Positions 1 to 64,000 of a stretch of 64,000 nucleotides of DNA are shown here, piece by piece. The position numbers were made by a program, and so were the translations under genes. Source of the stretch: a virus; IMG/VR virus record IMGVR_UViG_3300024999_000034, positions 32,001-96,000 of that record; one strand, written 5' to 3'. Each line of letters starts with the position of its first letter. Position 1 is the first letter of the stretch. A model generated the notes under the pieces. The model was not told where the DNA came from. It searched no databases and saw only the letters and a list, made by a program, of their open reading frames with translations.

Positions 1-1021
1 AAGCAATTTCTGGTACATCTGAATTATAACCATTATTAGGAATGTAAAACTTAATTGTAATTCCATTAAAAATTCTATCGTAGATAAGTCTAGGTATTTC
101 TGTTTCATACCTAATCAGATACCCGTTGTACTTTAAATTCAGCAGTTTAAGTCTTTTATCAATCTTATCTTTTATAAAAGCTACATAGTTACCTAAAATA
201 CTATTACCGCATCTTGCCCTAGATAATATAGATATAGCTATTTTTCTACCCTCTTCAGATGTTATTGATCTAATAAAATTGCCAATTTCACTATAATCTT
301 TATTCTCATATTTTATTTTCCTTATCTCTTCCCATAGATGATCTAAATTTTCCATCTCAACTTTTCTTGATTCTAAATAATTTTTATCATGTTTTGTTAA
401 TTTATATTCTCCTATAGTTTTATAATAAAAATTATCTTCATCATTTAAATTAAAACATTTACCTTCATAATATAAAGCTTTAAAAGTAGGGACTGAATCT
501 GAAAATACACTTAGTATGGAGTTCATATCTGCTTCAATAATAATATTATTTAATTCTTTCCAAATATCAATATAATCCTTAACTTTTTTCTTATTGCTAT
601 AATTATATTCAAAATGAATTGTATTACCGCAAGATGTTAAAACGGTTGCATCTGGAGTATATCGTCTACCATTTATTATCATAGTTTTTTCAAAGAATAT
701 TTGATTACAAATATATTCATTTTCCTTATCTGTAATTACTTTAAAACAATCACCGATTTTAATAAATTCTGTTTTCATCCAAAAGTGAGTAAAAGACTCT
801 GTGCCACATTTATCGGCATTTAAATGTTTAAAATGAGGAGTTACTTTTGCATTTTCTCCACCAATAATTTTACCTTTTACTGCTACAGGAATTACGTCTG
901 AACCACATACAATACATTCATATTTCTCGTATCTATTTTCTTCATCAATTTGACTTATGTTTATTTTACTACCATCACTTCTTTTTCTAACAACAACCAT
1001 TTGGATATTTTCAAAGTTCAT
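1..1021 (-). CDS. CoiA-like Zn-finger / PD-(D/E)XK nuclease (3' end off window)
   Basis: Manual translation from ATG 1021 with AGGAGG-like RBS: MNFENIQ...YECIVCGSDV...PHFKH...C..ESFTH...YTPDATV...IHFEYNYSNKK; open to window edge. Confidence 0.6.
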   Translation of the reverse strand, partial: MNFENIQMVVVRKRSDGSKINISQIDEENRYEKYECIVCGSDVIPVAVKGKIIGGENAKVTPHFKHLNADKCGTESFTHFWMKTEFIKIGDCFKVITDKENEYICNQIFFEKTMIINGRRYTPDATVLTSCGNTIHFEYNYSNKKKVKDYIDIWKELNNIIIEADMNSILSVFSDSVPTFKALYYEGKCFNLNDEDNFYYKTIGEYKLTKHDKNYLESRKVEMENLDHLWEEIRKIKYENKDYSEIGNFIRSITSEEGRKIAISILSRARCGNSILGNYVAFIKDKIDKRLKLLNLKYNGYLIRYETEIPRLIYDRIFNGITIKFYIPNNGYNSDVPEIA

Positions 1022-1113
1022 TAATTAAATTCCTCCATCTTTCATTTTTTTGTTTTATATAATAGGGGATAGGAGAGACATTAAATCTCTCCTTGCATCT
1101 CCCAAAAACACCC

Positions 1114-1554
1114 CTAATCCAACTGTCTCAATCTATAACCACCATAACTCTTACCATCTCTTAAACACATTAACGCATCCATAGTTCCTTCAAATATCTC
1201 TCTAATTCTTAATAAACTACCTTTCTGTATAGCAAATATTTCATACTCAATACTACCAAATAATGCATTATACATTTTCAATAAATCATCATCTTTCATC
1301 TGCCAAGCAGTCACACCATTTGATTTATAATTATGAGGATTTACCATAATACAATCATAAATATTATCTAATTTCTCAATATAAACAGTAACTTCATCTT
1401 CTTTAAACTGAATTGCCAACATATCATTATCATTTAAGTGTTTTATTACATCTGAGTAATTGTTTTTAACAAAGTTAAGGTTTAATCTTGGTCTTTTAAA
1501 GTTCATGTTATTGTTGATGTTTTTACTTTTACTGTTGTTATGTTTGTTTTTCAT
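1114..1554 (-). CDS. hypothetical protein
   Basis: 146 aa ORF, AGGAG RBS, co-oriented. Confidence 0.7.
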   Translation of the reverse strand: MKNKHNNSKSKNINNNMNFKRPRLNLNFVKNNYSDVIKHLNDNDMLAIQFKEDEVTVYIEKLDNIYDCIMVNPHNYKSNGVTAWQMKDDDLLKMYNALFGSIEYEIFAIQKGSLLRIREIFEGTMDALMCLRDGKSYGGYRLRQLD

Positions 1555-1927
1555 TTTATTCTCCTTCTTGCTATTGGTTGCAAACCTTAATTATTACCTC
1601 ACTCATGCTTCCATATGCTCACTTATACTACGTTTTTCAAACTATAAAATCCCTTAAAACTCACCATTGATACTAATTAGAAACCGCCAATATAAACATA
1701 ATAAATATAAGAATTATTACACTTGCAATGATACTTTCACTAGCTGATAAAGGAGTATTATTTACTTTACTTACATTATTATATGTATTATAAGCATTAG
1801 TTTTCTTCTTCTATCTATAATAATCATTTACAGAATGACTTACTGCTTTAGCAATTACTCTATTCATAGAACCATAATTTCTTGGACGCATCATCATGTT
1901 AATACACTCTCCTCTATTTTTCTTTTT

Positions 1928-2137
1928 CTAATTTATATCTTTGCATTCCACAACATCAATATTATAATATTTTGCACAATCTCCACAATAATAATTATTA
2001 TCTATTTTCCCTACAAAAATGTCATCAGTTCTAATTAATTCTTCACCACAACAATTACATGTTTCAGAAATATACTGATCTAATTCTGACTCACTGTCAT
2101 CTACCTCCTTATGAGATACTATTTTTTGTGTCTTCAT
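1928..2137 (-). CDS. small Cys-rich hypothetical protein
   Basis: CNCCG...YYCGDC. Confidence 0.6.
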   Translation of the reverse strand: MKTQKIVSHKEVDDSESELDQYISETCNCCGEELIRTDDIFVGKIDNNYYCGDCAKYYNIDVVECKDIN

Positions 2138-2555
2138 GTTTTGTCATTTCCTCCGTTGTATCTAAAAACTCACCAATAGAATCAGTCAGATCAACCAATA
2201 TCATCTCAACATTAGTATCTAATAACTCAAATAATGTTTTTTCAATTGTAAAATTTCCAACAAAATATGATTCAACTTTTGTATTATAAGATTCTCGCCC
2301 AATAATTAATTTACCAAAACCTTTATATTCTTTTCCAGTAATATATTCTACTAATCTTACTTCAATTAATTTATCAATTGTATTTTGAGAAGCGAAAATT
2401 GTGTCTAGGATTTGAGTTATTGATTTGGTTGAATTATCTATTAGTGATGTGATTATGTAATTTGGTTTGTTTGGTTTGTTTGATTTATTTGATTTATTTG
2501 ATATGAATGGGATTTCTGATATGGATACTGTGCCGGAGAGTGTTAATTTTTGCAT
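2109..2555 (-). CDS. hypothetical protein
   Basis: 148 aa ORF, AAGGA RBS. Confidence 0.6.
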   Translation of the reverse strand: MQKLTLSGTVSISEIPFISNKSNKSNKPNKPNYIITSLIDNSTKSITQILDTIFASQNTIDKLIEVRLVEYITGKEYKGFGKLIIGRESYNTKVESYFVGNFTIEKTLFELLDTNVEMILVDLTDSIGEFLDTTEEMTKHEDTKNSIS

Positions 2556-2822
2556 TTGTTTTTCCTTCTTTCTGCTATTGAATTTATTTTTGTATTTATT
2601 AAACTTTTACTAGATACATGTCTCTTGATTATATAATTATCCTAATATTTTCCAGCCCTAGAAACCGCCTGTAGCAATGGTTTAAAATTCTCATTTTTGG
2701 AGAATTAAAATATTTGAACCTAGAATCAATCAGATAATTTTTTGTGAATACTTGTTAGTTGTGACATATTGAACGTCTTATAATGAGTTTTAAATGCATT
2801 ATTTGTATTTTTATTCATATTC

Positions 2823-3185
2823 TTAAATATTATTTTTATCTTCTTTTAATTTTGCTTTTAATTTATCTGCTTTAAGTTTCTCTTTGTATATTTTCAATTG
2901 TTCATTTTTCCCTTTAATTTGGAATTTTAACACAGAATGAATTTTATCTATGTCTTTTTCGTCCACAAGATAGACTTTTTCTTCACAATCAATATGTAAA
3001 GTATATTTAACTCCTAATTCATCAAACTGTGGCAAAACTATATTTGTTGTGCTCTGTCCTTTTGGAAAATATATAGCTAGTGTTCCTTTATCATTATAGC
3101 GATAGGTTTCAGTTTGTGATTTTCCAAGCAAATAATTGTCTGATTCATTTTTAGTTGGTTTATTTTTGATTAAATCATAAGGCAT
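2823..3185 (-). CDS. hypothetical protein
   Basis: 120 aa ORF. Confidence 0.6.
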   Translation of the reverse strand: MPYDLIKNKPTKNESDNYLLGKSQTETYRYNDKGTLAIYFPKGQSTTNIVLPQFDELGVKYTLHIDCEEKVYLVDEKDIDKIHSVLKFQIKGKNEQLKIYKEKLKADKLKAKLKEDKNNI

Positions 3186-3277
3186 ATGTATTGTATAGAT
3201 ACCGATATATTTTAGAATTATTTTTCACCTCCTTTCATAAATAAATATTTATTTTACTATTAACAAAAATAAACAAC

Positions 3278-3484
3278 TCAATATGTATTGTAACTATGAA
3301 TCAACTTCTTATTATTACATTCTTCACAAACTAAATGTACCCAATGCTCTGCAAAACTATCGTCTCCATAATAATTAAATTTTTCAATATGTTTAATTGA
3401 AGTAGAATTGCTGTGACAATTTTTGCATTCAATATGAAAACCAATTTCCATTTGTTTCTTTTCACCACCTCTCCTTGTATTCAT
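3278..3484 (-). CDS. small Zn-finger protein (start probably 3451)
   Basis: CKNC...CEEC; AGGTGG before internal ATG. Confidence 0.6.
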   Translation of the reverse strand: MNTRRGGEKKQMEIGFHIECKNCHSNSTSIKHIEKFNYYGDDSFAEHWVHLVCEECNNKKLIHSYNTY

Positions 3485-3558
3485 TATACCATATTACTTA
3501 TTGAATTGTCAAATATTTATTTTACTATTTACATTCACATAAAATTCATCCTAATCAT

Positions 3559-3795
3559 TTACTTCATTATATTAATCAATCTTCTCATATGTTCAATTGT
3601 ATCAAATAAATCCTTTAACATATCTATTCCATCTGCTCTATTAATAGCACCATATCTTTTACATAAATTTGCAAACTCACAATATTCTAGACTATCTTGT
3701 TTGCATTCCATGCATTTATTAGGATTTTCTTCATCTTCTGTGGCAGTAAATATTAGGGTTTTAAGTTTTGTTATTTCAGTTTGATTTAAGTACAT
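3559..3795 (-). CDS. hypothetical protein
   Basis: AGGAGGTG RBS, 78 aa. Confidence 0.7.
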   Translation of the reverse strand: MYLNQTEITKLKTLIFTATEDEENPNKCMECKQDSLEYCEFANLCKRYGAINRADGIDMLKDLFDTIEHMRRLINIMK

Positions 3796-3811
3796 TTTGT
3801 TTCACCTCCTT

Positions 3812-4171
3812 TTATCTTATTAAACTTACAAGTTTACTAAACACCAATCTTTTTATTTCTTTCCATAATTCATCACATAACTCAAAATCAGAATACTCGT
3901 ATTCTCTAAAAATATGTTCTCTAAATCCATCAATAATAACCGCTAGTGCAATAGTATTATGTTTTTCTAACGATTCAATCATAGTACCTATGGTAATCTG
4001 ACTTACAATTTCTTCAATAGCGTCATTTACATCTCTTGCTGATTGGTCAAACATCAACATACCTTTTATTTGTGCTACAAAATCAATTCTAAATAATTTT
4101 CCTAATTCACAAATAGGTAATGGTTCTAATCCAATTTCTTGTAATTGTCTTACAGTAATATGTTGTTTCAT
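3812..4171 (-). CDS. hypothetical protein
   Basis: GGAGG RBS, 119 aa. Confidence 0.7.
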   Translation of the reverse strand: MKQHITVRQLQEIGLEPLPICELGKLFRIDFVAQIKGMLMFDQSARDVNDAIEEIVSQITIGTMIESLEKHNTIALAVIIDGFREHIFREYEYSDFELCDELWKEIKRLVFSKLVSLIR

Positions 4172-4174
4172 TAT

Positions 4175-4507
4175 TTAATCCTCCCTCCCTAATCTACTAA
4201 CTCTATCAATCATTTGGTAAACAAACTCTTTCTTGCCCATATATCCATATTGCTCAATTGTTTTCTTTACTCCATCAAAATTATCTTGCTCAACATCAAA
4301 AACTATATTAAGAAGAATATTTAATAAATCAAGTACACTTTGTCTATCTCCTACGTCTAGATTATTGCCATAGTTTTTAATAGTATTTTTACATAATGTT
4401 ATTAATTTTAAAGCATCATCGCTTACTAAAAATCCTGCTTTTGTGACATTTACTTCAATATTATCTAATGATTGTAGTGCGTGTTTAATGTAATTGTTTT
4501 TATCCAT
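4175..4507 (-). CDS. hypothetical protein
   Basis: AGGAG RBS, 110 aa. Confidence 0.7.
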   Translation of the reverse strand: MDKNNYIKHALQSLDNIEVNVTKAGFLVSDDALKLITLCKNTIKNYGNNLDVGDRQSVLDLLNILLNIVFDVEQDNFDGVKKTIEQYGYMGKKEFVYQMIDRVSRLGRED

Positions 4508-4511
4508 GTTA

Positions 4512-4760
4512 CTATCTCTCCTTATTAATTAATGGTATAGCTAAATTTAGTTCAATGATAAGAACCCCTCTACGGATGGAAATTATATTGGCATCTTCTA
4601 AAATATCTAGTATATTTCTATCTAAATCATAAAAATTTCTAACTTCATACCATTCTGGATCGCTTCTTTCGAGTAAGGTTCTTATTACATTTAACTCTTT
4701 TTCATTAAATTCGATAGTATGTATTGTTTTGCCATATTCTGTTATATATGTATCTTTCAT
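4512..4760 (-). CDS. hypothetical protein
   Basis: AGGAG RBS, 82 aa. Confidence 0.7.
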   Translation of the reverse strand: MKDTYITEYGKTIHTIEFNEKELNVIRTLLERSDPEWYEVRNFYDLDRNILDILEDANIISIRRGVLIIELNLAIPLINKER

Positions 4761-4794
4761 AATATTCTCTCCTTATCCTAATAAATTTATTTCA

Positions 4795-5028
4795 TTACAT
4801 CCAAAAGAAATTATCTTTATACCATTCACCTATATAATTTAATCTATTTGCTATACAAGTTGGGCAAAGCAATCCTGCATCCTCATGTAAAGTAGGATTA
4901 ATTAATCCCCATAAATGATTTGGTATTATTAAATCTGGAAACTCACCATATTTCATTCTACAATCATAGCAACATCCTTGTGGTCTTTCGTTGTCATTGT
5001 ATTTCCATTTGTGTTTGTAATTGTTCAA
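4795..5028 (-). CDS. small Zn-binding protein
   Basis: CYDC...LCPTC; GGAGGTG RBS. Confidence 0.65.
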   Translation of the reverse strand: MNNYKHKWKYNDNERPQGCCYDCRMKYGEFPDLIIPNHLWGLINPTLHEDAGLLCPTCIANRLNYIGEWYKDNFFWM

Positions 5029-5108
5029 TTTTATTTATTTCACCTCCCTTTTACATCGTACAATTGTATAAATCCTTCATCTTATTTTTATATTAGTATT
5101 TATAATTG

Positions 5109-5363
5109 TTATTTACTTTCTTTATATTTATTGCAATCTTTAATAATTTGAATATTAATTTGCTTAATATTTTTACAATAGTTTTTAGGCCGTAATATAA
5201 ATTGCTGAATGTGTTCCAATACAAAGTAATGTCCTTTTTGATACCATTTACCAAGACCTATAAATTTTAAAGGATAGTAAGGTAAATAAGTTATAAAATA
5301 CAATATATAAGCAGGAACAACAACTAAAATTATGTACCACGTAGGGAATGGATTAAAAAACAT
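5109..5363 (-). CDS. small membrane protein
   Basis: AGGAGG then ATG 5363 (MFFNPFPTW...), one hydrophobic helix. Confidence 0.6.
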   Translation of the reverse strand: MFFNPFPTWYIILVVVPAYILYFITYLPYYPLKFIGLGKWYQKGHYFVLEHIQQFILRPKNYCKNIKQINIQIIKDCNKYKESK

Positions 5364-5515
5364 GTATTTTACCTCCTTTGTGTTTATTTTATTGTTGGAT
5401 TTTGAGGAAGGGATAGGTATATTTGAGTAAGATGTTTTGATGTGTAAAATATACCCTCGTACCTCTTGTATATATTGTAACATTTTTTGGTGTGGAAGTC
5501 AAGGATATTTATTTA

Positions 5516-6910
5516 TTAATTTATACGTGGTTGAGAAGACATTGCTTCATAATCTTCTTTATACATCCATTTGAAACCTCCTGCCGTTTTATCATTATTA
5601 TGTTTCCAACAACAATAACTAATATTATTAATATCTAATTCTCTTTCCGTTTGTGCAATACCATCCCATTCTTTTATAAACTCATTGTCTTTAGATAATT
5701 GAATTATCTTTCTTCTGTTTTTATTGTAATCACAAAGTCCTAATTCTACACCTTTATTAAGATATGAAACAACTGTAGTATTAGCCAATTCCATTATTTT
5801 TGCTATCTTTGGACTACTTTTTATACCGCTATTCCAATGATCACAAGCTGTTTTAATTAATACTTTATTAACATACTCCTCACATTTACCCCAATCTATA
5901 ATAGATAAGTCAAATAAATCATTTAATTTACTTTGCATAATATTGTCCTTTATAAAATCCATATTACTTTTCAGACAATCAATTCTTATTACTTCTATGC
6001 CTTTCTCATTTGAAAAAGCATCTCTTATTTCATCATATTCTTTAGTTTCTTGTGCTGATTGTTTAGTTAATGTATTAGTATTCCCATGTCCAAGACGACC
6101 ATCCATTTCTAAATCATATTTTACATTGTTAAATTCAAAATAAAAATCAAATCTATAATCATGAAAATTGTATTCAGGTATAAAATCAACCCCTAACTGC
6201 TCTAATAAACTAAATCCAACCTTGTTGCCAAAAGATATCTTATCTCCGCATCTTGGACAACTAAATCCAAAAACAATTAAATTATGAGGAACATAAGACT
6301 TTTCATATCCACAATCTGGGCAAACATATATTTTATACTTATCACTTCCTTGAGTCATTTCATAACCTTCTTGTGGATTTTTAAGTAGTTTTGCTATATT
6401 GGGATGGGTTGCCCATAAGTCGTTATATCCAATTAAAATCTTTTTTGAAGGAACACAGCATACATTACAACCCTTACCATTATTTAAATCATTTTCACGT
6501 AGTTTGTCTTCGTTTCCACATTTTAAACATTTATATGTATAACCTTTTACATTATTTGTCGTATTAGATATTTTAATATGTTCTAATATCTGTATATCAC
6601 TAAATTTTAGATTAATTATATCACCAATATTATGTCTATAATCTGTTACAACCTTACTTAGCAAATTTCCTATTGCACATGTTGAAAACGCATATGCATT
6701 TATATGTACAATTCTATCATTGTATTTAACCTCTAAATAATTCTGACCTGATTTTTTATATTGATTAATTATTTCTGCCTCTCCCTCAATATCATCATAT
6801 ATAAACTTAACACTATATCCAATACTTTTATTCCAATCTATACATTCTTTATTTATGTTAGCACCAAAACCCATTTTCTTTGGCAATTCTTCTAAAAATA
6901 CTTTTTTCAT
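5516..6910 (-). CDS. Zn-ribbon + PD-(D/E)XK-like + NUMOD1 putative free-standing homing endonuclease
   Basis: Repeated CxxC pairs, YRFDFYF...LEMDGRLGH nuclease motif, C-terminal IIQLSKDNEFIKEWDG...TAGGFKW. Confidence 0.65.
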   Translation of the reverse strand: MKKVFLEELPKKMGFGANINKECIDWNKSIGYSVKFIYDDIEGEAEIINQYKKSGQNYLEVKYNDRIVHINAYAFSTCAIGNLLSKVVTDYRHNIGDIINLKFSDIQILEHIKISNTTNNVKGYTYKCLKCGNEDKLRENDLNNGKGCNVCCVPSKKILIGYNDLWATHPNIAKLLKNPQEGYEMTQGSDKYKIYVCPDCGYEKSYVPHNLIVFGFSCPRCGDKISFGNKVGFSLLEQLGVDFIPEYNFHDYRFDFYFEFNNVKYDLEMDGRLGHGNTNTLTKQSAQETKEYDEIRDAFSNEKGIEVIRIDCLKSNMDFIKDNIMQSKLNDLFDLSIIDWGKCEEYVNKVLIKTACDHWNSGIKSSPKIAKIMELANTTVVSYLNKGVELGLCDYNKNRRKIIQLSKDNEFIKEWDGIAQTERELDINNISYCCWKHNNDKTAGGFKWMYKEDYEAMSSQPRIN

Positions 6911-6915
6911 TAATT

Positions 6916-8751
6916 CTATTCCTCCTCTTTATTATTTAAATCAATATCATTTATTACATTATGTAATTCGTGTCCTATGTCTTTATATCTCATTAGCAAA
7001 TATCTTTTAATACTATCGCTGAGTTCTATTTGGTCCTTACAACGACTTATTGCAACATATATGATAAAAATTTCCTCTGATATATCTTTTTTAGCTTTCT
7101 TTTTATCATTATCATTAAAATCCTCTTCTTTTTTAAGATATTTATTTCTATAAGTAACTTCTAAATCTAGATGATCATTACTAATATAAACAGGAATGTC
7201 TATAGTAAGACCTTTCGCCTTGTGACATGTCGAAAATATAATATCCGCTTTACTCTTATCTGTTACAGTATTATTTTTTATTCCATCTACAATATCAATA
7301 ATTCTACTTCCATATTTATCTACCATTCTTATTAAAGATAATATCTCGATATCCTCAATTTCCTCTGAATATTTTTTCATGGCCTCAAAATTATCAAATT
7401 TAGCAAATAATTTATTTTTGGTAGGATGCCCTTGACTAAAATAGTAACATTGTTTCAATGACTCGAAGGAATAAGATGAAAAACCTCCAACAAAGAAAAG
7501 TTTCTTATTTTTATCTTCATATAAAGCATCAGCTATTTCTGCAAATATGTATGCATTGGTTCTACACAAACAAGCATATGGTTTAGATTTATCTATATGA
7601 TCCACAATTGTTTGTTTAGTATTAAATCCTTTCATCTTAATATCATCACCAATGAAGTCTGAGATGATAAGATTTTCTATATGAGCAATGTTGTTAGATA
7701 CTCTAAATGATGTTGTGAGTTTGTATTCTTTTGCATCAAACATAGGCATGATATTCACAGCATTTTTCCAACCATAAATTTTTTGATAAGGGTCTCCAAC
7801 CACACAGATGCCCTTTACATTAGAATTTTTAAGTATATCAAACATCATAATTGACGAATCTTGACACTCATCAAGAAGAATAATGTCGTATTTACTCGAT
7901 AAATCAGTTTTACTAAGATGGAACATCTTCAAATAATCATCGTGTGAAATTTTGATACTGTTTTTATATTTCTTTTTTAATTCCCATAATCTAGTACAAC
8001 AAGATAATATCCTATCTCTCATCTTATCTTCTTTAAATATCTCTAATTCTTCAAATTCTTGAGCAGACGATAAAACATAGGCAGTCATCATAGCATTAAT
8101 TTTAACTGCTAATTCCATTTCCCTATCCCAATTTAGATTTAAATCTTTTATAATATCAACTACTCCATAATTAAAGGTTAATTTATCTTTATAGAATTTT
8201 CCACAGTAAAAATAAGCTAGTGAATGTATTGTACGAATTTCTGTTCCTTTCTGTGATTTAAATAATTCTTGACTCTCTATTTGCATAGATTTATTATACA
8301 CTAAATATAATATCTTTTTAAATGGTCTACTTTTGGCATAGTAATACAAAGTCGTTGATTTACTTGAACCCGTTAACGCACTAACCTTAACCCTATCCTC
8401 TGTACTAAAGATAATATCCTTCTGTTCCTTCGTCAACCAATATCCATCTTCTGACATATAATCAGACATTTCTACTTCTACATCATCAAATTGTTTATTA
8501 TAAAATTCTGTAGATAATACATTTGATTCTGATTGTTGGAATATTGTTTTATCTTCTTTTATTATGAGTTTCATTTTTGCTTCGCAATTACTTACATTGG
8601 ATTCAGTATCTTTAGCATGAGAGTAAAATTGTTTTTGCGCACCAAAGTTTCTAATTAAAATTTCATGGCAAACAGGACATGTATAAATATTATTAGATGT
8701 TGACTCTATGATATCTACAAGTTTATTATTTTGGTCATACGCTTTTTTCAT
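6916..8751 (-). CDS. SF1 UvrD-like helicase with N-terminal CoiA-type Zn finger
   Basis: ALTGSSKST (Walker A variant), ILLDECQD, VGDPYQKIYGW, LTTSFR, STCHKAKGL, YVAISR; N-terminal YTCPVC...FYSH. Confidence 0.85.
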   Translation of the reverse strand: MKKAYDQNNKLVDIIESTSNNIYTCPVCHEILIRNFGAQKQFYSHAKDTESNVSNCEAKMKLIIKEDKTIFQQSESNVLSTEFYNKQFDDVEVEMSDYMSEDGYWLTKEQKDIIFSTEDRVKVSALTGSSKSTTLYYYAKSRPFKKILYLVYNKSMQIESQELFKSQKGTEIRTIHSLAYFYCGKFYKDKLTFNYGVVDIIKDLNLNWDREMELAVKINAMMTAYVLSSAQEFEELEIFKEDKMRDRILSCCTRLWELKKKYKNSIKISHDDYLKMFHLSKTDLSSKYDIILLDECQDSSIMMFDILKNSNVKGICVVGDPYQKIYGWKNAVNIMPMFDAKEYKLTTSFRVSNNIAHIENLIISDFIGDDIKMKGFNTKQTIVDHIDKSKPYACLCRTNAYIFAEIADALYEDKNKKLFFVGGFSSYSFESLKQCYYFSQGHPTKNKLFAKFDNFEAMKKYSEEIEDIEILSLIRMVDKYGSRIIDIVDGIKNNTVTDKSKADIIFSTCHKAKGLTIDIPVYISNDHLDLEVTYRNKYLKKEEDFNDNDKKKAKKDISEEIFIIYVAISRCKDQIELSDSIKRYLLMRYKDIGHELHNVINDIDLNNKEEE

Positions 8752-9153
8752 TTATTTTATTTCTCCTTCAAATTCATTTTCCATATTATTTATCATAATT
8801 ATATTCATTGGTTTATCAATCTCATATACATTACACTTAAACAATTCCTTAATGTTTTTATTAAACATATTTTTAAAATCCGCACCACTCTTTTCACAAT
8901 GTAACTCTGTAATCTCATCAGTAGTAAGAACACTCTTATGTATCATAGTAAGTCCTTTATTTGCATTACTCTTATCTTTAGCAACCATTGATACACTATA
9001 GCAATCATCAAATCTCCAAGACTTAGGTTTAAGTATCATTGCAAACATTCCATCTTTTGTTTCTACAGCCAAAGTAATATCTTCGTCAGATTTCATAATT
9101 TTAACAAATTTTGATACGGTTTTTATTTCATTAAATTTATTATAATATAGCAT
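8752..9153 (-). CDS. hypothetical protein
   Basis: 133 aa, translationally coupled to neighbours. Confidence 0.7.
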   Translation of the reverse strand: MLYYNKFNEIKTVSKFVKIMKSDEDITLAVETKDGMFAMILKPKSWRFDDCYSVSMVAKDKSNANKGLTMIHKSVLTTDEITELHCEKSGADFKNMFNKNIKELFKCNVYEIDKPMNIIMINNMENEFEGEIK

Positions 9154-10496
9154 TATTCATCATCCTCTTCTCTTTTGTTTCTTTCATTCAATTCATCCTC
9201 AATCTGTTGTAAAACATCTATAGGTATTTGTGCATGATTTAAATCTTCTATTTCTTGAAATGCTTTTTGTTCTTCAATTGTGAGTGGCTGTTTATATTCT
9301 AATGCTTTCTTTTTCAGTAATAATGTTTCAAGTTCTTCTATGGTAAAATCATCAATGGATTTTTCGGCATTATTTATCTTTTGTTGAATACTTCTTCTCA
9401 TATTAGATATTGATTTATTAGTATGAATCAACCCCTTCTTGCTAACTTCTAATTTTAATTGTCTATTAAAATTGTCTTTTGCATAATATTTACCTATGTA
9501 TGTTGTGCAATATTTGTATTCAGTAGTTAGATAATCATTATTATAAACTATTAAATTAAGTTCATTTTGCAAAACATTATTGTATCCTTGGATAGTTCTT
9601 GAATCTGTAACCAAACCATTTAATTGATTCTGAGTTAAATAACCAAAGTTTTTACTATTACTTGATACTCTACAACAAGCAATAAAATATCTAATCAGAC
9701 TAAATTTGTTAGAATTATTATGCTGTAAATATTTAAATATACAGTTTATATCTCTATCAAAAACTTTAAAATACGAAGATATAGGTATGGTTGAAAGTTC
9801 TACTAAGAATAAAGTGTTTTTATTTTTGATGATTGATTTAATAGTAAATTTTATATTATTTTTATCATAATTCTCATCACATAGGTTATATACTTTAGCA
9901 ATATAACCTTTATTTTCTAATCCAATTAAAGAGTTTTTAATCGTAGCAACTAAATTTCTATTATTAGAAACATCTACTCTCATATAATCACATATCATTT
10001 GGACTGAGCACAATGAACATGATGTACGCTCATTATAATTTCTCAATAATAAAATCAATATTGTAATTTCTTCATTAGTAATACTTGTGTCATCATAAAT
10101 ATCGTTCGGTAATTTAATGAAACTATTTACTAATAAAGGCAATTTATCTTGCTCTGCTTTAAGTATTTTATCTAGAGTCTTTTCTATATTATAACCAGTG
10201 TTTATAGAATCATAATGATTAATACACATATTCTCAATTTTTATCAATTCGGTAGATTCTCTAAGTCCTAATTCTACTTCCTCAGTAATATCTTCCAATA
10301 CTTCAAATGTGAAGCAATCCTCACCAAATCCGTTTCAATCTTCTTGTAATTTATAGTTGTAATGATTATTATTGTCGAGGTATCTTCTATGTGTTTTCCA
10401 ACGATTATTAACATCAATGCTTTTGCCGATATAAACTTTTCCATTCTTAGTATTAGTTATTTTATAAACACCAACTATTTTATTTAACTTAATCAT
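9153..10496 (-). pseudogene. GIY-YIG domain fused to putative wHTH initiator-like protein, in-frame TGA at 10335-10337
   Basis: From ATG 10496 (AAGGAG RBS): GVYKITNTKNGKVYIGKS...RW..H...LQED*NGFGEDCFTFEVLE, continuing in frame into the 381 aa ORF. Confidence 0.7.
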
Positions 10497-10598
10497 ATTT
10501 ACTTAACTCCTTCTTATTCTAAAAATTTATTTTTAACACCCTTTTACCTTTACATGCATTTCAGCCATTTTACCAATTTATAGATTTCTAATACATAG

Positions 10599-10875
10599 AC
10601 CCTAATGACCATTTTGGACGTTTTTATAGGCATACGATAGAACATAGTATCTACTAGGCTTACAAGGTTTTAAATGATATAATAATACCCTATAATCTCA
10701 TACATAGGTTTTCATGTATGCCTAAGAATTGAACCAAAGTGGTCATTAGGGTGGCGTTACGTATGCCTAAATTTTGAGCCTTTTTGTCATTTTTATAGGC
10801 ATCTAATTAGAGAGTTAATTCTACATTACTATTAGAGATATAATTCTACAAAATCATTAAAGATTAAATTCTACA
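10599..10875. repeat. iteron-like direct repeats and inverted repeats, candidate replication origin
   Basis: 13-bp IR ACCCTAATGACCA 10599-10611 / 10740-10752; TAGGCAT/ATGCCTA x4; three TTA.AGA...AATTCTACA units with 25-bp period (10807, 10832, 10857). Confidence 0.6.
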
Positions 10876-10942
10876 ATTTTTGGGCATATAAAATACATGC
10901 GTATTTTAATACCCTATTTAAAATTTTGTTTTCTTTTGTTTC

Positions 10943-11983
10943 TTAAATTCTTATCATATTATTGCTCCTTATGTATTCATATAATTGATAATCTTCCTCC
11001 TTTAAACATTTTTCATATTGCTTAATTGTGTCTTCATAATAATATCTTATATAAAACATTTTCTTTCCTTCTATTTTATCACTTTCATTTGATAGAGCTA
11101 ATTTTTCAAATCCTTTAGATTTTATGTAATCAAATTCCTTTTGCTCTTGTTTGTTAAAAATAGGATTTAAATAATAATAAATATACTCTGGTCTTTCATA
11201 TAATTTTATTTCATATCTATTATTTCCTCCTTTAAATTTTCTTTGATGGTCATCTTCATCAATATAAGTTATTGGTTTTGATTTGTACATCTTTATTAGA
11301 TTATATTTACCATTAGATAATTTCTTTGCAAATTTACTTATTGTATCATCATATAATCCTATGTATTTAGATATTTCTTCTCTGTCTGGGAAAGCATAAT
11401 GAGTTCTATAATATAGAGGAATGATTTCACCAGTTGAGTAATTTACTTTCTCCCATGCAAGATAATAATTGTATTTAGTTAATATTACACAATAGATAGC
11501 CCATTCTGTAGGAGATAATGTAGTTATTATTTTATGTACAAATTCACAAGGTATAGGAGAATAACCATTTTTATCTATATGATCAATCAATTTATTATTA
11601 TATCCTATATAGAATTTTATTAGCTCATTATTATTTAGAGTAATAATATCCTTATCAATAATAATTACTTCATGTAATATTAGTTTTCCTAAAGCATCTT
11701 TAATTTTATTAGGTTTTAGATTTGTTTCTTCAGATATTGAATTTACAGTAGTAGAAACATATTCACTCTTTATTGCTCTAGACATTAAATACCATAGAAT
11801 ATACCAACCATCTATTGTATACTTATCCTTGATGTGTGATTCATTTATAGATTGATATTGTAATTTAATAAATCTAGTGTAGTCTATACCCCTTATATCA
11901 AATGTCTTGTCAAAGTATATGTATCTGGAATCGGTTGAGTTATAATATTGAGATAGGTCTTTTAGAGATTCTACTTTATTCAT
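10943..11983 (-). CDS. putative wHTH replication-initiator-like protein
   Basis: Two helix-rich segments (WYILWYLM...TVNSISEETNLKPNKIKDALGKL; LSPTEWAIYCVI...AFPDREEISKYIG); next to DUF5659 and iterons. Confidence 0.5.
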   Translation of the reverse strand: MNKVESLKDLSQYYNSTDSRYIYFDKTFDIRGIDYTRFIKLQYQSINESHIKDKYTIDGWYILWYLMSRAIKSEYVSTTVNSISEETNLKPNKIKDALGKLILHEVIIIDKDIITLNNNELIKFYIGYNNKLIDHIDKNGYSPIPCEFVHKIITTLSPTEWAIYCVILTKYNYYLAWEKVNYSTGEIIPLYYRTHYAFPDREEISKYIGLYDDTISKFAKKLSNGKYNLIKMYKSKPITYIDEDDHQRKFKGGNNRYEIKLYERPEYIYYYLNPIFNKQEQKEFDYIKSKGFEKLALSNESDKIEGKKMFYIRYYYEDTIKQYEKCLKEEDYQLYEYIRSNNMIRI

Positions 11984-12016
11984 ATTTTACTTAATTCCTT
12001 CCTTATTATGTAGTTG

Positions 12017-12223
12017 TTATTTACTCCATTGATTTAGTATTGTATCTAGTTTATTATTTCTTAGAAACATCCAATAAGTTCTATTTGTTTTTGGATTTAT
12101 TCCTTTTGCTATATTTTCTATATTATGATCTCTAATGAAACGTAAAAGATTAATACTGTAGCAAAAGTAATATGGATTGTTGTTTGGAGTATTCACATTC
12201 AAATTCATTTTTAAGTCCTCCAA
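12017..12223 (-). CDS. DUF5659 family protein
   Basis: YFCYSINLLRFI...GINPKTNRTYWMF...LDTILNQW pattern. Confidence 0.65.
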   Translation of the reverse strand: MEDLKMNLNVNTPNNNPYYFCYSINLLRFIRDHNIENIAKGINPKTNRTYWMFLRNNKLDTILNQWSK

Positions 12224-12619
12224 TATATTTTGATATTTATAATTTGATTTATTGGAATAGGATAAAAGATAACAGGGGAACGAAAATTAAATAAAACGAA
12301 TTGAAATTCTTATTTATTTAATTTTATGCTACGCAGAATATATTTATTTCTCTACTTATAATACTTATGTAAAACCTGCTATATCAATAATATTAATTTG
12401 TATTTTTCATTGCAATAAAATCATCAATAATTTATTTTTCATTTCCTCCCTCTTACTAAGTATACCATAATATCAAAGACAATGTAAATATTTATTTATA
12501 TATTTGTAAAAGAATTTATAATAAAATTAATTTAAATCTACCATGATAAAAATTTACCAGAGCAAATAATTTTAAAAACCTTGAAAGCATTGTTATGATT
12601 ATGTTACAGAGATTTGTTC

Positions 12620-12653
12620 GGATGAAGTGTATATAGTATATAGCACCTCATCC
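12620..12653. repeat. inverted repeat with TATATA core
   Basis: GGATGAAGTG-tatatagtatatag-CACCTCATCC. Confidence 0.6.
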
Positions 12654-12659
12654 ATTGTA

Positions 12660-15050
12660 ATTGTTGTAATACTAGTGAGAGTTAGGATGTAGGGATTATT
12701 TTGTTTTGAGGTTGTGGTAAATTTTTATATGTTAGTAGAAGTATGATTACATGGATTTATTATTCATAGTGATTATTCCTTTCTAGATATTAATTTTTTA
12801 TTCTTTCAGAGATTTTCACCTCTGTTAACAGTATATCATATTGGAAATTATAATGCAAGTATTTATTTTATTATTTATTAGATGGAAGATTGAGATTTTT
12901 AATTTATGCAAAATAAAATTTAATTTTTTCAAGATAAAAATATCATAAAAAATATTTTCACAAATTTTATGGAGTCGTATATGGGAGATAATTGTATCGC
13001 TTTATAATGTAAAGATACGCCCCCGTATAGTAGAAGGTATATGATATAATGGATGAAAGTGTTGTTAGAGTAGGGATTTATGAGAGGATTATATTAATGG
13101 ATGTTTTAATTTTTATAGATGAATTTATTGTAATTATTGTTTTTGGAATTTGTTCGATTGGATTGAAATAGATTTTTGGGATTTGGGAATATTGGATGGA
13201 GATTTAGAGGTGAAAGTTTATATATTTTATGGAATTTGTGTATCAGATAATTGTTGTTAGAGTGGTGTTTATTGGTATTTTGGTGAGATTTATTGTTAGA
13301 TAGTTTTAGTGATAATTGGAGATAAATTTATAGATTTTATTAAATTTTTATGATTTATTTATTAAATTTATTTGACTTTTGGATGAATTTGTGAATGAGG
13401 TTTTGAGAGGTGAGTGATTAGAAAATGTTGTGTTGATTATGTTTTTGCGAAGAAAATACGAAGGGGATTTGGGATAGAATTAGGTTGTATTGGAATTTAT
13501 TTTTTATTGAGGGAGAATTAGTATTGACAAATTTAAAATAGTATGATCGTATTCGTAAAATAAAATTACTGTCGATGAACATGTACTCTGCACATAATGT
13601 CGAACCATGTCGAAACATAATTTGTAATCCATGCCCCTATACCTGCATAGTTGGCATGGAATTTGAAAGTAAAGTCTGACGGTGATTTTTGCTATAGTCT
13701 ATGCTTATGACAAACTGAAAATAGTATGGGCCGGATATGGTGCGAACCCTGAAACCCTTACTATAGGCCGATTGTTCCTCTAATCTGAATGTAACAAAAG
13801 AGGGATGTGTTACATTCGATGAATAATTAGGGTTATAATGTGTCGGTCGGGATGTTTGGAGAGCTTAGAAGGGCAAATTTAGAGAGGAAATGATAGGAGA
13901 ATTAGAAAATGGTAATGTCCTGGGATTTGATTGGCTGCACTCGGCAATGATAATGTCGAATTGATTTTATCGGGTGAAATGAGAGAGATAATCAATTTAT
14001 TGGGCTTTGATGTTATTATCATAGGTGCAAAAAATTTTGTCGGTAAACTTTCGAGGCATATAACATAGGCGAAATGTTTGAACACTTTTGCAGTATCAAA
14101 AATATACCTAGTATATAAAAGATACTAACTATAATATCTATACTAACAACAAAAATTATACTAAGTATCTTTTATATACCAATTCAAAACTATCATATTA
14201 TACTATCACCACTACCTCATTACATGATCACAATGATCACATTCAATACACCACTAAAATGTACATACATTGTGACTACTTATATCCTACTGATTCACTA
14301 AACATTAATCCCAACTTAATTACTATACATTATACTACACTAAACTACTATGACTTAATTCATACAACTTTACTATACATTAATCCTTACTAATCTACCA
14401 CACTATAATCCATACCATTTCACTATGTATTACTCTAACCACAACAAACCTTAAAAACTTAAAACATCTCTAATCAAATTCCATACCAAAAACCCACAAA
14501 ATACGACACACCCGATACCGTGTAGAAAAATTTTACTCTAAGACACAAAATAAATATCTACATACCATTATAACCCTCAATACCTCAAACCTCTTAAAAG
14601 CCCCTTTCTGTGCCTCTGATGCAATATATTTATATTTGCATTTGTACACATATTCAACTCTATTTTCAAGTTGGCATACATATTGCATAGTATACACATC
14701 ACAACCAATTCTAATAAATACAGCACAATAAGCACAATACACTGCAATCCGGTTGACTCTAGATATCTGACAGATATAATGCTAACCTCTATTACTATTG
14801 ATCACACTCTATTTATTACCTCTTATCTTATCCATTATTGCTTCTATTTTTATCCCTGCTATCATTATACCACTAACATATCTAAACCTCTTAAAACACC
14901 ATCCTATAGCCTTACACATAAGCATATAACACACTAACCTCATTGTACTAAATTTTTCCCTGTATAATAGGAAAGAATAATCCAAACAAATCTCATAATC
15001 CATCTCTAACCCACTAGACAGATGCCTATTTAAATGGTAAAATAAATAAA
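12660..15050. other. long divergent non-coding region with G/C skew inversion
   Basis: Top strand G-rich to about 14090 (13141-13200: 18 G, 1 C), C-rich afterwards (14281-14340: 15 C, 1 G); ORFs called here look spurious. Confidence 0.8.
14111..14179. repeat. perfect 16-bp inverted repeat at the skew inflection
   Basis: GTATATAAAAGATACT 14111-14126 / AGTATCTTTTATATAC 14164-14179. Confidence 0.85.
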
Positions 15051-15082
15051 CAAAATAAATCAATAAAGGAGTTGCTTAACCA

Positions 15083-15511
15083 ATGGCAAAAAGAACTAAA
15101 TCTACTAACACACCTAGAAAATTAGAAGACACATCCTGGTTAGCTCAAATAATCAAAGACAAAATGGAGGTAGAATCTCAAAAAATGGGTTTATGGCCTT
15201 CAAATCGTTACAAATCACTACATACTCTACACATTATCGTAAATAAAGCAGACGATGAAAACTACAACAATATCTACTATGACACATACAACGGTAAAAA
15301 ATCAATCACAATATGCGAAATACCATCATTAACGATAGAATATGGTTACGACTACGACACAGAAGGAATGCAAGCAAAACTTAGAGGACTACAAGAACGC
15401 TACAAGGATGACGATGGAATGTACATAGTATCAGTCTTGACCACAAATGACTTAAACAGTGCAATGATAAAAGACTTGGAAGAATTAATGTATCAAATAG
15501 GAACACACTAA
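15083..15511 (+). CDS. hypothetical early protein
   Basis: AAAGGAG RBS, followed by terminator. Confidence 0.75.
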   Translation: MAKRTKSTNTPRKLEDTSWLAQIIKDKMEVESQKMGLWPSNRYKSLHTLHIIVNKADDENYNNIYYDTYNGKKSITICEIPSLTIEYGYDYDTEGMQAKLRGLQERYKDDDGMYIVSVLTTNDLNSAMIKDLEELMYQIGTH

Positions 15512-15540
15512 AAGCAGGTTATTTCCTGCTTTTTCTTTTT
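15511..15540 (+). terminator. intrinsic terminator
   Basis: AAAGCAGG-ttattt-CCTGCTTT then T run. Confidence 0.85.
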
Positions 15541-15761
15541 TCCTTACAATCTATTAACAATTAAATTCTAACCTCTCATACGGCTCCTAGTGGCCTCTGA
15601 TAGTAATCTATTGTCCTTTATATTATCTGTGCTACTCCAAATCAACCAACAACTATAAATATAAATATCTTTACATCTACAACATAAATCTATATACTCT
15701 TAATTAATTCAATGTATTAATCAAATACCAAAAATACATAAATAAAAGGAGTGCTTACACT

Positions 15762-16145
15762 ATGGCAAGAAACCTAAAACCAGCAAATCTCAAAAAACTA
15801 TCTCAAATCAAAACCTCTAACGGCTTCAAAATTGACTTACCCAATTACATGTATAATCCATCTTATGACCATGAATACCCAAACCTCCTAAAACTAACCC
15901 ACGAAACCACAACTGAGCGTTTTTACACCACTGTAAAATACTTCAAACGCTATAATGGAACCGGATATTATTCAACAGAAACTTATTCCCACAAAATTGA
16001 TGATTCGAATTCCTGGAGCATTGCAAACAGTCTAAAAGAAACTGAATTAGAAGAGTCTAATAGATTTAGCATGAAACATCTAATAGAACTAGCGGAACAA
16101 ATTAAACTAGAAAACATTCCGGCAATTGCTGAAGCAGCACGTTAA
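15762..16145 (+). CDS. hypothetical early protein
   Basis: AAAGGAG RBS, 127 aa. Confidence 0.75.
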   Translation: MARNLKPANLKKLSQIKTSNGFKIDLPNYMYNPSYDHEYPNLLKLTHETTTERFYTTVKYFKRYNGTGYYSTETYSHKIDDSNSWSIANSLKETELEESNRFSMKHLIELAEQIKLENIPAIAEAAR

Positions 16146-16169
16146 CATAAACCACAAAATAAAACCACT

Positions 16170-16193
16170 AAGAGGCTCTAACGAGTCTCTTTT
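16170..16193 (+). terminator. intrinsic terminator
   Basis: AGAGGCTC-taac-GAGTCTCT-TTT. Confidence 0.8.
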
Positions 16194-16281
16194 CTATTCC
16201 TCTAACATTCCCTCACCCATCCACATAAAACCTCTCACAATCAATCCTAGCACATATCACAGCAATATAAATATCATAATA

Positions 16282-16329
16282 AAAAGTGTGAAACTCTTAA
16301 TATATATAATATAGGACTTTCACACTTTT
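16282..16329. repeat. 12-bp inverted repeat with TATATA core
   Basis: AAAAGTGTGAAA...tatatataat...TTTCACACTTTT. Confidence 0.75.
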
Positions 16330-16378
16330 GAAAATTCCCATATTCCCGATCACAACAAAACAAATCCTAAAATAAATA

Positions 16379-16407
16379 TTGACATAAATTAATAACCATG
16401 CTATAAT
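16379..16407 (+). promoter_or_regulatory. sigma-A promoter
   Basis: TTGACA-17-TATAAT. Confidence 0.85.
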
Positions 16408-16574
16408 TAATTTTACCCGATTATACAGAAATAAATTTTAAAGAAAAGGAGTTGAGCGAACCATACTAATTATACAAATTGTACAAATACGTAGCACTGG
16501 TAGCACATAGGTAAGTTTATTCTGTTTATTATTGCATCAGTAAAAAATAAAATTATAAAAGAGGTATATTAAAA

Positions 16575-16892
16575 ATGAAATATAATGACTTTGAATTAAC
16601 TATATTAGATATGCTCTATAATCCTTATGGCCCTAATGGATTGGAAGAAGATCAAGAACCGCAAGTATCAAACCTTGAATACATCCTAGAATATTGTAAT
16701 GAATATTCCTTAGAATCTAATCCAGACCAAACATATCATGAATGGATACAATTATATGAAGGAAATGATTCTATAATTTTAGAAATGATTATGGAAGAAT
16801 ACATGCGTATTATTGAAAGAAGTACTGAAAAAATAGTTATAGAACATTCAAAACAAAGAATTAATATTAATCTAGAAAATGAAGGAGAATAA
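16575..16892 (+). CDS. acidic hypothetical protein
   Basis: AGAGG RBS, 105 aa. Confidence 0.7.
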   Translation: MKYNDFELTILDMLYNPYGPNGLEEDQEPQVSNLEYILEYCNEYSLESNPDQTYHEWIQLYEGNDSIILEMIMEEYMRIIERSTEKIVIEHSKQRININLENEGE

Positions 16893-16896
16893 ATAA

Positions 16897-18138
16897 ATGA
16901 ATATTGATAAATTAAGAGAATATGTAAAAACCTCCAATACAATTGCAAATTATAAATTCCTATGTGCTATTCTAGGCATCAAAGTAACTAATGGGAATTC
17001 TAAAAAATCACAATTACTAGAAATGGAAAGATACTTTAAATATCACAAGGAGGGAAATAAATTTATTATTGAAGAAATATATGATAATCCATTAAACAAA
17101 ATAGAAAATAGAGGCGGTAACAATGTCACGGAATACACCAAAATTATAGAAAACTTAATACTAGATTTATTACTACAAGGTGGAAACACTAAACAAGGTT
17201 TCGGTCTAGTATTCCTTAGTAAAAATCAATTATTAAAAGAATTCCATATGATTAATGATAATTATGTTTACTGCAAGCGCAGAATATTAAAATTATCTAA
17301 ATTTATGAATATTGATAAGGAAACAGTCGAGGAATGGTATGATCTAAATGATGATATGTTAGAAAGAAATTTACAGCAAGCTCTTAAAAGTTTAGAGAAT
17401 CAATCATTGGTGTCATGGGATAGAGAAATTACAATTGCTGAAGCAATCCCTTTAGCTGAAATTACGCATGATGGAACCGAGGTAATAAAAAGAAAATACA
17501 TAGATCAATACGACGAAGAACAAACTGATTATAAATATTATGCAAATGATGAAATAAAATTGAATTATAGAGAAGGGACTAATAAAGAAAAAGCATTTAT
17601 TTTAGAAACTGAAAAAGAAATAATGAAAGAATTAGGATGCGATAGTAAACAAAAGATTATTAAATTTGGATTATGGGATATATTCAAGAATAAAATAGAT
17701 GATATTATATTGAAAAAACTTAATATTGCATTTTACTATAAGTCCTATAAAATCCTATTTAATGAAAAACATATAAAAGAGGCTATAAACGATATTTTCT
17801 ATCAATTTGAATTAACTGAGGATGAAAAGATAGCAAGTAAAATAATACTAAATAGTGATGTAATGGACAGAACTATCACAAATGCAGAAAATAGACATGA
17901 TAAGGCTATAGAAGAGAAATCTAAAATCATTGGCAAAATGAAAAATGATACAAAAGGGCAGAGAACTATAAGGAGAACAAAAGAAAATTATATTAATGAT
18001 AATAGAGAATTAGGAAATAATCTAATAATCAAAGGTGCTGTAAATATTAAAGAAATTGTAAAAAGAATTAAATTAGAAATTAAAGAAGAAAAGTCAATAG
18101 ATGAAATATTACAAGAAATATTAGATGAATTAGAATAA
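16897..18138 (+). CDS. large hypothetical protein, possibly initiator-like DNA-binding
   Basis: 413 aa, GAAGGAG RBS, NYKFLCAILG...NSKKSQLLEMERYF pattern; bracketed by IRs. Confidence 0.6.
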   Translation: MNIDKLREYVKTSNTIANYKFLCAILGIKVTNGNSKKSQLLEMERYFKYHKEGNKFIIEEIYDNPLNKIENRGGNNVTEYTKIIENLILDLLLQGGNTKQGFGLVFLSKNQLLKEFHMINDNYVYCKRRILKLSKFMNIDKETVEEWYDLNDDMLERNLQQALKSLENQSLVSWDREITIAEAIPLAEITHDGTEVIKRKYIDQYDEEQTDYKYYANDEIKLNYREGTNKEKAFILETEKEIMKELGCDSKQKIIKFGLWDIFKNKIDDIILKKLNIAFYYKSYKILFNEKHIKEAINDIFYQFELTEDEKIASKIILNSDVMDRTITNAENRHDKAIEEKSKIIGKMKNDTKGQRTIRRTKENYINDNRELGNNLIIKGAVNIKEIVKRIKLEIKEEKSIDEILQEILDELE

Positions 18139-18144
18139 AATTAT

Positions 18145-18212
18145 AAAAGTTGGACATTTTAATTCCCCGTAATATATAATAGTATAATGGGCATATGAAA
18201 CGTCCAACTTTT
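18145..18212. repeat. 11-bp inverted repeat with TATATA core
   Basis: AAAAGTTGGAC...tatataatagtataat...GTCCAACTTTT. Confidence 0.75.
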
Positions 18213-18535
18213 TATCTATTATTTCATAATTATCAAAACTAAATCAAAAACCCTAGCTTGCAGCAGCCTTTCAATTTTGAGATAAGCTCAAAATAGCATT
18301 TATCAACTCTAATTAAATTTATTCTAATAATCCTTAAATCCTCAATAAATACAGTGATTTAGGAACGTATGTCAGCATTTCGCTATTCGCTCAATGGCTG
18401 AATTTATATTTCTAATAATTTTTTTCTTTTACAATTCTTAATAAACACTAAAATAAAATACTTTACAATCTATTATCCTATCTATATAATACTAATCAAT
18501 ATTAAAATACATAAAAAGAAAGAAGGCATTCCCTC

Positions 18536-18868
18536 ATGAAAAAATTAATATCTATCCTAACCCTAACCATATCTCTCCTAACATCTTCTATCCTAACAAC
18601 TTCAGCTAATCCCTCAATCCAACCTAACTCCGATCACTCCTACACAATGATAGCACTCGCCACAAAATCCCTCTATAATCCTTCAGAATCTTGCTATCAT
18701 ACAATCCTACAAAATGAAAATGGCGACACCTTCACAGTCCTAACCTCAGACAATGTTACAAACAAATGGTTCGAGTGCTCAGTAGATTCCAATTCTACAC
18801 CACAAATTATCACTGATGATAAAATAATTGATTTAGGATTATTAGAAGAAACAGAAAATTGTCAATAA
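18536..18868 (+). CDS. secreted protein
   Basis: Signal peptide MKKLISILTLTISLLTSSILTTSA. Confidence 0.7.
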   Translation: MKKLISILTLTISLLTSSILTTSANPSIQPNSDHSYTMIALATKSLYNPSESCYHTILQNENGDTFTVLTSDNVTNKWFECSVDSNSTPQIITDDKIIDLGLLEETENCQ

Positions 18869-18989
18869 TATATCATTATAAATTGTAAAATAAATTTGCA
18901 AAAACATCTAACCTGTGCTATTCTATTGGCATAGGTTTTTATTGTAATCAGTCCAAATCAAAAGTAAAAAGAAAGAAGGTAAAATACAT

Positions 18990-19544
18990 ATGATTAAACT
19001 TACCGAACTCAAGCGCATGATAAAATCAAACTCATTACGCAAAGCATTTTACTCCGAAGGTCTTACCAATGTAATTTTTAATTACGATAGAATGGTATTA
19101 ATTGAGTTAAAACAATGCGACCAACTCAAACTATTTAATTATCTGAAATCAATCAATTATGTCGATGACAAGTATAGTTTCGGAGAAAATGAACTTTACA
19201 CGGATTCAGAACTTAAAAATAAACTTGAAAAACTTAAAGGGAATACCTCGGAGCATATACAATGTTTGGTCGATACAGGAATACAATTCCATCAATCTGG
19301 AGCCTGGAAAGACTCTGAAAAAACATTATATAAAATTTTCAAAACTAAAAATGGACTAATGAAAATTAAAGACGAATACATTTGTTTGCTTAATCAGGAT
19401 ATTAAAAAAGGAGTAGTTTTAAAAACAAATGAAGCTCAGTCAATGATATTTATCTATAATAATACAAACGATTGCATAGGAGTATGCATGGGAGAAAAGT
19501 TTGAAATGAGCGAACTAACAGAATATACAAATTGGGGATCTTAA
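18990..19544 (+). CDS. hypothetical protein
   Basis: 184 aa, AGAAGG RBS. Confidence 0.7.
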   Translation: MIKLTELKRMIKSNSLRKAFYSEGLTNVIFNYDRMVLIELKQCDQLKLFNYLKSINYVDDKYSFGENELYTDSELKNKLEKLKGNTSEHIQCLVDTGIQFHQSGAWKDSEKTLYKIFKTKNGLMKIKDEYICLLNQDIKKGVVLKTNEAQSMIFIYNNTNDCIGVCMGEKFEMSELTEYTNWGS

Positions 19545-19570
19545 GGAGCTTTACAGCTTCTTTTTTTTCT
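19543..19570 (+). terminator. intrinsic terminator
   Basis: AAGGAGCT-ttac-AGCTTCTT then long T run. Confidence 0.85.
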
Positions 19571-19652
19571 TTCCCTGCTACAATTTCCCTCTATCTATAA
19601 TCTAACCTCTTAAATCCCTATCCACGGGCCTTAAAACGTAAAATAAATTAGT

Positions 19653-19681
19653 TTGACATTGTGCTATCTATCAATTATAAT
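19653..19681 (+). promoter_or_regulatory. sigma-A promoter
   Basis: TTGACA-17-TATAAT. Confidence 0.85.
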
Positions 19682-19724
19682 CTTACTTAGTAAATCAAAT
19701 ATAAATATTAGGAGGAATACATAA

Positions 19725-19868
19725 ATGAAAAAAGTCTATGCGTTGTGTGGAGCAACAGGTATTGTTAAAATGTTTTCCAGTAAATCAAAAGCGGAAACAA
19801 TGGCTAAAACATATAATCTTCAATGTAATTCTGATTCTTATTATGTTGAAGGTTATGAAGTAGAATAG
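19725..19868 (+). CDS. 47 aa hypothetical (not in ORF track)
   Basis: AGGAGG RBS; MKKVYALCGATG...YEVE. Confidence 0.6.
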   Translation: MKKVYALCGATGIVKMFSSKSKAETMAKTYNLQCNSDSYYVEGYEVE

Positions 19869-19880
19869 AATTAAGAAGGA

Positions 19881-20171
19881 GTGCTAAAAATGAGTAAAAA
19901 CCAATGGTATGTACATACTGAGGGTTCAATTGGTTATATTAGCCACAATCTAATCCAATATACGCCAACTAAACAAGATGCTGAAAAACTACTAAAACAA
20001 GTAAAGAAAATTGATAAACTATGTTATGTTGACTTTGTTTGGAAATCAGACTTGCACCTTCCATTTTCTAAACTACATGGTAAAATGCCAATAAAAGTTG
20101 AAAGTATAATGGATGTACTAATTCCACTAATTGAAAATGATTTAAGATCGTGGAACAAAGCATTAATTTAG
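19881..20171 (+). CDS. hypothetical protein
   Basis: AAGGAG RBS; terminator at 20170-20196. Confidence 0.7.
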   Translation: MLKMSKNQWYVHTEGSIGYISHNLIQYTPTKQDAEKLLKQVKKIDKLCYVDFVWKSDLHLPFSKLHGKMPIKVESIMDVLIPLIENDLRSWNKALI

Positions 20172-20333
20172 AGTAGTAGAAATACTACTCTTTTTCTTTG
20201 CCTATGCTCCTTATCTTATCTCTATATAATCCCTCCAGGCCTTCCACAATGCCTATTAAGCTCTTATAAATCCTATCTGATACAAATACACTCTAAACAG
20301 ATAATAAGGCCACACAATGTTTAAATAATTATA

Positions 20334-20362
20334 TTGACATTTGCTATAGTGATCTGTATTAT
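20334..20362 (+). promoter_or_regulatory. sigma-A promoter
   Basis: TTGACA-17-TATTAT followed by AGTAATTACATA. Confidence 0.75.
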
Positions 20363-20400
20363 ATTAAGTAATTACATATTGAATTAAAGGAGGCTTCAGC

Positions 20401-20922
20401 ATGTCGGAATCTAAATTAGTCGGTTATGAATGGAAAACTGAAAAAGGAGAAAAATTCTCTGCATACGATGGCGGTTTAATCCCTGCTAAAGTGTCAGATT
20501 GGAGTCAAGCAGAAAAATCCCAATTATCTGGTAAAACTATAGTACATATTTATTGGATCTTAAAAGATGGAGAAATACTTCCATTCGGTAAAAATTCAGC
20601 TATGAAGGAACTAGGAATCAAAGCAGGGACAATAAAAAAGATGGCCGAAGAATACATGTCACAAGCAAGAAAACAAGCAGAAGACTACAAATGGCTATTA
20701 AAATCTATCGGATCAATGCAAAAACATTCTAGCATTCAAAATGCAAATAATGCATATATAAATACAAACTATTCACCCATGCATACTCCGAGACCTAGAA
20801 TTAGTTATCTGGTAAATACAGCTTGTTTTTGTCTTAATAATGAATATCTAACGAGACAAAACAACGAAGAAAATAATAAGGTACTAACCGAACTAGGATT
20901 TATAAAAGTATTGGAGAACTAG
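20401..20922 (+). CDS. hypothetical protein
   Basis: AGGAGG RBS, 173 aa. Confidence 0.75.
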   Translation: MSESKLVGYEWKTEKGEKFSAYDGGLIPAKVSDWSQAEKSQLSGKTIVHIYWILKDGEILPFGKNSAMKELGIKAGTIKKMAEEYMSQARKQAEDYKWLLKSIGSMQKHSSIQNANNAYINTNYSPMHTPRPRISYLVNTACFCLNNEYLTRQNNEENNKVLTELGFIKVLEN

Positions 20923-20976
20923 AAATAGTTCTCTTCTTATAATTTTTTATTGGTAGTTTAAGGAGGAATAAATAAA

Positions 20977-21174
20977 TTGAAAAACTGGTTAAATGTAAAA
21001 ATTGAAGATTATGTGTTAACCTACAGCAAATCAAATAGGCCACAATTCCATTCTTGCAATTGGTGCGGCAATCCTGCAATTAAAATCATCACGAGAACTA
21101 GTGTAGCGACAGGTAATACTTATAGTGATTTCGCTTGTGATCGACATACAGAAGATTGGAAACAAGGAATATAA
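20977..21174 (+). CDS. small Zn-finger protein
   Basis: CNWCG...ACDRH; terminator at 21187-21213. Confidence 0.65.
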   Translation: MKNWLNVKIEDYVLTYSKSNRPQFHSCNWCGNPAIKIITRTSVATGNTYSDFACDRHTEDWKQGI

Positions 21175-21458
21175 AAATAAATCACTAGAAGGAGCTTAAA
21201 AGAGCTTCTTTTCTTTTTGCTATACATTATATCATTTCATAATCCAAACACCTTAAATAACCATTTCTGGCCTTATCATTGCTATCTGACTAATCCTGCT
21301 ATACTCACATTCTTAATTCTGTAAATACCAGAAAACTCTTGTTTTATCCTATTGTATGAAGTGTAAAATAATTATTTGTAATCAGTTGTATTTTGTTCAA
21401 TAAGTGTATATAATAGATAGTAATTACATACTGAATTTTAAGGAGGAAGTGTTATAAA

Positions 21459-21677
21459 ATGAAATGTGATGAAAAAGGAAAATCAATTATTTTGTCTTGC
21501 ACTAAGGAAGAATTAATGGTAATCATGGGAGTTTTGAAGAGTGCAGCAAATAAAGCAGATCGAGAATTAAACAGAGAAAAAGCTAACCTCTTAGATACTT
21601 TTCAGGGTAATTTGAACGCTATACAATGTGGTATGTATACAGGTATCAAATTTGATATTAAAACTAAGGAGGAATAG
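21459..21677 (+). CDS. hypothetical protein
   Basis: AGGAGG RBS. Confidence 0.7.
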   Translation: MKCDEKGKSIILSCTKEELMVIMGVLKSAANKADRELNREKANLLDTFQGNLNAIQCGMYTGIKFDIKTKEE

Positions 21678-21682
21678 AGAAT

Positions 21683-21883
21683 ATGGAACTCAAAAAACTA
21701 CAAGCAGAACTTGAAGATGCTGAAGAAAAAGTAATCGATGCCCAGGAGGAATATAATAGGATCAAAGAGGAACTAGAAGAACTCAAAGACCAACTTGACG
21801 GAGCTAAAGGTGATCTTAGAGAAGCAAAAGAATTAGTTAAAAATATCAAAGCAGAGATAAGAGAGGCAAAGGAAATTAAATAA
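21683..21883 (+). CDS. charged coiled-coil protein
   Basis: Heptad-like E/K-rich 66 aa; terminator at 21893-21917. Confidence 0.7.
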   Translation: MELKKLQAELEDAEEKVIDAQEEYNRIKEELEELKDQLDGAKGDLREAKELVKNIKAEIREAKEIK

Positions 21884-22072
21884 ATGGATACTAGAAGCTG
21901 TAAAAGGCTTCTATTTTCTTTTCCGGTACTAACTAACCATAAATCAATTAAAACCTCTTAAAACCTTATTTCTGCTGTTCTGTCGCTATTCTGTATACCT
22001 TTCATGTTCCAAAAAGATAAACTGCCCATTTTAATGGGTGAATGAAATAATAATTAAGATATAATTATTATG

Positions 22073-22101
22073 TTGACAATGGATATTAATTTTAGTATTA
22101 T
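22073..22101 (+). promoter_or_regulatory. sigma-A promoter
   Basis: TTGACA-17-TATTAT followed by AGTAATTACATA. Confidence 0.75.
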
Positions 22102-22137
22102 AATTAGTAATTACATAATTATTTAGGAGGTTCTAGG

Positions 22138-22320
22138 ATGCTAACAAAAAAGCAGAAAACAAAACTTGAAAAACTTGCCAAAGATGTTACCGCCTCAAAA
22201 ATTGTAAAAGGTATTGAAGTTAATAAAATGTCATCGGATCAAGTTGAAACAGCAATTAGCAATTTAACGGAGGAAGAAGAAAATTATTATACTAGTCTTG
22301 TAATTGGAGAAAATAACTAA
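22138..22320 (+). CDS. hypothetical protein
   Basis: AGGAGG RBS. Confidence 0.7.
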   Translation: MLTKKQKTKLEKLAKDVTASKIVKGIEVNKMSSDQVETAISNLTEEEENYYTSLVIGENN

Positions 22321-22340
22321 ATGTAGGAGATGGTAAAAAA

Positions 22341-22523
22341 ATGAAAAAGGGAATGTATGATTTTAATGATTTATTGCAATGTAAATTGCATCTTCGAAAA
22401 CATGGTGAAATTATTTGTAGTGGTTATATTGTGGCAAACATGTTTAATTTTTGTATGGCTGAAGGGATTAAAATTACAGTTGAGAAAATATCTGAAACGG
22501 AATACAAATTCTTAAAGAGCTAA
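22341..22523 (+). CDS. hypothetical protein
   Basis: AGGAG RBS; terminator at 22514-22538. Confidence 0.65.
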   Translation: MKKGMYDFNDLLQCKLHLRKHGEIICSGYIVANMFNFCMAEGIKITVEKISETEYKFLKS

Positions 22524-22763
22524 CAAATAGCTCTTTTTTCTTTTCTCCTACCCTTTAAAAATCCATTTTTATACTATATTTTGATTTTAAGAATCGACTT
22601 ATAGCAAGGGTTCTAGGGTTTTTACTTTTTGCAATTTTAATGAATTGTAAAATAATTATTCAAATGCCATTGACGTATTATATTAAATCATAGTACAATG
22701 AGACGAACGCTAAAATTAACTTATAATTATTATTGATATGTAATAATACAAATATAAAATAGT

Positions 22764-22792
22764 TTGACAACTTAGAGTAAAATCATTATACT
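22764..22792 (+). promoter_or_regulatory. sigma-A promoter (second candidate at 22670-22699)
   Basis: TTGACA-17-TATACT. Confidence 0.75.
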
Positions 22793-22823
22793 ATACTTAG
22801 GTACATAAATAAATTATAAGGAG

Positions 22824-23009
22824 TTGGCACGAATGGAAAACTTAAAATCTTTAGTAGGTCAACGGGTAACGCTCACCAGTATTTATGGTAGCGTATACAA
22901 TTCAACTCTAACAGAGTATGAGGATGAATTAGTCACAATCAAAAACGAAGGATTTATGGAAATTGTTTTTGCAATTGAAGAAGTTCAAAGCGTAGAAAGA
23001 AGGGTTTAA
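22824..23009 (+). CDS. small beta-barrel protein, Sm/LSm/Hfq- or YolD-like
   Basis: LVGQRVTLTSIYGSVYNSTLTEYEDELVTIK...EIVFAIEEVQSV resembles Sm1/Sm2 spacing. Confidence 0.45.
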   Translation: MARMENLKSLVGQRVTLTSIYGSVYNSTLTEYEDELVTIKNEGFMEIVFAIEEVQSVERRV

Positions 23010-23010
23010 A

Positions 23011-23481
23011 ATGATTGCTAAAATGACAGACAAAGTTAGATATAATGAGGGGATCACAACTATTCCTGAACTAGATGCTTTAGGGTTGATCGAATTTAAG
23101 CAAGAGGATAATATTTATTCTAAACGTACTGCTTCTGGTGTATGTACTAAATATTTTGCTAGTCTTAAAGATTCCGGAGGATGTTGGGAGATTTCAAAAA
23201 CTTCTTATCTGTCCAGAACAGGCCAAAAAGAAAAAATTGGAAAGGTTGAAAAACTGATTAATTCCGAAGGTTTAGAAATTACAAAAGAAGCAATTAGTAC
23301 ATATAATCGGAAAAGTTGTTCCCTCGGAGGAAATGACAATTGGAATATTGCAAATGGTTTAGGGACTAATAAGGAGAATAGATATCTAAAAAGTGTAGCG
23401 CGGTATTATGGAGTAGATAAATTAACAAAAGAAGATATTAAAAGATATATAGAAAGGGAAAAGATAGGAATACTAGTGTAA
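23011..23481 (+). CDS. hypothetical protein
   Basis: 156 aa; terminator at 23492-23516. Confidence 0.7.
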   Translation: MIAKMTDKVRYNEGITTIPELDALGLIEFKQEDNIYSKRTASGVCTKYFASLKDSGGCWEISKTSYLSRTGQKEKIGKVEKLINSEGLEITKEAISTYNRKSCSLGGNDNWNIANGLGTNKENRYLKSVARYYGVDKLTKEDIKRYIEREKIGILV

Positions 23482-23668
23482 AATAAATTACTAAGAAGCT
23501 GAATAGGCTTCTTTTTCTTTGCCTTGTTATAGTTTTACCCTAAACATATTACAACGCCTTAAAAGTGCCATTATGGGCCTTACAATCAAATATAATTACT
23601 ATTTGACGTTTGTATATTTGCTATGATATTATGTAAATAATAAAATAAATTTAAGGAGAGCTGAACTC

Positions 23669-24160
23669 ATGAAAAAATATGATTTTGTAAAAATTCTAAA
23701 CATTGGCGTTGGAAAAATTGAAAACATTTGGGACAATAAAGACGTTCAAATTAATATCTGTGATACTATGTATTATAGGGATCTTACAGAAGATAGGCAG
23801 GATATAGGTAACGTTGAACTAGCAACGGAAAAACAATACATAGAATTTATCAAATTCATGATTAAAGAACTTAACGCAAAGTCTAAAAATAAAAGGAGCG
23901 AAGCAGCAGACTATAATCGAGAAACAAACGGAGAAGCCACCAGGAGGAAAGGTAAAGTCTCAGTAATAAATGGTAATTATGCTTTTGGATTATGCGAAAA
24001 TTCAATATCTCAGCATCATAGAGGATTACTGTCCGATGCTAAAAAAGCAAAGGAGTTAAAAGACAAACTAAAAAAGGAAATAGCATGGTATAAACACAGA
24101 GATAAATTAATAAAAGAGGCTGAAAAGGAAAGAAAGAATAGAGAAAATAATGCAGGGTAA
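23669..24160 (+). CDS. hypothetical protein
   Basis: AAGGAG RBS; terminator at 24168-24195. Confidence 0.7.
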   Translation: MKKYDFVKILNIGVGKIENIWDNKDVQINICDTMYYRDLTEDRQDIGNVELATEKQYIEFIKFMIKELNAKSKNKRSEAADYNRETNGEATRRKGKVSVINGNYAFGLCENSISQHHRGLLSDAKKAKELKDKLKKEIAWYKHRDKLIKEAEKERKNRENNAG

Positions 24161-24499
24161 ACCATTTAGACTAGAAATAAAATTCTAGTCTTTTTCTATG
24201 TTCATTCAGCCGGATCAACTCATTTTCCCTTTTCAATCCTTCACATTCCCAAAACACTCCAACAGAAACGTCCCTTCTTGCCATCAGATTGCATTGCCCT
24301 TTATAATCTTGCCTAGCATCGATTTAAACGTCTCAGAATTAAAATAAGCATAATATACAATCAAATCTGGCTTATTAAGCGCAGATTAACTCCGATACAG
24401 TCATTAACTATATAATTACCAATCATTACCATACTATGAATCATATAGCATCATTAATATAAGTAATAGCATATAAATCAAAATATAATGTTTTAGGGG

Positions 24500-24528
24500 T
24501 TGACGGATTGCTGTTTAAGTATTAAAAT
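24500..24528 (+). promoter_or_regulatory. sigma-A promoter of structured leader
   Basis: TTGACG-17-TAAAAT. Confidence 0.7.
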
Positions 24529-24534
24529 AAAGAC

Positions 24535-24855
24535 AGTTAAACAATACATAAATAAAAACTTACTAGGAAGTAGTTAGTGAGTTAACCCCATAAAGTTTAC
24601 AGGTTTTCCAGTTTGACCTTTAAAAACTGAGGGATAGGACAATGGAGCAGATTGCCTACCTAAAAGCTCTTTGAAAACTGAATAAAGCGAACTAGCACCA
24701 TAAACCTTCAATACTACTTTTTGGATTGACGCTTGCGCTTATAAAAGCAAGTTGAAGGAGTGGGAAAGATGAAATACAAGCGCACGGAACGCCTTCAGCT
24801 AGTTAAATTGTCCCTTACAAAAACTTGCTCATCTTGTCTTAATTTCTGCTCTCTT
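24535..24855 (+). ncRNA. structured leader RNA with rRNA-type boxA
   Basis: Stems 24558-65/24575-82, 24609-14/24624-29, 24635-43/24651-58, 24690-96/24798-804, 24705-11/24752-58, 24732-36/24747-51; boxA-like GCTCTTTGAAAACTGAATA at 24666-24684. Confidence 0.65.
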
Positions 24856-24892
24856 AAAGTAAAAAATAAAATTAAGAAAGTGAGAAATAAAA

Positions 24893-25153
24893 ATGTCTGA
24901 AAATCAAAAAGAATCTATTTTAAAACTTGCTAAAGGTTCTTGGCAGCGTTCAATCCTCAGAGACTTATTATCTTATTCAGCCATAACAAATCCTATCAAA
25001 TCGCTTAAAGGTAACGCTAAATCTTATTCAAAACGTTATCAAGTATCATTTTTTGCGTTGCTTTTTAGAATCGAAAAAGCCGGATACACCATAACAGTCA
25101 AACCTGGCCCACTTGGTGGACAGTGGGGATCTACATACAGTTTATCAGTATAA
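24893..25153 (+). CDS. hypothetical protein, first ORF after leader
   Basis: 86 aa, basic. Confidence 0.65.
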   Translation: MSENQKESILKLAKGSWQRSILRDLLSYSAITNPIKSLKGNAKSYSKRYQVSFFALLFRIEKAGYTITVKPGPLGGQWGSTYSLSV

Positions 25154-25307
25154 AGTTAAAAATAATTATTCTAAACACTTTCAAAATAGAGAGTGGAAAT
25201 TAAGGCAAGAAAAAAGTATAATTGTAAGGGAATCAAAACTATCTTTTATCTCTTATTGCTTTTCTTGTTTTTATTTTTACCCTCTTAATTAAGAGGGGGA
25301 AAATAAA

Positions 25308-25565
25308 ATGACTAAAACAAAAATTAATCAATTATTTATTGAATCTTGTGATAAACTAATTGGAGAACTTGCTTACACAGATATGGTAAATCACAAAAAA
25401 ACATTATCTAAAGCAAAACAAAGAAATTATCAAGGAGGTTATTCACTTTCCGCAAATACTCAATACCTGCTAGAAACTAAAAAAGCGTATATAGCAGGAA
25501 CAATGAGTGAAGAGGAGTCAAAAGCTATATTCCTTCGACAAAAACTATGCGGAAACGTGCTATAA
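25308..25565 (+). CDS. hypothetical protein
   Basis: 85 aa; RBS within 18-bp palindrome 25280-25297. Confidence 0.65.
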   Translation: MTKTKINQLFIESCDKLIGELAYTDMVNHKKTLSKAKQRNYQGGYSLSANTQYLLETKKAYIAGTMSEEESKAIFLRQKLCGNVL

Positions 25566-25631
25566 CAAATTGTCTATAACAATCGTAGAGGGTAAACACA
25601 AGGACAAGGAAAGCAAAATTAAAGGGATTAA

Positions 25632-25667
25632 AAAAGACAATTCATGGTAGTTGAAGTGTCTTTTTCT
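25632..25667 (+). terminator. intrinsic terminator
   Basis: AAAAAGACA...TGTCTTTTT. Confidence 0.65.
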
Positions 25668-25747
25668 AAATTATATCATAATAATTATTAAAATATGGTA
25701 TAATTTAGAAAGGACATTTAAGTCCCTAATTTAAGGAGGTTTTTAAA

Positions 25748-26101
25748 ATGACTAACAAAAAATGGTTTTGTACTCCTGATGCTGAAACGAGAAAAGGAAT
25801 TGCTGGTTATAGATTTTACCTGTCAATGAAGAAAAATTATGAGCCGGATGTCGAACTTTCTCCTTCGCCTTGGGTTCATGCTGAAGCTTTGGAGTCTAAA
25901 AATGATTTTTTCTTTACTTCGCGTGATATTGCTTATCCAGAAATTACGAAACGATTAGGAGAAGTAGAAAGATTAATATTACATCCTTGTTATGTATGTA
26001 ATATTACTTTTGACGAAAAACTACTTTACCCTGTTGTAAATGATAATGACGAAAAAACAGGGGAACATATTTGCCATGAATGTCTAAATAATGACGACTA
26101 A
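25748..26101 (+). CDS. hypothetical protein with C-terminal Zn finger
   Basis: CYVC...ICHEC; AGGAGG RBS. Confidence 0.7.
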   Translation: MTNKKWFCTPDAETRKGIAGYRFYLSMKKNYEPDVELSPSPWVHAEALESKNDFFFTSRDIAYPEITKRLGEVERLILHPCYVCNITFDEKLLYPVVNDNDEKTGEHICHECLNNDD

Positions 26102-26203
26102 ATTAATTAACCCTTAAAATTGGTTGTAAGTGTACGCAAGTTAAACATGCTATAACAAATGCTTGCGTATAGTTGGGAATCAATTATTAAGGAGTGGTAT
26201 TAT

Positions 26204-27505
26204 ATGAAAGAAATGCTAGTAAAAACTTTCGGAATTGTGGGTTTAGTTGGTCAACTAAAATCTGGTCAAATCAACAGGGATGCTGAAATGCAAAGATCGT
26301 TTGTGTGGGGTAACAAGGAGCAAACAGACTTAATTGATTCTGTTTTTCAAGCTCTAACAACTTATATCCCTCCCTTGATTGGTGCTGAAACTGAGGTTGA
26401 AGTTGAGGTAAAAGGGAAAATCGAAAAAGTCATTGACCTTCTTGACGGAAAGCAGCGCAGTACAACCTTGGAAAAATTCTTGAATGATGAAATAAAGTTG
26501 GGCCATAACATTCGGCCTGTTGTCATTGAGAATGAAGACGATACTATTGAAACTTACATAGTTGCAGGGAAAAAATGGAGCGAATTACCGGACAGAGCAA
26601 AGCAAGTTTTCAAGAATTGTAAGATCCAAATGGTTTATTTTAAGGACATGACACAACAGGAAAGAGAATTGCAGTTCATCAAACTCCAGGGAGGGAAGAA
26701 ACTAAGTAATGCAGAAGTAAACAAGGTTCGCATTGGTGATGAAGTCAGAACATTTATCTATAAGCAATTAGCAACAGATTTATGGACTAAATTCATTAAT
26801 GTTTCTGCAAACCGCGAGGTTAAATTTGAGACAATGCAACAAGTACTAATGGTTATGACTAATTCCTTTGACTTATCCGGCAAATCATTACAAGCATTTT
26901 CAGAGGATTCTATCATGGTCGATGCTGAAACCATGGTAAAAGTTGAGAGAGTCACGGAATACCTAAATGAAGTTGTAAAATTCATTAAAAAATTCTCTTT
27001 ACCTACTGAACTTCAAAAACTTGAAGAATCAGAAGTAATCATCAAACTCGAACCTAAAGAGCTTAAAAAGTATCAGAAGCCTATAGAATATCTTAAGAAG
27101 GTTCATGTCTCAGTTATCTATAACACGGCACTCAAGGCCATTCTGAACGATATTAGCGCAAAGGATTTTGCTAAATTTGTTGCTAAATTCTTCTTTGATG
27201 TTCCTGCAAGGTATAAAAGATATACAGAATCAGATACTTCTAGTGCATCAAGTGGGAAAATTAGAATTGAGGAAATGGATAAGGCACTGGTCAATGAGTT
27301 CAAAATTGTGGCAAAGGTTACTGAAGTAAAAGTTGAAGAGGTTCAAGATGTTGAGCCAGTAATTGAGCAATGGGAACAACCTTTACAAGTTGAAAACCTC
27401 GAATCTATCATAACAGATGAACCTGAAGAGTTCGGCAATAATGAAGAAGATAAGCAAGACGCTCAATTAATTATTGATATTACAAATAATTCCAATGTTG
27501 CTTAA
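26204..27505 (+). CDS. DUF262 (GmrS-like, ParB/Srx fold) protein with acidic tail
   Basis: MQRSFVW...LIDSVF...IPPL...LLDGKQRSTTL...FIKLQGGKKLS; no HNH/DUF1524 part seen. Confidence 0.8.
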   Translation: MKEMLVKTFGIVGLVGQLKSGQINRDAEMQRSFVWGNKEQTDLIDSVFQALTTYIPPLIGAETEVEVEVKGKIEKVIDLLDGKQRSTTLEKFLNDEIKLGHNIRPVVIENEDDTIETYIVAGKKWSELPDRAKQVFKNCKIQMVYFKDMTQQERELQFIKLQGGKKLSNAEVNKVRIGDEVRTFIYKQLATDLWTKFINVSANREVKFETMQQVLMVMTNSFDLSGKSLQAFSEDSIMVDAETMVKVERVTEYLNEVVKFIKKFSLPTELQKLEESEVIIKLEPKELKKYQKPIEYLKKVHVSVIYNTALKAILNDISAKDFAKFVAKFFFDVPARYKRYTESDTSSASSGKIRIEEMDKALVNEFKIVAKVTEVKVEEVQDVEPVIEQWEQPLQVENLESIITDEPEEFGNNEEDKQDAQLIIDITNNSNVA

Positions 27506-27512
27506 TTAATCC

Positions 27513-27770
27513 TTGGTAGTTTTGAGCTTATGCGTTAAGATAATAACAAGGCTTAACGCATTGTCGGAAAAATTTAAAAGGAGCTGTATTATTATGTCTA
27601 ATAATTGTTTTGTTGCAATTGTAAGAACATACAATGATAATAGTAAAGAGTATGTTCTTACGACAAAAAATGATTATGAGAAAGAATCTAAAATTAAAGA
27701 CTTTAAAGAAGAATTGTCTTATTTTAAAACCTATATTGAGGCATGTGACTATATTTATTCTTTAAGTTAA
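27513..27770 (+). CDS. hypothetical protein (start probably about 27594)
   Basis: AAAGGAG before internal ATG. Confidence 0.55.
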   Translation: MVVLSLCVKIITRLNALSEKFKRSCIIMSNNCFVAIVRTYNDNSKEYVLTTKNDYEKESKIKDFKEELSYFKTYIEACDYIYSLS

Positions 27771-27818
27771 TTTTCCGTTTAAATCATGTCTTTATGGTAT
27801 TAAGTTTTTAGAATAAAT

Positions 27819-28076
27819 TTGAAAGTTGGAAATCAAATGAAAGAATTTAATTACTTAGGACTTACTTTTAAACCGTTGAGAACTCTAAAGGGTAAATCGT
27901 CTGATTTCTTTGCAATATCAAAAAAACTAAATGATATTAAAATTACTCCTAAAAATTGGAATCATACGGAATTTTATAAATCAGCAGAACAAAACGGAGC
28001 AGGAGAAATTGACTTATTTGAGGTAAATGGGTTAGTGGTTATTCCTTGTCAAAATTGTTTGTTTCAATATAAATAA
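27819..28076 (+). CDS. hypothetical protein
   Basis: 85 aa ORF. Confidence 0.6.
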   Translation: MKVGNQMKEFNYLGLTFKPLRTLKGKSSDFFAISKKLNDIKITPKNWNHTEFYKSAEQNGAGEIDLFEVNGLVVIPCQNCLFQYK

Positions 28077-28128
28077 CTAGTATATATGTCCTCAGAGCGT
28101 TTCAGCCATAACAAAACAGGTTGAAACG

Positions 28129-28359
28129 TTGTCGAGGGTATATAAATTAAAGGAGTCGAAACAAATGAAAAAGTGCAATATTTGCAATGACCATTTTGAC
28201 GATCAATTTATTTCTCAATTCGAGACATTAACCTACACCAAAAAAGTTCTTCAAGTTTGTTTCTATTGTAAAGAAGATGAGTCAGAATATGACGATGGCG
28301 AAGAAATGGAGTGTATCAGGCAAGGTGATTCAATTTATTATCCTTCCCACTTGCTATAA
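28129..28359 (+). CDS. small Zn-finger protein
   Basis: CNIC...VCFYC. Confidence 0.6.
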   Translation: MSRVYKLKESKQMKKCNICNDHFDDQFISQFETLTYTKKVLQVCFYCKEDESEYDDGEEMECIRQGDSIYYPSHLL

Positions 28360-28462
28360 CAAAAGCTTTAATTATTCTCTAGGTCGTGATATAATGTAAA
28401 TATAAATATTACGGCTTGGAGAGTATTTAAGACTCTTCAAAATTTAAAGAAGCGTGTTACAT

Positions 28463-30355
28463 ATGACCAAATTATTATTGAATGACCAACTAAAAGGAGT
28501 AGAACTTTATTTTGAAGGAAAGCCATCACAAACCATCATCGACAGTTTAAAAAGCAATGGTTTTCGTTATCATGGTGGAAAAGTTTGTTGGTATGCAAAA
28601 CAGTCTGAAAAAACTATGGCAGAAGCTCAAAAACACACTTTAGAGCAAGGAACAGAACAAACACAAGTTAAACCATTAACACTCGTTACACCAGTGGTTA
28701 AAGCACAAAAGGAAGTAAAAAATAATATTATTCTTCCTTTGTGGGATCTTACACAATGGTCAGATATTCAAGTTGACAACAAACAAGGCACAAAATCAAT
28801 TGCATCAGAAATGAGAAAGCATGTCAGGACTCGTTTCCCTATGTGTAAATTTTCAATCACTAGTGACTATTCCAGTGTTTCTTTCTATATTGTTGCAAGT
28901 CCTTACGATCAAGAAAGTGAATATTTAAAAGCGATAAGGTTATACTGTGATAACTTAATCAAAGCTTATCGGTATTGTACTTGTGACGATCCATACGGAG
29001 ACTATGGAAGTTCATATAATTTTTATGGTTCTCATACCTCAATTGATTACCATTACAAGCAAACTGAGCAAACAGCAGAAATAAAATCTGATATGTTAGA
29101 CTTTGATGCTAAAAAAGCATTGGAAGAAACTAAAGTAGAAGAACAAAAGGAAAAGGATTATCAATTGTATTTAGTTCAAAAAGAACTAGACAAAAAATCC
29201 TATGAAGAATCAGCTAAGAAAGAAGCCGAACAAGTTCAAACTATCAATGCTAGTATCTCTATAACAGACTTAGCAAGAGAACAGCAATACTTTGTAATTG
29301 GTTCACAGTTTGCACACTTGAACAAGAATAACACCTTAGACCAATATAAAGAGGACGTAGAAAAAGGCGAATTCTATTTACAAAATGTCAAGATTACAAA
29401 AGAAATCCATTTCCAAACTGAAGAAGCTCTATCCTACTTCTCTAACATGTTGCTTAATGATTTTGATTTTCTTGCCGAAACTGGTGGAAGTTATACAGAC
29501 GATGTTCGTATTAATTCCATGACGGATTATAACAACATGACTGAGGAAGAGCGCAAAACTGTTGTATTTAATCTTTATGGAGTCGGAATTTACTATAACA
29601 ATGAACTCAAATTCGTTGTGGACGCTCAAGGCCATTCATACGCCAGATATGTTGGGTTAATTGAAAATGTTACCATTCAAAAATCTGACAATGTAGATCA
29701 ATTAGTTAACCATGAACAAATAAAAGAATTAAAGGGAAAAGTTGAAACCCTTGAGGATTTATCAGTTGAAGCAATAACTTGTAATCCTTCTTTAGTTGGA
29801 ACATGGGACAAAGAGAATTGGAACGAATACAAAGACAGGATGAAACAGATTTTCAATAAAAACTATTTTAAATTAACCAAGTCTATCATTCAGCAAATAC
29901 CTGAAGAGTCGGAAACCTTAAAAGGTTGTATGTATAGACTGCTCAAGGAAGTTGATGGAATTCAGGAACAGTTTAGGAATGCAGACTTGAAGCAAGGCCA
30001 GAAAGTAACATTATTCTATATTACTGATTTTGGAAGCGTAGCAAATCAAATGGTAACGCTCGATAGTGTTGAGTATACTAAATACGCGCAGTATGATAAT
30101 GCAGTAAAATTGACTTGGATACCAAAAGGAAAAAGGAAACAGTATTACAATTTCTTTTACAGCACTTTGTTAGTTTATGAGGGATGGTTAGAACTTCCTC
30201 AAAGTGTTCTGCATGAAGTGAGCGAATCTAATGATTTTGTCATAACAAAAACTAAATATTTGAGCTGTGATAAAAAGCAGTATGACGAGATTTTAGACCA
30301 TTATGAAGTACAGGGACTTAAACCAGTGATAAATACCTATAAACCTACATTCTAA
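28463..30355 (+). CDS. large polyvalent protein (LPD25/LPD29-like domains)
   Basis: GVELYFEGKP...LKSNGFRY...CWYAK and RKHVRTRFPMCKFSITS...YGDYGSSYNFY patterns. Confidence 0.6.
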   Translation: MTKLLLNDQLKGVELYFEGKPSQTIIDSLKSNGFRYHGGKVCWYAKQSEKTMAEAQKHTLEQGTEQTQVKPLTLVTPVVKAQKEVKNNIILPLWDLTQWSDIQVDNKQGTKSIASEMRKHVRTRFPMCKFSITSDYSSVSFYIVASPYDQESEYLKAIRLYCDNLIKAYRYCTCDDPYGDYGSSYNFYGSHTSIDYHYKQTEQTAEIKSDMLDFDAKKALEETKVEEQKEKDYQLYLVQKELDKKSYEESAKKEAEQVQTINASISITDLAREQQYFVIGSQFAHLNKNNTLDQYKEDVEKGEFYLQNVKITKEIHFQTEEALSYFSNMLLNDFDFLAETGGSYTDDVRINSMTDYNNMTEEERKTVVFNLYGVGIYYNNELKFVVDAQGHSYARYVGLIENVTIQKSDNVDQLVNHEQIKELKGKVETLEDLSVEAITCNPSLVGTWDKENWNEYKDRMKQIFNKNYFKLTKSIIQQIPEESETLKGCMYRLLKEVDGIQEQFRNADLKQGQKVTLFYITDFGSVANQMVTLDSVEYTKYAQYDNAVKLTWIPKGKRKQYYNFFYSTLLVYEGWLELPQSVLHEVSESNDFVITKTKYLSCDKKQYDEILDHYEVQGLKPVINTYKPTF

Positions 30356-30433
30356 CGCTTATAACAGCCATTCTATGCAGTTTGTGAAGGTTCTGCCATA
30401 ACAAAAACCTTCAATACATACTAGGAGGGCAAA

Positions 30434-31882
30434 ATGAAAAAATGGGAAAAATTATGTTGGGATAGTTTACCGAGAAAAGGCAAATATATTGATTGGAAAA
30501 ATACTGTTGGAATGACATTGAAGGGTGTGTATAACAAACTAAACTTTGAAATATTGATAATTAATTATAATATTGTTTATCGAGTATTAACTGTTAAATA
30601 TTTAGATAAAGAAACCTATGATATTAGTGCAAATGGTTTTATTAGATGTCAATTAGGGGAATATTTGTTTGACAGAAGCAAACATAAAAGAAAAGTAGGA
30701 GATATATTTATAACAAATACGGGTGAACAATTGGAAATAACAGAGTGCTTTGAAAAGTATAATTATAAAACACAACTTTATCGTTCAAAATGGTATAAAT
30801 ACAGATGTTTAAATTGTACATATGAAGGAGAGATTATTGAGGGTAATCTGACTATTGGGCAAGGATGTTCTTGTTGTAGCAATTCTAAAGTAATTGTAGA
30901 GGGCATTAATGATATTCCAACTACTGCTCCTTGGATGGTAAAATATTTTCAAGGTGGTTACGATGAAGCAAAATTATATGTTAAAACTACCCATAAAAAG
31001 ATTAAACCTATATGCCCCGACTGCAATAGGATAAAAAATAAGGAAATGGGAATATATAACATCTATAGGAATCGTTCAATAGGATGTTCTTGTGGCGATG
31101 GTATTAGTTATCCCGAAAAGATTATGTATTCAGTTTTAGACCAATTAAATATATATTTTTTTACTCAATTAAATAAAACCATATTAGATTGGTGTGAGGG
31201 GTTTAAATATGATTTTTATATTCCTTCTCCAAGCAGTATAGTTGAGACACATGGTAAACAGCATTATGAGGAAATTTCAAGGAAATCAAAAACAACATTA
31301 ATTCAAATTCAGAAAAATGATAAAAATAAAAAGGATTTGGCATTATACAATGATGTGGATAATTATATAATTATTAATTGTAGATATTCCGAACTAAATT
31401 TTATTAAAAATAATATATTGAATAGTGAATTATCTAGTATGTTTGATCTAACTATTATAAATTGGAATAAATGTGAAGAATTCGCTACAAATAATTTAGC
31501 AAAAGAAATATGTAAATTTAAAAACAATAATGAGGTCTTATCTGCAAATAAGATTAGTAAAATATTTAAAATTGGTACAACTACAGTAACATCCTATCTT
31601 AATAAAGGTACTAAATTCGGATGGTGCAATTACGATGGCAAAGAAGAAATGAAAAGAAGTGCTTTTAAAGTTGGTAAATTAAATTCTAAAAGAGTTGAGA
31701 TTTTCAAAGATGGCAAAAGTATAGGGATATTTAAAAGTAACAACGATCTGGAAAGACAAAGCGAAGAATTATTTGGAGTTAAATTATTAAATAGTGCAAT
31801 ATCGGCAGTTTGCAGAGGGAAAAGACAATCTCATAAAGGTTATTTTTTTAAATATGTAGAGGAGGTTGTAACAAATGTTTAA
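30434..31882 (+). CDS. Zn-ribbon + PD-(D/E)XK-like + NUMOD1 putative homing endonuclease (paralog of 5516-6910)
   Basis: CLNC/CSCC/CPDC, KYDFYIP...VETHGKQHY, C-terminal SHKGYFFKY. Confidence 0.65.
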   Translation: MKKWEKLCWDSLPRKGKYIDWKNTVGMTLKGVYNKLNFEILIINYNIVYRVLTVKYLDKETYDISANGFIRCQLGEYLFDRSKHKRKVGDIFITNTGEQLEITECFEKYNYKTQLYRSKWYKYRCLNCTYEGEIIEGNLTIGQGCSCCSNSKVIVEGINDIPTTAPWMVKYFQGGYDEAKLYVKTTHKKIKPICPDCNRIKNKEMGIYNIYRNRSIGCSCGDGISYPEKIMYSVLDQLNIYFFTQLNKTILDWCEGFKYDFYIPSPSSIVETHGKQHYEEISRKSKTTLIQIQKNDKNKKDLALYNDVDNYIIINCRYSELNFIKNNILNSELSSMFDLTIINWNKCEEFATNNLAKEICKFKNNNEVLSANKISKIFKIGTTTVTSYLNKGTKFGWCNYDGKEEMKRSAFKVGKLNSKRVEIFKDGKSIGIFKSNNDLERQSEELFGVKLLNSAISAVCRGKRQSHKGYFFKYVEEVVTNV

Positions 31883-33476
31883 AGATATTAAAGACTTCTA
31901 TCCCACTCCACAGCCACTAATTAGAAAAATGCTAGAGAAAATAGACTTCAAAATGGTTTCAAGTATTCTAGAAAATTCAGCAGGTAAAGGAGATTTGGCA
32001 GACGCTATAATTGAGAAACTAAAATATGCTCATAGTTCATATTATAACCGCGAAGCAAAATGGGATCTCGATTGCATTGAGGTTGATGAAAACTTACAAC
32101 ATATTCTAAGAGGAAAAGGATATAGGGTAATTCATGATAACTATTTGACTTTTGAAAGTTTCAAACATTATGACGCTGTGATAATGAACCCTCCATTCAG
32201 CACAGGAGACAAATTTTTACTAAAAGCAATTGACATGCAAAAAGATCAAGGTGGAATTATTGTGTCATTGCTCAGTGCTGAGAACCTAAAAAATCCATAT
32301 ACCAATATTAGAAAAGACTTAGTACAAAAACTAGAGGATTATAACGCTGAAATCGAATATATTCAAAATGCTTTTATTGATTCAGAACGCTCTACAATGG
32401 TTGAGGTAGCACTAATATATGTCAACATTCCAAAAACTGAACAGTCATCTATAATTCTAGAAGGATTAAGGCAACAAGAAGTATTCCGCGAGGAAGTCCA
32501 TAACAGCGGTAAAGTGGTCAATGCAGACTTTTTAAAAGGAATAGTCCAGAAGTATAATTTTGAAGTCAAAGCAGGACTAAGATTAATTGCAGAATATGAA
32601 GCAATAAAACCATTTATACTATCTTCTTTTAAAGAAGATAGTAGTAACACAATTCTAAATTTAACTGTCAACGATAAAGATGGAAATTGTTCAAAAGAAA
32701 ATTCTTATATTAAACAAGTCAGAATGAAATATTGGCTTGCACTTTTCACCAATGAGGAATTTATGAGTCTATTTACATCAAATCTAAGGGAAAAATATAG
32801 GTCTAAAATAAGTGAGCTTAAAGACTACGATTTCAGCCTCTATAACATTTACACCATTAAAATTCAGTTAAACAACGAAATGGTAAAAGGGGTAGAGGAT
32901 ACTATTTTAAATCTATTTGAGCAATTCAGCCATAAGCACCATTGGCACGATGAAACATCAAAAAATATACACTACTTCAATGGTTGGAAGACTAATAAAG
33001 GTTGGAAAATTAACAAGAAAGTTATTATTCCTTTACATGCTTTTAACGACTATAGTGGAGAGTTTCAACCAACTGATTATAAAATTGTTGATAAACTAAC
33101 CGACACGGAAAAGGTTTTCAATTATCTTGATCAGGGAGCGACAGAGGATGTAAATATTAAAGAAACATTGAAGTTTGCTGAAGGATATGGAGACACAAAG
33201 AAAATACCACTAAAATATTTTACTGTCACATTCTATAAGAAAGGTACTTGCCATATTGAATTTACTAATTTGGATTTGCTACATAAGTTCAATTTGTTCG
33301 GATCACAAAGAAAAGGTTGGTTGCCTCCTTCATATGGAAAATCAAATTATAAAGATATGACAAAGGAAGAAAAGACTATTATTGATGAATTTGAAGGAAA
33401 AGATTCCTATGCTAATGTCATGAGCAACAAAGACTATTTTATAGTCGAGACTTCTAAGTTGTTAATGTTGGCTTAG
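31875..33476 (+). CDS. N6-adenine DNA methyltransferase with DUF4942
   Basis: DFYPTP, ILENSAGKGDLAD, IMNPPF, C-terminal FYKKGTCHIEF. Confidence 0.85.
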   Translation: MFKDIKDFYPTPQPLIRKMLEKIDFKMVSSILENSAGKGDLADAIIEKLKYAHSSYYNREAKWDLDCIEVDENLQHILRGKGYRVIHDNYLTFESFKHYDAVIMNPPFSTGDKFLLKAIDMQKDQGGIIVSLLSAENLKNPYTNIRKDLVQKLEDYNAEIEYIQNAFIDSERSTMVEVALIYVNIPKTEQSSIILEGLRQQEVFREEVHNSGKVVNADFLKGIVQKYNFEVKAGLRLIAEYEAIKPFILSSFKEDSSNTILNLTVNDKDGNCSKENSYIKQVRMKYWLALFTNEEFMSLFTSNLREKYRSKISELKDYDFSLYNIYTIKIQLNNEMVKGVEDTILNLFEQFSHKHHWHDETSKNIHYFNGWKTNKGWKINKKVIIPLHAFNDYSGEFQPTDYKIVDKLTDTEKVFNYLDQGATEDVNIKETLKFAEGYGDTKKIPLKYFTVTFYKKGTCHIEFTNLDLLHKFNLFGSQRKGWLPPSYGKSNYKDMTKEEKTIIDEFEGKDSYANVMSNKDYFIVETSKLLMLA

Positions 33477-33773
33477 ATTTGACAATGCAAAAGGCTGTAT
33501 AAGCTATAACAGCCACACTACAAGGGTTCGAGGGTATCCCTAGAAAATACCCTTTAAATAATTATTTTTAAATTCACTCTATCCCTACTTATAAATTCTA
33601 TGACATCATGATATAATAAGTCATGGACTAAAGCAACAAATAATTATTTTGATGATGCCTAAGATCCTGCAAACTATAACAATCATAACAATAGGTTGCA
33701 GGTGCTTGGAGTTTATCAAGGTAGGTAAGTATGATAAACTAGAGGAAGAATTAAGGAGGAATACATATTATGG

Positions 33774-34004
33774 ATGAAAAACATGAACTTAAAAGAGCAA
33801 TATGCAGCACGATTAGAGGAAATTTTTAAGAAATATGATCTTGATGGTGGTATGATACATTCGGCTTATGAGAGAGGGATTCAGACAGAAAACTTTTCAT
33901 CATGCTATATTGATTCTAGGGTAAAAAATTCTAAGAAAATAAGCACAGAGCTTGCAATTCTCTTGGATTATTACTTTCAGGATTTTCCAAATGCTAAAAT
34001 GTAA
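33774..34004 (+). CDS. hypothetical protein
   Basis: GGAGG RBS. Confidence 0.6.
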   Translation: MKNMNLKEQYAARLEEIFKKYDLDGGMIHSAYERGIQTENFSSCYIDSRVKNSKKISTELAILLDYYFQDFPNAKM

Positions 34005-34402
34005 TTCCAACGAAATACGAATTTCTTGTGAAATGAAAGGAAGTTTTAAAATGGATAAATTGACATTAATGTGTAATAATTGCTATGAAGTAGTTGTGAA
34101 TTGTGGCGAAACTCCTATTGATTGTCCTCATTGTGGATCAATAGAAACATGGGTTTTAAAAATCCCTATGAAGGAGAGTGTTAGAAATGCTAAATAAATC
34201 AAAATTAACCAAACACCGCAAGTATATCAAGAAGCGTAAAAAAGTTTGGATTGCTTTATATGGATTGCCTTATCCGGTTAAACAAAATTATAGTCCTATT
34301 ACTTATCTATAGGTCAATCAATGCAGAGTGGTAGAGCGTAATAACAATCAACGCTCTATTAATGCACAGAGCAGGTCACAAGTCCTGCTCAGATGCTAAA
34401 TA

Positions 34403-34882
34403 TTGAGGAGAGTGTACATAATGGCTAAAAGAATTATGAATGAGGTTAAAGTTTTTGTAATACGTTCTCAAAGAGATAGTTCCATCAGAGGCGAACGCGT
34501 TTTCTTAAACGAGCAATACGCAAAAAGTTTAGAATACGATTGTACTTATTTAGGTGGAGAGGATGTATATATAGATTCTATAACATTACCTTTTGTCGGC
34601 AAGCATGTTTCATATGTAGATGTATACAGAGGTTTTGACTATGATTACCCAGGAATGCATGATGCGGTTTATAAATCTGAATTATATCCATCTATTGAAC
34701 AAGCAAAATCAAGCAGAGCATGGAAACAAATCGAACAAGAGGTAGCAAAAGATCCTGAAGAATTCAATGTTTATCAAGATAAAATTTGTTCAAAGGATTA
34801 TGGTGGAGAAGACTGGTATTATGGAGATGTCATGGAAGGAAAGGTTTCAGCAAAAATAAAAAGGCTAAAAGTTATTCATTAA
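34403..34882 (+). CDS. hypothetical protein (start probably 34421)
   Basis: GAGGAG RBS. Confidence 0.7.
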   Translation: MRRVYIMAKRIMNEVKVFVIRSQRDSSIRGERVFLNEQYAKSLEYDCTYLGGEDVYIDSITLPFVGKHVSYVDVYRGFDYDYPGMHDAVYKSELYPSIEQAKSSRAWKQIEQEVAKDPEEFNVYQDKICSKDYGGEDWYYGDVMEGKVSAKIKRLKVIH

Positions 34883-34986
34883 ACCTTGCAGAAGACAACC
34901 GCAATATAACAATAACAATCATGCGGTTGTAATGCACCAGCGCACGTTCCAAGTCGTGGCAGGATGCTAAAGAGGAGGTTAAATAT

Positions 34987-35172
34987 ATGCATATTAATTT
35001 AGTTCTAAATGATGAACAAACCAATTCAATTAAACAATCTTTATTTTCTGTATTATCTACTGGAGAATTAGCAGGTACTTTGTTTTCTAGAGTTATTACT
35101 GATAAATTCAATACCAATGAAAGCAAAGAACTAAAAACTGCATTAATTAATTTTTTAAGGTCTATTGAGTAA
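34987..35172 (+). CDS. hypothetical protein
   Basis: GAGGAGG RBS. Confidence 0.65.
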   Translation: MHINLVLNDEQTNSIKQSLFSVLSTGELAGTLFSRVITDKFNTNESKELKTALINFLRSIE

Positions 35173-35274
35173 CTTCCCATGAAACTTACATTTCCAAGGC
35201 TCTAGCATCCACCACAATCCTTCCATAACGCACGCACGTATGCTATACTTGTAATAACAGAAGGAGGTATCACG

Positions 35275-35418
35275 ATGCAGGTATCACTAAATACTAGAAT
35301 CGAATTAGAATTACGTCAAAGACTAGACACTCATATCAAAAAAGTGAACCGTCCAATAGCTCAAATAGTTGCAGAAGCTATTGAAAAATATTTAGACGAA
35401 AAGGAGAAAAAAGACTAA
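35275..35418 (+). CDS. ribbon-helix-helix DNA-binding protein (not in ORF track)
   Basis: AAGGAGGT RBS; MQVSLNTRIELELRQRLDTHIKKVNRPIAQIVAEAIEKYLDEKEKKD. Confidence 0.75.
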   Translation: MQVSLNTRIELELRQRLDTHIKKVNRPIAQIVAEAIEKYLDEKEKKD

Positions 35419-35495
35419 ATTTTTATTGACGTATGCGTGCAAGCGTGATATATTGTTATTAATCTATTTGAATATTATTTATTAATTTAAAGGAA

Positions 35496-35768
35496 GTGCT
35501 AATTGTGTTTAGAGACGAAGAAGAAAAAGTAATGACTTCTAAAATCCAAAAAGTTAAACACACTATTAACAAAATCTTAGAGGGATGCGAAAATTGTCCA
35601 GAAGTCCAATATGGTTGGAGTGGTATGAGTATTGATGTATATTTATCTGGTGGTAGTTATCAAGTCAGAAATATGGTCGAAAGTCATTTCGTATACAGTA
35701 GAAAATATAGAGGGGTTGAAATATCAAATAATGACACCAAGAAACGCATTAGTTTTGTTCTTGCTTAA
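35496..35768 (+). CDS. hypothetical protein
   Basis: 90 aa ORF after promoter 35426-35454. Confidence 0.6.
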   Translation: MLIVFRDEEEKVMTSKIQKVKHTINKILEGCENCPEVQYGWSGMSIDVYLSGGSYQVRNMVESHFVYSRKYRGVEISNNDTKKRISFVLA

Positions 35769-35793
35769 ATCTTAAAAGAGGGAGTTTTTAAAA

Positions 35794-36111
35794 ATGAATG
35801 ATGAGAATTTAAGAAAAGCATGGAAAACATTTGGTTGGGATAAACAAAAACCAGAAGAATTTAAGGCAATTGGAACACCTGAATTTGAAGAAATGCTAAA
35901 AGAATCAAAAATTGAAAAAATGATCAAAAACCTAGATGTCACTGAAAAAGATGCAAATTATATCAAAGATTCTCTAGTAGAAATTCAAATGCATCCTGAA
36001 GAAATCCTGGAAGTCAAAGAATCTGGTCAATTTACTTCAGACGGAGACATAATTTACAAAGTGGTTTTAACCTTAGATGGAGACATGGAAAGATTCGTTT
36101 GTTATATTTGA
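35794..36111 (+). CDS. hypothetical protein
   Basis: GAGGGAG RBS. Confidence 0.7.
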   Translation: MNDENLRKAWKTFGWDKQKPEEFKAIGTPEFEEMLKESKIEKMIKNLDVTEKDANYIKDSLVEIQMHPEEILEVKESGQFTSDGDIIYKVVLTLDGDMERFVCYI

Positions 36112-36210
36112 GTGATTTGTAGATTAAAGCCAGAGATACAGGACTTTAAGCATAACAATAACAGTTCTATATCTCTCCTTTAGTCTATTAATTAGAAAGA
36201 AGGTCGTAAA

Positions 36211-36732
36211 ATGAAAATCAACGTTCTACACAGTCAACAAGATCCATTTTCCCAAACTATTCTATATGCTCCAGAACTTATTATTTCTGAAGCAATCCAC
36301 ATTGCTGAAAAATGTTTTCCTGCTGTAAGATTCTCAGAATTATATCCTCAAGAATATTTCTTCATTCTTGAAAGTGAAATCTGTCAATATGAAGAATATT
36401 CACGATATTCCAAAAAACCATCTATATACTCCTATTTTGGTGGGAAAGAAGAATTAGAAGTAAAATTCCAAGAAATGTATGAGAAGCAAATGAATAAATT
36501 AGGAGAATGTAAAATGGAAGATGCCATACTCATTAAAACCTACAATATTGGAGGCAAAACAACTGAACTACGTTTCACACCAAAAGCCAATACTCAAACA
36601 TGGCCAGGATATGATGACTCATTACCTTTACGCTATGCAGGATATTGGTATGGAACACATGACAACCATGAACACATTGGAAAGACAGAGAAAGAAGCAA
36701 TGGAATATCTTGCAGGAAATTATGGTATTTGA
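36211..36732 (+). CDS. hypothetical protein
   Basis: 173 aa. Confidence 0.65.
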   Translation: MKINVLHSQQDPFSQTILYAPELIISEAIHIAEKCFPAVRFSELYPQEYFFILESEICQYEEYSRYSKKPSIYSYFGGKEELEVKFQEMYEKQMNKLGECKMEDAILIKTYNIGGKTTELRFTPKANTQTWPGYDDSLPLRYAGYWYGTHDNHEHIGKTEKEAMEYLAGNYGI

Positions 36733-36946
36733 TTAATTGAATTTGGATTCAATACACCATAAACCTATAATCTCTATAACAATCGCGGTGTATTGATTCG
36801 AGGTAAAATTAGTTAAATTAAGGAGTGAAGGAAATGAAAAAATGTTTTACTTTTAATATTTTTGCTACCAAAGAAAAGGCAGAAGCGTATGCAAAAGAGA
36901 TTCACAAACGAAAATATACAATTAGTGAGACAACCGATAAAAGCGG

Positions 36947-37240
36947 TTGGATACTTGCTTATTATCAGTGGAATTGATTTACTTTAAATCAATAATTTTC
37001 TGGGAAATGAAAGGAGTTTTATTAATGGAGAAGACTAAAGAACAGCACTACACAGAAGTAATTAACAATATGCTTCAAAGAGAATTAGAAGATTTGAAGA
37101 CAATTGTTCGAGACGTTGAAAAGGTATTGAAAGCGGATCTAATGAGCATTGACAACAAAGCTATTAAAGTATTAGAGATTATGCAAATGGTAAGATTTAA
37201 TACAGAGATTCTTAGAGAACTTCAACAAATGAAAAGGTAA
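36947..37240 (+). CDS. hypothetical protein (start probably about 37024)
   Basis: AAAGGAG before internal ATG. Confidence 0.6.
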   Translation: MDTCLLSVELIYFKSIIFWEMKGVLLMEKTKEQHYTEVINNMLQRELEDLKTIVRDVEKVLKADLMSIDNKAIKVLEIMQMVRFNTEILRELQQMKR

Positions 37241-37370
37241 ATAGGGCACTCAAAGCCCTTCCAAGCATCCTTGCAACGCTCATAACAGCATAACACCAAA
37301 CACTTGCAGAGCAAGGGGGTTTAGAAGAGTTCTGAAGACTCTATAAATAAAATCTAAGGAGGAATGTAAA

Positions 37371-37694
37371 ATGTATAAATGTGAATGTGTAAGATGTGGA
37401 TGGACAATAACCAATGATGACAGAGAAGAAATTATTCAAATTATTAAAGAAGGTGGTGGAGAGTATAAGGAATATGAATATTCAGAATGTCCTAGTTGTA
37501 TGCTTGACGGTTTGGATATTAGTCTAATTCCTGAATTAAATTTAAGCGAAAGCTTTAAACCAATTAAGTGTAAAGACTGTAATGAAGAATTTTATATTGC
37601 AGATGGCGAAAGAAAATTCTTTGAATCGAAAGGATTAAACTTACCAGTGAGATGTCATTTTTGTAGAGATAAAAGAAAAAATTATGCACGATAA
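37371..37694 (+). CDS. Zn-ribbon protein (zf-trcl-like CxxC-x17-CxxC)
   Basis: IKCKDCNEEFYIADGERKFFESKGLNLPVRCHFCR. Confidence 0.75.
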   Translation: MYKCECVRCGWTITNDDREEIIQIIKEGGGEYKEYEYSECPSCMLDGLDISLIPELNLSESFKPIKCKDCNEEFYIADGERKFFESKGLNLPVRCHFCRDKRKNYAR

Positions 37695-38009
37695 ATAAAC
37701 TACACTATCTAAAGAGCTTATGCTCTTTGCTCAGTCCTTGTATAACAAAACTCAATATAACAGTGGGTATACAAGGGTTGACCAAAGGATATAAACCTAA
37801 TCGATATATCCTAAAATAAATAAAGGAGGAGGAAACAATCATGAATTTAAAACTACTCAAGGAATTCAAAGCAATTTGTGCCGAACATCCTCAAGTCCCT
37901 TTTACTATGGATGCTTTCGAAAAATTCATTGCTCATATTTCCAAATAATCTACATATTCTATATCATCTAACCAAATCACTAAATAAATTTATGAAAGAA
38001 GGTATTCCA

Positions 38010-38294
38010 ATGCAAAAACCTAAAAACATGAAAAACTTAACTCATTCTGCTTCAAAATTAAATATCCTATACTTAGGCAAAGAAATTGTTTACACTGGCG
38101 AAGGTCACTCTCTAAAGCCTTACAGGGGAGAAATCATCAACATTGCTTACTACTCAAACCTTGAACCTGTTCCATATGCCGAGATTAAACTTAAAATCTG
38201 GAATAACCGGACAGTAACTAAGATCATGAAGTTATCTGATGTTGTGCTAGTATCCTCTATTAAGAAATCAAAGAAATCCAGAGTAGCAGCTTAA
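38010..38294 (+). CDS. SH3-like hypothetical protein
   Basis: AGAAGG then MQKPKNM; track ORF over-extended at 5' end. Confidence 0.55.
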   Translation: MQKPKNMKNLTHSASKLNILYLGKEIVYTGEGHSLKPYRGEIINIAYYSNLEPVPYAEIKLKIWNNRTVTKIMKLSDVVLVSSIKKSKKSRVAA

Positions 38295-38457
38295 TTCAAT
38301 ATCTTTTATATGGACACTGTATGATGTAAAATAATTATAACAATTGATGCCAATACGTTGTACAGTGTAATTCTTAAAGGATATTGTATAAATACAAACT
38401 ATCAATTAAATATCTCATTTTCACTATAACAAATCAAGTTAGGAGGTTGGAGCCACA

Positions 38458-38718
38458 ATGTCAAAATCAAAAGTATCAAAGTCAAATCATGAAATAATTT
38501 ATATCATTGCAAAATCTAAAGGATTCGTATATAATGGAGAAAATATATTTACATATGCAGACTGGTTAGCAAAAGGTTTTAGAGTAATCAAAGGTGAAAG
38601 AGCTTTCTCTACAACCAACTTATGGACCAAAGGAATCAATCGAAGAAAAACTTTGCAAAGTATTTTTACTATTGATCAAGTGGTTAAAATTTATACTAAG
38701 GAGTTGATTATGGTATAA
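38458..38718 (+). CDS. ArdC-like ssDNA-binding domain (stand-alone)
   Basis: FTYADWLAKGFRVIKGERA...IFTIDQV. Confidence 0.65.
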   Translation: MSKSKVSKSNHEIIYIIAKSKGFVYNGENIFTYADWLAKGFRVIKGERAFSTTNLWTKGINRRKTLQSIFTIDQVVKIYTKELIMV

Positions 38719-38890
38719 TTTCCATAACAATTCCACTTTAGAATCACAAGGAGGTTAATATGACATATAAATTCAAGCAAGCAATTGTAAGTCAAGATCA
38801 ATATGTTTATGGTTTTAGATTTTATCTATCAATTGTGAAGTGGTATAGATAATCCATCAAACTAAATTAAATTATTAGGAGGAATTAAAA

Positions 38891-39262
38891 ATGATGCTAA
38901 CTGAAACTAAAATTGACCAAATGAGAAGAGATGTTTCCAGAATGAATCAAGCAACTGAATTCTTTATGTGGTATTCTGAAGAATATACACAAGAATGTAT
39001 TAAAAATCAAACACAACGTCCCAACATTATGATTATTAATGAAAAACCTTATCTAGTTTGTGGCTTAAGTTATTCAATTATGGAAATTCCTAAATGGTGC
39101 TATAGAAATGATACTAAATTTATTGGTGTAATTCCTAAAAGACTTCCTACATATCTAGATTTAGGAAATGATGAATCATATTCTAAATTGTTTGAAGATG
39201 CTTATAACAATTCTCATGTTACCGAACCAGTAAATGGAATTATAGAAAGGTTGTGTAATTGA
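38891..39262 (+). CDS. hypothetical protein
   Basis: AGGAGG RBS. Confidence 0.7.
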   Translation: MMLTETKIDQMRRDVSRMNQATEFFMWYSEEYTQECIKNQTQRPNIMIINEKPYLVCGLSYSIMEIPKWCYRNDTKFIGVIPKRLPTYLDLGNDESYSKLFEDAYNNSHVTEPVNGIIERLCN

Positions 39263-39651
39263 TGGAATTAGGCAATATTGTAAAAACCAAAGATCAAAGA
39301 CAAGGTAAAATTGTTCAAATTCAATTATCTTTAACTAGTAGAAAAATTTATGTAGTAGAATTTACTCAAAATGTTAGTGATGGATTTTTTGAGGAAGAAC
39401 TTGAGTTGGTTGACAATACTACAGTTTGGTATGATGTATTTGAAGCAATACGAGAATTATACAGGGATAAAAGCAAGAAAGCAGTATCGAAGAAAGGAGA
39501 AATTAAGTGGATAGAAAGGACTCTAGACAATATCTCAAAGGATAAGGTTAAAGACCTTGTATATATCAATGTGAATGGATTCGAGCATAATATACTTAGA
39601 GATATTGTGTTAGAATCATTGAACTTCAATATATGGTCTATTGTTGAGTAG
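39259..39651 (+). CDS. protein with N-terminal KOW/SH3-like barrel
   Basis: LGNIVKTKDQRQGKIVQI...YVVEF...FFEEELELV. Confidence 0.55.
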   Translation: MMELGNIVKTKDQRQGKIVQIQLSLTSRKIYVVEFTQNVSDGFFEEELELVDNTTVWYDVFEAIRELYRDKSKKAVSKKGEIKWIERTLDNISKDKVKDLVYINVNGFEHNILRDIVLESLNFNIWSIVE

Positions 39652-39728
39652 AAATGTCATTTATGATATAACAGTTTGAGTTCTGAGGCTCTAGAGGATT
39701 TTTAATTAAATTAATTGGAGGAATAAAA

Positions 39729-40136
39729 ATGAAAATTGATAAAGCAAAGTTTATAGAACAGTGCGTAGAATCAAACGAATGTATAATTGAAGAATTCCAT
39801 GATTATTTTGAAGTAGTCTCTTGTAATTGTAAATACGAAAATTGCGAAGGTTGGCAATTGATAACAAAAGAAAATGCATTTGAAAAATTGCGAGATAAAG
39901 TATTGAATAATAATTTAAAAATCAAGTTAAACAAATTAGGATTTAAATCAGTTTTAATTGAAGAAGATAATCTAAATAATATCTATGTAAAAGTGTGGTT
40001 CAATTTTGAAATGAATGGTAAAATACATTCAGATGGTAGACATGAGTTTTGCGATATTGGAAATTCAGAAGAAACATTGAATTATATTATTAAGTGGATT
40101 GATGATAAGGAAAAAGGATTTAAGGTAATTTTGTAA
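39729..40136 (+). CDS. hypothetical protein
   Basis: GGAGG RBS. Confidence 0.7.
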   Translation: MKIDKAKFIEQCVESNECIIEEFHDYFEVVSCNCKYENCEGWQLITKENAFEKLRDKVLNNNLKIKLNKLGFKSVLIEEDNLNNIYVKVWFNFEMNGKIHSDGRHEFCDIGNSEETLNYIIKWIDDKEKGFKVIL

Positions 40137-40178
40137 ATTCTATATCCTTCGAATCTATTATTTCCAAGTATTCTAAAT

Positions 40179-40697
40179 TTGAAGGAGCGTGTATTTATTA
40201 TGAAAAGACTATGTATTAACTATGAATTTGAACAAGAGATTCCAAAAGAAATACTCAAGGATAAAAATGTATACACTAGTGAAATCGGCTTTATCATTGT
40301 AAAAACTGAATACAAAAAGAAGTTTGAAAAGAAGTACGATATTCCATTAACAGACTTTTCAGAATGGTTTACGAAAAGATATAGTGAAACTAAAACGATT
40401 CATGAATTAATTTATGAAATATTAGAGGATGAACCACTTCTGAAGGATGAATGGGTAGAGCAAGATTTTACTGATAAATATTCTTCAGAAATGATTAAAT
40501 CAACACTCAATAAATTATCTTTTATGTCTGATGATAAAATTATTGAGTATATTTTAAGTTACAAGTTGGAAGAAGCATTGAAAATTGTTATTAAACCCTT
40601 TATAATGAATGAATCAATCAAAAAATATCAAGAGCGTGTTAAGGGTTTAGAAGATCAATATCGTATTGATTATTATAAGAAAATTACTGACCTTTAA
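40179..40697 (+). CDS. hypothetical protein
   Basis: 172 aa, AAGGAG before internal ATG. Confidence 0.65.
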   Translation: MKERVFIMKRLCINYEFEQEIPKEILKDKNVYTSEIGFIIVKTEYKKKFEKKYDIPLTDFSEWFTKRYSETKTIHELIYEILEDEPLLKDEWVEQDFTDKYSSEMIKSTLNKLSFMSDDKIIEYILSYKLEEALKIVIKPFIMNESIKKYQERVKGLEDQYRIDYYKKITDL

Positions 40698-40891
40698 AAA
40701 GCAAGGTTTATTGGAGTTTAAATAAGAAAGGAATTGAATATTAATGGAAATTTTCAAAATCAAAGACATTGATTATTGTTCTAAATGCCCATATAAAAGT
40801 AAATAACTCTGGTTTGAGCCAGTATAAAAAAGTATCTTAAGCTTGGTATGGTTGTTTAACTCTGTTAGGTGGTATAACAAATAACAGGAGG

Positions 40892-41074
40892 ATGATTAAA
40901 ATGACAAATTATGAAAAAATTATGAACATGAGCATTGAAGAATTTGCAAAAACTAGAATCAATTATGATCCTGAGTGGGGCGAATATGGAAATGATATTT
41001 CAGGTAATGTATATGTATACGAAAATGATGCAATTGAAGATGAAATTAAATGGTTAAAACAAAAGGTAGAATAA
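40892..41074 (+). CDS. hypothetical protein
   Basis: GGAGG RBS. Confidence 0.65.
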   Translation: MIKMTNYEKIMNMSIEEFAKTRINYDPEWGEYGNDISGNVYVYENDAIEDEIKWLKQKVE

Positions 41075-41138
41075 CGATGTCTAATACTATCAAAAGTAAA
41101 TTTTAAATGTATATTTAAAAGAAAGAAGGAATTTAATT

Positions 41139-41708
41139 ATGACAACTGTTAATTTTAAATCTCTTAATTGGAAAATTGATGAGAGAACACTTAGAGGGGA
41201 TGGGAAATATAATACTGAAAAAGCAACAGTAGAAATTCAACTTCCAAATGGGGATTGGAAAATTTTTAGAAGTTATTCTCTTCATCGTGGAGCAAGTGTT
41301 GAAACGGATAATATTTGGAATCTTCTTATTCTTGATGGAAATTATTCCAAACATATTAATGTTGGCACTCTTGACAATGGCAAACAAATTACGGAAGAAG
41401 ACTATCGAGAATATATGCATAATTTATTTAATGGCATGACACAATATATTTTGTCTAGTGATTCAATTAATAATGTGGATGATGATAATAAATATTGTGA
41501 AGTTATCACTGAACATTTTGGAATTAAAAGAGAATATGAAATAACAAGATGTTCTACACTTGAAGAAGCAATAACAAAAGCAATGGAATTTTCTGATAAA
41601 ATTAAAAAGGTTTTTCATAGTCAAGATAGGGTATTTGTAAAAGTTGGTAATCTTTATTATAACCCTAACAAATTATTTTCAAATGGTATAGGTGTTTCTT
41701 GGATTTAA
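41139..41708 (+). CDS. hypothetical protein
   Basis: 189 aa. Confidence 0.7.
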   Translation: MTTVNFKSLNWKIDERTLRGDGKYNTEKATVEIQLPNGDWKIFRSYSLHRGASVETDNIWNLLILDGNYSKHINVGTLDNGKQITEEDYREYMHNLFNGMTQYILSSDSINNVDDDNKYCEVITEHFGIKREYEITRCSTLEEAITKAMEFSDKIKKVFHSQDRVFVKVGNLYYNPNKLFSNGIGVSWI

Positions 41709-41843
41709 TTTAAATTAATCTGTGCTAGTGATTTAATCTCATATCTTATATAACAGAGTCAATATAACAGATGCAGTTATAACATAGATATGGGATTATA
41801 TTATAGCATTGGTTGCTAAAAATAAAATTAAGGAGAAATTGAA

Positions 41844-42035
41844 ATGAAAAAATTAAATGAGATTCAATTAGAAATCCAAAGACTTGAAAGGGAAAATGAT
41901 ATTAATAGAGACAGGTTAGAATATTTTGAAAAATTAGGGGACATGGATAGAGCAAAAATGTACACAAAAATGATTAGTAATTGTAGTATAAAGATTGATA
42001 CTCTTGGATGGGCAATTGATTACAAATATTTATAG
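41844..42035 (+). CDS. hypothetical protein
   Basis: AAGGAG RBS. Confidence 0.65.
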   Translation: MKKLNEIQLEIQRLERENDINRDRLEYFEKLGDMDRAKMYTKMISNCSIKIDTLGWAIDYKYL

Positions 42036-42096
42036 CTTAAAATGTTATTTTCATTTGGTCATTTTTACCATAACAGCCGACCATATTTATTGCATG

Positions 42097-42252
42097 GACT
42101 TTTTAAACTATACGTTATTCGTATAGTTAATATCCTAAGTCACAAATTGCGACTTTAAAAAGACGAATATCGTCTAGTAGATTAACGCTACCCAATATTG
42201 GGGAACGTCTTCTAGTAGTTCAGAAAATGCTTCGTATGTATTACGGACGAAG
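42097..42252 (+). ncRNA. multi-hairpin structured element
   Basis: Five to six adjacent stems in 155 nt (see findings). Confidence 0.45.
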
Positions 42253-42564
42253 TAAAATAAAATATAAAGGATGTGAATAACAATGACACAAATACAAATT
42301 AAACATTCTTGTTGGTTCTGCCTCAATTTAGACTGCGATCATATAGAATATAAATCATGTCTCAAGAACCATAAACTTAAATTTATTTTCAATGTAAATG
42401 AATGTTCAGATTGGAATGGTTAATACTAATATCCAAGATATGGTATAACAGATTCAATATTATCTTTCCAACTTTGTTTTTATATTTGATTTAAAAACTA
42501 TTGCAATTTATTCCAAATGTGATAAGATGTAACTAAGAAATAAATATTTAAGGAGTGGTACATA

Positions 42565-42777
42565 ATGAAATATGTAAGAACAAATGCGTTAGCTGAAATA
42601 AAAGTAGGGAGAATATTTGTTTCTAAAGAAAATAATTCCTATGTCTATTTGGTAAAAGAAATCTTAAATGGAGGGATTATGGCAAGTCCTATAGGTGAAT
42701 TTGGAGAATCAGAAGAAGTTTATATTGGTGGTTTTGAGTTAGCTAGATTGTTACATGCAGTAATTCTAGTTCAATAA
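42565..42777 (+). CDS. hypothetical protein
   Basis: AAGGAG RBS. Confidence 0.65.
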   Translation: MKYVRTNALAEIKVGRIFVSKENNSYVYLVKEILNGGIMASPIGEFGESEEVYIGGFELARLLHAVILVQ

Positions 42778-42814
42778 TATCCCAGAAAAGGCAGAATTGA
42801 AAGGAGTTTGAATA

Positions 42815-43003
42815 ATGGAAAATAATTGTTTTGGTTGTGAACATTGTTTTAATATTCCATCATATTTACAAAAACATTATGCAGAAATTGGTATGAACTT
42901 CCCTGTAGGAACGACACTATGTGGTTTAATTAGAAATATTCTTCCTAGTAATAACACTTGTAATGAGTTTGAAGAAAGAGAATGGGAGGATGATAAATCA
43001 TGA
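42815..43003 (+). CDS. small Cys-rich protein
   Basis: CFGCEHC. Confidence 0.6.
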   Translation: MENNCFGCEHCFNIPSYLQKHYAEIGMNFPVGTTLCGLIRNILPSNNTCNEFEEREWEDDKS

Positions 43004-43194
43004 ATGAAAATTATATTGTACTAGAGGGAGACATTGAAAACTCAGATGAGGATTGCACATTTGCTAAAATTATAAAAGGCGGAATATCATTAAAGCAATA
43101 TGATTCTAAAAGTAAACAAATGGTTACGATTTTCTTGACAAATGAAGAAGTCGGAGAATTGGAAAAAGAATTATCTACTAGAGGGAAATATTAA
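43000..43194 (+). CDS. hypothetical protein
   Basis: GGAGG RBS, coupled. Confidence 0.6.
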   Translation: MNENYIVLEGDIENSDEDCTFAKIIKGGISLKQYDSKSKQMVTIFLTNEEVGELEKELSTRGKY

Positions 43195-43210
43195 TTAAAA
43201 TTTAAGGAGG

Positions 43211-43447
43211 ATGTATTATATGACAAATACAAAATTAGTAAAAGAATGTGTCCAAGAGGATGTTGTAAAATACTTTGTGAAACGTGAAGATGGAATTGAT
43301 TACCTAAAAGTAAATGTTAAAAAGGATGGCACAATCAAGAAAACCAAATATATACTTAGAGGAATGAGTAACTATGAGATGGAATTGGAGAAAACCAGAT
43401 TAATTAGGCAAGGGTATACTGAGCAAATTTTACCCAACCAAATGTAA
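43211..43447 (+). CDS. hypothetical protein
   Basis: AGGAGG RBS. Confidence 0.6.
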   Translation: MYYMTNTKLVKECVQEDVVKYFVKREDGIDYLKVNVKKDGTIKKTKYILRGMSNYEMELEKTRLIRQGYTEQILPNQM

Positions 43448-43485
43448 CTTTTAAATGCTTTGGAAAATAAAATTTAAAGAGGAGA

Positions 43486-44157
43486 GTGTACATAATGAAA
43501 AAGAATTTAGTACCTGCTATTCCGGTGATGTCTTGGGATAAAGAATTAACTGAAAGACAAATAAACCTCGCAAAAGGAAGTTGTCACAAAATATCTAAGA
43601 AGCAAATGGTTAAAAGAATCTTATCATTCATGAAAAGTAATCAAATTACTGATGCGGATAGAAAGGTGTTTAATAAAATCCTTGGTGATACTAAACTATT
43701 AAATAAACTTCAGATTTGCACGGATGGTTCTTGGCTTAATGGTAGAATTTTTTATAAGAATTTCTTTAATCAATCTGATGCAAATATTTGTGTTGACGGA
43801 GAATATTGGATGCAATATTATAGGGATAATAATGTAAGTCCCGACACTTTTACAAAACTTAACTACATGAAATACAATTTCGAGGTAATATATTTACACT
43901 TGGTTAGCAATAGTAGAGAATTTGATCACGAATACCATGAAGAAAACCTACTAACAAATTTCAATGTTGATCAACTTCCAATTTATGAAAAAGCATTAAA
44001 AGATTTTGGAGACAGTAGTTTATACATTACTGATCAAGCTTATGATAATCGTGGAAGATTATTATCTGACTATTATTCATTAAGAACAAAATCAAATAAA
44101 GATAGATCAGATTTTTGGAAATTATTCAGAGGAATAAGAGATAAAATTTCAGCATAA
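43486..44157 (+). CDS. hypothetical protein
   Basis: 223 aa, GAGGAG RBS. Confidence 0.7.
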   Translation: MYIMKKNLVPAIPVMSWDKELTERQINLAKGSCHKISKKQMVKRILSFMKSNQITDADRKVFNKILGDTKLLNKLQICTDGSWLNGRIFYKNFFNQSDANICVDGEYWMQYYRDNNVSPDTFTKLNYMKYNFEVIYLHLVSNSREFDHEYHEENLLTNFNVDQLPIYEKALKDFGDSSLYITDQAYDNRGRLLSDYYSLRTKSNKDRSDFWKLFRGIRDKISA

Positions 44158-44201
44158 AACAGTCTTTGGACGGATTTTATAATTAGAAAGGATGAAGGAA
44201 A

Positions 44202-44477
44202 ATGAAAAGAATTCCTTACTCATTTAGCAAACGTGGAGATATAATTAACCATCCTAGTATCAATCAAATTGTATGGTACTGTGATGCCGATAAACCAGAT
44301 ATGAGAGTAGTAATTATCAATAAGGTAAATCGTAATTATTACAGCAATGGAGGAGATCAATGGGAATGGCAAGAGGTATTTGAGGATGGCACTTTAGGAA
44401 GAGAAGAAAGTGGAAGAGATAATTTTTATTTATATTATGGTGGATATAAGGTTTTCAAAACTGTAGAATTTAATTAA
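44202..44477 (+). CDS. hypothetical protein
   Basis: 91 aa. Confidence 0.65.
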   Translation: MKRIPYSFSKRGDIINHPSINQIVWYCDADKPDMRVVIINKVNRNYYSNGGDQWEWQEVFEDGTLGREESGRDNFYLYYGGYKVFKTVEFN

Positions 44478-44489
44478 GATTAAGAAAGG

Positions 44490-44672
44490 ATGATAATAAT
44501 GGATAAGATTAAAAGACTTGGTAAAATACTTGAAGAATATAAAAATGGGAAAAGTTATTCTGCTTGTTTGGCATTAATTGATGATATGGAAAAGAACTGT
44601 TTTAATTTTGAGTTATTATGTCAAACATTTGATGATGCAATACAAAGTGTGACTCCTAGAAGTGGCCCATAG
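44490..44672 (+). CDS. hypothetical protein
   Basis: 60 aa. Confidence 0.5.
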   Translation: MIIMDKIKRLGKILEEYKNGKSYSACLALIDDMEKNCFNFELLCQTFDDAIQSVTPRSGP

Positions 44673-44741
44673 CTTCATTCTTAGAGTCGTAATATCCCTT
44701 AAAATCACTCTTTCAAAGAGTATAACAGAGGAGGTAATATA

Positions 44742-44936
44742 ATGAAAGTTGTAGGTAAAGGTGATCACAGACAGGTTGCACATGAATGTTCGTGGTGTGG
44801 TGAGTATATCAATGAGTTAGAAGGTGATGATAAAACAACTCATGATGGTAACATGTATCATTATGGATGTTTTGAAGAAATGATGGATGAAAATAGATTT
44901 TATGAATCCGTAGATAAAATACATGAGAGCGAATAA
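44742..44936 (+). CDS. small Zn-finger protein
   Basis: CSWCG...HYGC; GAGGAGG RBS. Confidence 0.65.
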   Translation: MKVVGKGDHRQVAHECSWCGEYINELEGDDKTTHDGNMYHYGCFEEMMDENRFYESVDKIHESE

Positions 44937-45021
44937 ATCTGACATATCATGAGAAAAAGGTATTTCCTCTTAAATATAGAACTTATACTAAAATACTATT
45001 ACACAAGGGGAGATACCAAAA

Positions 45022-45225
45022 ATGCATTGGAAATCTAACATAACTTCATGGAAAGATCCAAACACAAATGAATTTGTCACTCGAAAAGAATATGGAAAAT
45101 TATCTAAGAGAGCGTCAGTTAATGGATTGTCTGCTCCTGAATATTTAATCTCTAAGGGTTATTTTAAAGACAGATATCATTATTACAGGTTTAAGGATAA
45201 AATGTTTTTGGATAGGGAAAATTGA
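45022..45225 (+). CDS. hypothetical protein
   Basis: GGGGAG RBS. Confidence 0.55.
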   Translation: MHWKSNITSWKDPNTNEFVTRKEYGKLSKRASVNGLSAPEYLISKGYFKDRYHYYRFKDKMFLDREN

Positions 45226-45240
45226 AAGGATGATTAAATT

Positions 45241-45477
45241 ATGGGATACTCAATTTATAAAATAGATTTTGACACTCAAGAGAAAACTATATTATATGAT
45301 TGTATTGAAGATATTCAAAAAGCAGATTTATTAGCACAATTGGCAATGTGTAATAAAACAACTAATGAACTGATTTTCATTTGTGCAGGATGGAATAGGA
45401 GTATTGATAGAGATTCAGAATTGTATAGTAAAGTTTTGGAATTGGCTGTAGAATATAAAAGCGAAAGGAAGTGTTAA
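45241..45477 (+). CDS. hypothetical protein
   Basis: 78 aa. Confidence 0.6.
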   Translation: MGYSIYKIDFDTQEKTILYDCIEDIQKADLLAQLAMCNKTTNELIFICAGWNRSIDRDSELYSKVLELAVEYKSERKC

Positions 45478-45478
45478 G

Positions 45479-45739
45479 ATGGATAAATTTAAAATTATGA
45501 AAGAAGCACTAGAAAAGATATCGAATGCGTGTGATGTTTTTGATATGGAAGGCAAAAGCGATTATGATTGTTTTGAAGAGTGTATATTTATTGCATCAAA
45601 GGCATTGAGCCTATTAGAAGAAGAAAAACATTGCTTGGTTGATTATTGTCTATATAATTCGAATCTTAAATGTCCTTTTAATAACTACTTGTCATTTTCT
45701 AAGCAAATTAAAACTATAACTGAATGTCCATTTAATTAA
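45479..45739 (+). CDS. hypothetical protein
   Basis: 86 aa, coupled. Confidence 0.6.
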   Translation: MDKFKIMKEALEKISNACDVFDMEGKSDYDCFEECIFIASKALSLLEEEKHCLVDYCLYNSNLKCPFNNYLSFSKQIKTITECPFN

Positions 45740-45788
45740 TCAAATCAATCATGCAACTTAACTGATAATTATTAAGGAGGAATTAACA

Positions 45789-46034
45789 ATGTACGCTATA
45801 ACAAAACAAAGTGGGTTATTTGGCACTCAAGTAGATAGAACTGATTATCTAGGTTGGCAAGAACCAGCATGGGACGAAGACGGTTATTTTTGGACTTCAA
45901 AAGAAACAATTTATGAAATACATCAAGAAGGAAATAATACAATTGGACATCAATTTTTATTTAAAACAGAAGAGCAAGCAAAACGATTAGCTGTAAAATT
46001 AGAGATAGTTGACTATGGTATTGAAGAATTGTAA
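45789..46034 (+). CDS. hypothetical protein
   Basis: AGGAGG RBS. Confidence 0.7.
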   Translation: MYAITKQSGLFGTQVDRTDYLGWQEPAWDEDGYFWTSKETIYEIHQEGNNTIGHQFLFKTEEQAKRLAVKLEIVDYGIEEL

Positions 46035-46251
46035 GTGATGTGATGGAGGTACATCTATGGCAAGAGGTGGTATTAGAGAATTATTGTATAAAACTCCAGA
46101 AGAGAAAAGAGCAGAAGAATATATTCAAAAATATCTTAAAGATGACTGGTTATATCAATATTTACCTTTTATTGTAGGAGCAGTAGCAATTGTTTTTATG
46201 TTGATTGTGGTTAATTTATTTGATGTTAATAAATAAATTGATAAAAGGAGT

Positions 46252-46545
46252 TTGATAAAAATGTTAACTAAAACATATTTAGGTCAACCAGTAGTTTTCA
46301 AAAATAAAGTTTATGGAAGAATTGTTTCTTTAAAGGGTTTATCCGTAAATTGTGGTACTTTACATTCTATTGTTCAATTTAGCACTCCATCAGGAATGGT
46401 TGTTGAAACTGGGATATTTTATCTAAATGAACAAGAAGAGAATGACATCCTAAAACTAAAAGAATTTGAACAATGGCATTTAGATAATTTACCAAATGAA
46501 AAAATGTATGATGGTAGATTAGAAAGTGTGGATATTTCTGATTAA
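46252..46545 (+). CDS. hypothetical protein
   Basis: AAGGAG RBS. Confidence 0.6.
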   Translation: MIKMLTKTYLGQPVVFKNKVYGRIVSLKGLSVNCGTLHSIVQFSTPSGMVVETGIFYLNEQEENDILKLKEFEQWHLDNLPNEKMYDGRLESVDISD

Positions 46546-46596
46546 GACATTTCCCACATAATGACGATTTGAAAGTAAAAATAGAGGAGAATTTTA

Positions 46597-46857
46597 TTGG
46601 AAACAGAACGATACCAAATATATTGTTTAATCCGTTTAAATAATGGAAACATTGTGTATGTAAATAGTTTTTATTATTATTCTGATGCTTTTGATTATAT
46701 GACAAATGATTATAATAAAATAATGCGTACTACTTATTTTCCTAGAATACTCTCAAATTATAGTAATGATTGGAAGGCAGAAATCAATTTAACTGATGGT
46801 CAGTTTGATAAATGGGATATTATCGAATCTTATATTGAAACACCAAAAGTCAAATAA
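46597..46857 (+). CDS. hypothetical protein
   Basis: GAGGAG RBS. Confidence 0.6.
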   Translation: METERYQIYCLIRLNNGNIVYVNSFYYYSDAFDYMTNDYNKIMRTTYFPRILSNYSNDWKAEINLTDGQFDKWDIIESYIETPKVK

Positions 46858-46901
46858 CTTCAAATAATATTTTTAATTGAAAAATTAAGGAGGATAAAAT
46901 A

Positions 46902-47402
46902 ATGGTTAAATTTATAGCACTGTTAATTTTCACAGCTCTATTCATCATAACTTTCATATGCTTTTTATTATATCTATATTTTACTCTCATTACATCCAAG
47001 CAAATTGAAAAAGAAATCCAACTCAAACAAGAGCAACGTACAAAAACAGAAATAAATCTTAATCAAAAACTAATTAATTTATGCTCCTTATTTTCAATAC
47101 CTCTTGAGTATAAAAATGATTTAGGTACAGCAGCAGGACATATTTTATATCATCAAGACAGGAAAGGAAGAATATTTTTAGACAATTGTAAAATTGAAGT
47201 GTTAGAAAAACATCAAAACAAACCTTGGGTATTAGCACATGAGATAGGCCACTACATAGCGTTAAATAAACTTAAAGATGATACTGAGGAAATGGCAGAT
47301 CAGATGGCGAATGAATTATGTTGTATGCTTTTATCAGAAAACGAACAGAAGGATTTAGAAATTGGCTTGAAGGTTTATTTTAAACAAGAAGGAAGGAGAT
47401 GA
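46902..47402 (+). CDS. membrane-anchored ImmA/IrrE-like (HExxH) metallopeptidase
   Basis: N-terminal TM helix; VLAHEIGHY...EEMADQMANEL. Confidence 0.7.
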   Translation: MVKFIALLIFTALFIITFICFLLYLYFTLITSKQIEKEIQLKQEQRTKTEINLNQKLINLCSLFSIPLEYKNDLGTAAGHILYHQDRKGRIFLDNCKIEVLEKHQNKPWVLAHEIGHYIALNKLKDDTEEMADQMANELCCMLLSENEQKDLEIGLKVYFKQEGRR

Positions 47403-48055
47403 AATATAAAATGTGTCTAGCTACTAATTACACATCTCAACTATTAGAAATCTATCACAAAATTAATTCAGATGTTAAGCGTCTTACTGAAGAGGTTAGA
47501 ACTGCTAATCTCTTTAATATAGACATGCTACATAAAATTATGAATACAAATTTTAATGCTTGTGAAGGTTATAAATTAGCTAAAGAAATTAAAGACAACC
47601 AACTGTTTAGGCAACAAGCAAAATGTGAATTAACAACCCTAATTCAACTCAAAAAACATATAAGTACTAATATCCATTCATTAAATCAAGTTCATTCAGA
47701 AATAATCAATGATAATACTAGATATAAATATAATATCGAGAACAAAGTGTATAATCCAAAAGTAATGGGTACTAAAACTGTTTCTGAGCCTGAAGTGGGT
47801 AGTAGAGAATTTATAGATCCAGTAGCATTTAATAGTGAGAAACGTAAAGTTATTTCAAAACCTGTTCAAGCTAAACCTATTCCACAAGGATTATCTATTA
47901 CATTAGGAGATGCTATACATAAGAAAACGAATGTAAAAATGAAAGTAATAAGTAAAATTGATGATGGTCATTATTTAGTTAAGGTTAAAAATGGATATCA
48001 AGTTATATGTAGTAAACATATTGTTAGTTTGGAATTTCAACAATCTGCTAAATGA
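47399..48055 (+). CDS. hypothetical protein
   Basis: 218 aa; FNACEGYKLAKEIK pattern, SH3-like C-terminus. Confidence 0.7.
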   Translation: MKYKMCLATNYTSQLLEIYHKINSDVKRLTEEVRTANLFNIDMLHKIMNTNFNACEGYKLAKEIKDNQLFRQQAKCELTTLIQLKKHISTNIHSLNQVHSEIINDNTRYKYNIENKVYNPKVMGTKTVSEPEVGSREFIDPVAFNSEKRKVISKPVQAKPIPQGLSITLGDAIHKKTNVKMKVISKIDDGHYLVKVKNGYQVICSKHIVSLEFQQSAK

Positions 48056-48519
48056 CTTCAAAGAATGCTTTCAATGGGTATGAAAGGGGAATAATTACTA
48101 TGTTGATCAGTCGATTTTCTTTAGACGGATTTGAGCCACAAAATCAAACATTGCACAAAAGTTATTCAACAGAAGAATTATTCCCTGATTGTGAATACGG
48201 AGTGTATGCTTATGTCCAAGGCGTAGAAAATAAGATGTTTCTAAATCATCTCCCTAAAGAGAAACAAGACAAATTATCTTTATGGATTGGTGAGATAGAT
48301 AATGATGCTACAGTCTTTGTTTGTGGTATACCTAAAAATAAAAAGTGGTATGACTTAAAGAAAACAACCTTTGGAGAAATTAAAAGCAAAGAAACTAAAC
48401 CAAATGAATTATTCATACCTGCTGAATCATGTTTAAAGATTAAAAATGTAAGGAAGATTTATGATTTCAGATGGGTTAGTGACTATGCAAGAACGATGTG
48501 TGAATATGACTTAGGATAA
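48052..48519 (+). CDS. hypothetical protein
   Basis: 155 aa, coupled. Confidence 0.65.
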   Translation: MTSKNAFNGYERGIITMLISRFSLDGFEPQNQTLHKSYSTEELFPDCEYGVYAYVQGVENKMFLNHLPKEKQDKLSLWIGEIDNDATVFVCGIPKNKKWYDLKKTTFGEIKSKETKPNELFIPAESCLKIKNVRKIYDFRWVSDYARTMCEYDLG

Positions 48520-48643
48520 AAACGCAATTGTATGGCATTATAAATATAAAAATAATCTTTTTTATTTATATCAAAATGGTATTGCAAATACCCTATAAAT
48601 ATGGTAAGATACAACTATCAAATAGAAAGGAGTTACCACAGCA

Positions 48644-48910
48644 ATGAAAGTCAAAAACACCTATACTCAATCAGAATTGTTAAATATTATGCAGAAGTAT
48701 AATTCTACTGACAGACAGATCATCAAGACTAATCTTCAGGAAATCAAAAAAGTATATAACTTTGGCAATGTAGATATTGTAAATGATCTAGGGCATAAAT
48801 CAGAACTAGTTAAATCATGGTTTAATAAAGCCAATCCAAACATTCCAATATTTGAAGATGCTTTAAGGTTGGCAGTACATTATGACTTTGATATTACTGA
48901 ATTAATTTAG
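48644..48910 (+). CDS. XRE-like HTH regulator
   Basis: NLQEIKKVYNFGNVDIVNDLGHKSELVKSWFN...PIFEDALRLA. Confidence 0.6.
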   Translation: MKVKNTYTQSELLNIMQKYNSTDRQIIKTNLQEIKKVYNFGNVDIVNDLGHKSELVKSWFNKANPNIPIFEDALRLAVHYDFDITELI

Positions 48911-48937
48911 AGGAATTGAAAAAAGGAGAAATCTAAA

Positions 48938-49210
48938 ATGAAATTAAAAACTAAACAAGAATTAATAGACAGTGGATTCATTCACATTGCAACTAATTTA
49001 GTAAATGGAGTTGAAAAATGGGCCAAGTTTACTGGTTATGAAGATTTTATTCAGCAAATAGATTTCAAAGAAGGAGAATACACCGGAGAAATTGAGGTAA
49101 TTACTTTTGGCAAACTTGGCTTATATGAAAAAATGTTTAAAAAGATGATGTTTTATCCTAAAGTAAATCAGAATGGTTATATGGAAAAGATGTCCGAAAA
49201 ATGGTTGTAA
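48938..49210 (+). CDS. hypothetical protein
   Basis: AAGGAG RBS. Confidence 0.65.
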   Translation: MKLKTKQELIDSGFIHIATNLVNGVEKWAKFTGYEDFIQQIDFKEGEYTGEIEVITFGKLGLYEKMFKKMMFYPKVNQNGYMEKMSEKWL

Positions 49211-49225
49211 TTATATTGCGAAAGG

Positions 49226-49465
49226 ATGATTGAAATGGAAAAGAAAATCGTATTCAAAAATGTTAAACAGGTTAATGAAGTTGATGAAGAAAAGGTTAAA
49301 GGAATTACTGATCAAATTAATCAAGAAATCACTGAAGACGAAGATTACTGCGTTGAATGTGGAAGCGAAGATTTAACATGGGATTTCAGAAATCAATATC
49401 ATAACTTTTGGATATGTAAAAATTGTGGGCATGAATTTAGGACGCAAAGAATTGAGGAAGAATAA
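49226..49465 (+). CDS. Zn-ribbon protein
   Basis: CVECGS...ICKNCGHEF. Confidence 0.65.
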   Translation: MIEMEKKIVFKNVKQVNEVDEEKVKGITDQINQEITEDEDYCVECGSEDLTWDFRNQYHNFWICKNCGHEFRTQRIEEE

Positions 49466-49517
49466 TCCTATCAATGTCTAAGTTTATACTCTAAATTTGA
49501 AAGGAGAATGATCACTA

Positions 49518-49793
49518 ATGAAATTACAAAACGATGTACAACAAACCATTGTGCGATTAGTAAAGAAAACTCTTTATACTACAAATCAAGATATATTAGA
49601 TTCATTCAAACAAATTTTAATGTACAGTATTTCTTCAGAAACATTTAAATCTTGGATTTATGAGAAAGTTGAATTAGAGATTAAAAAACTAATCGAATGG
49701 AGTGTAATTTATGAAGTAGAGGAGGAAGGTGAATTAGCAGGATATTATCAAACTGACTGGACTGATGAGCAGATTGATTTGATTAGTAAGTAA
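49518..49793 (+). CDS. hypothetical protein
   Basis: AAGGAG RBS. Confidence 0.65.
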   Translation: MKLQNDVQQTIVRLVKKTLYTTNQDILDSFKQILMYSISSETFKSWIYEKVELEIKKLIEWSVIYEVEEEGELAGYYQTDWTDEQIDLISK

Positions 49794-49811
49794 AAAAAGG
49801 AGGTATTAATT

Positions 49812-50006
49812 ATGGTGGACTTCAATGGTACAAACGACTTAAGAGATGTTATAAAAGATTTTATCTATTGGCAAGTTGATAAGAAAACTAATTCAGAAGA
49901 AGAACGTGAATTAATGTCAGAACAAATTTATTCATTATCAGAAGAGACTATCAAAAGACTCAAAGACGAAGTTGAAACCAACATTAGAATTTTTACAAAT
50001 GTATAA
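49812..50006 (+). CDS. hypothetical protein
   Basis: AGGAGGT RBS. Confidence 0.65.
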   Translation: MVDFNGTNDLRDVIKDFIYWQVDKKTNSEEERELMSEQIYSLSEETIKRLKDEVETNIRIFTNV

Positions 50007-50031
50007 TTGGCTTGACAAAGGGCAAGCAATT
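50005..50031 (+). promoter_or_regulatory. bulged hairpin with ACAAAGGG loop (copy 1)
   Basis: AATTG-g-CTTG-acaaaggg-CAAG-CAATT directly before RBS. Confidence 0.55.
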
Positions 50032-50051
50032 TAAAGGAGGAAGATTATAAA

Positions 50052-50885
50052 ATGTTTAATAATACAGAAACCAATCTATTATTTATGGAATCACTTCTAT
50101 CAGGTGATGTAAGCAAAGCAATTGAAAATCAGGAAAAAAGAGGTCAATCTGCATTAGTAAATAGTTTTAGTTTACCTATTAAATATGGAAGAGGAAATGT
50201 TAAAGATACTGTTGAATACTTAAACAAACTTAAAGAAATTGGTATTAAAGTCTTAGGTGATAAAGATGATTTATTTATGGAAGTTGAATTGCCTACTGGA
50301 TGGAGTTTAAAAAGAACAGACCATAGTATGTGGTCAAACTTAGTAGACAACAAAGGAAGAGAAAGGGCTAGTATCTTTTATAAAGCGGCTTTTTATGATA
50401 GAGATGCATTTATTAATTTCAATAGAAGATTACACATAAGTTCTGAAAAACATGATTACGATGAAGAACAATTTGAACGGCAACCAGAATTTATCACAGT
50501 TGGTTATGAAGAAGTATTGGAAAAAGTAAAAGAAGAAAGTTCTTATGATAGAGATGATAGATATTATTATGGTTACGAAGATAGTTATGAAATGTTTTCT
50601 GTGAAGAAAGTTAAGAAACCAATTCAAGAAAAGAATCCTAATTACAAACCACTTACAGGTTATGAAAAATATTCTCAACCTTTTCATTTTGAAGTTTATG
50701 ATTTTGACGGAACAGTGTTATTTAAATCAGATATAGTAAAGACTGATTTCGAATATTCTAAGGATAGGCATTGGGAATTTTTTGATCATAGGGATCAAGT
50801 TGAAGAGTGGGCAAAGTTTCAATGTGAAGTGTGGTTAGATATGAATTATCTAGGTTGGAAAAATGATTTAGCTTATTGGGACTAA
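50052..50885 (+). CDS. hypothetical protein
   Basis: 277 aa, AGGAGG RBS. Confidence 0.8.
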   Translation: MFNNTETNLLFMESLLSGDVSKAIENQEKRGQSALVNSFSLPIKYGRGNVKDTVEYLNKLKEIGIKVLGDKDDLFMEVELPTGWSLKRTDHSMWSNLVDNKGRERASIFYKAAFYDRDAFINFNRRLHISSEKHDYDEEQFERQPEFITVGYEEVLEKVKEESSYDRDDRYYYGYEDSYEMFSVKKVKKPIQEKNPNYKPLTGYEKYSQPFHFEVYDFDGTVLFKSDIVKTDFEYSKDRHWEFFDHRDQVEEWAKFQCEVWLDMNYLGWKNDLAYWD

Positions 50886-51148
50886 TAGTCATTACATTAA
50901 GGAGATGAGAATTATGGGAAAATATGATTTAACAAGTAAGCAGATATCATTATTAACAACAATGTTATTAAAAAATGTATTGTTTACATGTGAAGACAAA
51001 TAACACCAAGCAAAAGTTAGAACAGACAGTAGAGAACTGTTTAAAATGCTTATGAGTAAACACAATGAACAAGAATCTGAGGAGTTAAAAACATACGCTA
51101 GTTATTAAACTCTAAATATTTTGCCTTGAAAGGAAGGTTTCGAAGGAT

Positions 51149-51334
51149 ATGGATAATGATGTTCGTCAAATTGTGGATAAGTGGGAAGACGCATTTAGAA
51201 AAGTTAATCAAAAAGAACCTCCTACTATTGAGTATGTTCGTGGGTGGATTAGATTTGCAAATACTGGTCAAAAAGTTAGGAAGAAACAACTTATTGAAAT
51301 GACCGAAACACTTTTACAAAGAGTTAATTCCTAG
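51149..51334 (+). CDS. hypothetical protein
   Basis: 61 aa. Confidence 0.6.
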   Translation: MDNDVRQIVDKWEDAFRKVNQKEPPTIEYVRGWIRFANTGQKVRKKQLIEMTETLLQRVNS

Positions 51335-51403
51335 TAAAATACTATTGTATGGGAAATTGAAAGATGAATTTATTGGCTCTAAGGAGCAGAAAGAGGTATA
51401 AAA

Positions 51404-51730
51404 GTGAATAAATTAAGAGTATGGCACATCCCACAAGTTGGTCATGATGCAATATTATATATCCCAGTTGAAACGGCAGAGGAAGGCAAGAAAGTTATGG
51501 ACATTTTAGCTTGCTATGATCTATTTCAACTAGAGAATAGAATTAAACCTGATTATTGTAATATTTCTGGACTTCAAGTATTTAATGAAGAAAAGCAAGA
51601 ATGGGAAGATTGGATTCTTGAGACAGAAGATAATTATTTTGATAATGTTGATGAGTATTTTGAAGACGATGAAAAATGCAAATGTTTGTTAAAGAGTTGT
51701 TTAGGCAACTTAAAGGGAATTAAATACTAA
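51404..51730 (+). CDS. P22 gp17-like (superinfection-exclusion-annotated) protein
   Basis: KLRVWHIPQV...YDLFQLENRIKPDYCN..GL matches the family pattern as recalled; tail possibly frameshifted. Confidence 0.65.
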   Translation: MNKLRVWHIPQVGHDAILYIPVETAEEGKKVMDILACYDLFQLENRIKPDYCNISGLQVFNEEKQEWEDWILETEDNYFDNVDEYFEDDEKCKCLLKSCLGNLKGIKY

Positions 51731-51925
51731 TTGAAAGGATTGATATTAATGGATAATAATAATAAGGAATATTTTGAATTTCTTGATGATTTAAGAGACG
51801 GTGGCACGGTTAATATGTTTGGTGCTTCGGTAGACCTTAGAGAAGAATTTGGTTTAGGTAAAAGTGAAGCTAGAAAAATTCTTAGTCAATGGATGGATAC
51901 TTACGATGAAAGACATCCAGAATAA
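51731..51925 (+). CDS. hypothetical protein
   Basis: FLDDLRDGGTVNMFGA pattern of a small phage family. Confidence 0.65.
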   Translation: MKGLILMDNNNKEYFEFLDDLRDGGTVNMFGASVDLREEFGLGKSEARKILSQWMDTYDERHPE

Positions 51926-51983
51926 AGGCAATCCCTCGAAAGCCCGATTTCCTAGTATCGTAAAATGAAAGGATGATAAATCA

Positions 51984-52316
51984 ATGGAATTAGAAAACAA
52001 ATTCAATCAATTATGCGTATGGCAAGGTACTGTACTAGAAGATTCAACAGTAGATGATTTCATAAATTTCTTCAAAGAAAATTTTAATGCAAGAATAAAA
52101 TTTTGTGAAGAAGTTAAAACAAATGGCAGTGTTGAACGCAATGAAGAAGGTGGAAGAAACGACATCTTATTTTACATTCATGATGATGATATTTCTCACT
52201 TTGCTGTAAATAGATTAGAATATGGTATAAGATGGTGGGAAGATGTTGTCTCATATAATGATAATTCTTATTTATATTCTCAGGAAGTTTTGAATAAATA
52301 TCAGGTTAAGTGGTAG
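51984..52316 (+). CDS. hypothetical protein
   Basis: 110 aa. Confidence 0.7.
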   Translation: MELENKFNQLCVWQGTVLEDSTVDDFINFFKENFNARIKFCEEVKTNGSVERNEEGGRNDILFYIHDDDISHFAVNRLEYGIRWWEDVVSYNDNSYLYSQEVLNKYQVKW

Positions 52317-52326
52317 AAATATTATA

Positions 52327-52353
52327 AACTGATTCGACAAAGGGCGAACAGTT
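52327..52353 (+). promoter_or_regulatory. bulged hairpin with ACAAAGGG loop (copy 2)
   Basis: AACTG-a-TTCG-acaaaggg-CGAA-CAGTT directly before RBS. Confidence 0.55.
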
Positions 52354-52367
52354 AAGAAGGAGTAAAA

Positions 52368-52874
52368 TTGAAAATGGGTATAAGCACATGTGGAGCATTA
52401 AAAAGGGAAATAACTGCTAAAGAAGTTTTTGATTTTGTTGTAGCAAATTTTGATCAAAAAGCCAAGTTAGAACAAAATTCAACCAACTCTCATTATATTA
52501 ATTTAAATTATCTGGGAGAAGTTAGATCCCTTCATATTTATTATGGAAATGATTATAGAGAAGAAACAGATGGATATAGTGCAAATAACGAAATTACTGA
52601 GATTGTCGTTAATAAATGGGGTCATGCTGAACAAATCATTGAACCAATCGTGAAACATTTTGGAGGTTGGTATATAGCTGATGACTGTATTAGTAATCGA
52701 GATGAACATGTTATATTTTATGAATTCAATCAAAATACAGACATTATTATAACTACTCCAATTGAGAGATATGTTTTTGATAAAATGGTTGAAGAAAAAG
52801 ATTGGAAATTAAAAATTAGACTAGCACAATTTATTAAAGACAATTTAGATGAGATTAAAACCTTCCAAAGATAG
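52368..52874 (+). CDS. hypothetical protein
   Basis: AAGGAG RBS, 168 aa. Confidence 0.7.
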   Translation: MKMGISTCGALKREITAKEVFDFVVANFDQKAKLEQNSTNSHYINLNYLGEVRSLHIYYGNDYREETDGYSANNEITEIVVNKWGHAEQIIEPIVKHFGGWYIADDCISNRDEHVIFYEFNQNTDIIITTPIERYVFDKMVEEKDWKLKIRLAQFIKDNLDEIKTFQR

Positions 52875-52918
52875 AATTGAACGGAAATTTAATTTAAAAA
52901 TGAAAGAAGGAAACAACA

Positions 52919-53209
52919 ATGAGTTATGATGATATCAAAAGACTTGAACAACAATTAAAGGATGCTAAGACTAGCCAAGAAAATTTAGAAAGAAATTGCA
53001 ATCACCAATGGAGCGAAGTTAAATCTGACCCTGAAAAATTTAGGGAGGAATACTTAACCGGAGAGTATGAAACACAAGGAATTCATATGTGGCCTAAAAG
53101 TTCTTTCAAAGATTCTTATAAGAATAGATGGAGTAGAACTTGTAAGAAATGTGGTAAAACAGAGTATACTTATGAACAAAAAGCGGTTAAATATGAACCT
53201 AAATTTTAA
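52919..53209 (+). CDS. hypothetical protein
   Basis: CNHQW...CKKCG. Confidence 0.65.
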   Translation: MSYDDIKRLEQQLKDAKTSQENLERNCNHQWSEVKSDPEKFREEYLTGEYETQGIHMWPKSSFKDSYKNRWSRTCKKCGKTEYTYEQKAVKYEPKF

Positions 53210-53494
53210 GGAGGAAGGAGTAAATTAATCAATGGATAAAAACTATTTATTAACTTATCAAAAGGGAAATTGTCAATCTTATGCGTGGTTTGATACAGAA
53301 GAGGAATTAGATGATTTTGTAGACAAATATGATGCTGATGTAATTGAAATTTTTAAGATTAATGATATTGAATTAATAAGCGAATAGGAGGCAATTATTA
53401 TGAAAGGTGGTGGTGATATATATGATTGTAAATAAATATTATTAATAACATTAGTAAAATATAATAATTTAAAGAAAGAGGTAATAAATAATAT

Positions 53495-54394
53495 ATGACA
53501 ACGGTCAATACACATGCATTATATGTTCAAAATCACAGAACAAATGATAATGGAATAGTAGAAAGAAGATGTACGAAATGCCAAGAATGGTTGGAAGAAA
53601 GCTATGACAATTATTACTATGTAAATAAAAAAGACGTAAATAAAAAATTTCTACCCGAATGTAGAAAATGTACCGTTAAAAGATCAAGTAAAAACCAAGC
53701 CGAAAATAAGGATAGAGCAAGTGCTACTCAAAAAGCATGGAAAGATGAGAGAAGAGATGAATTACACGATGCTTTTAGAGCATGGAAAAAATCAGTTATA
53801 GGACATATTAGACGGTATCAAAGAGGATACCAACAATCAAGCAAGGGTAAGAGTAAATATAAAGTATACGGTCTAAAAAGATATTTTGAAAAGAATCACG
53901 ATATTAGTTCTAAAGAGTGGATTGCTTGTAAAGACTATTTTAAAGATAAAGATGGTGATTGGAGTTGTGCCTACTGTGGATTAAAAATACAAGATCACTT
54001 AATAGATCGTGCAGGAAATTTGGTAAAGAGCGACTTTCATAAAGAACACAATAACGATAAGGGGTCAAACGATCTGAGTAATTGCATACCTAGTTGCGGA
54101 AGTTGTAATTACAAAAAGTGGTCATTTCCTTTCGAAGAATGGTATAGGAATTATGAATATTTTAACGAAGATAGATATGATAAAATAATTAAATGGATAG
54201 AGGAGGATTATAAATTTTATATTGAAGATAAACCACCATATCGTATTAGAAAAAAGAAGAATAAAGATAACAATAAATTTCATCATGAATTATGGACTGT
54301 TGACAAGTACAGAAATATGATAGAATGTATAGCAATAGCAGATAAAAAGAAAGACTTACATACATTTATTCAAAAATATTTTAATGTTGCATAA
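53495..54394 (+). CDS. HNH endonuclease with N-terminal Zn finger
   Basis: CAYCG...FHKEH...GSNDLSNCIPSCGSCNYKK. Confidence 0.8.
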   Translation: MTTVNTHALYVQNHRTNDNGIVERRCTKCQEWLEESYDNYYYVNKKDVNKKFLPECRKCTVKRSSKNQAENKDRASATQKAWKDERRDELHDAFRAWKKSVIGHIRRYQRGYQQSSKGKSKYKVYGLKRYFEKNHDISSKEWIACKDYFKDKDGDWSCAYCGLKIQDHLIDRAGNLVKSDFHKEHNNDKGSNDLSNCIPSCGSCNYKKWSFPFEEWYRNYEYFNEDRYDKIIKWIEEDYKFYIEDKPPYRIRKKKNKDNNKFHHELWTVDKYRNMIECIAIADKKKDLHTFIQKYFNVA

Positions 54395-54398
54395 TTAA

Positions 54399-54431
54399 TT
54401 ATTGGAGTTATATAATTTATAACTCCAATAA
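54399..54431. terminator. 14-bp perfect hairpin after HNH gene
   Basis: TTATTGGAGTTATA-taatt-TATAACTCCAATAA. Confidence 0.55.
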
Positions 54432-54465
54432 CCCAATAATCTAGAAGGAAAGGAATTGATAAATT

Positions 54466-54719
54466 ATGAATGAAAAAATTGCTATTCAAATAATCAAAAA
54501 CAATTATCCAGATAATTCAACTGTTTTTGGAGAAGCATTAGATTTAGCAATAAAAGCTTTAGAGAAACAAATACCTAAGAAACCAATAATGGAAAATGGA
54601 ATCCTGCTCGATGCCCTTCGTGTGATGAAGCATTGAGTGAAAGTGCAGGAGATGGTTATTATACACATTCTTATCATTTAAAGTTTTGTGAGTGTGGGCA
54701 AAAATTAGAGTGGAATTAA
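54466..54719 (+). pseudogene. small Zn-ribbon protein with -1 frameshift at A4 (54593-54596)
   Basis: ALEKQIPKKP then, after restoring one A, RCPSC...FCECGQKLEW. Confidence 0.65.
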
Positions 54720-54747
54720 AAATTATATTTAGAGGGAGGAATATTTT

Positions 54748-54945
54748 ATGAAAAGAATAAGAATTATTTCCAATAGTCCTCAAACTGAAAATTGTAGTGA
54801 TATTAGTAAGTATGTCGGACAAGAGTTTGATGTATATGAAGAAAATATATACGATAATCATATCAAAATGATTAAACCTAATGACCCAGACTATATTATT
54901 ACGATTTGGAATGAAGAATTTGAATTTGTTAAAATGTCTAACTAA
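54748..54945 (+). CDS. hypothetical protein
   Basis: GGAGG RBS. Confidence 0.6.
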   Translation: MKRIRIISNSPQTENCSDISKYVGQEFDVYEENIYDNHIKMIKPNDPDYIITIWNEEFEFVKMSN

Positions 54946-54993
54946 ATACTTTGAATGACTCATTTCAAAGGTATATTGAAAGGATGATGAATA

Positions 54994-55323
54994 ATGACAG
55001 GTTTAGAATTATTAAAAAATCAGATTGAAGCACTAAATACAACAGAGTTTTTAGTTTTAGTAGAAGAGGAATGTGCAAAAAGAAAAGTTGCTAGAGATAA
55101 TGTCAAAGGTGGCAATGACATTGAAATTAACAAAATCTATATGTTACTAACAGATCAGTTTTGGATGAGAGAAATTTTCGTAGTATTGTATAATGGTATG
55201 TATCAAGGATTTAAATTAACAGAGTTAGAAGCAAAAGAAGCAGTAATACATTTTAGTAGATATTGTTTTCCCAATAATGCTACTTATAAAAGAGAAATTG
55301 TAGATTTAAGAGATATTTATTAA
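54994..55323 (+). CDS. hypothetical protein
   Basis: 109 aa. Confidence 0.65.
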   Translation: MTGLELLKNQIEALNTTEFLVLVEEECAKRKVARDNVKGGNDIEINKIYMLLTDQFWMREIFVVLYNGMYQGFKLTELEAKEAVIHFSRYCFPNNATYKREIVDLRDIY

Positions 55324-55351
55324 TCAAATTATTTAGAAAAGATGATGTAAA

Positions 55352-55690
55352 ATGTCTAAATGTTTAAGATGTGGTCATTGCTGTAAAGATTATTTATGCT
55401 TTGTGCCAAAATATGAAACCAGTAATTTATCTCCTGAATTTTTGGAAACTATAGATGAAGATCGTCTAGATGATTATATAAATGAAAATATTGAAGAACA
55501 AGGAAGTGCTTGCAAATGGTTGACTGTAGACAAGTTAGGACTACATTCTTGTTTAGCGTATGATAGAAGGTCTAGTATGTGTAGAGATCATAATTCTTTG
55601 ATTGGAAAGTGTTTAATAGGAATTTCATATTGGAAAGACAAAGAGGATATTCCTGAAGAAATTAAGAGTATGCTAGGAGGTAGAATTTAA
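55352..55690 (+). CDS. YkgJ-like cysteine-cluster (Zn/Fe-S) protein
   Basis: CLRCGHCC...ACKWL...SCLAYDRRSSMC. Confidence 0.7.
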   Translation: MSKCLRCGHCCKDYLCFVPKYETSNLSPEFLETIDEDRLDDYINENIEEQGSACKWLTVDKLGLHSCLAYDRRSSMCRDHNSLIGKCLIGISYWKDKEDIPEEIKSMLGGRI

Positions 55691-55885
55691 ATGAAATTAA
55701 CCAAAGATAAATATGGTATAGATTGTTTTTCTATTATGGTTAATCAAGTAAGTGATATCGGAAAACAATGTGGCGTAGAAACAACTAATTATCTGGCGAG
55801 CGAATATGGTAATGAGCATTATTTGTTAAGAAATAAAGGCGTATTTGGTTGCATTGTGCTGAAAGAAAATTGCACTGTATTATAA
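55691..55885 (+). CDS. hypothetical protein
   Basis: AGGAGG RBS. Confidence 0.6.
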   Translation: MKLTKDKYGIDCFSIMVNQVSDIGKQCGVETTNYLASEYGNEHYLLRNKGVFGCIVLKENCTVL

Positions 55886-55906
55886 TTAAGAAAGAGGTAA
55901 TTAAAA

Positions 55907-56461
55907 ATGAAACTAATTAATATTGCAAACAAAATTGACAAATCCCAAAAGAACGAATCTCAAGTTGACACAATGGAATTTAGCAATGAACTCAACTATG
56001 AATTTGATTATGTAAATCAAGACAGACTTAAAGCTTATTGGATAGGTAATTGGTATTGCACAGACTCTTATGTAGGATATAGAATGTATTTCTTAGACGA
56101 TGAACCAGTAGCAGTATCCATGCAAACAGGTAGAAAAAATAATGAAGAATTTGAATGGTTTAGCAATGAATTGGCTCTAAAGGTTAGAGATTATTTAATT
56201 TCTCTTATGTCTGAAAATGAATTAAATATTGAATTATGTGACATCAATAGGGACATAGGAGATAGTTATCAAATTAATTTTAACTCTGAAATATTACATC
56301 CAGAAAGAGCAATTTATAATGGTGAACCAATTGAAATATTAGAACAAATCAAGGATAAAAATAATTGGGGAATTGGAACAGAATTAAGAATTAAACTCCT
56401 TAGCGGTGAAGAAAAAGTTGTAGATATTAAGGAAATAGATTTTGAGTTTAATTTGGTGTAA
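55907..56461 (+). CDS. hypothetical protein
   Basis: 184 aa. Confidence 0.7.
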   Translation: MKLINIANKIDKSQKNESQVDTMEFSNELNYEFDYVNQDRLKAYWIGNWYCTDSYVGYRMYFLDDEPVAVSMQTGRKNNEEFEWFSNELALKVRDYLISLMSENELNIELCDINRDIGDSYQINFNSEILHPERAIYNGEPIEILEQIKDKNNWGIGTELRIKLLSGEEKVVDIKEIDFEFNLV

Positions 56462-56507
56462 GATATCAATTAATCCATAAACTAAAAATATAAAGGAGAA
56501 TTTAAAA

Positions 56508-56801
56508 ATGAATCAATTAAATAAACTATCCAAACAAGATATTCAAAATAAATATCTTAACAAACCAATACTCATTGTAGATGACGAAAATTCTAAGAAA
56601 TGGTATATTGTAAAAGATACTAATACTTCAATGCCTTTACATTTATTAGATGAAGAAGAGTCAGATTTATATGATCAAGATGAAAGCAATATAGAAGGCA
56701 TTGAAGTTGCAGGAGTAAATGGTAATGGATATTTAATGTGGATTTATTTTAGTCACAATGATGAGAAAAATGATGGTTGGAAAGCATTTGGATATGAGTA
56801 A
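56508..56801 (+). CDS. hypothetical protein
   Basis: AAGGAG RBS. Confidence 0.65.
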   Translation: MNQLNKLSKQDIQNKYLNKPILIVDDENSKKWYIVKDTNTSMPLHLLDEEESDLYDQDESNIEGIEVAGVNGNGYLMWIYFSHNDEKNDGWKAFGYE

Positions 56802-57256
56802 TCTTATATTAGTTAGAAATGAGGAGGAAATATTATGTTTTGTAATCACAAATGGAAATTACTTTCAACTCATACGTTTGATAGTGAATTGAAGAATGTT
56901 ACTGAGGCAAGAATGCAAACATCTCTTATGATGGAATTGACCAAAAGAGGAGTAATTACAGTTTCACAATGTGAAAAATGTGGAAAGATAGTACATTTAA
57001 AAACTATCCTATAGTTTAAAATACTTATTTTATATGTTAGGAGGATTAAAACAATGGATGAAAAAGAAATACCAAAAGCATTAAAATTATATCGAGGGAG
57101 AGATAAAAGAGATTGTGGTAGAGTTCATTGTCCTAATTGTGACCAGTTATTACCAGTAGGGAACGGAAAAATCTCGAATTGCCCGTTTTGTAACCAAAAA
57201 TTGGATTGGAATTTATTGATGAAATAAATTATATAGAGGAAGGATGAGATTCAATT

Positions 57257-57492
57257 ATGTTTATTGTATATGAGATTACAGCAACAGCCCATTTTGCTTT
57301 TTCAATGAACAAAAAGTAAGACATAGAGAATTAATTAGTGATAATATTTTTATCACAGATAAATTCTTAAAGGATTGGGAGCAAAGAGTTATTCAAGCAA
57401 CAAAAGATAATATGAGAGAAGTTTTAAAATTAACTGATTTTAAAATTGAAGAACTTGCTGTGTTGGAATCTTTAGAGGAATTAAGAAAGTGA
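57257..57492 (+). pseudogene. hypothetical protein with -1 frameshift at T5 (57298-57302)
   Basis: Adding one T gives a continuous 78 aa ORF ending just before the next RBS. Confidence 0.45.
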
Positions 57493-57504
57493 GGGGAAAA
57501 TAAA

Positions 57505-57843
57505 ATGATTCATACATCCGAGATAATTGAAGTTTCTCAAGTAGATGATGGAGAATGGATAGCAAAAACTCATGTAACATTTTTCAGTTCAAAAGGTAAA
57601 CAAAATGAAGTGTTTGGAGATGTATCTACTTATTGCTCATTTAATTCAATTACAAAAGCAATAGATACATTGTTAGAAACCTTAAATGAATCAGGAGTAA
57701 TAATTAGAGAAAGTTTTACTTTGGCTTATACTTATATGGGCATTGAAGATCAAGAAAATCCACCTGTAAGTAAAAATTGGAAAGAGATTATTATTGGTGA
57801 AGTTGAATCTAGAGGTTGGGAAGCATTTGTAGAGGTTGAATAA
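57505..57843 (+). CDS. hypothetical protein
   Basis: 112 aa. Confidence 0.65.
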   Translation: MIHTSEIIEVSQVDDGEWIAKTHVTFFSSKGKQNEVFGDVSTYCSFNSITKAIDTLLETLNESGVIIRESFTLAYTYMGIEDQENPPVSKNWKEIIIGEVESRGWEAFVEVE

Positions 57844-57967
57844 AAATTTATTTAAAACTATCGTAACACCATAATAAATATAAAAATAATATGTTTGTAC
57901 ATATAGACAGAGATATTATTTTATGTTAAGATAAATACAAATAAAATAAAGAAATGAGGAATTAAAA

Positions 57968-58543
57968 ATGAATAAAGAAATCGTAAAAGCAAACCAAAAC
58001 ATCAGAGACACCTTTGTTAGTTCGCAAGAGGTAAAACTCTTAAATTTATCAGACATTACCTTGGTTGAGCCAATACATATTAATGCAAAATGTAATTTAT
58101 TTAAGAGAGTTAATAAATTAAGAAATAAAAATGTAACTCAACTTAATAAACCTATTATTGTCAAAGAAGAATCAGATGATAAATATTCTTTGGTCATGGG
58201 TTATAGCGGTTACATGGTAGCATCTTCCTTGGGACATACTAAAGTTCCATGTGTTATAATTAATGAGAAGCGAAAAGAATTAAGTAACAAATTAGGTTTT
58301 AAAAGTCCAAGACTTGCAACCGGATCAGATAAATTTATGCCAATTTATAAAATCATTGTCCCTAAAGAATTTAAATGGGTTAGAAAAGAAAAAGTTGACA
58401 AATGTATAGAATATTTTAAGCAGAACGGATGCTTTGACAAACCTGTAATCATTAAAAATAATGGACTATGCGTTGATGGATTTTCTAGATTAATGGCCGC
58501 TAAGAGATTGAATTTAAGTAAAGTTGCGGTTAAGATTGCATGA
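57968..58543 (+). CDS. tandem ParB/Srx-like domain protein
   Basis: KPIIVK...YSLVMGY..Y..A..LG..KVP and KPVII...VDGFSRLMAAKRL. Confidence 0.65.
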   Translation: MNKEIVKANQNIRDTFVSSQEVKLLNLSDITLVEPIHINAKCNLFKRVNKLRNKNVTQLNKPIIVKEESDDKYSLVMGYSGYMVASSLGHTKVPCVIINEKRKELSNKLGFKSPRLATGSDKFMPIYKIIVPKEFKWVRKEKVDKCIEYFKQNGCFDKPVIIKNNGLCVDGFSRLMAAKRLNLSKVAVKIA

Positions 58544-58968
58544 GCATGATTAAAATAGGCGAAGGATCTGGTAGGAAAGTTTATGATTTAGGAAATGGAT
58601 ATGTTTTAAAAGAACCATATAGTGAAACTGGATTGCAACAAAATGAAACTGAATTGCATGTTTACAATAATGCAATTCAGTTCAGAGAATATTTATGTCC
58701 AACTTTTAAAGGCAATGATCATTGTAACACAATGATAAAAGTAGATTTAATAACTTTAGAAGAGTTTAATCTAATAAAAACTAATCCTAAAATTATTGAA
58801 GTTTTGAGTTATCTATATGAAAATTTTGGTTTGAACGATGATATTAATCATTACAAATCATGGGGAAAACTTAATGGAAAATATGTTTTACTTGATTATG
58901 GATATACTAATGAATTATTTAATGAGATAATGTTTAAATATACAGGTGATATTCAATATCTAACTTGA
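58540..58968 (+). CDS. minimal protein-kinase-like fold protein
   Basis: IGEGSGRKVY...VLK...NETE...LLDYG. Confidence 0.6.
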   Translation: MSMIKIGEGSGRKVYDLGNGYVLKEPYSETGLQQNETELHVYNNAIQFREYLCPTFKGNDHCNTMIKVDLITLEEFNLIKTNPKIIEVLSYLYENFGLNDDINHYKSWGKLNGKYVLLDYGYTNELFNEIMFKYTGDIQYLT

Positions 58969-58986
58969 TTATATTAATTTTAAGGA

Positions 58987-61103
58987 GTGTTTACAAGAAT
59001 GAAAGACATTAAACTTTATCCACACAATCAAGAAACTTACGATAAGATCCAAACACTATGGAAAACTGAAAACAAAGTTTCAGCAGTTCAGGCCACCGGC
59101 ACAGGAAAATCATATCTGATACTAAAGTGTATCTATAATGATCCTGAAGCAAACAAGGTAGTTCTAGCACCTTCTAATTACATATTAGAGCAATTGATAA
59201 ATGAAGCAGGAGAAGAATTACCGAATACAAAAACTCTTACCTATTCTAAATTATCATATATGAGTGATACAGAAATAAAAGAGTTAAATATTGGATATAT
59301 TTTCCTTGATGAATTTCATAGATGCGGAGCAGAGCAATGGGGAGATGGAGTACAAAGATTATTAAATGCATTTCCAAATGCTAAAGTATTGGGAACATCT
59401 GCAACTCATATTAGATTTCTAGATAACGCAAGAAACATGGGAGAAGAATTATTCAATGGAAACATTGTTAATAATCTATCTCTTGCAGAAGCAATTGTAA
59501 AAAAGATATTACCTATGCCTAAATATATTTCTGCATTGTATACTTTTGACGATGAAGTTAATAATCTCAAAACGAAAGTAGAAAACAGTAAAAATGATGA
59601 AGAATCTAAAAAAGAAATGTTAAAAGAAATTGAAATAATGAAGAATAAATTAAACAAAAGCAAAGGCATTCCTAATATTCTAAAGAAACATTTGTCTAAA
59701 GACTATAGTGGAAAGTTTATTATTTTCTGTAAAGATAAAGTTCATTTGGATGAAATGAAAGAAACTGTTGTTGAATGGTTTATGAATGGTTTAAGCAATC
59801 AAAAGTCACAAAACAAGTAGATGTTTACACTATTTATAGTAATTATACAAATGGTGATATTGAAGTCAATGAATTTATAAATAATAAAAATCCTAAATCA
59901 ATTAAACTTTTATTTAGCATTGGAATGTTTAATGAAGGAATTCATATTGAGGACGTAACAGGGGTTATTTTATTAAGACCCACTACATCTCCTATTATTT
60001 ATTATCAACAAGTGGGTAGAGCTATGCAGGTTGGAAATGGTAATTCTCCCATTATATTTGATTTAGTAAATAATTTTAGTAATATGGGAGCAAAGAATTT
60101 TATTAGTGATTTGGAAAAACATGCCGAACGAGAGAATGATAAGCATAAAGATGATAGCGAAAATAATTGCATTGATGTTTCTGAATTTATTATTTTTGAT
60201 GAAATTATCGAAGCTACGGATTTGTTTACCACAATTGAAAATAATTTAATTGGAGATTGGGATGCGATGTATGAGGAAATAAAATATTTTTACAATGAAA
60301 ATGGGCATTGTAATGTTAATACAAAGACTGGTGGAAAATTAGGGAATTGGGTACATACACAGAGAAGGTGTTTTAAATTATTAGAACTAAAAGAAGAAAG
60401 AATTAAATTACTTAATGATATTAATTTTGCTTGGGAAATAAATGATAAAAATTGGTATGATAAAGCTTGGGAAGACACATTTAAATTATTATCAGAATAT
60501 TATAATATATATAATCATTTTCCGGCCAAAGGAGAGGTTTATAAGGAAAACATACTCGGAAATTGGATAATTCAACAGAGAAGATTCTTTAAACAAGGAG
60601 AATTGTCTTTTGATAAAGAAAATAAATTAAATTCCATAAATTTCATTTGGGATATGCACCAAGATAGACGAGAAGAAATAACTAATCGTATTTTAGATTT
60701 TAAACAAAAATATGGTCACTTAAATATTCCTGAAAATTATGTGATAAACGGTAATAAGTTGTTATCACAAGTATATGTCATAAGAAAAGGTTATAAAAAA
60801 GGTAATTTATCTAACGAAATAATTAATAAGTTAAATGGTGTTGGATTTGAATGGGATAATAAGGAACATCATAAAGATATATTTGAAAAATATCATCTAT
60901 ATAATGTTTTAAAAGAAAATAATACAGGTATTGTAGAGTTTTCTAAATTAATAGGAGTCCAGAGAACAAGTGTTGGGGCTTGGGTAAACAATAGAAGCGA
61001 TATACCTAAAAAATATATCTCTAAAATTTCCGAAATGTTTAATATTGAACCACAATTGCTTCAACCACAAAAAGGAGATAGATGTGTTAATAAAATAGCG
61101 TAA
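58987..61103 (+). pseudogene. SF2 helicase (ResIII/helicase C) + helicase-associated repeats + C-terminal HTH, split by an 11-bp duplication
   Basis: ATGTGKS, LDEFH, SAT, FNEGIHI, YYQQVGRA; HA repeats (LGNWVHTQRR...LNDINFAW); TGAATGGTTTA x2 at 59772-59793. Confidence 0.85.
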
Positions 61104-61212
61104 ATTAAATTATCCCAATACAGCAAACCCTACTCCCACGCCACTTTCAAAATCTCAATACCCAATAAAAATTGCATTTTAAATGATTATAAAATAATAT
61201 TGGAGGAATTAA

Positions 61213-61968
61213 ATGTTAGAATTAAATAAAGTATATAATGAAGACTGTATTGGCGAAAGAGGTATGTGTCTAATTAAAGATAAGTCAATAGACATGATTT
61301 TATGTGATTTGCCGTATGGTGTCACTGCAAGGAATAAATGGGATTCAATTATACCATTTGATAAACTTTGGAAACAATATGAGTGTATAATTAAGGATAA
61401 TGGAGCAATAGTATTATTTGCTAAATCTCCATTCGACAAGTCTTTAGCAATGAGTAATATAAATTTGTATAAATATGAATGGATATGGTACAAAAACAAA
61501 GTAACAGGACATTTAAATTCTAAAAAGATGCCTATGCAAGCTCATGAAAACATATTAGTGTTTTATAAAAAACTTCCTACATATAATCCTCAAATGAGCG
61601 AAGGACATAAACCTATGAACTATGCTGTCAACCATCACGAAAATATTAGTACATATGGAGATGGAAAGAAAACAAAAAATCAAGCAGGAACCACAAAGCG
61701 GTATCCTAAAACCATTCTCGAATTCAACGTAGTAAATCAAGATAGTCCTGAAAGAATCCACCCATCGCAAAAACCAGTTGAATTATGTGAATGGCTAGTA
61801 AATACATACACAAATGAAAATGATTTAGTTTTGGATAATTGTATGGGAAGTTTTACTACCGCAATAGCATGTATTAACACAAATAGAAATTATATTGGAT
61901 TTGAATTAGATGATGGGTATTATGATTTAGGGAATAAAAGATTAGAAAGTTTGATATATGTAAAGTGA
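61213..61968 (+). CDS. beta-class N4/N6 DNA methyltransferase
   Basis: ILCDLPYG, HPSQKP, VLDNCMGS, YIGFELD. Confidence 0.92.
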   Translation: MLELNKVYNEDCIGERGMCLIKDKSIDMILCDLPYGVTARNKWDSIIPFDKLWKQYECIIKDNGAIVLFAKSPFDKSLAMSNINLYKYEWIWYKNKVTGHLNSKKMPMQAHENILVFYKKLPTYNPQMSEGHKPMNYAVNHHENISTYGDGKKTKNQAGTTKRYPKTILEFNVVNQDSPERIHPSQKPVELCEWLVNTYTNENDLVLDNCMGSFTTAIACINTNRNYIGFELDDGYYDLGNKRLESLIYVK

Positions 61969-61989
61969 AAAATAAATATCTTACACCCA

Positions 61990-62358
61990 TTGCAATACGG
62001 ATGTAATGGGTGTATAATTGGGATAAGAAGTAAATCAGAGGAGGAAGAATTTATGTTAAATACAATTATCTTTGAGGTATTAGACGAAGTTTTAGATCGA
62101 AATGTTTTTAGTACAGATTGCCACTTTTCAAAATCACACGGAAGACATAAACTAGATTTAATGACAAGAAGGGCAATTTCCTATAAAGAATTTATTAAGG
62201 AAACAAAAAGCCTTGTATTAGAATATGACATCGCTAGTTATGATGAAGATTCCGATTTCTTTCAAATAAGTATTGACTTAACTGAAGAATCAATAAACAA
62301 ATTTATTGAACGAGCAAAACAATTATGTCTTTATGAATTCGAGAATATGAAGAAGTAA
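61990..62358 (+). CDS. hypothetical protein (start probably about 62053)
   Basis: GAGGAGG before internal ATG. Confidence 0.55.
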   Translation: MQYGCNGCIIGIRSKSEEEEFMLNTIIFEVLDEVLDRNVFSTDCHFSKSHGRHKLDLMTRRAISYKEFIKETKSLVLEYDIASYDEDSDFFQISIDLTEESINKFIERAKQLCLYEFENMKK

Positions 62359-62554
62359 AATTGAAGGAGGTAATCACATATGTTTGAAAGCAAAATCGAG
62401 GATTGGACTATTATGATTGAAAGTATTAAAAACAAGTTATCACTTATTGATAATCAAACAGACGAGATCAAAAAAGCACGAAAACAATTGTCTAATGCAA
62501 GTGACAATTTAATAAAGCACATTAGAAAAACAAAATAAAGGAGTTTGATGTAAA

Positions 62555-62785
62555 ATGACACTCGCTAAAATGTTTTCGTTGTTTTCAAATGAAAAACTTA
62601 AAGAAGCGTTTGACGAATATCAAGAGCATGAAGAGACAGGGGTTATCAAAAACGGAATACTTAGAAGTATGGTAGATTTAATGTTGATGGAAGAAAATGA
62701 TATTAACCAAAATATTGCAGTATTAATGGAAAATGTAGAAGAAGGTCTATTGAAGGAGATAGCATCTAGATTCTATGATAAATAA
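62555..62785 (+). CDS. hypothetical protein
   Basis: AAGGAG RBS. Confidence 0.65.
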   Translation: MTLAKMFSLFSNEKLKEAFDEYQEHEETGVIKNGILRSMVDLMLMEENDINQNIAVLMENVEEGLLKEIASRFYDK

Positions 62786-62800
62786 AGGAGCGTGTAAATA

Positions 62801-63244
62801 ATGATTGTAAACCAAAAAGTATTAAATGGTAAATTAGAAATTACTTTAACATTAGATGAAAATGATATTAAAGTAATGAAGCTGATTAAGTCTAAGAGTA
62901 GATTAGAAATCACTTCTTGTTGTAGAACCGATGAAGAATGGGAAATGCTTGAGCCAGTGGATAACTTGGAAAAATATAGTTTAATTGAAGACCGATTGAG
63001 TATTAGCAAATATGAATTGACCAAATTAGGACGCAGAATGCTTGATAAAATGAATCCTTATATTTGTCCTAATTGTGGAACAGAATGGGAACAAAACGAC
63101 GGAGATTTAATATCTAAAGAACATATGTCAGATTTTTGGATTTGGCTTTGTCGCTATTCTTTTTCAATGTCCGAGTATAAAGACTGTCCATCATGTAATA
63201 ATTCTGAAAATGATTGGGAATTGATTGATAATAGGAGTGAATAA
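62801..63244 (+). CDS. hypothetical protein with C-terminal Zn ribbon
   Basis: CPNCG...CPSC. Confidence 0.65.
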   Translation: MIVNQKVLNGKLEITLTLDENDIKVMKLIKSKSRLEITSCCRTDEEWEMLEPVDNLEKYSLIEDRLSISKYELTKLGRRMLDKMNPYICPNCGTEWEQNDGDLISKEHMSDFWIWLCRYSFSMSEYKDCPSCNNSENDWELIDNRSE

Positions 63245-63246
63245 AT

Positions 63247-63447
63247 ATGATGAATTTTGAAGAAATCTATTATTACGATTATGAAAATGAACCAATTGGT
63301 GGAGGGAATCCATATAAAAGATGTGTATATTGTAAAATTTCTGCTCCTCAAATTAATGGGAGATTATCTGGTCATGCAGAATGGTGTGAATATAGAATAA
63401 AGATGGAGGAAGAGATTAGATTAAAAACAAGGACAACTAATGATTGA
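63247..63447 (+). CDS. small Zn-binding protein
   Basis: CVYC...GHAEWC. Confidence 0.6.
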   Translation: MMNFEEIYYYDYENEPIGGGNPYKRCVYCKISAPQINGRLSGHAEWCEYRIKMEEEIRLKTRTTND

Positions 63448-63649
63448 GGAGGAATTTAATATGGATTTTATAAATACATGTATTCTTAATATGTTTTGTC
63501 AAAATAATTGTGTTAATTATAATCAAGGATGCAAGGGGTTCTTTGAGCAAGAAGACAAATGCAGTGCATACATGTTTATAAAGTGGTTACGTGAGAATGG
63601 TCAAAATATTGGCGATTTAATTAAACAAACAAGGAATAAACAAGAATAA
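63440..63649 (+). CDS. hypothetical protein
   Basis: 69 aa, coupled. Confidence 0.55.
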   Translation: MIEEEFNMDFINTCILNMFCQNNCVNYNQGCKGFFEQEDKCSAYMFIKWLRENGQNIGDLIKQTRNKQE

Positions 63650-63664
63650 AAGGAGTGGTACATA

Positions 63665-64000
63665 ATGTTTGACTTCCTAAGAAAGAAAATTTTAATAGAA
63701 GATGAGAAACCAAAATTATATCGTTGTTTTATGTGTAAAGGTAATTATCATAAAGAAGATATTGACTTCCTTGAAAGTAGAAGATTAGGTAATAATGTTT
63801 GTACAAGATGTGCAGAATATCTCAAAGGTAATTCAAATAAAAGAAAGGAAGTGTATACTAAAATGAAAAACTTAGAAACAATTGTTAAAAATAGAGACAT
63901 CTTAAAGAAATCAGTAGATAATATTTGGACAGAAGTATTTGCCGTTAAGAATGGTCGAGAGTGGCCTGAATTATCAAAAGAAGAACAAGGGACAGTTGGT
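63665..64000 (+). CDS. partial hypothetical protein (runs off window)
   Basis: AAGGAG RBS, ATG 63665, CFMC...CTRC, open to edge. Confidence 0.55.
   Translation, partial: MFDFLRKKILIEDEKPKLYRCFMCKGNYHKEDIDFLESRRLGNNVCTRCAEYLKGNSNKRKEVYTKMKNLETIVKNRDILKKSVDNIWTEVFAVKNGREWPELSKEEQGTVG

Follow-up and report, generated by a model that had tools for sequence, protein, structure and literature searches.

An rRNA-operon-type boxA conserved within the mosaic leader of a long phage operon: a putative loading site for host Nus factors

The antitermination signal of rRNA (rrn) operons is composed of boxB, boxA and boxC, and in E. coli involves NusA, NusB, NusE, NusG, S4 and SuhB. In the nutL and nutR sites of phage lambda, boxA is followed by the boxB hairpin, to which the N protein binds. 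To our knowledge, the mechanism of processive transcription in phages of Gram-positive bacteria is poorly known, and our literature search found no paper on an rrn-type boxA in such phages. For phage T7, a boxA antitermination element is located behind the early host promoters A1-A3 (Savalia et al. 2010, as cited in PMC3709561). boxA is also active at suhB and at CRISPR arrays (PMC5725501; Wade laboratory). In Tn916, the 452-nt element canT was identified as a processive antiterminator, the sufficient fragment being +126 to +577, and that paper makes no mention of boxA (PLoS Genet 2024, PMC11658703).

The phage sequence analysed here is an IMG/VR record of 180,838 bp (about 85% complete, about 29% G+C), of which bases 32001-96000, a stretch of 64,000 nucleotides, are hereafter referred to as the window. 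Genes in roughly the first 44 kb of the genome are on the minus strand, and those from 46.6 kb to the end are on the plus strand. The minus arm encodes a portal protein and a 941-aa protein matching the YonO-type single-subunit RNA polymerase (G000:C1:28335-31160, minus strand, 0.8-3.7 kb ahead of the window start). This YonO homologue showed 48.5% identity to a protein of Bacillus phage BUCT082, and also matched SPbeta-like phages, Enterocloster phages and the split YonO homologue of Clostridium phage c-st. From these matches the phage is SPbeta/c-st-like, and its host is presumably a low-GC Firmicute; it would be a temperate phage. The plus arm bears consensus sigma-A-type promoters, which, together with the location of the YonO-like polymerase on the other arm, suggests that the plus arm is read by the host polymerase. 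Phage-encoded NusG, NusB and S10 were looked for in this phage, and none was found.

The leader under study is predicted to be transcribed as an untranslated RNA of about 365 nt, between the promoter at 24500 and the first-gene ATG at 24893. Its features are listed in Table 1; the positions that an earlier note had assigned to leader elements were all right. The promoter was found where that note had placed it, and the positions of its two hexamers were conserved in relatives with a spacer that varies among them. Another promoter-like sequence, TTGCCA-18-TATAAT followed by CTTGCCTAGCATCGATTTAAACGTCTCAGAA, was observed at window positions 24278-24345; this stretch is conserved about 170-200 nt 5' of the leader promoter in three loci (L014, L082, L091), and no ORF explains it. 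Plasmid and phage collections contained no DNA matches to the leader, and exact searches of IMG/VR with its conserved 18-19-mers gave chance matches in coding regions only, save one true relative. An Rfam search had been proposed as a check for a known unrelated RNA family; at both gathering and permissive thresholds, no family was detected for the leader in the window, and none in 20 relatives.

Table 1. Features of the leader and its surroundings (window positions)
Feature	Position	Strand	Remarks
Last canonical intrinsic terminator among the upstream cassettes	24168..24199	+	Stem and T-tract
Sigma-A/sigma-70-type promoter TTGACG-17-TAAAAT	24500..24528	+	-35 and -10 positions kept in relatives
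Invariant 5' island AAAGACAGTTAAACAATACA	24529..24548	+	Start-site region and first transcribed bases; single in genome
Leader hairpin 1, 8 bp	24559..24581	+	Compensatory changes
Leader hairpin 2, CAGTTT/AAACTG	24609..24629	+	CGATTT/AAATCG instead in 7-9 of 16 relatives
boxB-like hairpin, loop GGAGCAG	24635..24658	+	7 nt 5' of boxA; stem covaries
rrn-type boxA GCUCUUUGAAAACUGAAUA, putative host NusB-S10 site	24666..24684	+	DNA form GCTCTTTGAAAACTGAATA
boxA variant named beside the canonical 19-mer			GUUCUUUCUCAACU
Closed multi-stem RNA domain	24690..24804	+	Nested AACTAGC/GCTAGTT, CACC/GGTG, CCTTCAA/TTGAAGG and inner hairpins
Conserved island 3 (AUUrUCCCUUACAAAAACUU; AUCCCUUACAAA)	24807..24826	+	Comparison of relatives
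Invariant island 4 (CUUGUCUUAAUUUCUGCUCUCUUAA and hairpin partner)	24833..24892	+	Contains the hairpin sequestering the ribosome-binding site ahead of ATG 24893
Ribosome-binding-site hairpin	CUCUCUUAA 24849-57 / UUAAGAAAGUGAG 24872-84	+	Invariant in relatives; compensatory variant in L092
First gene of the operon, 86-aa conserved protein	24893..25153	+	No Pfam or PHROG family
Four leader islands			(1) -10 and AAAGACAGTTAAACAATACA; (2) boxA; (3) AUCCCUUACAAA; (4) CUUGUCUUAAUUUCUGCUCUCUUAA and ribosome-binding-site hairpin partner

The boxA sequence GCTCTTTGAAAACTGAATA is present as a sole copy in the 180.8-kb genome, about 0.06 chance matches being expected at three or fewer mismatches, and is located on the sense strand about 130 nt 3' of the start site, with no credible ORF over it. 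The nature of this motif was examined by scanning the genomes of prokaryotes, each species represented once, with the pattern GYTCTTTGAAAACTRAAT, to which the phage boxA conforms at 18 of 18 positions. At least 120 stretches matched. Among the 122 matches listed, at least 64 adjoin 16S or 23S, 44 of them lying 35-250 nt 5' of the 16S start and 20 in the 16S-23S spacer (past the 16S 3' end) or ahead of 23S; for 21 further matches listed, the locus end is too close to judge the rrn context. The phyla represented among the matches listed include Firmicutes, Mycoplasmatota, Actinomycetota, Acidobacteriota, Bdellovibrionota, deltaproteobacteria, Spirochaetota, Endomicrobia and others. The A after RAAT was observed in 61 of the 64 rrn cases listed and in at least 90% of the phage leaders, where this position was not imposed. 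A 2026 paper reported the binding of B. subtilis NusB to the rrn boxA-like AUGAUCUUUGAAA (PMC13753749). The variant GAUCUUUGAAAACU is present in five phage leaders. The occurrence of rrn-adjoining matches across phyla and the binding by B. subtilis NusB together indicate that the phage motif is the rrn boxA in its general as opposed to its enterobacterial form, in agreement with the earlier assignment of 24666-84 to this class. Binding of NusB-S10 by the phage 19-mer would be expected by analogy, the precedent being B. subtilis NusB on the boxA-like RNA of its own rrn operons.

Homologous leaders were collected through the first gene, for which 24 homologue clusters, 53 metagenome loci and one IMG/VR relative were obtained, and conservation was counted for the 47 loci extending 400 nt or more upstream. 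Alignment of homologues had been set beforehand as a check by which the proposal could be refuted. boxA was found in the leader of 43 of these 47 loci, in the canonical form G-N-UCUUUGA-N-AA-Y-U for 40 and as the variant GUUYUUUCUCAACU for 3; this variant was also detected in 2 truncated loci outside the 47. The loci without boxA are three with a different leader and one with the gene inside another operon. The leaders span 262-494 nt and are mosaic, with four invariant or nearly invariant islands (Table 1). After anchoring at boxA, column identity was 0.91 over 18-19 nt, whereas the 40-nt flanks reached 0.46 and 0.49 and sort into at least 10 unrelated classes on the upstream side and at least 9 on the downstream side. 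Conservation covers a block of 19 nt, G-N-UCUUUGAAAACU-N-AAUA, in which UCUUU is invariant in 34 of 35 unique contexts and position 2 is C, U or A as in natural boxAs. In one IMG/VR locus (L014), the unit consisting of three hairpins and boxA stands ahead of a different gene. For the cultured relatives BUCT082, SPbetaL8, c-st and PMBT24, boxA matches were obtained only at one mismatch and at control frequency. The comparison makes it clear that boxA is under purifying selection within the mosaic leaders, and the refuting condition named in the note, a boxA that homologous leaders do not keep, did not arise.

The distribution of boxA among mobile elements was also analysed. The exact 17-mer GCTCTTTGAAAACTGAA was found in 51 IMG/VR stretches (L003-L053, 29-65% G+C) versus 1 for the reversed control. 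None of these sites is near a 16S end, and 28 of the 47 unique ones fall between genes, in many cases directly 3' of a G+C-rich hairpin and with a same-strand ORF within 40-330 nt. This enrichment bears on whether the motif is used as boxA at all, or is instead the site of another protein, a DNA-level signal or a recombination linker between leader modules. The striking mosaicism of the leaders, with four short invariant islands, would fit such a use, and conservation of islands as recombination joints is possible in principle. Such a use appears very improbable, however, as the motif agrees at 18-19 positions, the flanking G and AAUA among them, with the one fixed in rrn operons across many phyla, its pattern of variation is that of natural boxA variants, and the enrichment over the control extends to viral contigs of every GC content.

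Besides these viral sites, 14 of the genomic matches listed are located within Tn916-type elements, between orf8 and xis. One such boxA, GTTCTTTGAAAACTGAAT, was observed on the chromosome of Veillonella parvula in the sense of the Porf7 transcript (L143:6291-6308, plus strand), and the same context was found in L119, L123, L128, L133, L151, L153, L175, L183, L184, L186 and L214. The Tn916 boxA occupies +121 to +138 after the orf8 stop, i.e. the 5' edge of canT. As the sufficient canT fragment begins inside boxA, canT needs no intact boxA. The phage leader was also considered as a homologue of canT, and this was rejected because boxA alone aligns. The 51-to-1 excess and the Tn916 site suggest that capture of boxA by mobile elements is common and under-annotated.

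The RNA structure around boxA was then compared among relatives. For the three hairpins upstream (24559-81, 24609-29 and 24635-58), changes on both sides keep the pairing in 16 leaders of the window class: 98.9% of cells are paired against 24-50% for slid controls, 28 cells are changed on both sides, and none of 500 shuffles reached the covariation score. The compensatory variants of the hairpin preceding boxA are GGACAAT/ATTGCC, GGATAAT/ATTACC and GGATATT/AATACC. Likewise, for the nested stems at 24690-24804 in 10 leaders, 99.7% of cells are paired (29-44% for slid controls) with 5 pairs changed on both sides, and again 0 of 500 shuffles reached the score. Covariation thus supports the stems AACTAGC/GCTAGTT and CCTTCAA/TTGAAGG and the inner stems, as drawn in the earlier note. 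Two further proposals made there, a pseudoknot between the loop GGAGCAG and CTGCTCT and the alternative pairings GGACAAT/ATTGTCC and GCAAGTT/AACTTGC, correspond to complementarities present in this sequence, but were rejected as conserved features. Their 3' partners are invariant in all leader classes whatever the 5' module, even where the hairpin is absent, so that comparison gives no support to either proposal; in L066 and L076, GGACAAT is retained but faces ATTATCT and TTTATCC, respectively. The minimum free energy of the whole leader is unremarkable (z = -0.84), so stability alone is no evidence. As a separate observation, GGUUUUC at 24602-24608 is complementary to GAAAACU at 24673-24679, the 3' half of boxA, in 16 of 16 window-class leaders; pairing holds in 97% of cells, covariation is absent, and this complementarity could mask boxA or could arise by chance. 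The accessibility of boxA in predicted ensembles is uninformative, being close to average (0.53 versus a leader mean of 0.46).

In other leader classes, unrelated hairpins occupy the place of the 24635-24658 hairpin, and a hairpin directly 5' of boxA was predicted in most of these classes, not all (mean z = -1.0; 16 of 33 below -1). In almost all classes, the segment between boxA and island 3 folds back into a single closed domain (mean z = -1.8; 14 of 30 below -2). This domain, 64-262 nt long and closed by a long-range stem, differs from class to class (24690-24804 in the window; equivalents in L059-L111); it falls into at least nine unrelated classes and is missing in L079. The near-universal closure of this segment, together with the covariation in the window's class, raises the alternative of a structured antiterminator RNA as the active element, one that acts directly on RNA polymerase, as do HK022 put, EAR, pLS20 conAn2 and Tn916 canT, with boxA as an accessory or a passenger. 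The position of canT directly 3' of an identical boxA, the intactness of which it does not require, is in line with such an element. We regard this alternative as quite unlikely, since boxA is the constant part and the downstream domain is not, similarity to canT does not extend beyond boxA, and no Rfam family (EAR included if it is in Rfam) was detected in the window or in 20 relatives.

The transcriptional architecture changes at the leader. A scan for canonical terminators, defined as a hairpin plus a T-tract, detected 10-11 on the plus strand between 15.5 and 24.2 kb of the window; after the leader, the next on this strand is located only at 120.9-129.8 kb of the genome, leaving more than 64 kb free. 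In 27 relatives, 88 canonical terminators were found within 60.7 kb upstream of the leader versus 1 within 79.8 kb downstream. The leader is therefore a conserved boundary, and the architectural change noted earlier is real and conserved. Three relatives (L097, L098, L101) were observed to carry, some 430 nt ahead of the first-gene homologue, an alternative leader without boxA and the 5' island, and to keep the 3' islands and the terminator-free downstream layout; boxA is thus not indispensable for that architecture. Since intrinsic terminators are absent downstream, the leader is not needed for reading through them, and the effect of boxA would concern Rho, pausing, elongation rate or RNA folding. 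The downstream array is also rich in intergenic hairpins. Two intergenic Twister-P5 ribozymes were detected on the plus strand, at window positions 34322-34387 (57.1 bits) and 34887-34958 (46.8 bits; gathering score 37.6). In both, the long stem bears AUAACAA in its terminal loop, a feature that connects these ribozymes with the AUAACAA-loop hairpin array.

Comparison has already established the identity, conservation, strand and position of boxA, the RNA structure around it and the terminator switch. The explanation that we hold to be rather likely is that boxA serves as an N-independent, rrn-type loading site for host NusB/S10, which would make host RNA polymerase processive and Rho-resistant. 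Because boxA is kept in nearly all related phages, the phage probably borrows host Nus factors. The leader would be the 5' untranslated RNA of a long operon read by host RNA polymerase, with a single boxA in the rrn order, i.e. hairpin and then boxA. Host NusB-S10 would bind boxA upon its emergence from RNA polymerase, and NusG and NusA would then join. The polymerase would thereby come to elongate as part of an rrn-like antitermination complex, faster, resistant to pausing and protected from Rho, with RNA-chaperone activity as well. The transcript to be protected would consist of about 365 untranslated nt followed by structured intergenic RNAs, including the two twister ribozymes, over tens of kb, and no phage N-like protein would be required. 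Both the binding of Nus factors and its effect on elongation and termination are thus what we infer from the comparison. Counting against this explanation are the single boxA and the ribozymes, as their cleavage would cut the RNA tether after about 10 kb. The three relatives with the alternative leader, the cultured relatives with boxA matches at control frequency only, the activity of canT without an intact boxA, and the GGUUUUC segment that can pair with boxA count against it as well. Direct demonstration of rrn-type antitermination is lacking even for the rrn operons of B. subtilis, in which Rho is dispensable (PMC13753749).

The first gene and the 3' end of the leader were examined with respect to regulation. 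The first-gene protein is conserved at 72-100% in about 50 metagenome loci; its AlphaFold model gave a pLDDT of 81, and matches to winged-helix regulators were weak (E about 0.1). The product would at best be a small winged-helix protein, not an N-like peptide, and it may read the invariant promoter-proximal island. This island, AAAGACAGTTAAACAATACA, is a candidate operator, or a candidate 7-bp partner of UUGUCUU in island 4. The ribosome-binding site of the second gene is also sequestered, within a hairpin at 25271-25290 formed by the palindrome CCCUCUUAAUUAAGAGGG. The invariant hairpin that sequesters the ribosome-binding site at the 3' end of the leader, with its compensatory variant in L092, favours another role for boxA, in which Nus factors would be recruited for control and not for processivity: either suhB-like repression or Rho-dependent attenuation of the first genes, or chaperoning of the leader and the ribosome-binding-site hairpin so as to set translation of the first gene. 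Nus factors at the suhB boxA do repress expression (PMC5725501), and rrn complexes act as RNA chaperones (PMC8632103). Nevertheless, the distance between boxA and the start codon is 100-365 nt and variable, as compared with about 50 nt or less for suhB, and the conserved architecture, in which more than 60 kb of terminator-free genes follow the leader, sits badly with an element that represses. A control function of this kind is considered unlikely.

With processivity by rrn-type Nus loading as the preferred explanation, the retention of boxA as the constant part of a heavily recombined leader provides natural genetic evidence that this signal works in such hosts. Further evidence of this kind comes from its place where the insulation of cassettes by terminators gives way to an array without them. 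The unit is compact, consisting of the promoter and about 190 nt. The principle is already known from T7, lambda, rrn operons and CRISPR arrays. As a tentative extension, which we put forward as speculation, hairpin plus boxA may be a portable N-independent Nus-loading module, widespread in phages and conjugative elements of many phyla, including Tn916. In this lineage, the module might be what the host polymerase requires to reach the end of an array exceeding 60 kb, processed by ribozymes and stripped of all intrinsic terminators, and the interchangeable closed RNA domains might be functional cargo, such as sensors or processed small RNAs, and not filler.

The earlier note had concluded that the leader is a processive antitermination element using host Nus factors, comparable to lambda nut, HK022 put or pLS20 conAn. 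The first part of this proposal is supported by the rrn boxA on the transcribed strand, the host-type promoter, the selection on boxA and the switch in architecture; the analogy did not hold. Tn916 canT, HK022 put, EAR, and pLS20 conAn1 and conAn2 resemble the phage leader in being cis-acting leader RNAs, some 300-450 nt in length, that open a long operon in a Gram-positive mobile element. Unlike the phage leader, they act through specific folded RNAs, whereas here it is boxA that is conserved and not the folded part: a specific conserved fold, as in put, EAR, canT and conAn2, was not found, the leader having no Rfam match and its post-boxA domain being variable and missing in L079. With lambda nut the leader shares a boxA-bearing phage RNA near the start of an early operon and the recruitment, putative here, of host NusB/S10. 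It differs from nut in that the recurring hairpin is 5' of boxA, in the same order as in rrn, that intrinsic terminators are absent downstream, and that the first product looks like a small winged-helix protein and not like the arginine-rich N; no conserved boxB hairpin was found on the 3' side, where the flank is mosaic and belongs to at least nine unrelated classes. The boxA of CRISPR arrays and suhB likewise represents reuse of the rrn boxA outside rRNA, and controls Rho-dependent termination of poorly translated RNA. Those elements are chromosomal, enterobacterial and bench-tested, whereas the phage leader is known only as a sequence.

T7 is also a non-lambdoid phage with an N-independent boxA behind early host-polymerase promoters, the function being assigned here by analogy. 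T7 infects E. coli and carries the enterobacterial form of boxA; the present phage is of about 200 kb, SPbeta/c-st-like and presumably of Firmicutes, and its GAAAACU-type boxA lies within a mosaic structured leader. Unlike rrn leaders and spacers, the phage leader heads protein-coding genes, contains no conserved boxC, is followed by no second boxA, and has been characterized from its sequence alone. The two are alike in an identical boxA, including the flanking G and AAUA, in the hairpin just 5', in an untranslated RNA soon after a strong host promoter, and in the long, highly structured and partly untranslated RNA that follows. As essentially no intrinsic terminators are present downstream, the closest analogy is with the N-independent boxA of rrn operons, CRISPR arrays and T7, with anti-Rho and anti-pause activity and faster elongation as the effects to be expected.

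Follow-up and report, generated by a model that had tools for sequence, protein, structure and literature searches.

An AUAACA-tagged early operon with intergenic hairpins and predicted twister ribozymes in an SPbeta-like phage

Here we describe an uncultured SPbeta-like phage that encodes a YonO-type RNA polymerase and carries an early, accessory operon of ~18 kb whose sense strand is marked with the word c-y-AUAACA-R. The word recurs in the loops of intergenic hairpins, two of which are stem P1 of predicted Twister-P5 ribozymes, and its complement is avoided on the sense strand of the phage's divergent block of replication, RNA polymerase and structural genes. We tentatively favor, at somewhat less than an even chance, the reading that AUAACA tags RNA for recognition by a trans factor, probably one of the host, which would favor the RNA that carries it, and that the hairpins and twisters mark processed cistron ends. 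A published account of such a tag pattern was looked for and none was found. The stretch analyzed, hereafter the window, comprises 64,000 nucleotides of a 180,838-bp (~181 kb) record, and coordinates count from its first letter.

The operon products include GmrSD_N, LPD29, Dam/DUF4942 methyltransferase and zinc-finger proteins. The head of the operon and the tagged domain are organized as follows:

24168..24191, + strand: terminator-like hairpin and T run, ending the preceding + strand unit just upstream of the tagged operon
24500..24528, + strand: sigma-A-type promoter-like site TTGACG-17-TAAAAT at the operon head, from a consensus scan and the sequence; a consensus match only
24666..24679, + strand: boxA-like element GCTCTTTGAAAACT within a leader of ~370 nt, read from the sequence
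24983..42956, + strand: c-y-ATAACA-R-tagged domain with 56 copies, 22 inside genes and 34 not fully inside a gene

Between 24000 and 43900, the only + strand terminator-like site found was the one at 24168..24191, leaving ~18 kb without intrinsic terminators; the hairpins lie between the cistrons of one long operon, as the initial annotation had proposed. The 14-mer GCTCTTTGAAAACT, which we take to resemble the boxA of Firmicute rRNA operons, also heads the arrays of two related phages (G008 and G006, 0-1 mismatch), and copies with 2 mismatches stand at the array heads of G001, G005 and G002. The array starts less than 500 nt from the terminator, promoter and boxA-like leader, and the preceding 10 kb of co-oriented genes hold 2 copies of the word. 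In G002, 13 copies span one small operon bounded by terminator-like hairpins.

The whole record contains 79 copies of ATAACA on the + strand, and the 56 in the tagged domain compare with 18 expected from an order-3 Markov model (z 8.8). An unbiased scan of all hexamers in the phage ranked ATAACA first for regional clustering (47/79 in 15 kb, p ~1e-39), while the next hexamer unrelated to it clusters at only 1e-18. The intergenic regions of the array, curated by hand (3,357 nt), hold 32 copies versus 2.7 +/- 1.7 expected (500 shuffles, maximum 10), a 12-fold enrichment, and just 2 copies of the reverse complement. The enrichment predicted by the initial annotation is borne out, and the array proves larger than described there, but its statement that all copies lie between genes is not: 22 of the 56 (40%) fall within coding sequence, in two reading frames, and in the arrays of relatives, G004 among them, the word reaches equal density in genes and in intergenic DNA. 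The word tags the whole operon, coding sequence included, which departs from a docking signal confined to loops. Nor is the seventh base invariably A, as in the AUAACAA first described; it is A or G, with R at +6 in 242 of 297 array copies. Downstream of the word, no position at a set distance has a conserved base, and neither strand shows a -35-like element.

About 14 copies or copy pairs are convincingly loop-borne, in about 14 corresponding hairpins. Of the ~18 hairpins originally listed, the array and the positions are confirmed, but the hairpin at 40862-87 is weak and six "weaker copies" have the word with poor stems. Apart from the two within ribozymes, the hairpins are:

26131..26171, + strand: 10-bp stem and 21-nt loop with the word, preceding the gene for the GmrSD_N-domain protein
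27530..27561, + strand: 10-bp stem, 12-nt loop with ATAACAA
28096..28130, + strand: 12-bp stem with two G-U pairs; outer helix CCTC/GAGG plus TATATA/TATATA
30385..30413, + strand: 8-bp stem, word in the loop; second copy 24 nt upstream at 30361
33666..33702, + strand: word twice in the loop
36132..36176, + strand: stem of ~14 pairs if G-U and A-C positions are included; two copies of the word, within the loop or bordering it
36749..36796, + strand: 10-bp stem, 28-nt loop, then TTCGAGG
37269..37318, + strand: imperfect hairpin, loop holding ATAACAGCATAACA
37736..37776, + strand: 9-bp stem; the loop holds one copy, and a second sits at the edge of the stem
38314..38368, + strand: 8-bp outer stem, word in a 39-nt loop; kept in G006
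41734..41798, + strand: 13-bp stem with G-U pairs, 39-nt loop with three copies

The hairpin at 28096-28130 is a leader cassette extending to the ribosome site. Some hairpins form two-tier stems of ~22 bp, most stems are just 7-13 bp, and loops range from 7 to 40 nt. Hairpins begin 13-42 nt past the upstream stop codon, as expected for 3'-end structures. Folding is stronger in the intergenic regions of the array than in those downstream (mean z -2.05 vs -0.91, p 0.02). Across six phages a stem scoring at least 8 surrounds only 19% of copies, still 2.6x the 7.3% found for permuted control words. Two observations count against an RNA tag: only 19-28% of copies are in hairpins, and the word is predicted to be no more accessible than same-composition controls (0.665 vs 0.646, p 0.055).

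The same arrays are present in at least six related IMG/VR contigs. At orthologous sites the loop word is kept, and the stems are replaced or altered by compensatory or G-U-making changes. The orthologs of 26131-26171 in G001 and G008 have unrelated stems around the same loop word, and the G006 ortholog of 36749-36796 has an entirely different stem with the word still present twice; the G001 ortholog of 37269-37318 has an 11-bp stem and an identical double word. Compensatory changes occur in the outer helix of 28096-28130, which is TCTC/GAGA in G001 (G006 converts a G-U pair to A-U), and at 30385-30413, with GAAGGTT/AACCTTC in the window and AAAGGTT/AACCTTT in G001. The G006 ortholog of 37736-37776 carries one difference, creating a + strand U-G pair. 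Single stem substitutions at orthologous sites yield G-U on the + strand, never A-C, and strong stems contain 22 G-T versus 12 A-C positions, a modest asymmetry. These comparisons bear out the single-stranded nature first suggested for the hairpins, which are sense-strand structures under selection.

The Rfam scan placed two hairpins of this seemingly unfamiliar motif family in a known class (gathering score of RF02684, 37.6 bits):

34322..34387, + strand: Twister-P5 ribozyme, predicted self-cleaving (RF02684, 57.1 bits, E 1e-9)
34887..34958, + strand: second Twister-P5 (RF02684, 46.8 bits, E 4.6e-7)
40808..40874, + strand: weak pistol-ribozyme-like match (RF02679, 24.4 bits against a gathering score of 34.5, E 0.93)

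The ATAACA hairpin at 34332-34358 is stem P1 of the first Twister-P5, with the predicted cut at the U-A step directly 3' of the stem, and P1 of the second is the hairpin at 34895-34930, whose loop has two copies of the word. An ortholog of the first lies in G008 (L148 2248-2310, 58.6 bits), and G004 has a twister-P1-like element with the word in P3. The pistol-like match ends where a double word copy (40874, 40881) starts; with a score under the gathering threshold and an E of 0.93, it is not claimed as a ribozyme. Searched against ribozyme models with E up to 10, the other ~12 hairpins gave no match save this one.

Arrays occur in G000 and G004, whose RNA polymerases share 71% identity, and likewise in G001, G002 and G008, whose polymerases are ~25% identical to that pair; the cultured relative BUCT082 (Bacillus host, 49% identical polymerase) has none. 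Searches for a sigma factor, for a conserved gene beside the arrays, for a conserved N-like gene and for a single phage-encoded binding protein, as the initial annotation had envisaged, found no candidate. Since the arrays occur with two very different polymerase lineages and share no neighboring gene, the reader is probably host-encoded.

Phage AR9 late promoters have AACA as their core, and this sequence is contained in the word. It is thus conceivable, though very improbable, that a YonO-like enzyme uses the word as a short promoter (ATAACAR, or TGTTAT on the template), with hairpin extrusion exposing it as single strand as at N4 virion polymerase promoters, and that antisense-firing copies in essential genes were purged. 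Intergenic copies do lie 30-110 nt before start codons, and the avoidance described below peaks where transcription started rightward would run antisense to essential genes. However, the polymerases with arrays diverge to ~25% identity while the closer enzyme of BUCT082 has no array, the fixed-distance base and -35-like element are missing, and 56-112 promoters per 20 kb, many of them genic, are implausible. Moreover, the operon already has sigma-A promoters (consensus matches) and a boxA-like element, and a start within P1 would leave a truncated, inactive twister. The SPbeta late operon is transcribed by YonO from one start site (PMC5467207), which also argues against this reading.

TGTTAT ranks second among depleted hexamers on the sense strand of the divergent genes. 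Codon shuffles in five phages give observed/expected counts of 3/17, 1/21, 2/19, 8/20 and 5/16, whereas ATAACA on the same sense strand is at expectation (21/24, 21/22, 24/25, 16/24 and 18/21). This avoidance of the complement lies beyond the scope of the initial annotation. Among residual array-strand copies in the divergent blocks, R occupies +6 in 9/31, versus 78/133 on the other strand; favored in arrays and avoided here, this base points to one reader. Outside the array, + strand ATAACA is depleted in this phage (5 vs 14-30 at 1-45 kb; 16 vs 47-87 at 75-181 kb), and the - strand is at expectation. The downstream + strand genes of this phage show a 3-fold depletion of sense ATAACA (12 vs 35). 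In accessory genes downstream of the array, the antisense word keeps close to its expected count (50/53 and 25/29). Most intergenic + strand copies of TGTTAT are the start of extended -10 promoters, TGTTATAAT.

A single DNA-level rule, no + strand ATAACA outside the array, explains both the divergent antisense depletion and the downstream sense depletion in this phage, and counts against an RNA tag. A serious rival is a polar signal on one DNA strand. A machine tracking along one strand in one direction would read ATAACAR in DNA, either single-stranded or as an asymmetric duplex; candidates are a helicase-nuclease that uses a Chi-like site, a motor for replication or packaging, or a roadblock that depends on orientation. 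Function would then reside in the cluster, selection would remove actively oriented copies elsewhere, and the hairpins would be an RNA feature of their own, with loops that merely tolerate the word. Such a signal agrees with + strand depletion whatever the transcription direction, with genic copies in two frames and equal genic and intergenic density in G004, and with unremarkable accessibility; genes for a UvrD-like helicase and an exonuclease are present in the phage, and a 7-nt strand-specific word has the Chi-type format. Still, we consider it unlikely. The same-strand genes downstream of the G004 array are undepleted (24 vs 22), so a single-strand rule is not general; the array begins at a promoter and boxA leader and at no recognizable DNA landmark; and the 12-fold enrichment in intergenic loops and variable twister parts would have no role. 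Known Chi sites are over-represented rather than depleted in their active orientation.

The avoided sense word of the divergent block is the exact complement of the tag, flanking preference included. This would also be seen if loop AUAACAR were a seed-like surface for YUGUUAU in other RNAs, or a sponge of a regulator RNA that contains YUGUUAU, and if essential late and replication mRNAs had purged the complement to escape pairing. Many loop-displayed copies recall sponge RNAs and kissing-loop systems, and by eye loop ACAAU could pair with upstream AUUGU in some leader cassettes. We nevertheless regard RNA-RNA pairing as quite improbable: 6-9 bp is weak without a chaperone, the majority of copies are outside loops, the complement is not avoided in downstream accessory genes, and no partner RNA with loop UGUUAU was found, intergenic TGTTAT being mostly promoter sequence.

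T4 RegB cleaves early RNA at GGAG, and by analogy a MazF-like phage toxin or a host RNase might cut the word to shut off the early operon. The short single-stranded format is typical for MazF-type enzymes, and early transcripts are rich in the word, which in this phage, though not in G004, is depleted in the genes downstream. A destructive site would be purged from essential replication and structural genes, where sense copies are at expectation in five phages, and there would be no reason to purge the antisense strand; the twisters are, moreover, already predicted to cut beside two hairpins. This is the least probable reading considered here.

We then propose a model based on the RNA tag. From the sigma-A-like promoter, transcription would pass the boxA-like leader and yield one ~18-kb terminator-free transcript. 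The hairpins at cistron boundaries may segment this polycistronic RNA and leave a protective 3' hairpin on each upstream cistron, and the loops, without coding and pairing constraints, hold the operon-wide word at peak density. A trans factor, probably host-encoded, would read the word on the RNA, and the carrier may gain through elongation or anti-termination (e.g. against Rho) or through stabilization. Beneficial reading of RNA would account for a word that is enriched in the operon, tolerated in the essential sense strand and purged from the antisense strand. Since the antisense word is undepleted downstream, the RNA tag must assume that antisense interference matters only for essential genes.

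Among known systems, the sponge RNAs CsrB/RsmZ (GGA) and CrcZ (AAnAAnAA, Hfq/Crc) likewise display many copies of a short word in loops on unrelated stems. The carrier here, however, is an 18-kb coding operon rather than a small RNA, 40% of copies are genic, GGA is absent, and complement avoidance has no counterpart; AAnAAnAA lies near 58/297 array copies, so the Hfq/Crc CA motif invoked by the initial annotation fits few of them. Lambda N/nut (boxA and boxB) and rRNA boxA antitermination share the boxA-like element at the operon head and, for nut, hairpins with specific loops in one orientation only within a long terminator-free unit. Unlike the array with its 7-40-nt loops, lambdoid operons each have a single nut site, whose 15-nt boxB has a 5-nt loop. 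No conserved N-like gene accompanies the arrays, and a tethered antiterminator is hard to reconcile with a twister cut immediately 3' of the hairpin, which would sever the RNA tether.

Chi (RecBCD/AddAB), KOPS/SRS and the one-orientation Type III sites of T7 are also asymmetric 6-8-nt words with very unequal orientations. Throughout their genomes, one orientation of such words is enriched or made uniform, whereas the array word is concentrated in a 20-kb transcription unit, purged elsewhere, and found in RNA loops and ribozymes. Both orientations of ATAACA coexist, which rules out evasion of Type III restriction.

The comparison with intercistronic RNase III processing (T7 R0.3-R1.3; SP82/SPO1 in Bacillus) was apt: those hairpins, too, are of unrelated sequence, lie between cistrons of a long early operon transcribed by the host polymerase, just past stop codons, and a 3' hairpin would stay on the upstream message. 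They differ in having no shared loop word, array stems are mostly 7-13 bp, and in the array, where cleavage is proposed from sequence, predicted self-cleaving ribozymes would take part of the job. In Twister-P5 (RF02684, clan CL00120), finally, the likeness is direct, as two array hairpins are P1 of full-length, above-threshold matches with orthologs in a related phage, although the P1 loop here is enlarged to 11-18 nt and bears the word of the operon. Bacterial twisters are known to cluster with other structured RNAs in phage-like DNA, and the array fits this pattern.

ATAACA is concentrated on one strand of a single accessory operon. In the studied uncultured SPbeta-like phage (G000), 56 of the 79 plus-strand copies lie at window 24983-42951, where an order-3 Markov model expects 18, and when all hexamers were scanned for regional clustering, ATAACA came first by 20 orders of magnitude. 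The intergenic DNA of this array (3,357 nt) holds 32 copies against 2.7 +/- 1.7 in shuffles, confirming the enrichment expected in the initial annotation; between the genes of the operon it is 12-fold, and the complement TGTTAT occurs there twice. That annotation placed all copies between genes and named AUAACAA as the conserved loop motif. Instead, 22 array copies fall within coding sequence, in two reading frames, and the conserved word is c-y-ATAACA-R, with no base conserved at fixed spacing on either side.

The G000 record in IMG/VR (180,838 bp, of which the window covers bases 32001-96000; ~30% G+C, 85% complete; gene calls were ORF-based) consists of two divergent arms, and a terminator-like site, a promoter-like site and a boxA-like leader lie within 500 nt of the array start.

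Genome 1-45 kb, minus strand: left arm, encoding portal and structural proteins, an exonuclease, PhoH/PIN, a 941-aa RdRP-fold (YonO-type) RNA polymerase, a UvrD-like helicase and a DnaD/HTH initiator
Genome 45-181 kb, plus strand: right arm, hundreds of small genes
Window 24168-91, plus strand: terminator-like site, the sole plus-strand one of the array region
Window 24500-28, plus strand: promoter-like site TTGACG-17-TAAAAT
Window 24666-79, plus strand: boxA-like GCTCTTTGAAAACT in the leader

The co-oriented genes upstream of the array contain two ATAACA copies in 10 kb. Genes of the tagged region encode a GmrSD_N-domain protein, an LPD29 protein, an HNH/NUMOD-like protein, a Dam+DUF4942 methyltransferase and zinc-finger proteins. 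Both arms carry HNH/NUMOD-type endonuclease-like genes that are paralogous to each other (30-40% identity), at window 5516-6910 (minus strand) and 30434-31882 (plus strand), and DUF4379 zinc-finger/NUMOD proteins are also found elsewhere in G000, which thus carries many homing-endonuclease-like genes. Neither sigma-70-type promoters nor terminators are enriched above shuffles within the array.

The nearest cultured relative is Bacillus phage BUCT082, genus Spbetavirus (polymerase identity 48.5%), which has no such array. No near-identical DNA was found in the searched phage and plasmid collections, and the search for prophage relatives in GTDB genomes, made for host identification, gave a single weak match, in a MAG. 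Protein and 14-mer searches of IMG/VR recovered related contigs with the same strand-specific arrays.

G001: 26 copies in 9 kb
G002: 13 copies in 1.2 kb, over one small operon
G004: 112 copies in 21.5 kb
G005: 43 copies in 16 kb
G006: 30 copies in 11.5 kb
G008: 30 copies in 11.8 kb

All these phages have divergent arms, and the array is always on the accessory arm. The word in G002 is mostly ATAACAGC, with 13 copies in one two-gene operon (3100-4350 of its sequence piece L012, minus strand); this operon encodes an Ntn/class-II-amidotransferase-like protein, whose gene carries copies in two reading frames.

A leader of ~370 nt (window 24540-24890) separates the promoter-like site from the first ORF; it has nested stems and the boxA-like GCTCTTTGAAAACTGAATAAA, a resemblance used as a lead only. 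This element is identical at the array head in G008. The boxA-like 14-mer heads the G008 and G006 arrays at 0-1 mismatch and those of G001, G005 and G002 at two mismatches, a level at which chance copies are possible. The leader resembles the antitermination leaders of rRNA operons, here placed on an operon of a phage.

It is highly unlikely that the word is a polymerase-specific promoter. The polymerase module is mosaic (genome 28335-31160, minus strand; 8335-11160 of the G000 piece L003): the YonO-like polymerases of G000 and G004 are 71% identical while few other genes are common, and G001, G002 and G008 share many genes at 60-90% identity with G000 with polymerases only ~25% identical. Arrays thus occur with two YonO-like lineages; moreover, a second promoter element is absent and the operon has host-type promoters. 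AR9, N4 and TcdR-type promoters and T4 RegA served as leads for comparison only; an AR9-like bipartite promoter, or an opposite-strand -35 for a TcdR-type sigma, was rejected, as no conserved base stands at fixed spacing and no sigma-70 domains were found in the phage. The single late start site of the SPbeta YonO enzyme also counts against a promoter (PMC5467207). Between a yonK-like gene and the next structural-arm gene of G000, ~950 nt are free of ORFs (genome 24110-25060; L003 4110-5060, minus strand); this stretch matches the unannotated non-coding RNA described at the SPbeta YonO start site, and it holds one of the five residual plus-strand ATAACA copies of the structural arm.

The divergent replication, polymerase and structural genes, which face opposite to the array, were compared with synonymous-codon shuffles that preserve protein and codon usage. 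Counts on their sense strand are observed versus expected.

G000: TGTTAT 3 versus 17.2; ATAACA 21 versus 24
G001: TGTTAT 1 versus 21.2; ATAACA 21 versus 22
G002: TGTTAT 2 versus 18.9; ATAACA 24 versus 25
G004: TGTTAT 8 versus 20.2; ATAACA 16 versus 24
G008: TGTTAT 5 versus 15.7; ATAACA 18 versus 21

In five phages, essential genes thus have the word purged 2.5- to 20-fold from their antisense strand. Among 1,413 testable hexamers in the divergent block, TGTTAT is the second most depleted, exceeded only by AAAAAA, and its depletion is stronger than that of restriction-like palindromes. A purine at +6 follows 9 of 31 residual array-strand copies; the figures for the other strand and for arrays are 78 of 133 and 242 of 297. 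Therefore the same extended word is selected for in arrays and against in divergent blocks. A destructive reader, with the word as an RNase site, is hardly to be expected, because essential genes keep the sense word at the expected frequency.

Among restriction-like words, AGATCT is strongly avoided throughout G000 (none observed in either of two gene blocks, where ~24 and ~10 are expected), as are AGTACT, CTTAAG and GATC-containing words, which suggests exposure to BglII-, ScaI-, AflII- and MboI/DpnII-like restriction systems in the host.

The main rival reading takes the word for a polar signal carried by one DNA strand. In the plus-strand genes of G000 downstream of the array, sense ATAACA is also avoided (12 versus 35 expected; rank 5 of 2,257), so that a single rule would explain plus-strand avoidance across this genome. 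However, the equivalent genes of G004 show no avoidance (24 versus 22), and a DNA signal leaves the RNA features without a role; we consider it unlikely. The antisense word is not depleted in these downstream accessory genes (50/53 and 25/29 observed/expected). Most intergenic plus-strand TGTTAT copies downstream of the array begin extended -10 promoters (TGTTATAAT), so non-coding TGTTAT counts partly reflect promoters.

Window 50526 (genome 112526): TGTTAT in an extended -10 promoter
Window 50882 (genome 114882): TGTTAT in an extended -10 promoter
Window 98203 (genome 162203): TGTTAT in an extended -10 promoter

The intergenic regions of the array are more structured than those further downstream. 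The initial annotation had counted about 18 intergenic hairpins; stems are present where it placed them, and about 14 are convincing. Their loops span 7-45 nt and their stems are unrelated in sequence. A pattern search for a 9+6+9 palindrome did not recover a family, and special accessibility of the word was not supported. Because the stems defy alignment and the loops differ in length, conservation was judged by comparing orthologous sites and not by a generic covariance model of any stem with the word in its loop. At these sites the loop word is retained while the stem is altered. Ahead of the GmrSD_N gene, G000, G001 and G008 each have a stem unrelated to the other two; the stem at window 36749 differs in G006; one stem shows a compensatory change (GAAGGTT/AACCTTC to AAAGGTT/AACCTTT). 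Three single substitutions in stems all make or remove plus-strand G-U pairs, and none makes A-C. By these comparisons, the predicted hairpins are structure selected on the sense strand.

Several hairpins sit inside a longer element, which runs TTGTAT, 6-8 nt, the variable word-bearing hairpin, TTCGAGG or GTCGAGG, 12-20 nt and the ribosome site AAGGAG. Its outer helix shows one compensatory change (CCTC/GAGG to TCTC/GAGA in G001), and copies of the element precede genes that are not related to one another, as a mobile leader cassette would. The element may be a structured RNA outside the known classes or a site of RNase III type.

Window 28074-28160: leader cassette
Window 36725-36835: leader cassette
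Sequence piece L144, ~7350-7460: leader cassette
Sequence piece L144, ~8740-8850: leader cassette
L148 (from G008), ~80-190: leader cassette
L148, ~1420-1530: leader cassette

Two of the hairpins, whose motif family the initial annotation had not recognised, are parts of matches to the Rfam family Twister-P5 (RF02684), with gathering threshold 37.6 bits.

Window 34322-34387: Twister-P5, 57.1 bits, model positions 1-58 of 58
Window 34887-34958: Twister-P5, 46.8 bits, model positions 1-58 of 58

Within the array these two elements, and only these, are predicted to be Twister-P5 ribozymes. The conserved core strands (GCAGAG..., UAAUGC and the CAAG loop) align with high posterior probability in both cmscan alignments, the first copy having a gap at one consensus position after UAAUGC. 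The ATAACA hairpin supplies stem P1, its loop enlarged, in the two elements alike, and the predicted U-A cleavage step lies directly 3' of P1. One related phage has an orthologous Twister-P5 (58.6 bits), and a twister-P1-like element of another related phage, at L138 11424-11487 (minus strand; the same as L053 9266-9329, both sequence pieces), scores 53.7 bits (E 3e-9), below the gathering threshold of 67.2; two ATAACA copies that overlap make up its P3 stem. The remaining hairpins match no Rfam family, including the pistol, hatchet, twister-sister and hammerhead models (scan of 23000-44000, E up to 10), the one pistol match (40808-40874) scoring 24.4 bits, below its gathering threshold of 34.5. 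The relatives' pieces L009-L011 gave no match at the gathering threshold. Given the sense-strand stem selection and the twisters, RNA is the natural reading of the hairpins.

Together, most facts fit an RNA-level tag whose reader benefits RNA carrying the word, a reading that we hold tentatively. Such a word would be of use to a long operon with its many untranslated gaps and self-cleavage sites; it would do no harm on the sense strand of essential genes but would be damaging on their antisense strand. We suspect that the reader is a host factor, because no conserved phage gene was found beside the arrays and a Bacillus-infecting relative has no array. As candidate readers, no conserved phage proteins were found at the head of or beside arrays, and array-bearing phages do not share conserved ORFs at the start of the operon; a 413-aa protein with no known domain (window 16897-18138) recurs near three arrays. 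Pairing of the word with another RNA is improbable; a search for a trans RNA displaying UGUUAU in one of its loops found none.

A more specific form of the RNA tag is possible but doubtful: AUAACAR would serve in cis for a host-factor-dependent system not described before, which would mark whole transcription units for processive elongation or protection, as a 'self-tag' of early anti-defence operons in phages. Selection would then be strong enough to purge the antisense strand of essential genes, and even ribozymes would carry the word in free loops. The tagged operon carries genes of kinds known from anti-defence and polyvalent-protein sets (methyltransferase, GmrSD_N/ParB-like, LPD29), and one relative has a gene that by eye is ArdC-like; if the RNA-tag reading holds, the word may contribute to their fast, reliable expression on entry.

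If the RNA tag is real, a 7-nt word would shape the sequence of whole phage genomes as a cis-element with a measurable genomic footprint, and its reader should be findable by pull-down. It would also give a role to bacterial twister ribozymes, with a biological function still to be established: in an antiterminated early operon of a phage they would stand among several interchangeable 'punctuation marks', their non-catalytic loops decorated with the same word. A polar single-strand DNA signal would be equally new; no signal of that kind is known so far from Firmicute phages. Both the test for hexamer clustering and the one with codon shuffles are reusable for finding similar tags in other phages.

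Several known systems were compared with the array. Type III restriction evasion needs all asymmetric sites in one orientation; G000 has both, with 79 plus-strand and 94 minus-strand copies, and the array faces opposite to the rest. In integron attC sites the R''/R' core (RYYYAAC ... GTTRRRY) sits at the stem base near an integrase, whereas here the word is in the loop, stem bases are unrelated and no integrase lies in or beside the array, which also argues against other folded single-strand recombination sites. These two ideas, like Type ISP restriction evasion, HUH nick sites, rolling-circle single-strand-origin hairpins and a complement or mimic of the tRNA-Asn anticodon loop, were rejected because in each case a defining feature is absent or only one observation is explained. 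A CsrA sponge was rejected since GGA is absent from the word logo, and the Hfq/Crc CA motif to which the initial annotation likened the loops (AAnAAnAA) overlaps or lies near only 58 of 297 copies. Its likeness to lambda N and boxB likewise gave way: lambda nut sites combine a boxB with a 5-nt GNRA-like loop, an adjoining boxA and an arginine-rich N-like protein downstream, whereas the array has loops of 7-40 nt on unrelated stems, its only boxA-like element is that of the leader, and the ORFs at the operon head are unconserved. A tethered lambda-N-like mechanism fits poorly, as the twister is predicted to cut just 3' of the hairpin. The RNase III sites of T7 and SP82 are imperfect duplexes of ~20 bp or more; most stems here are 7-13 bp, and a few two-tier stems reach ~22 bp (for example, 28074-28155).
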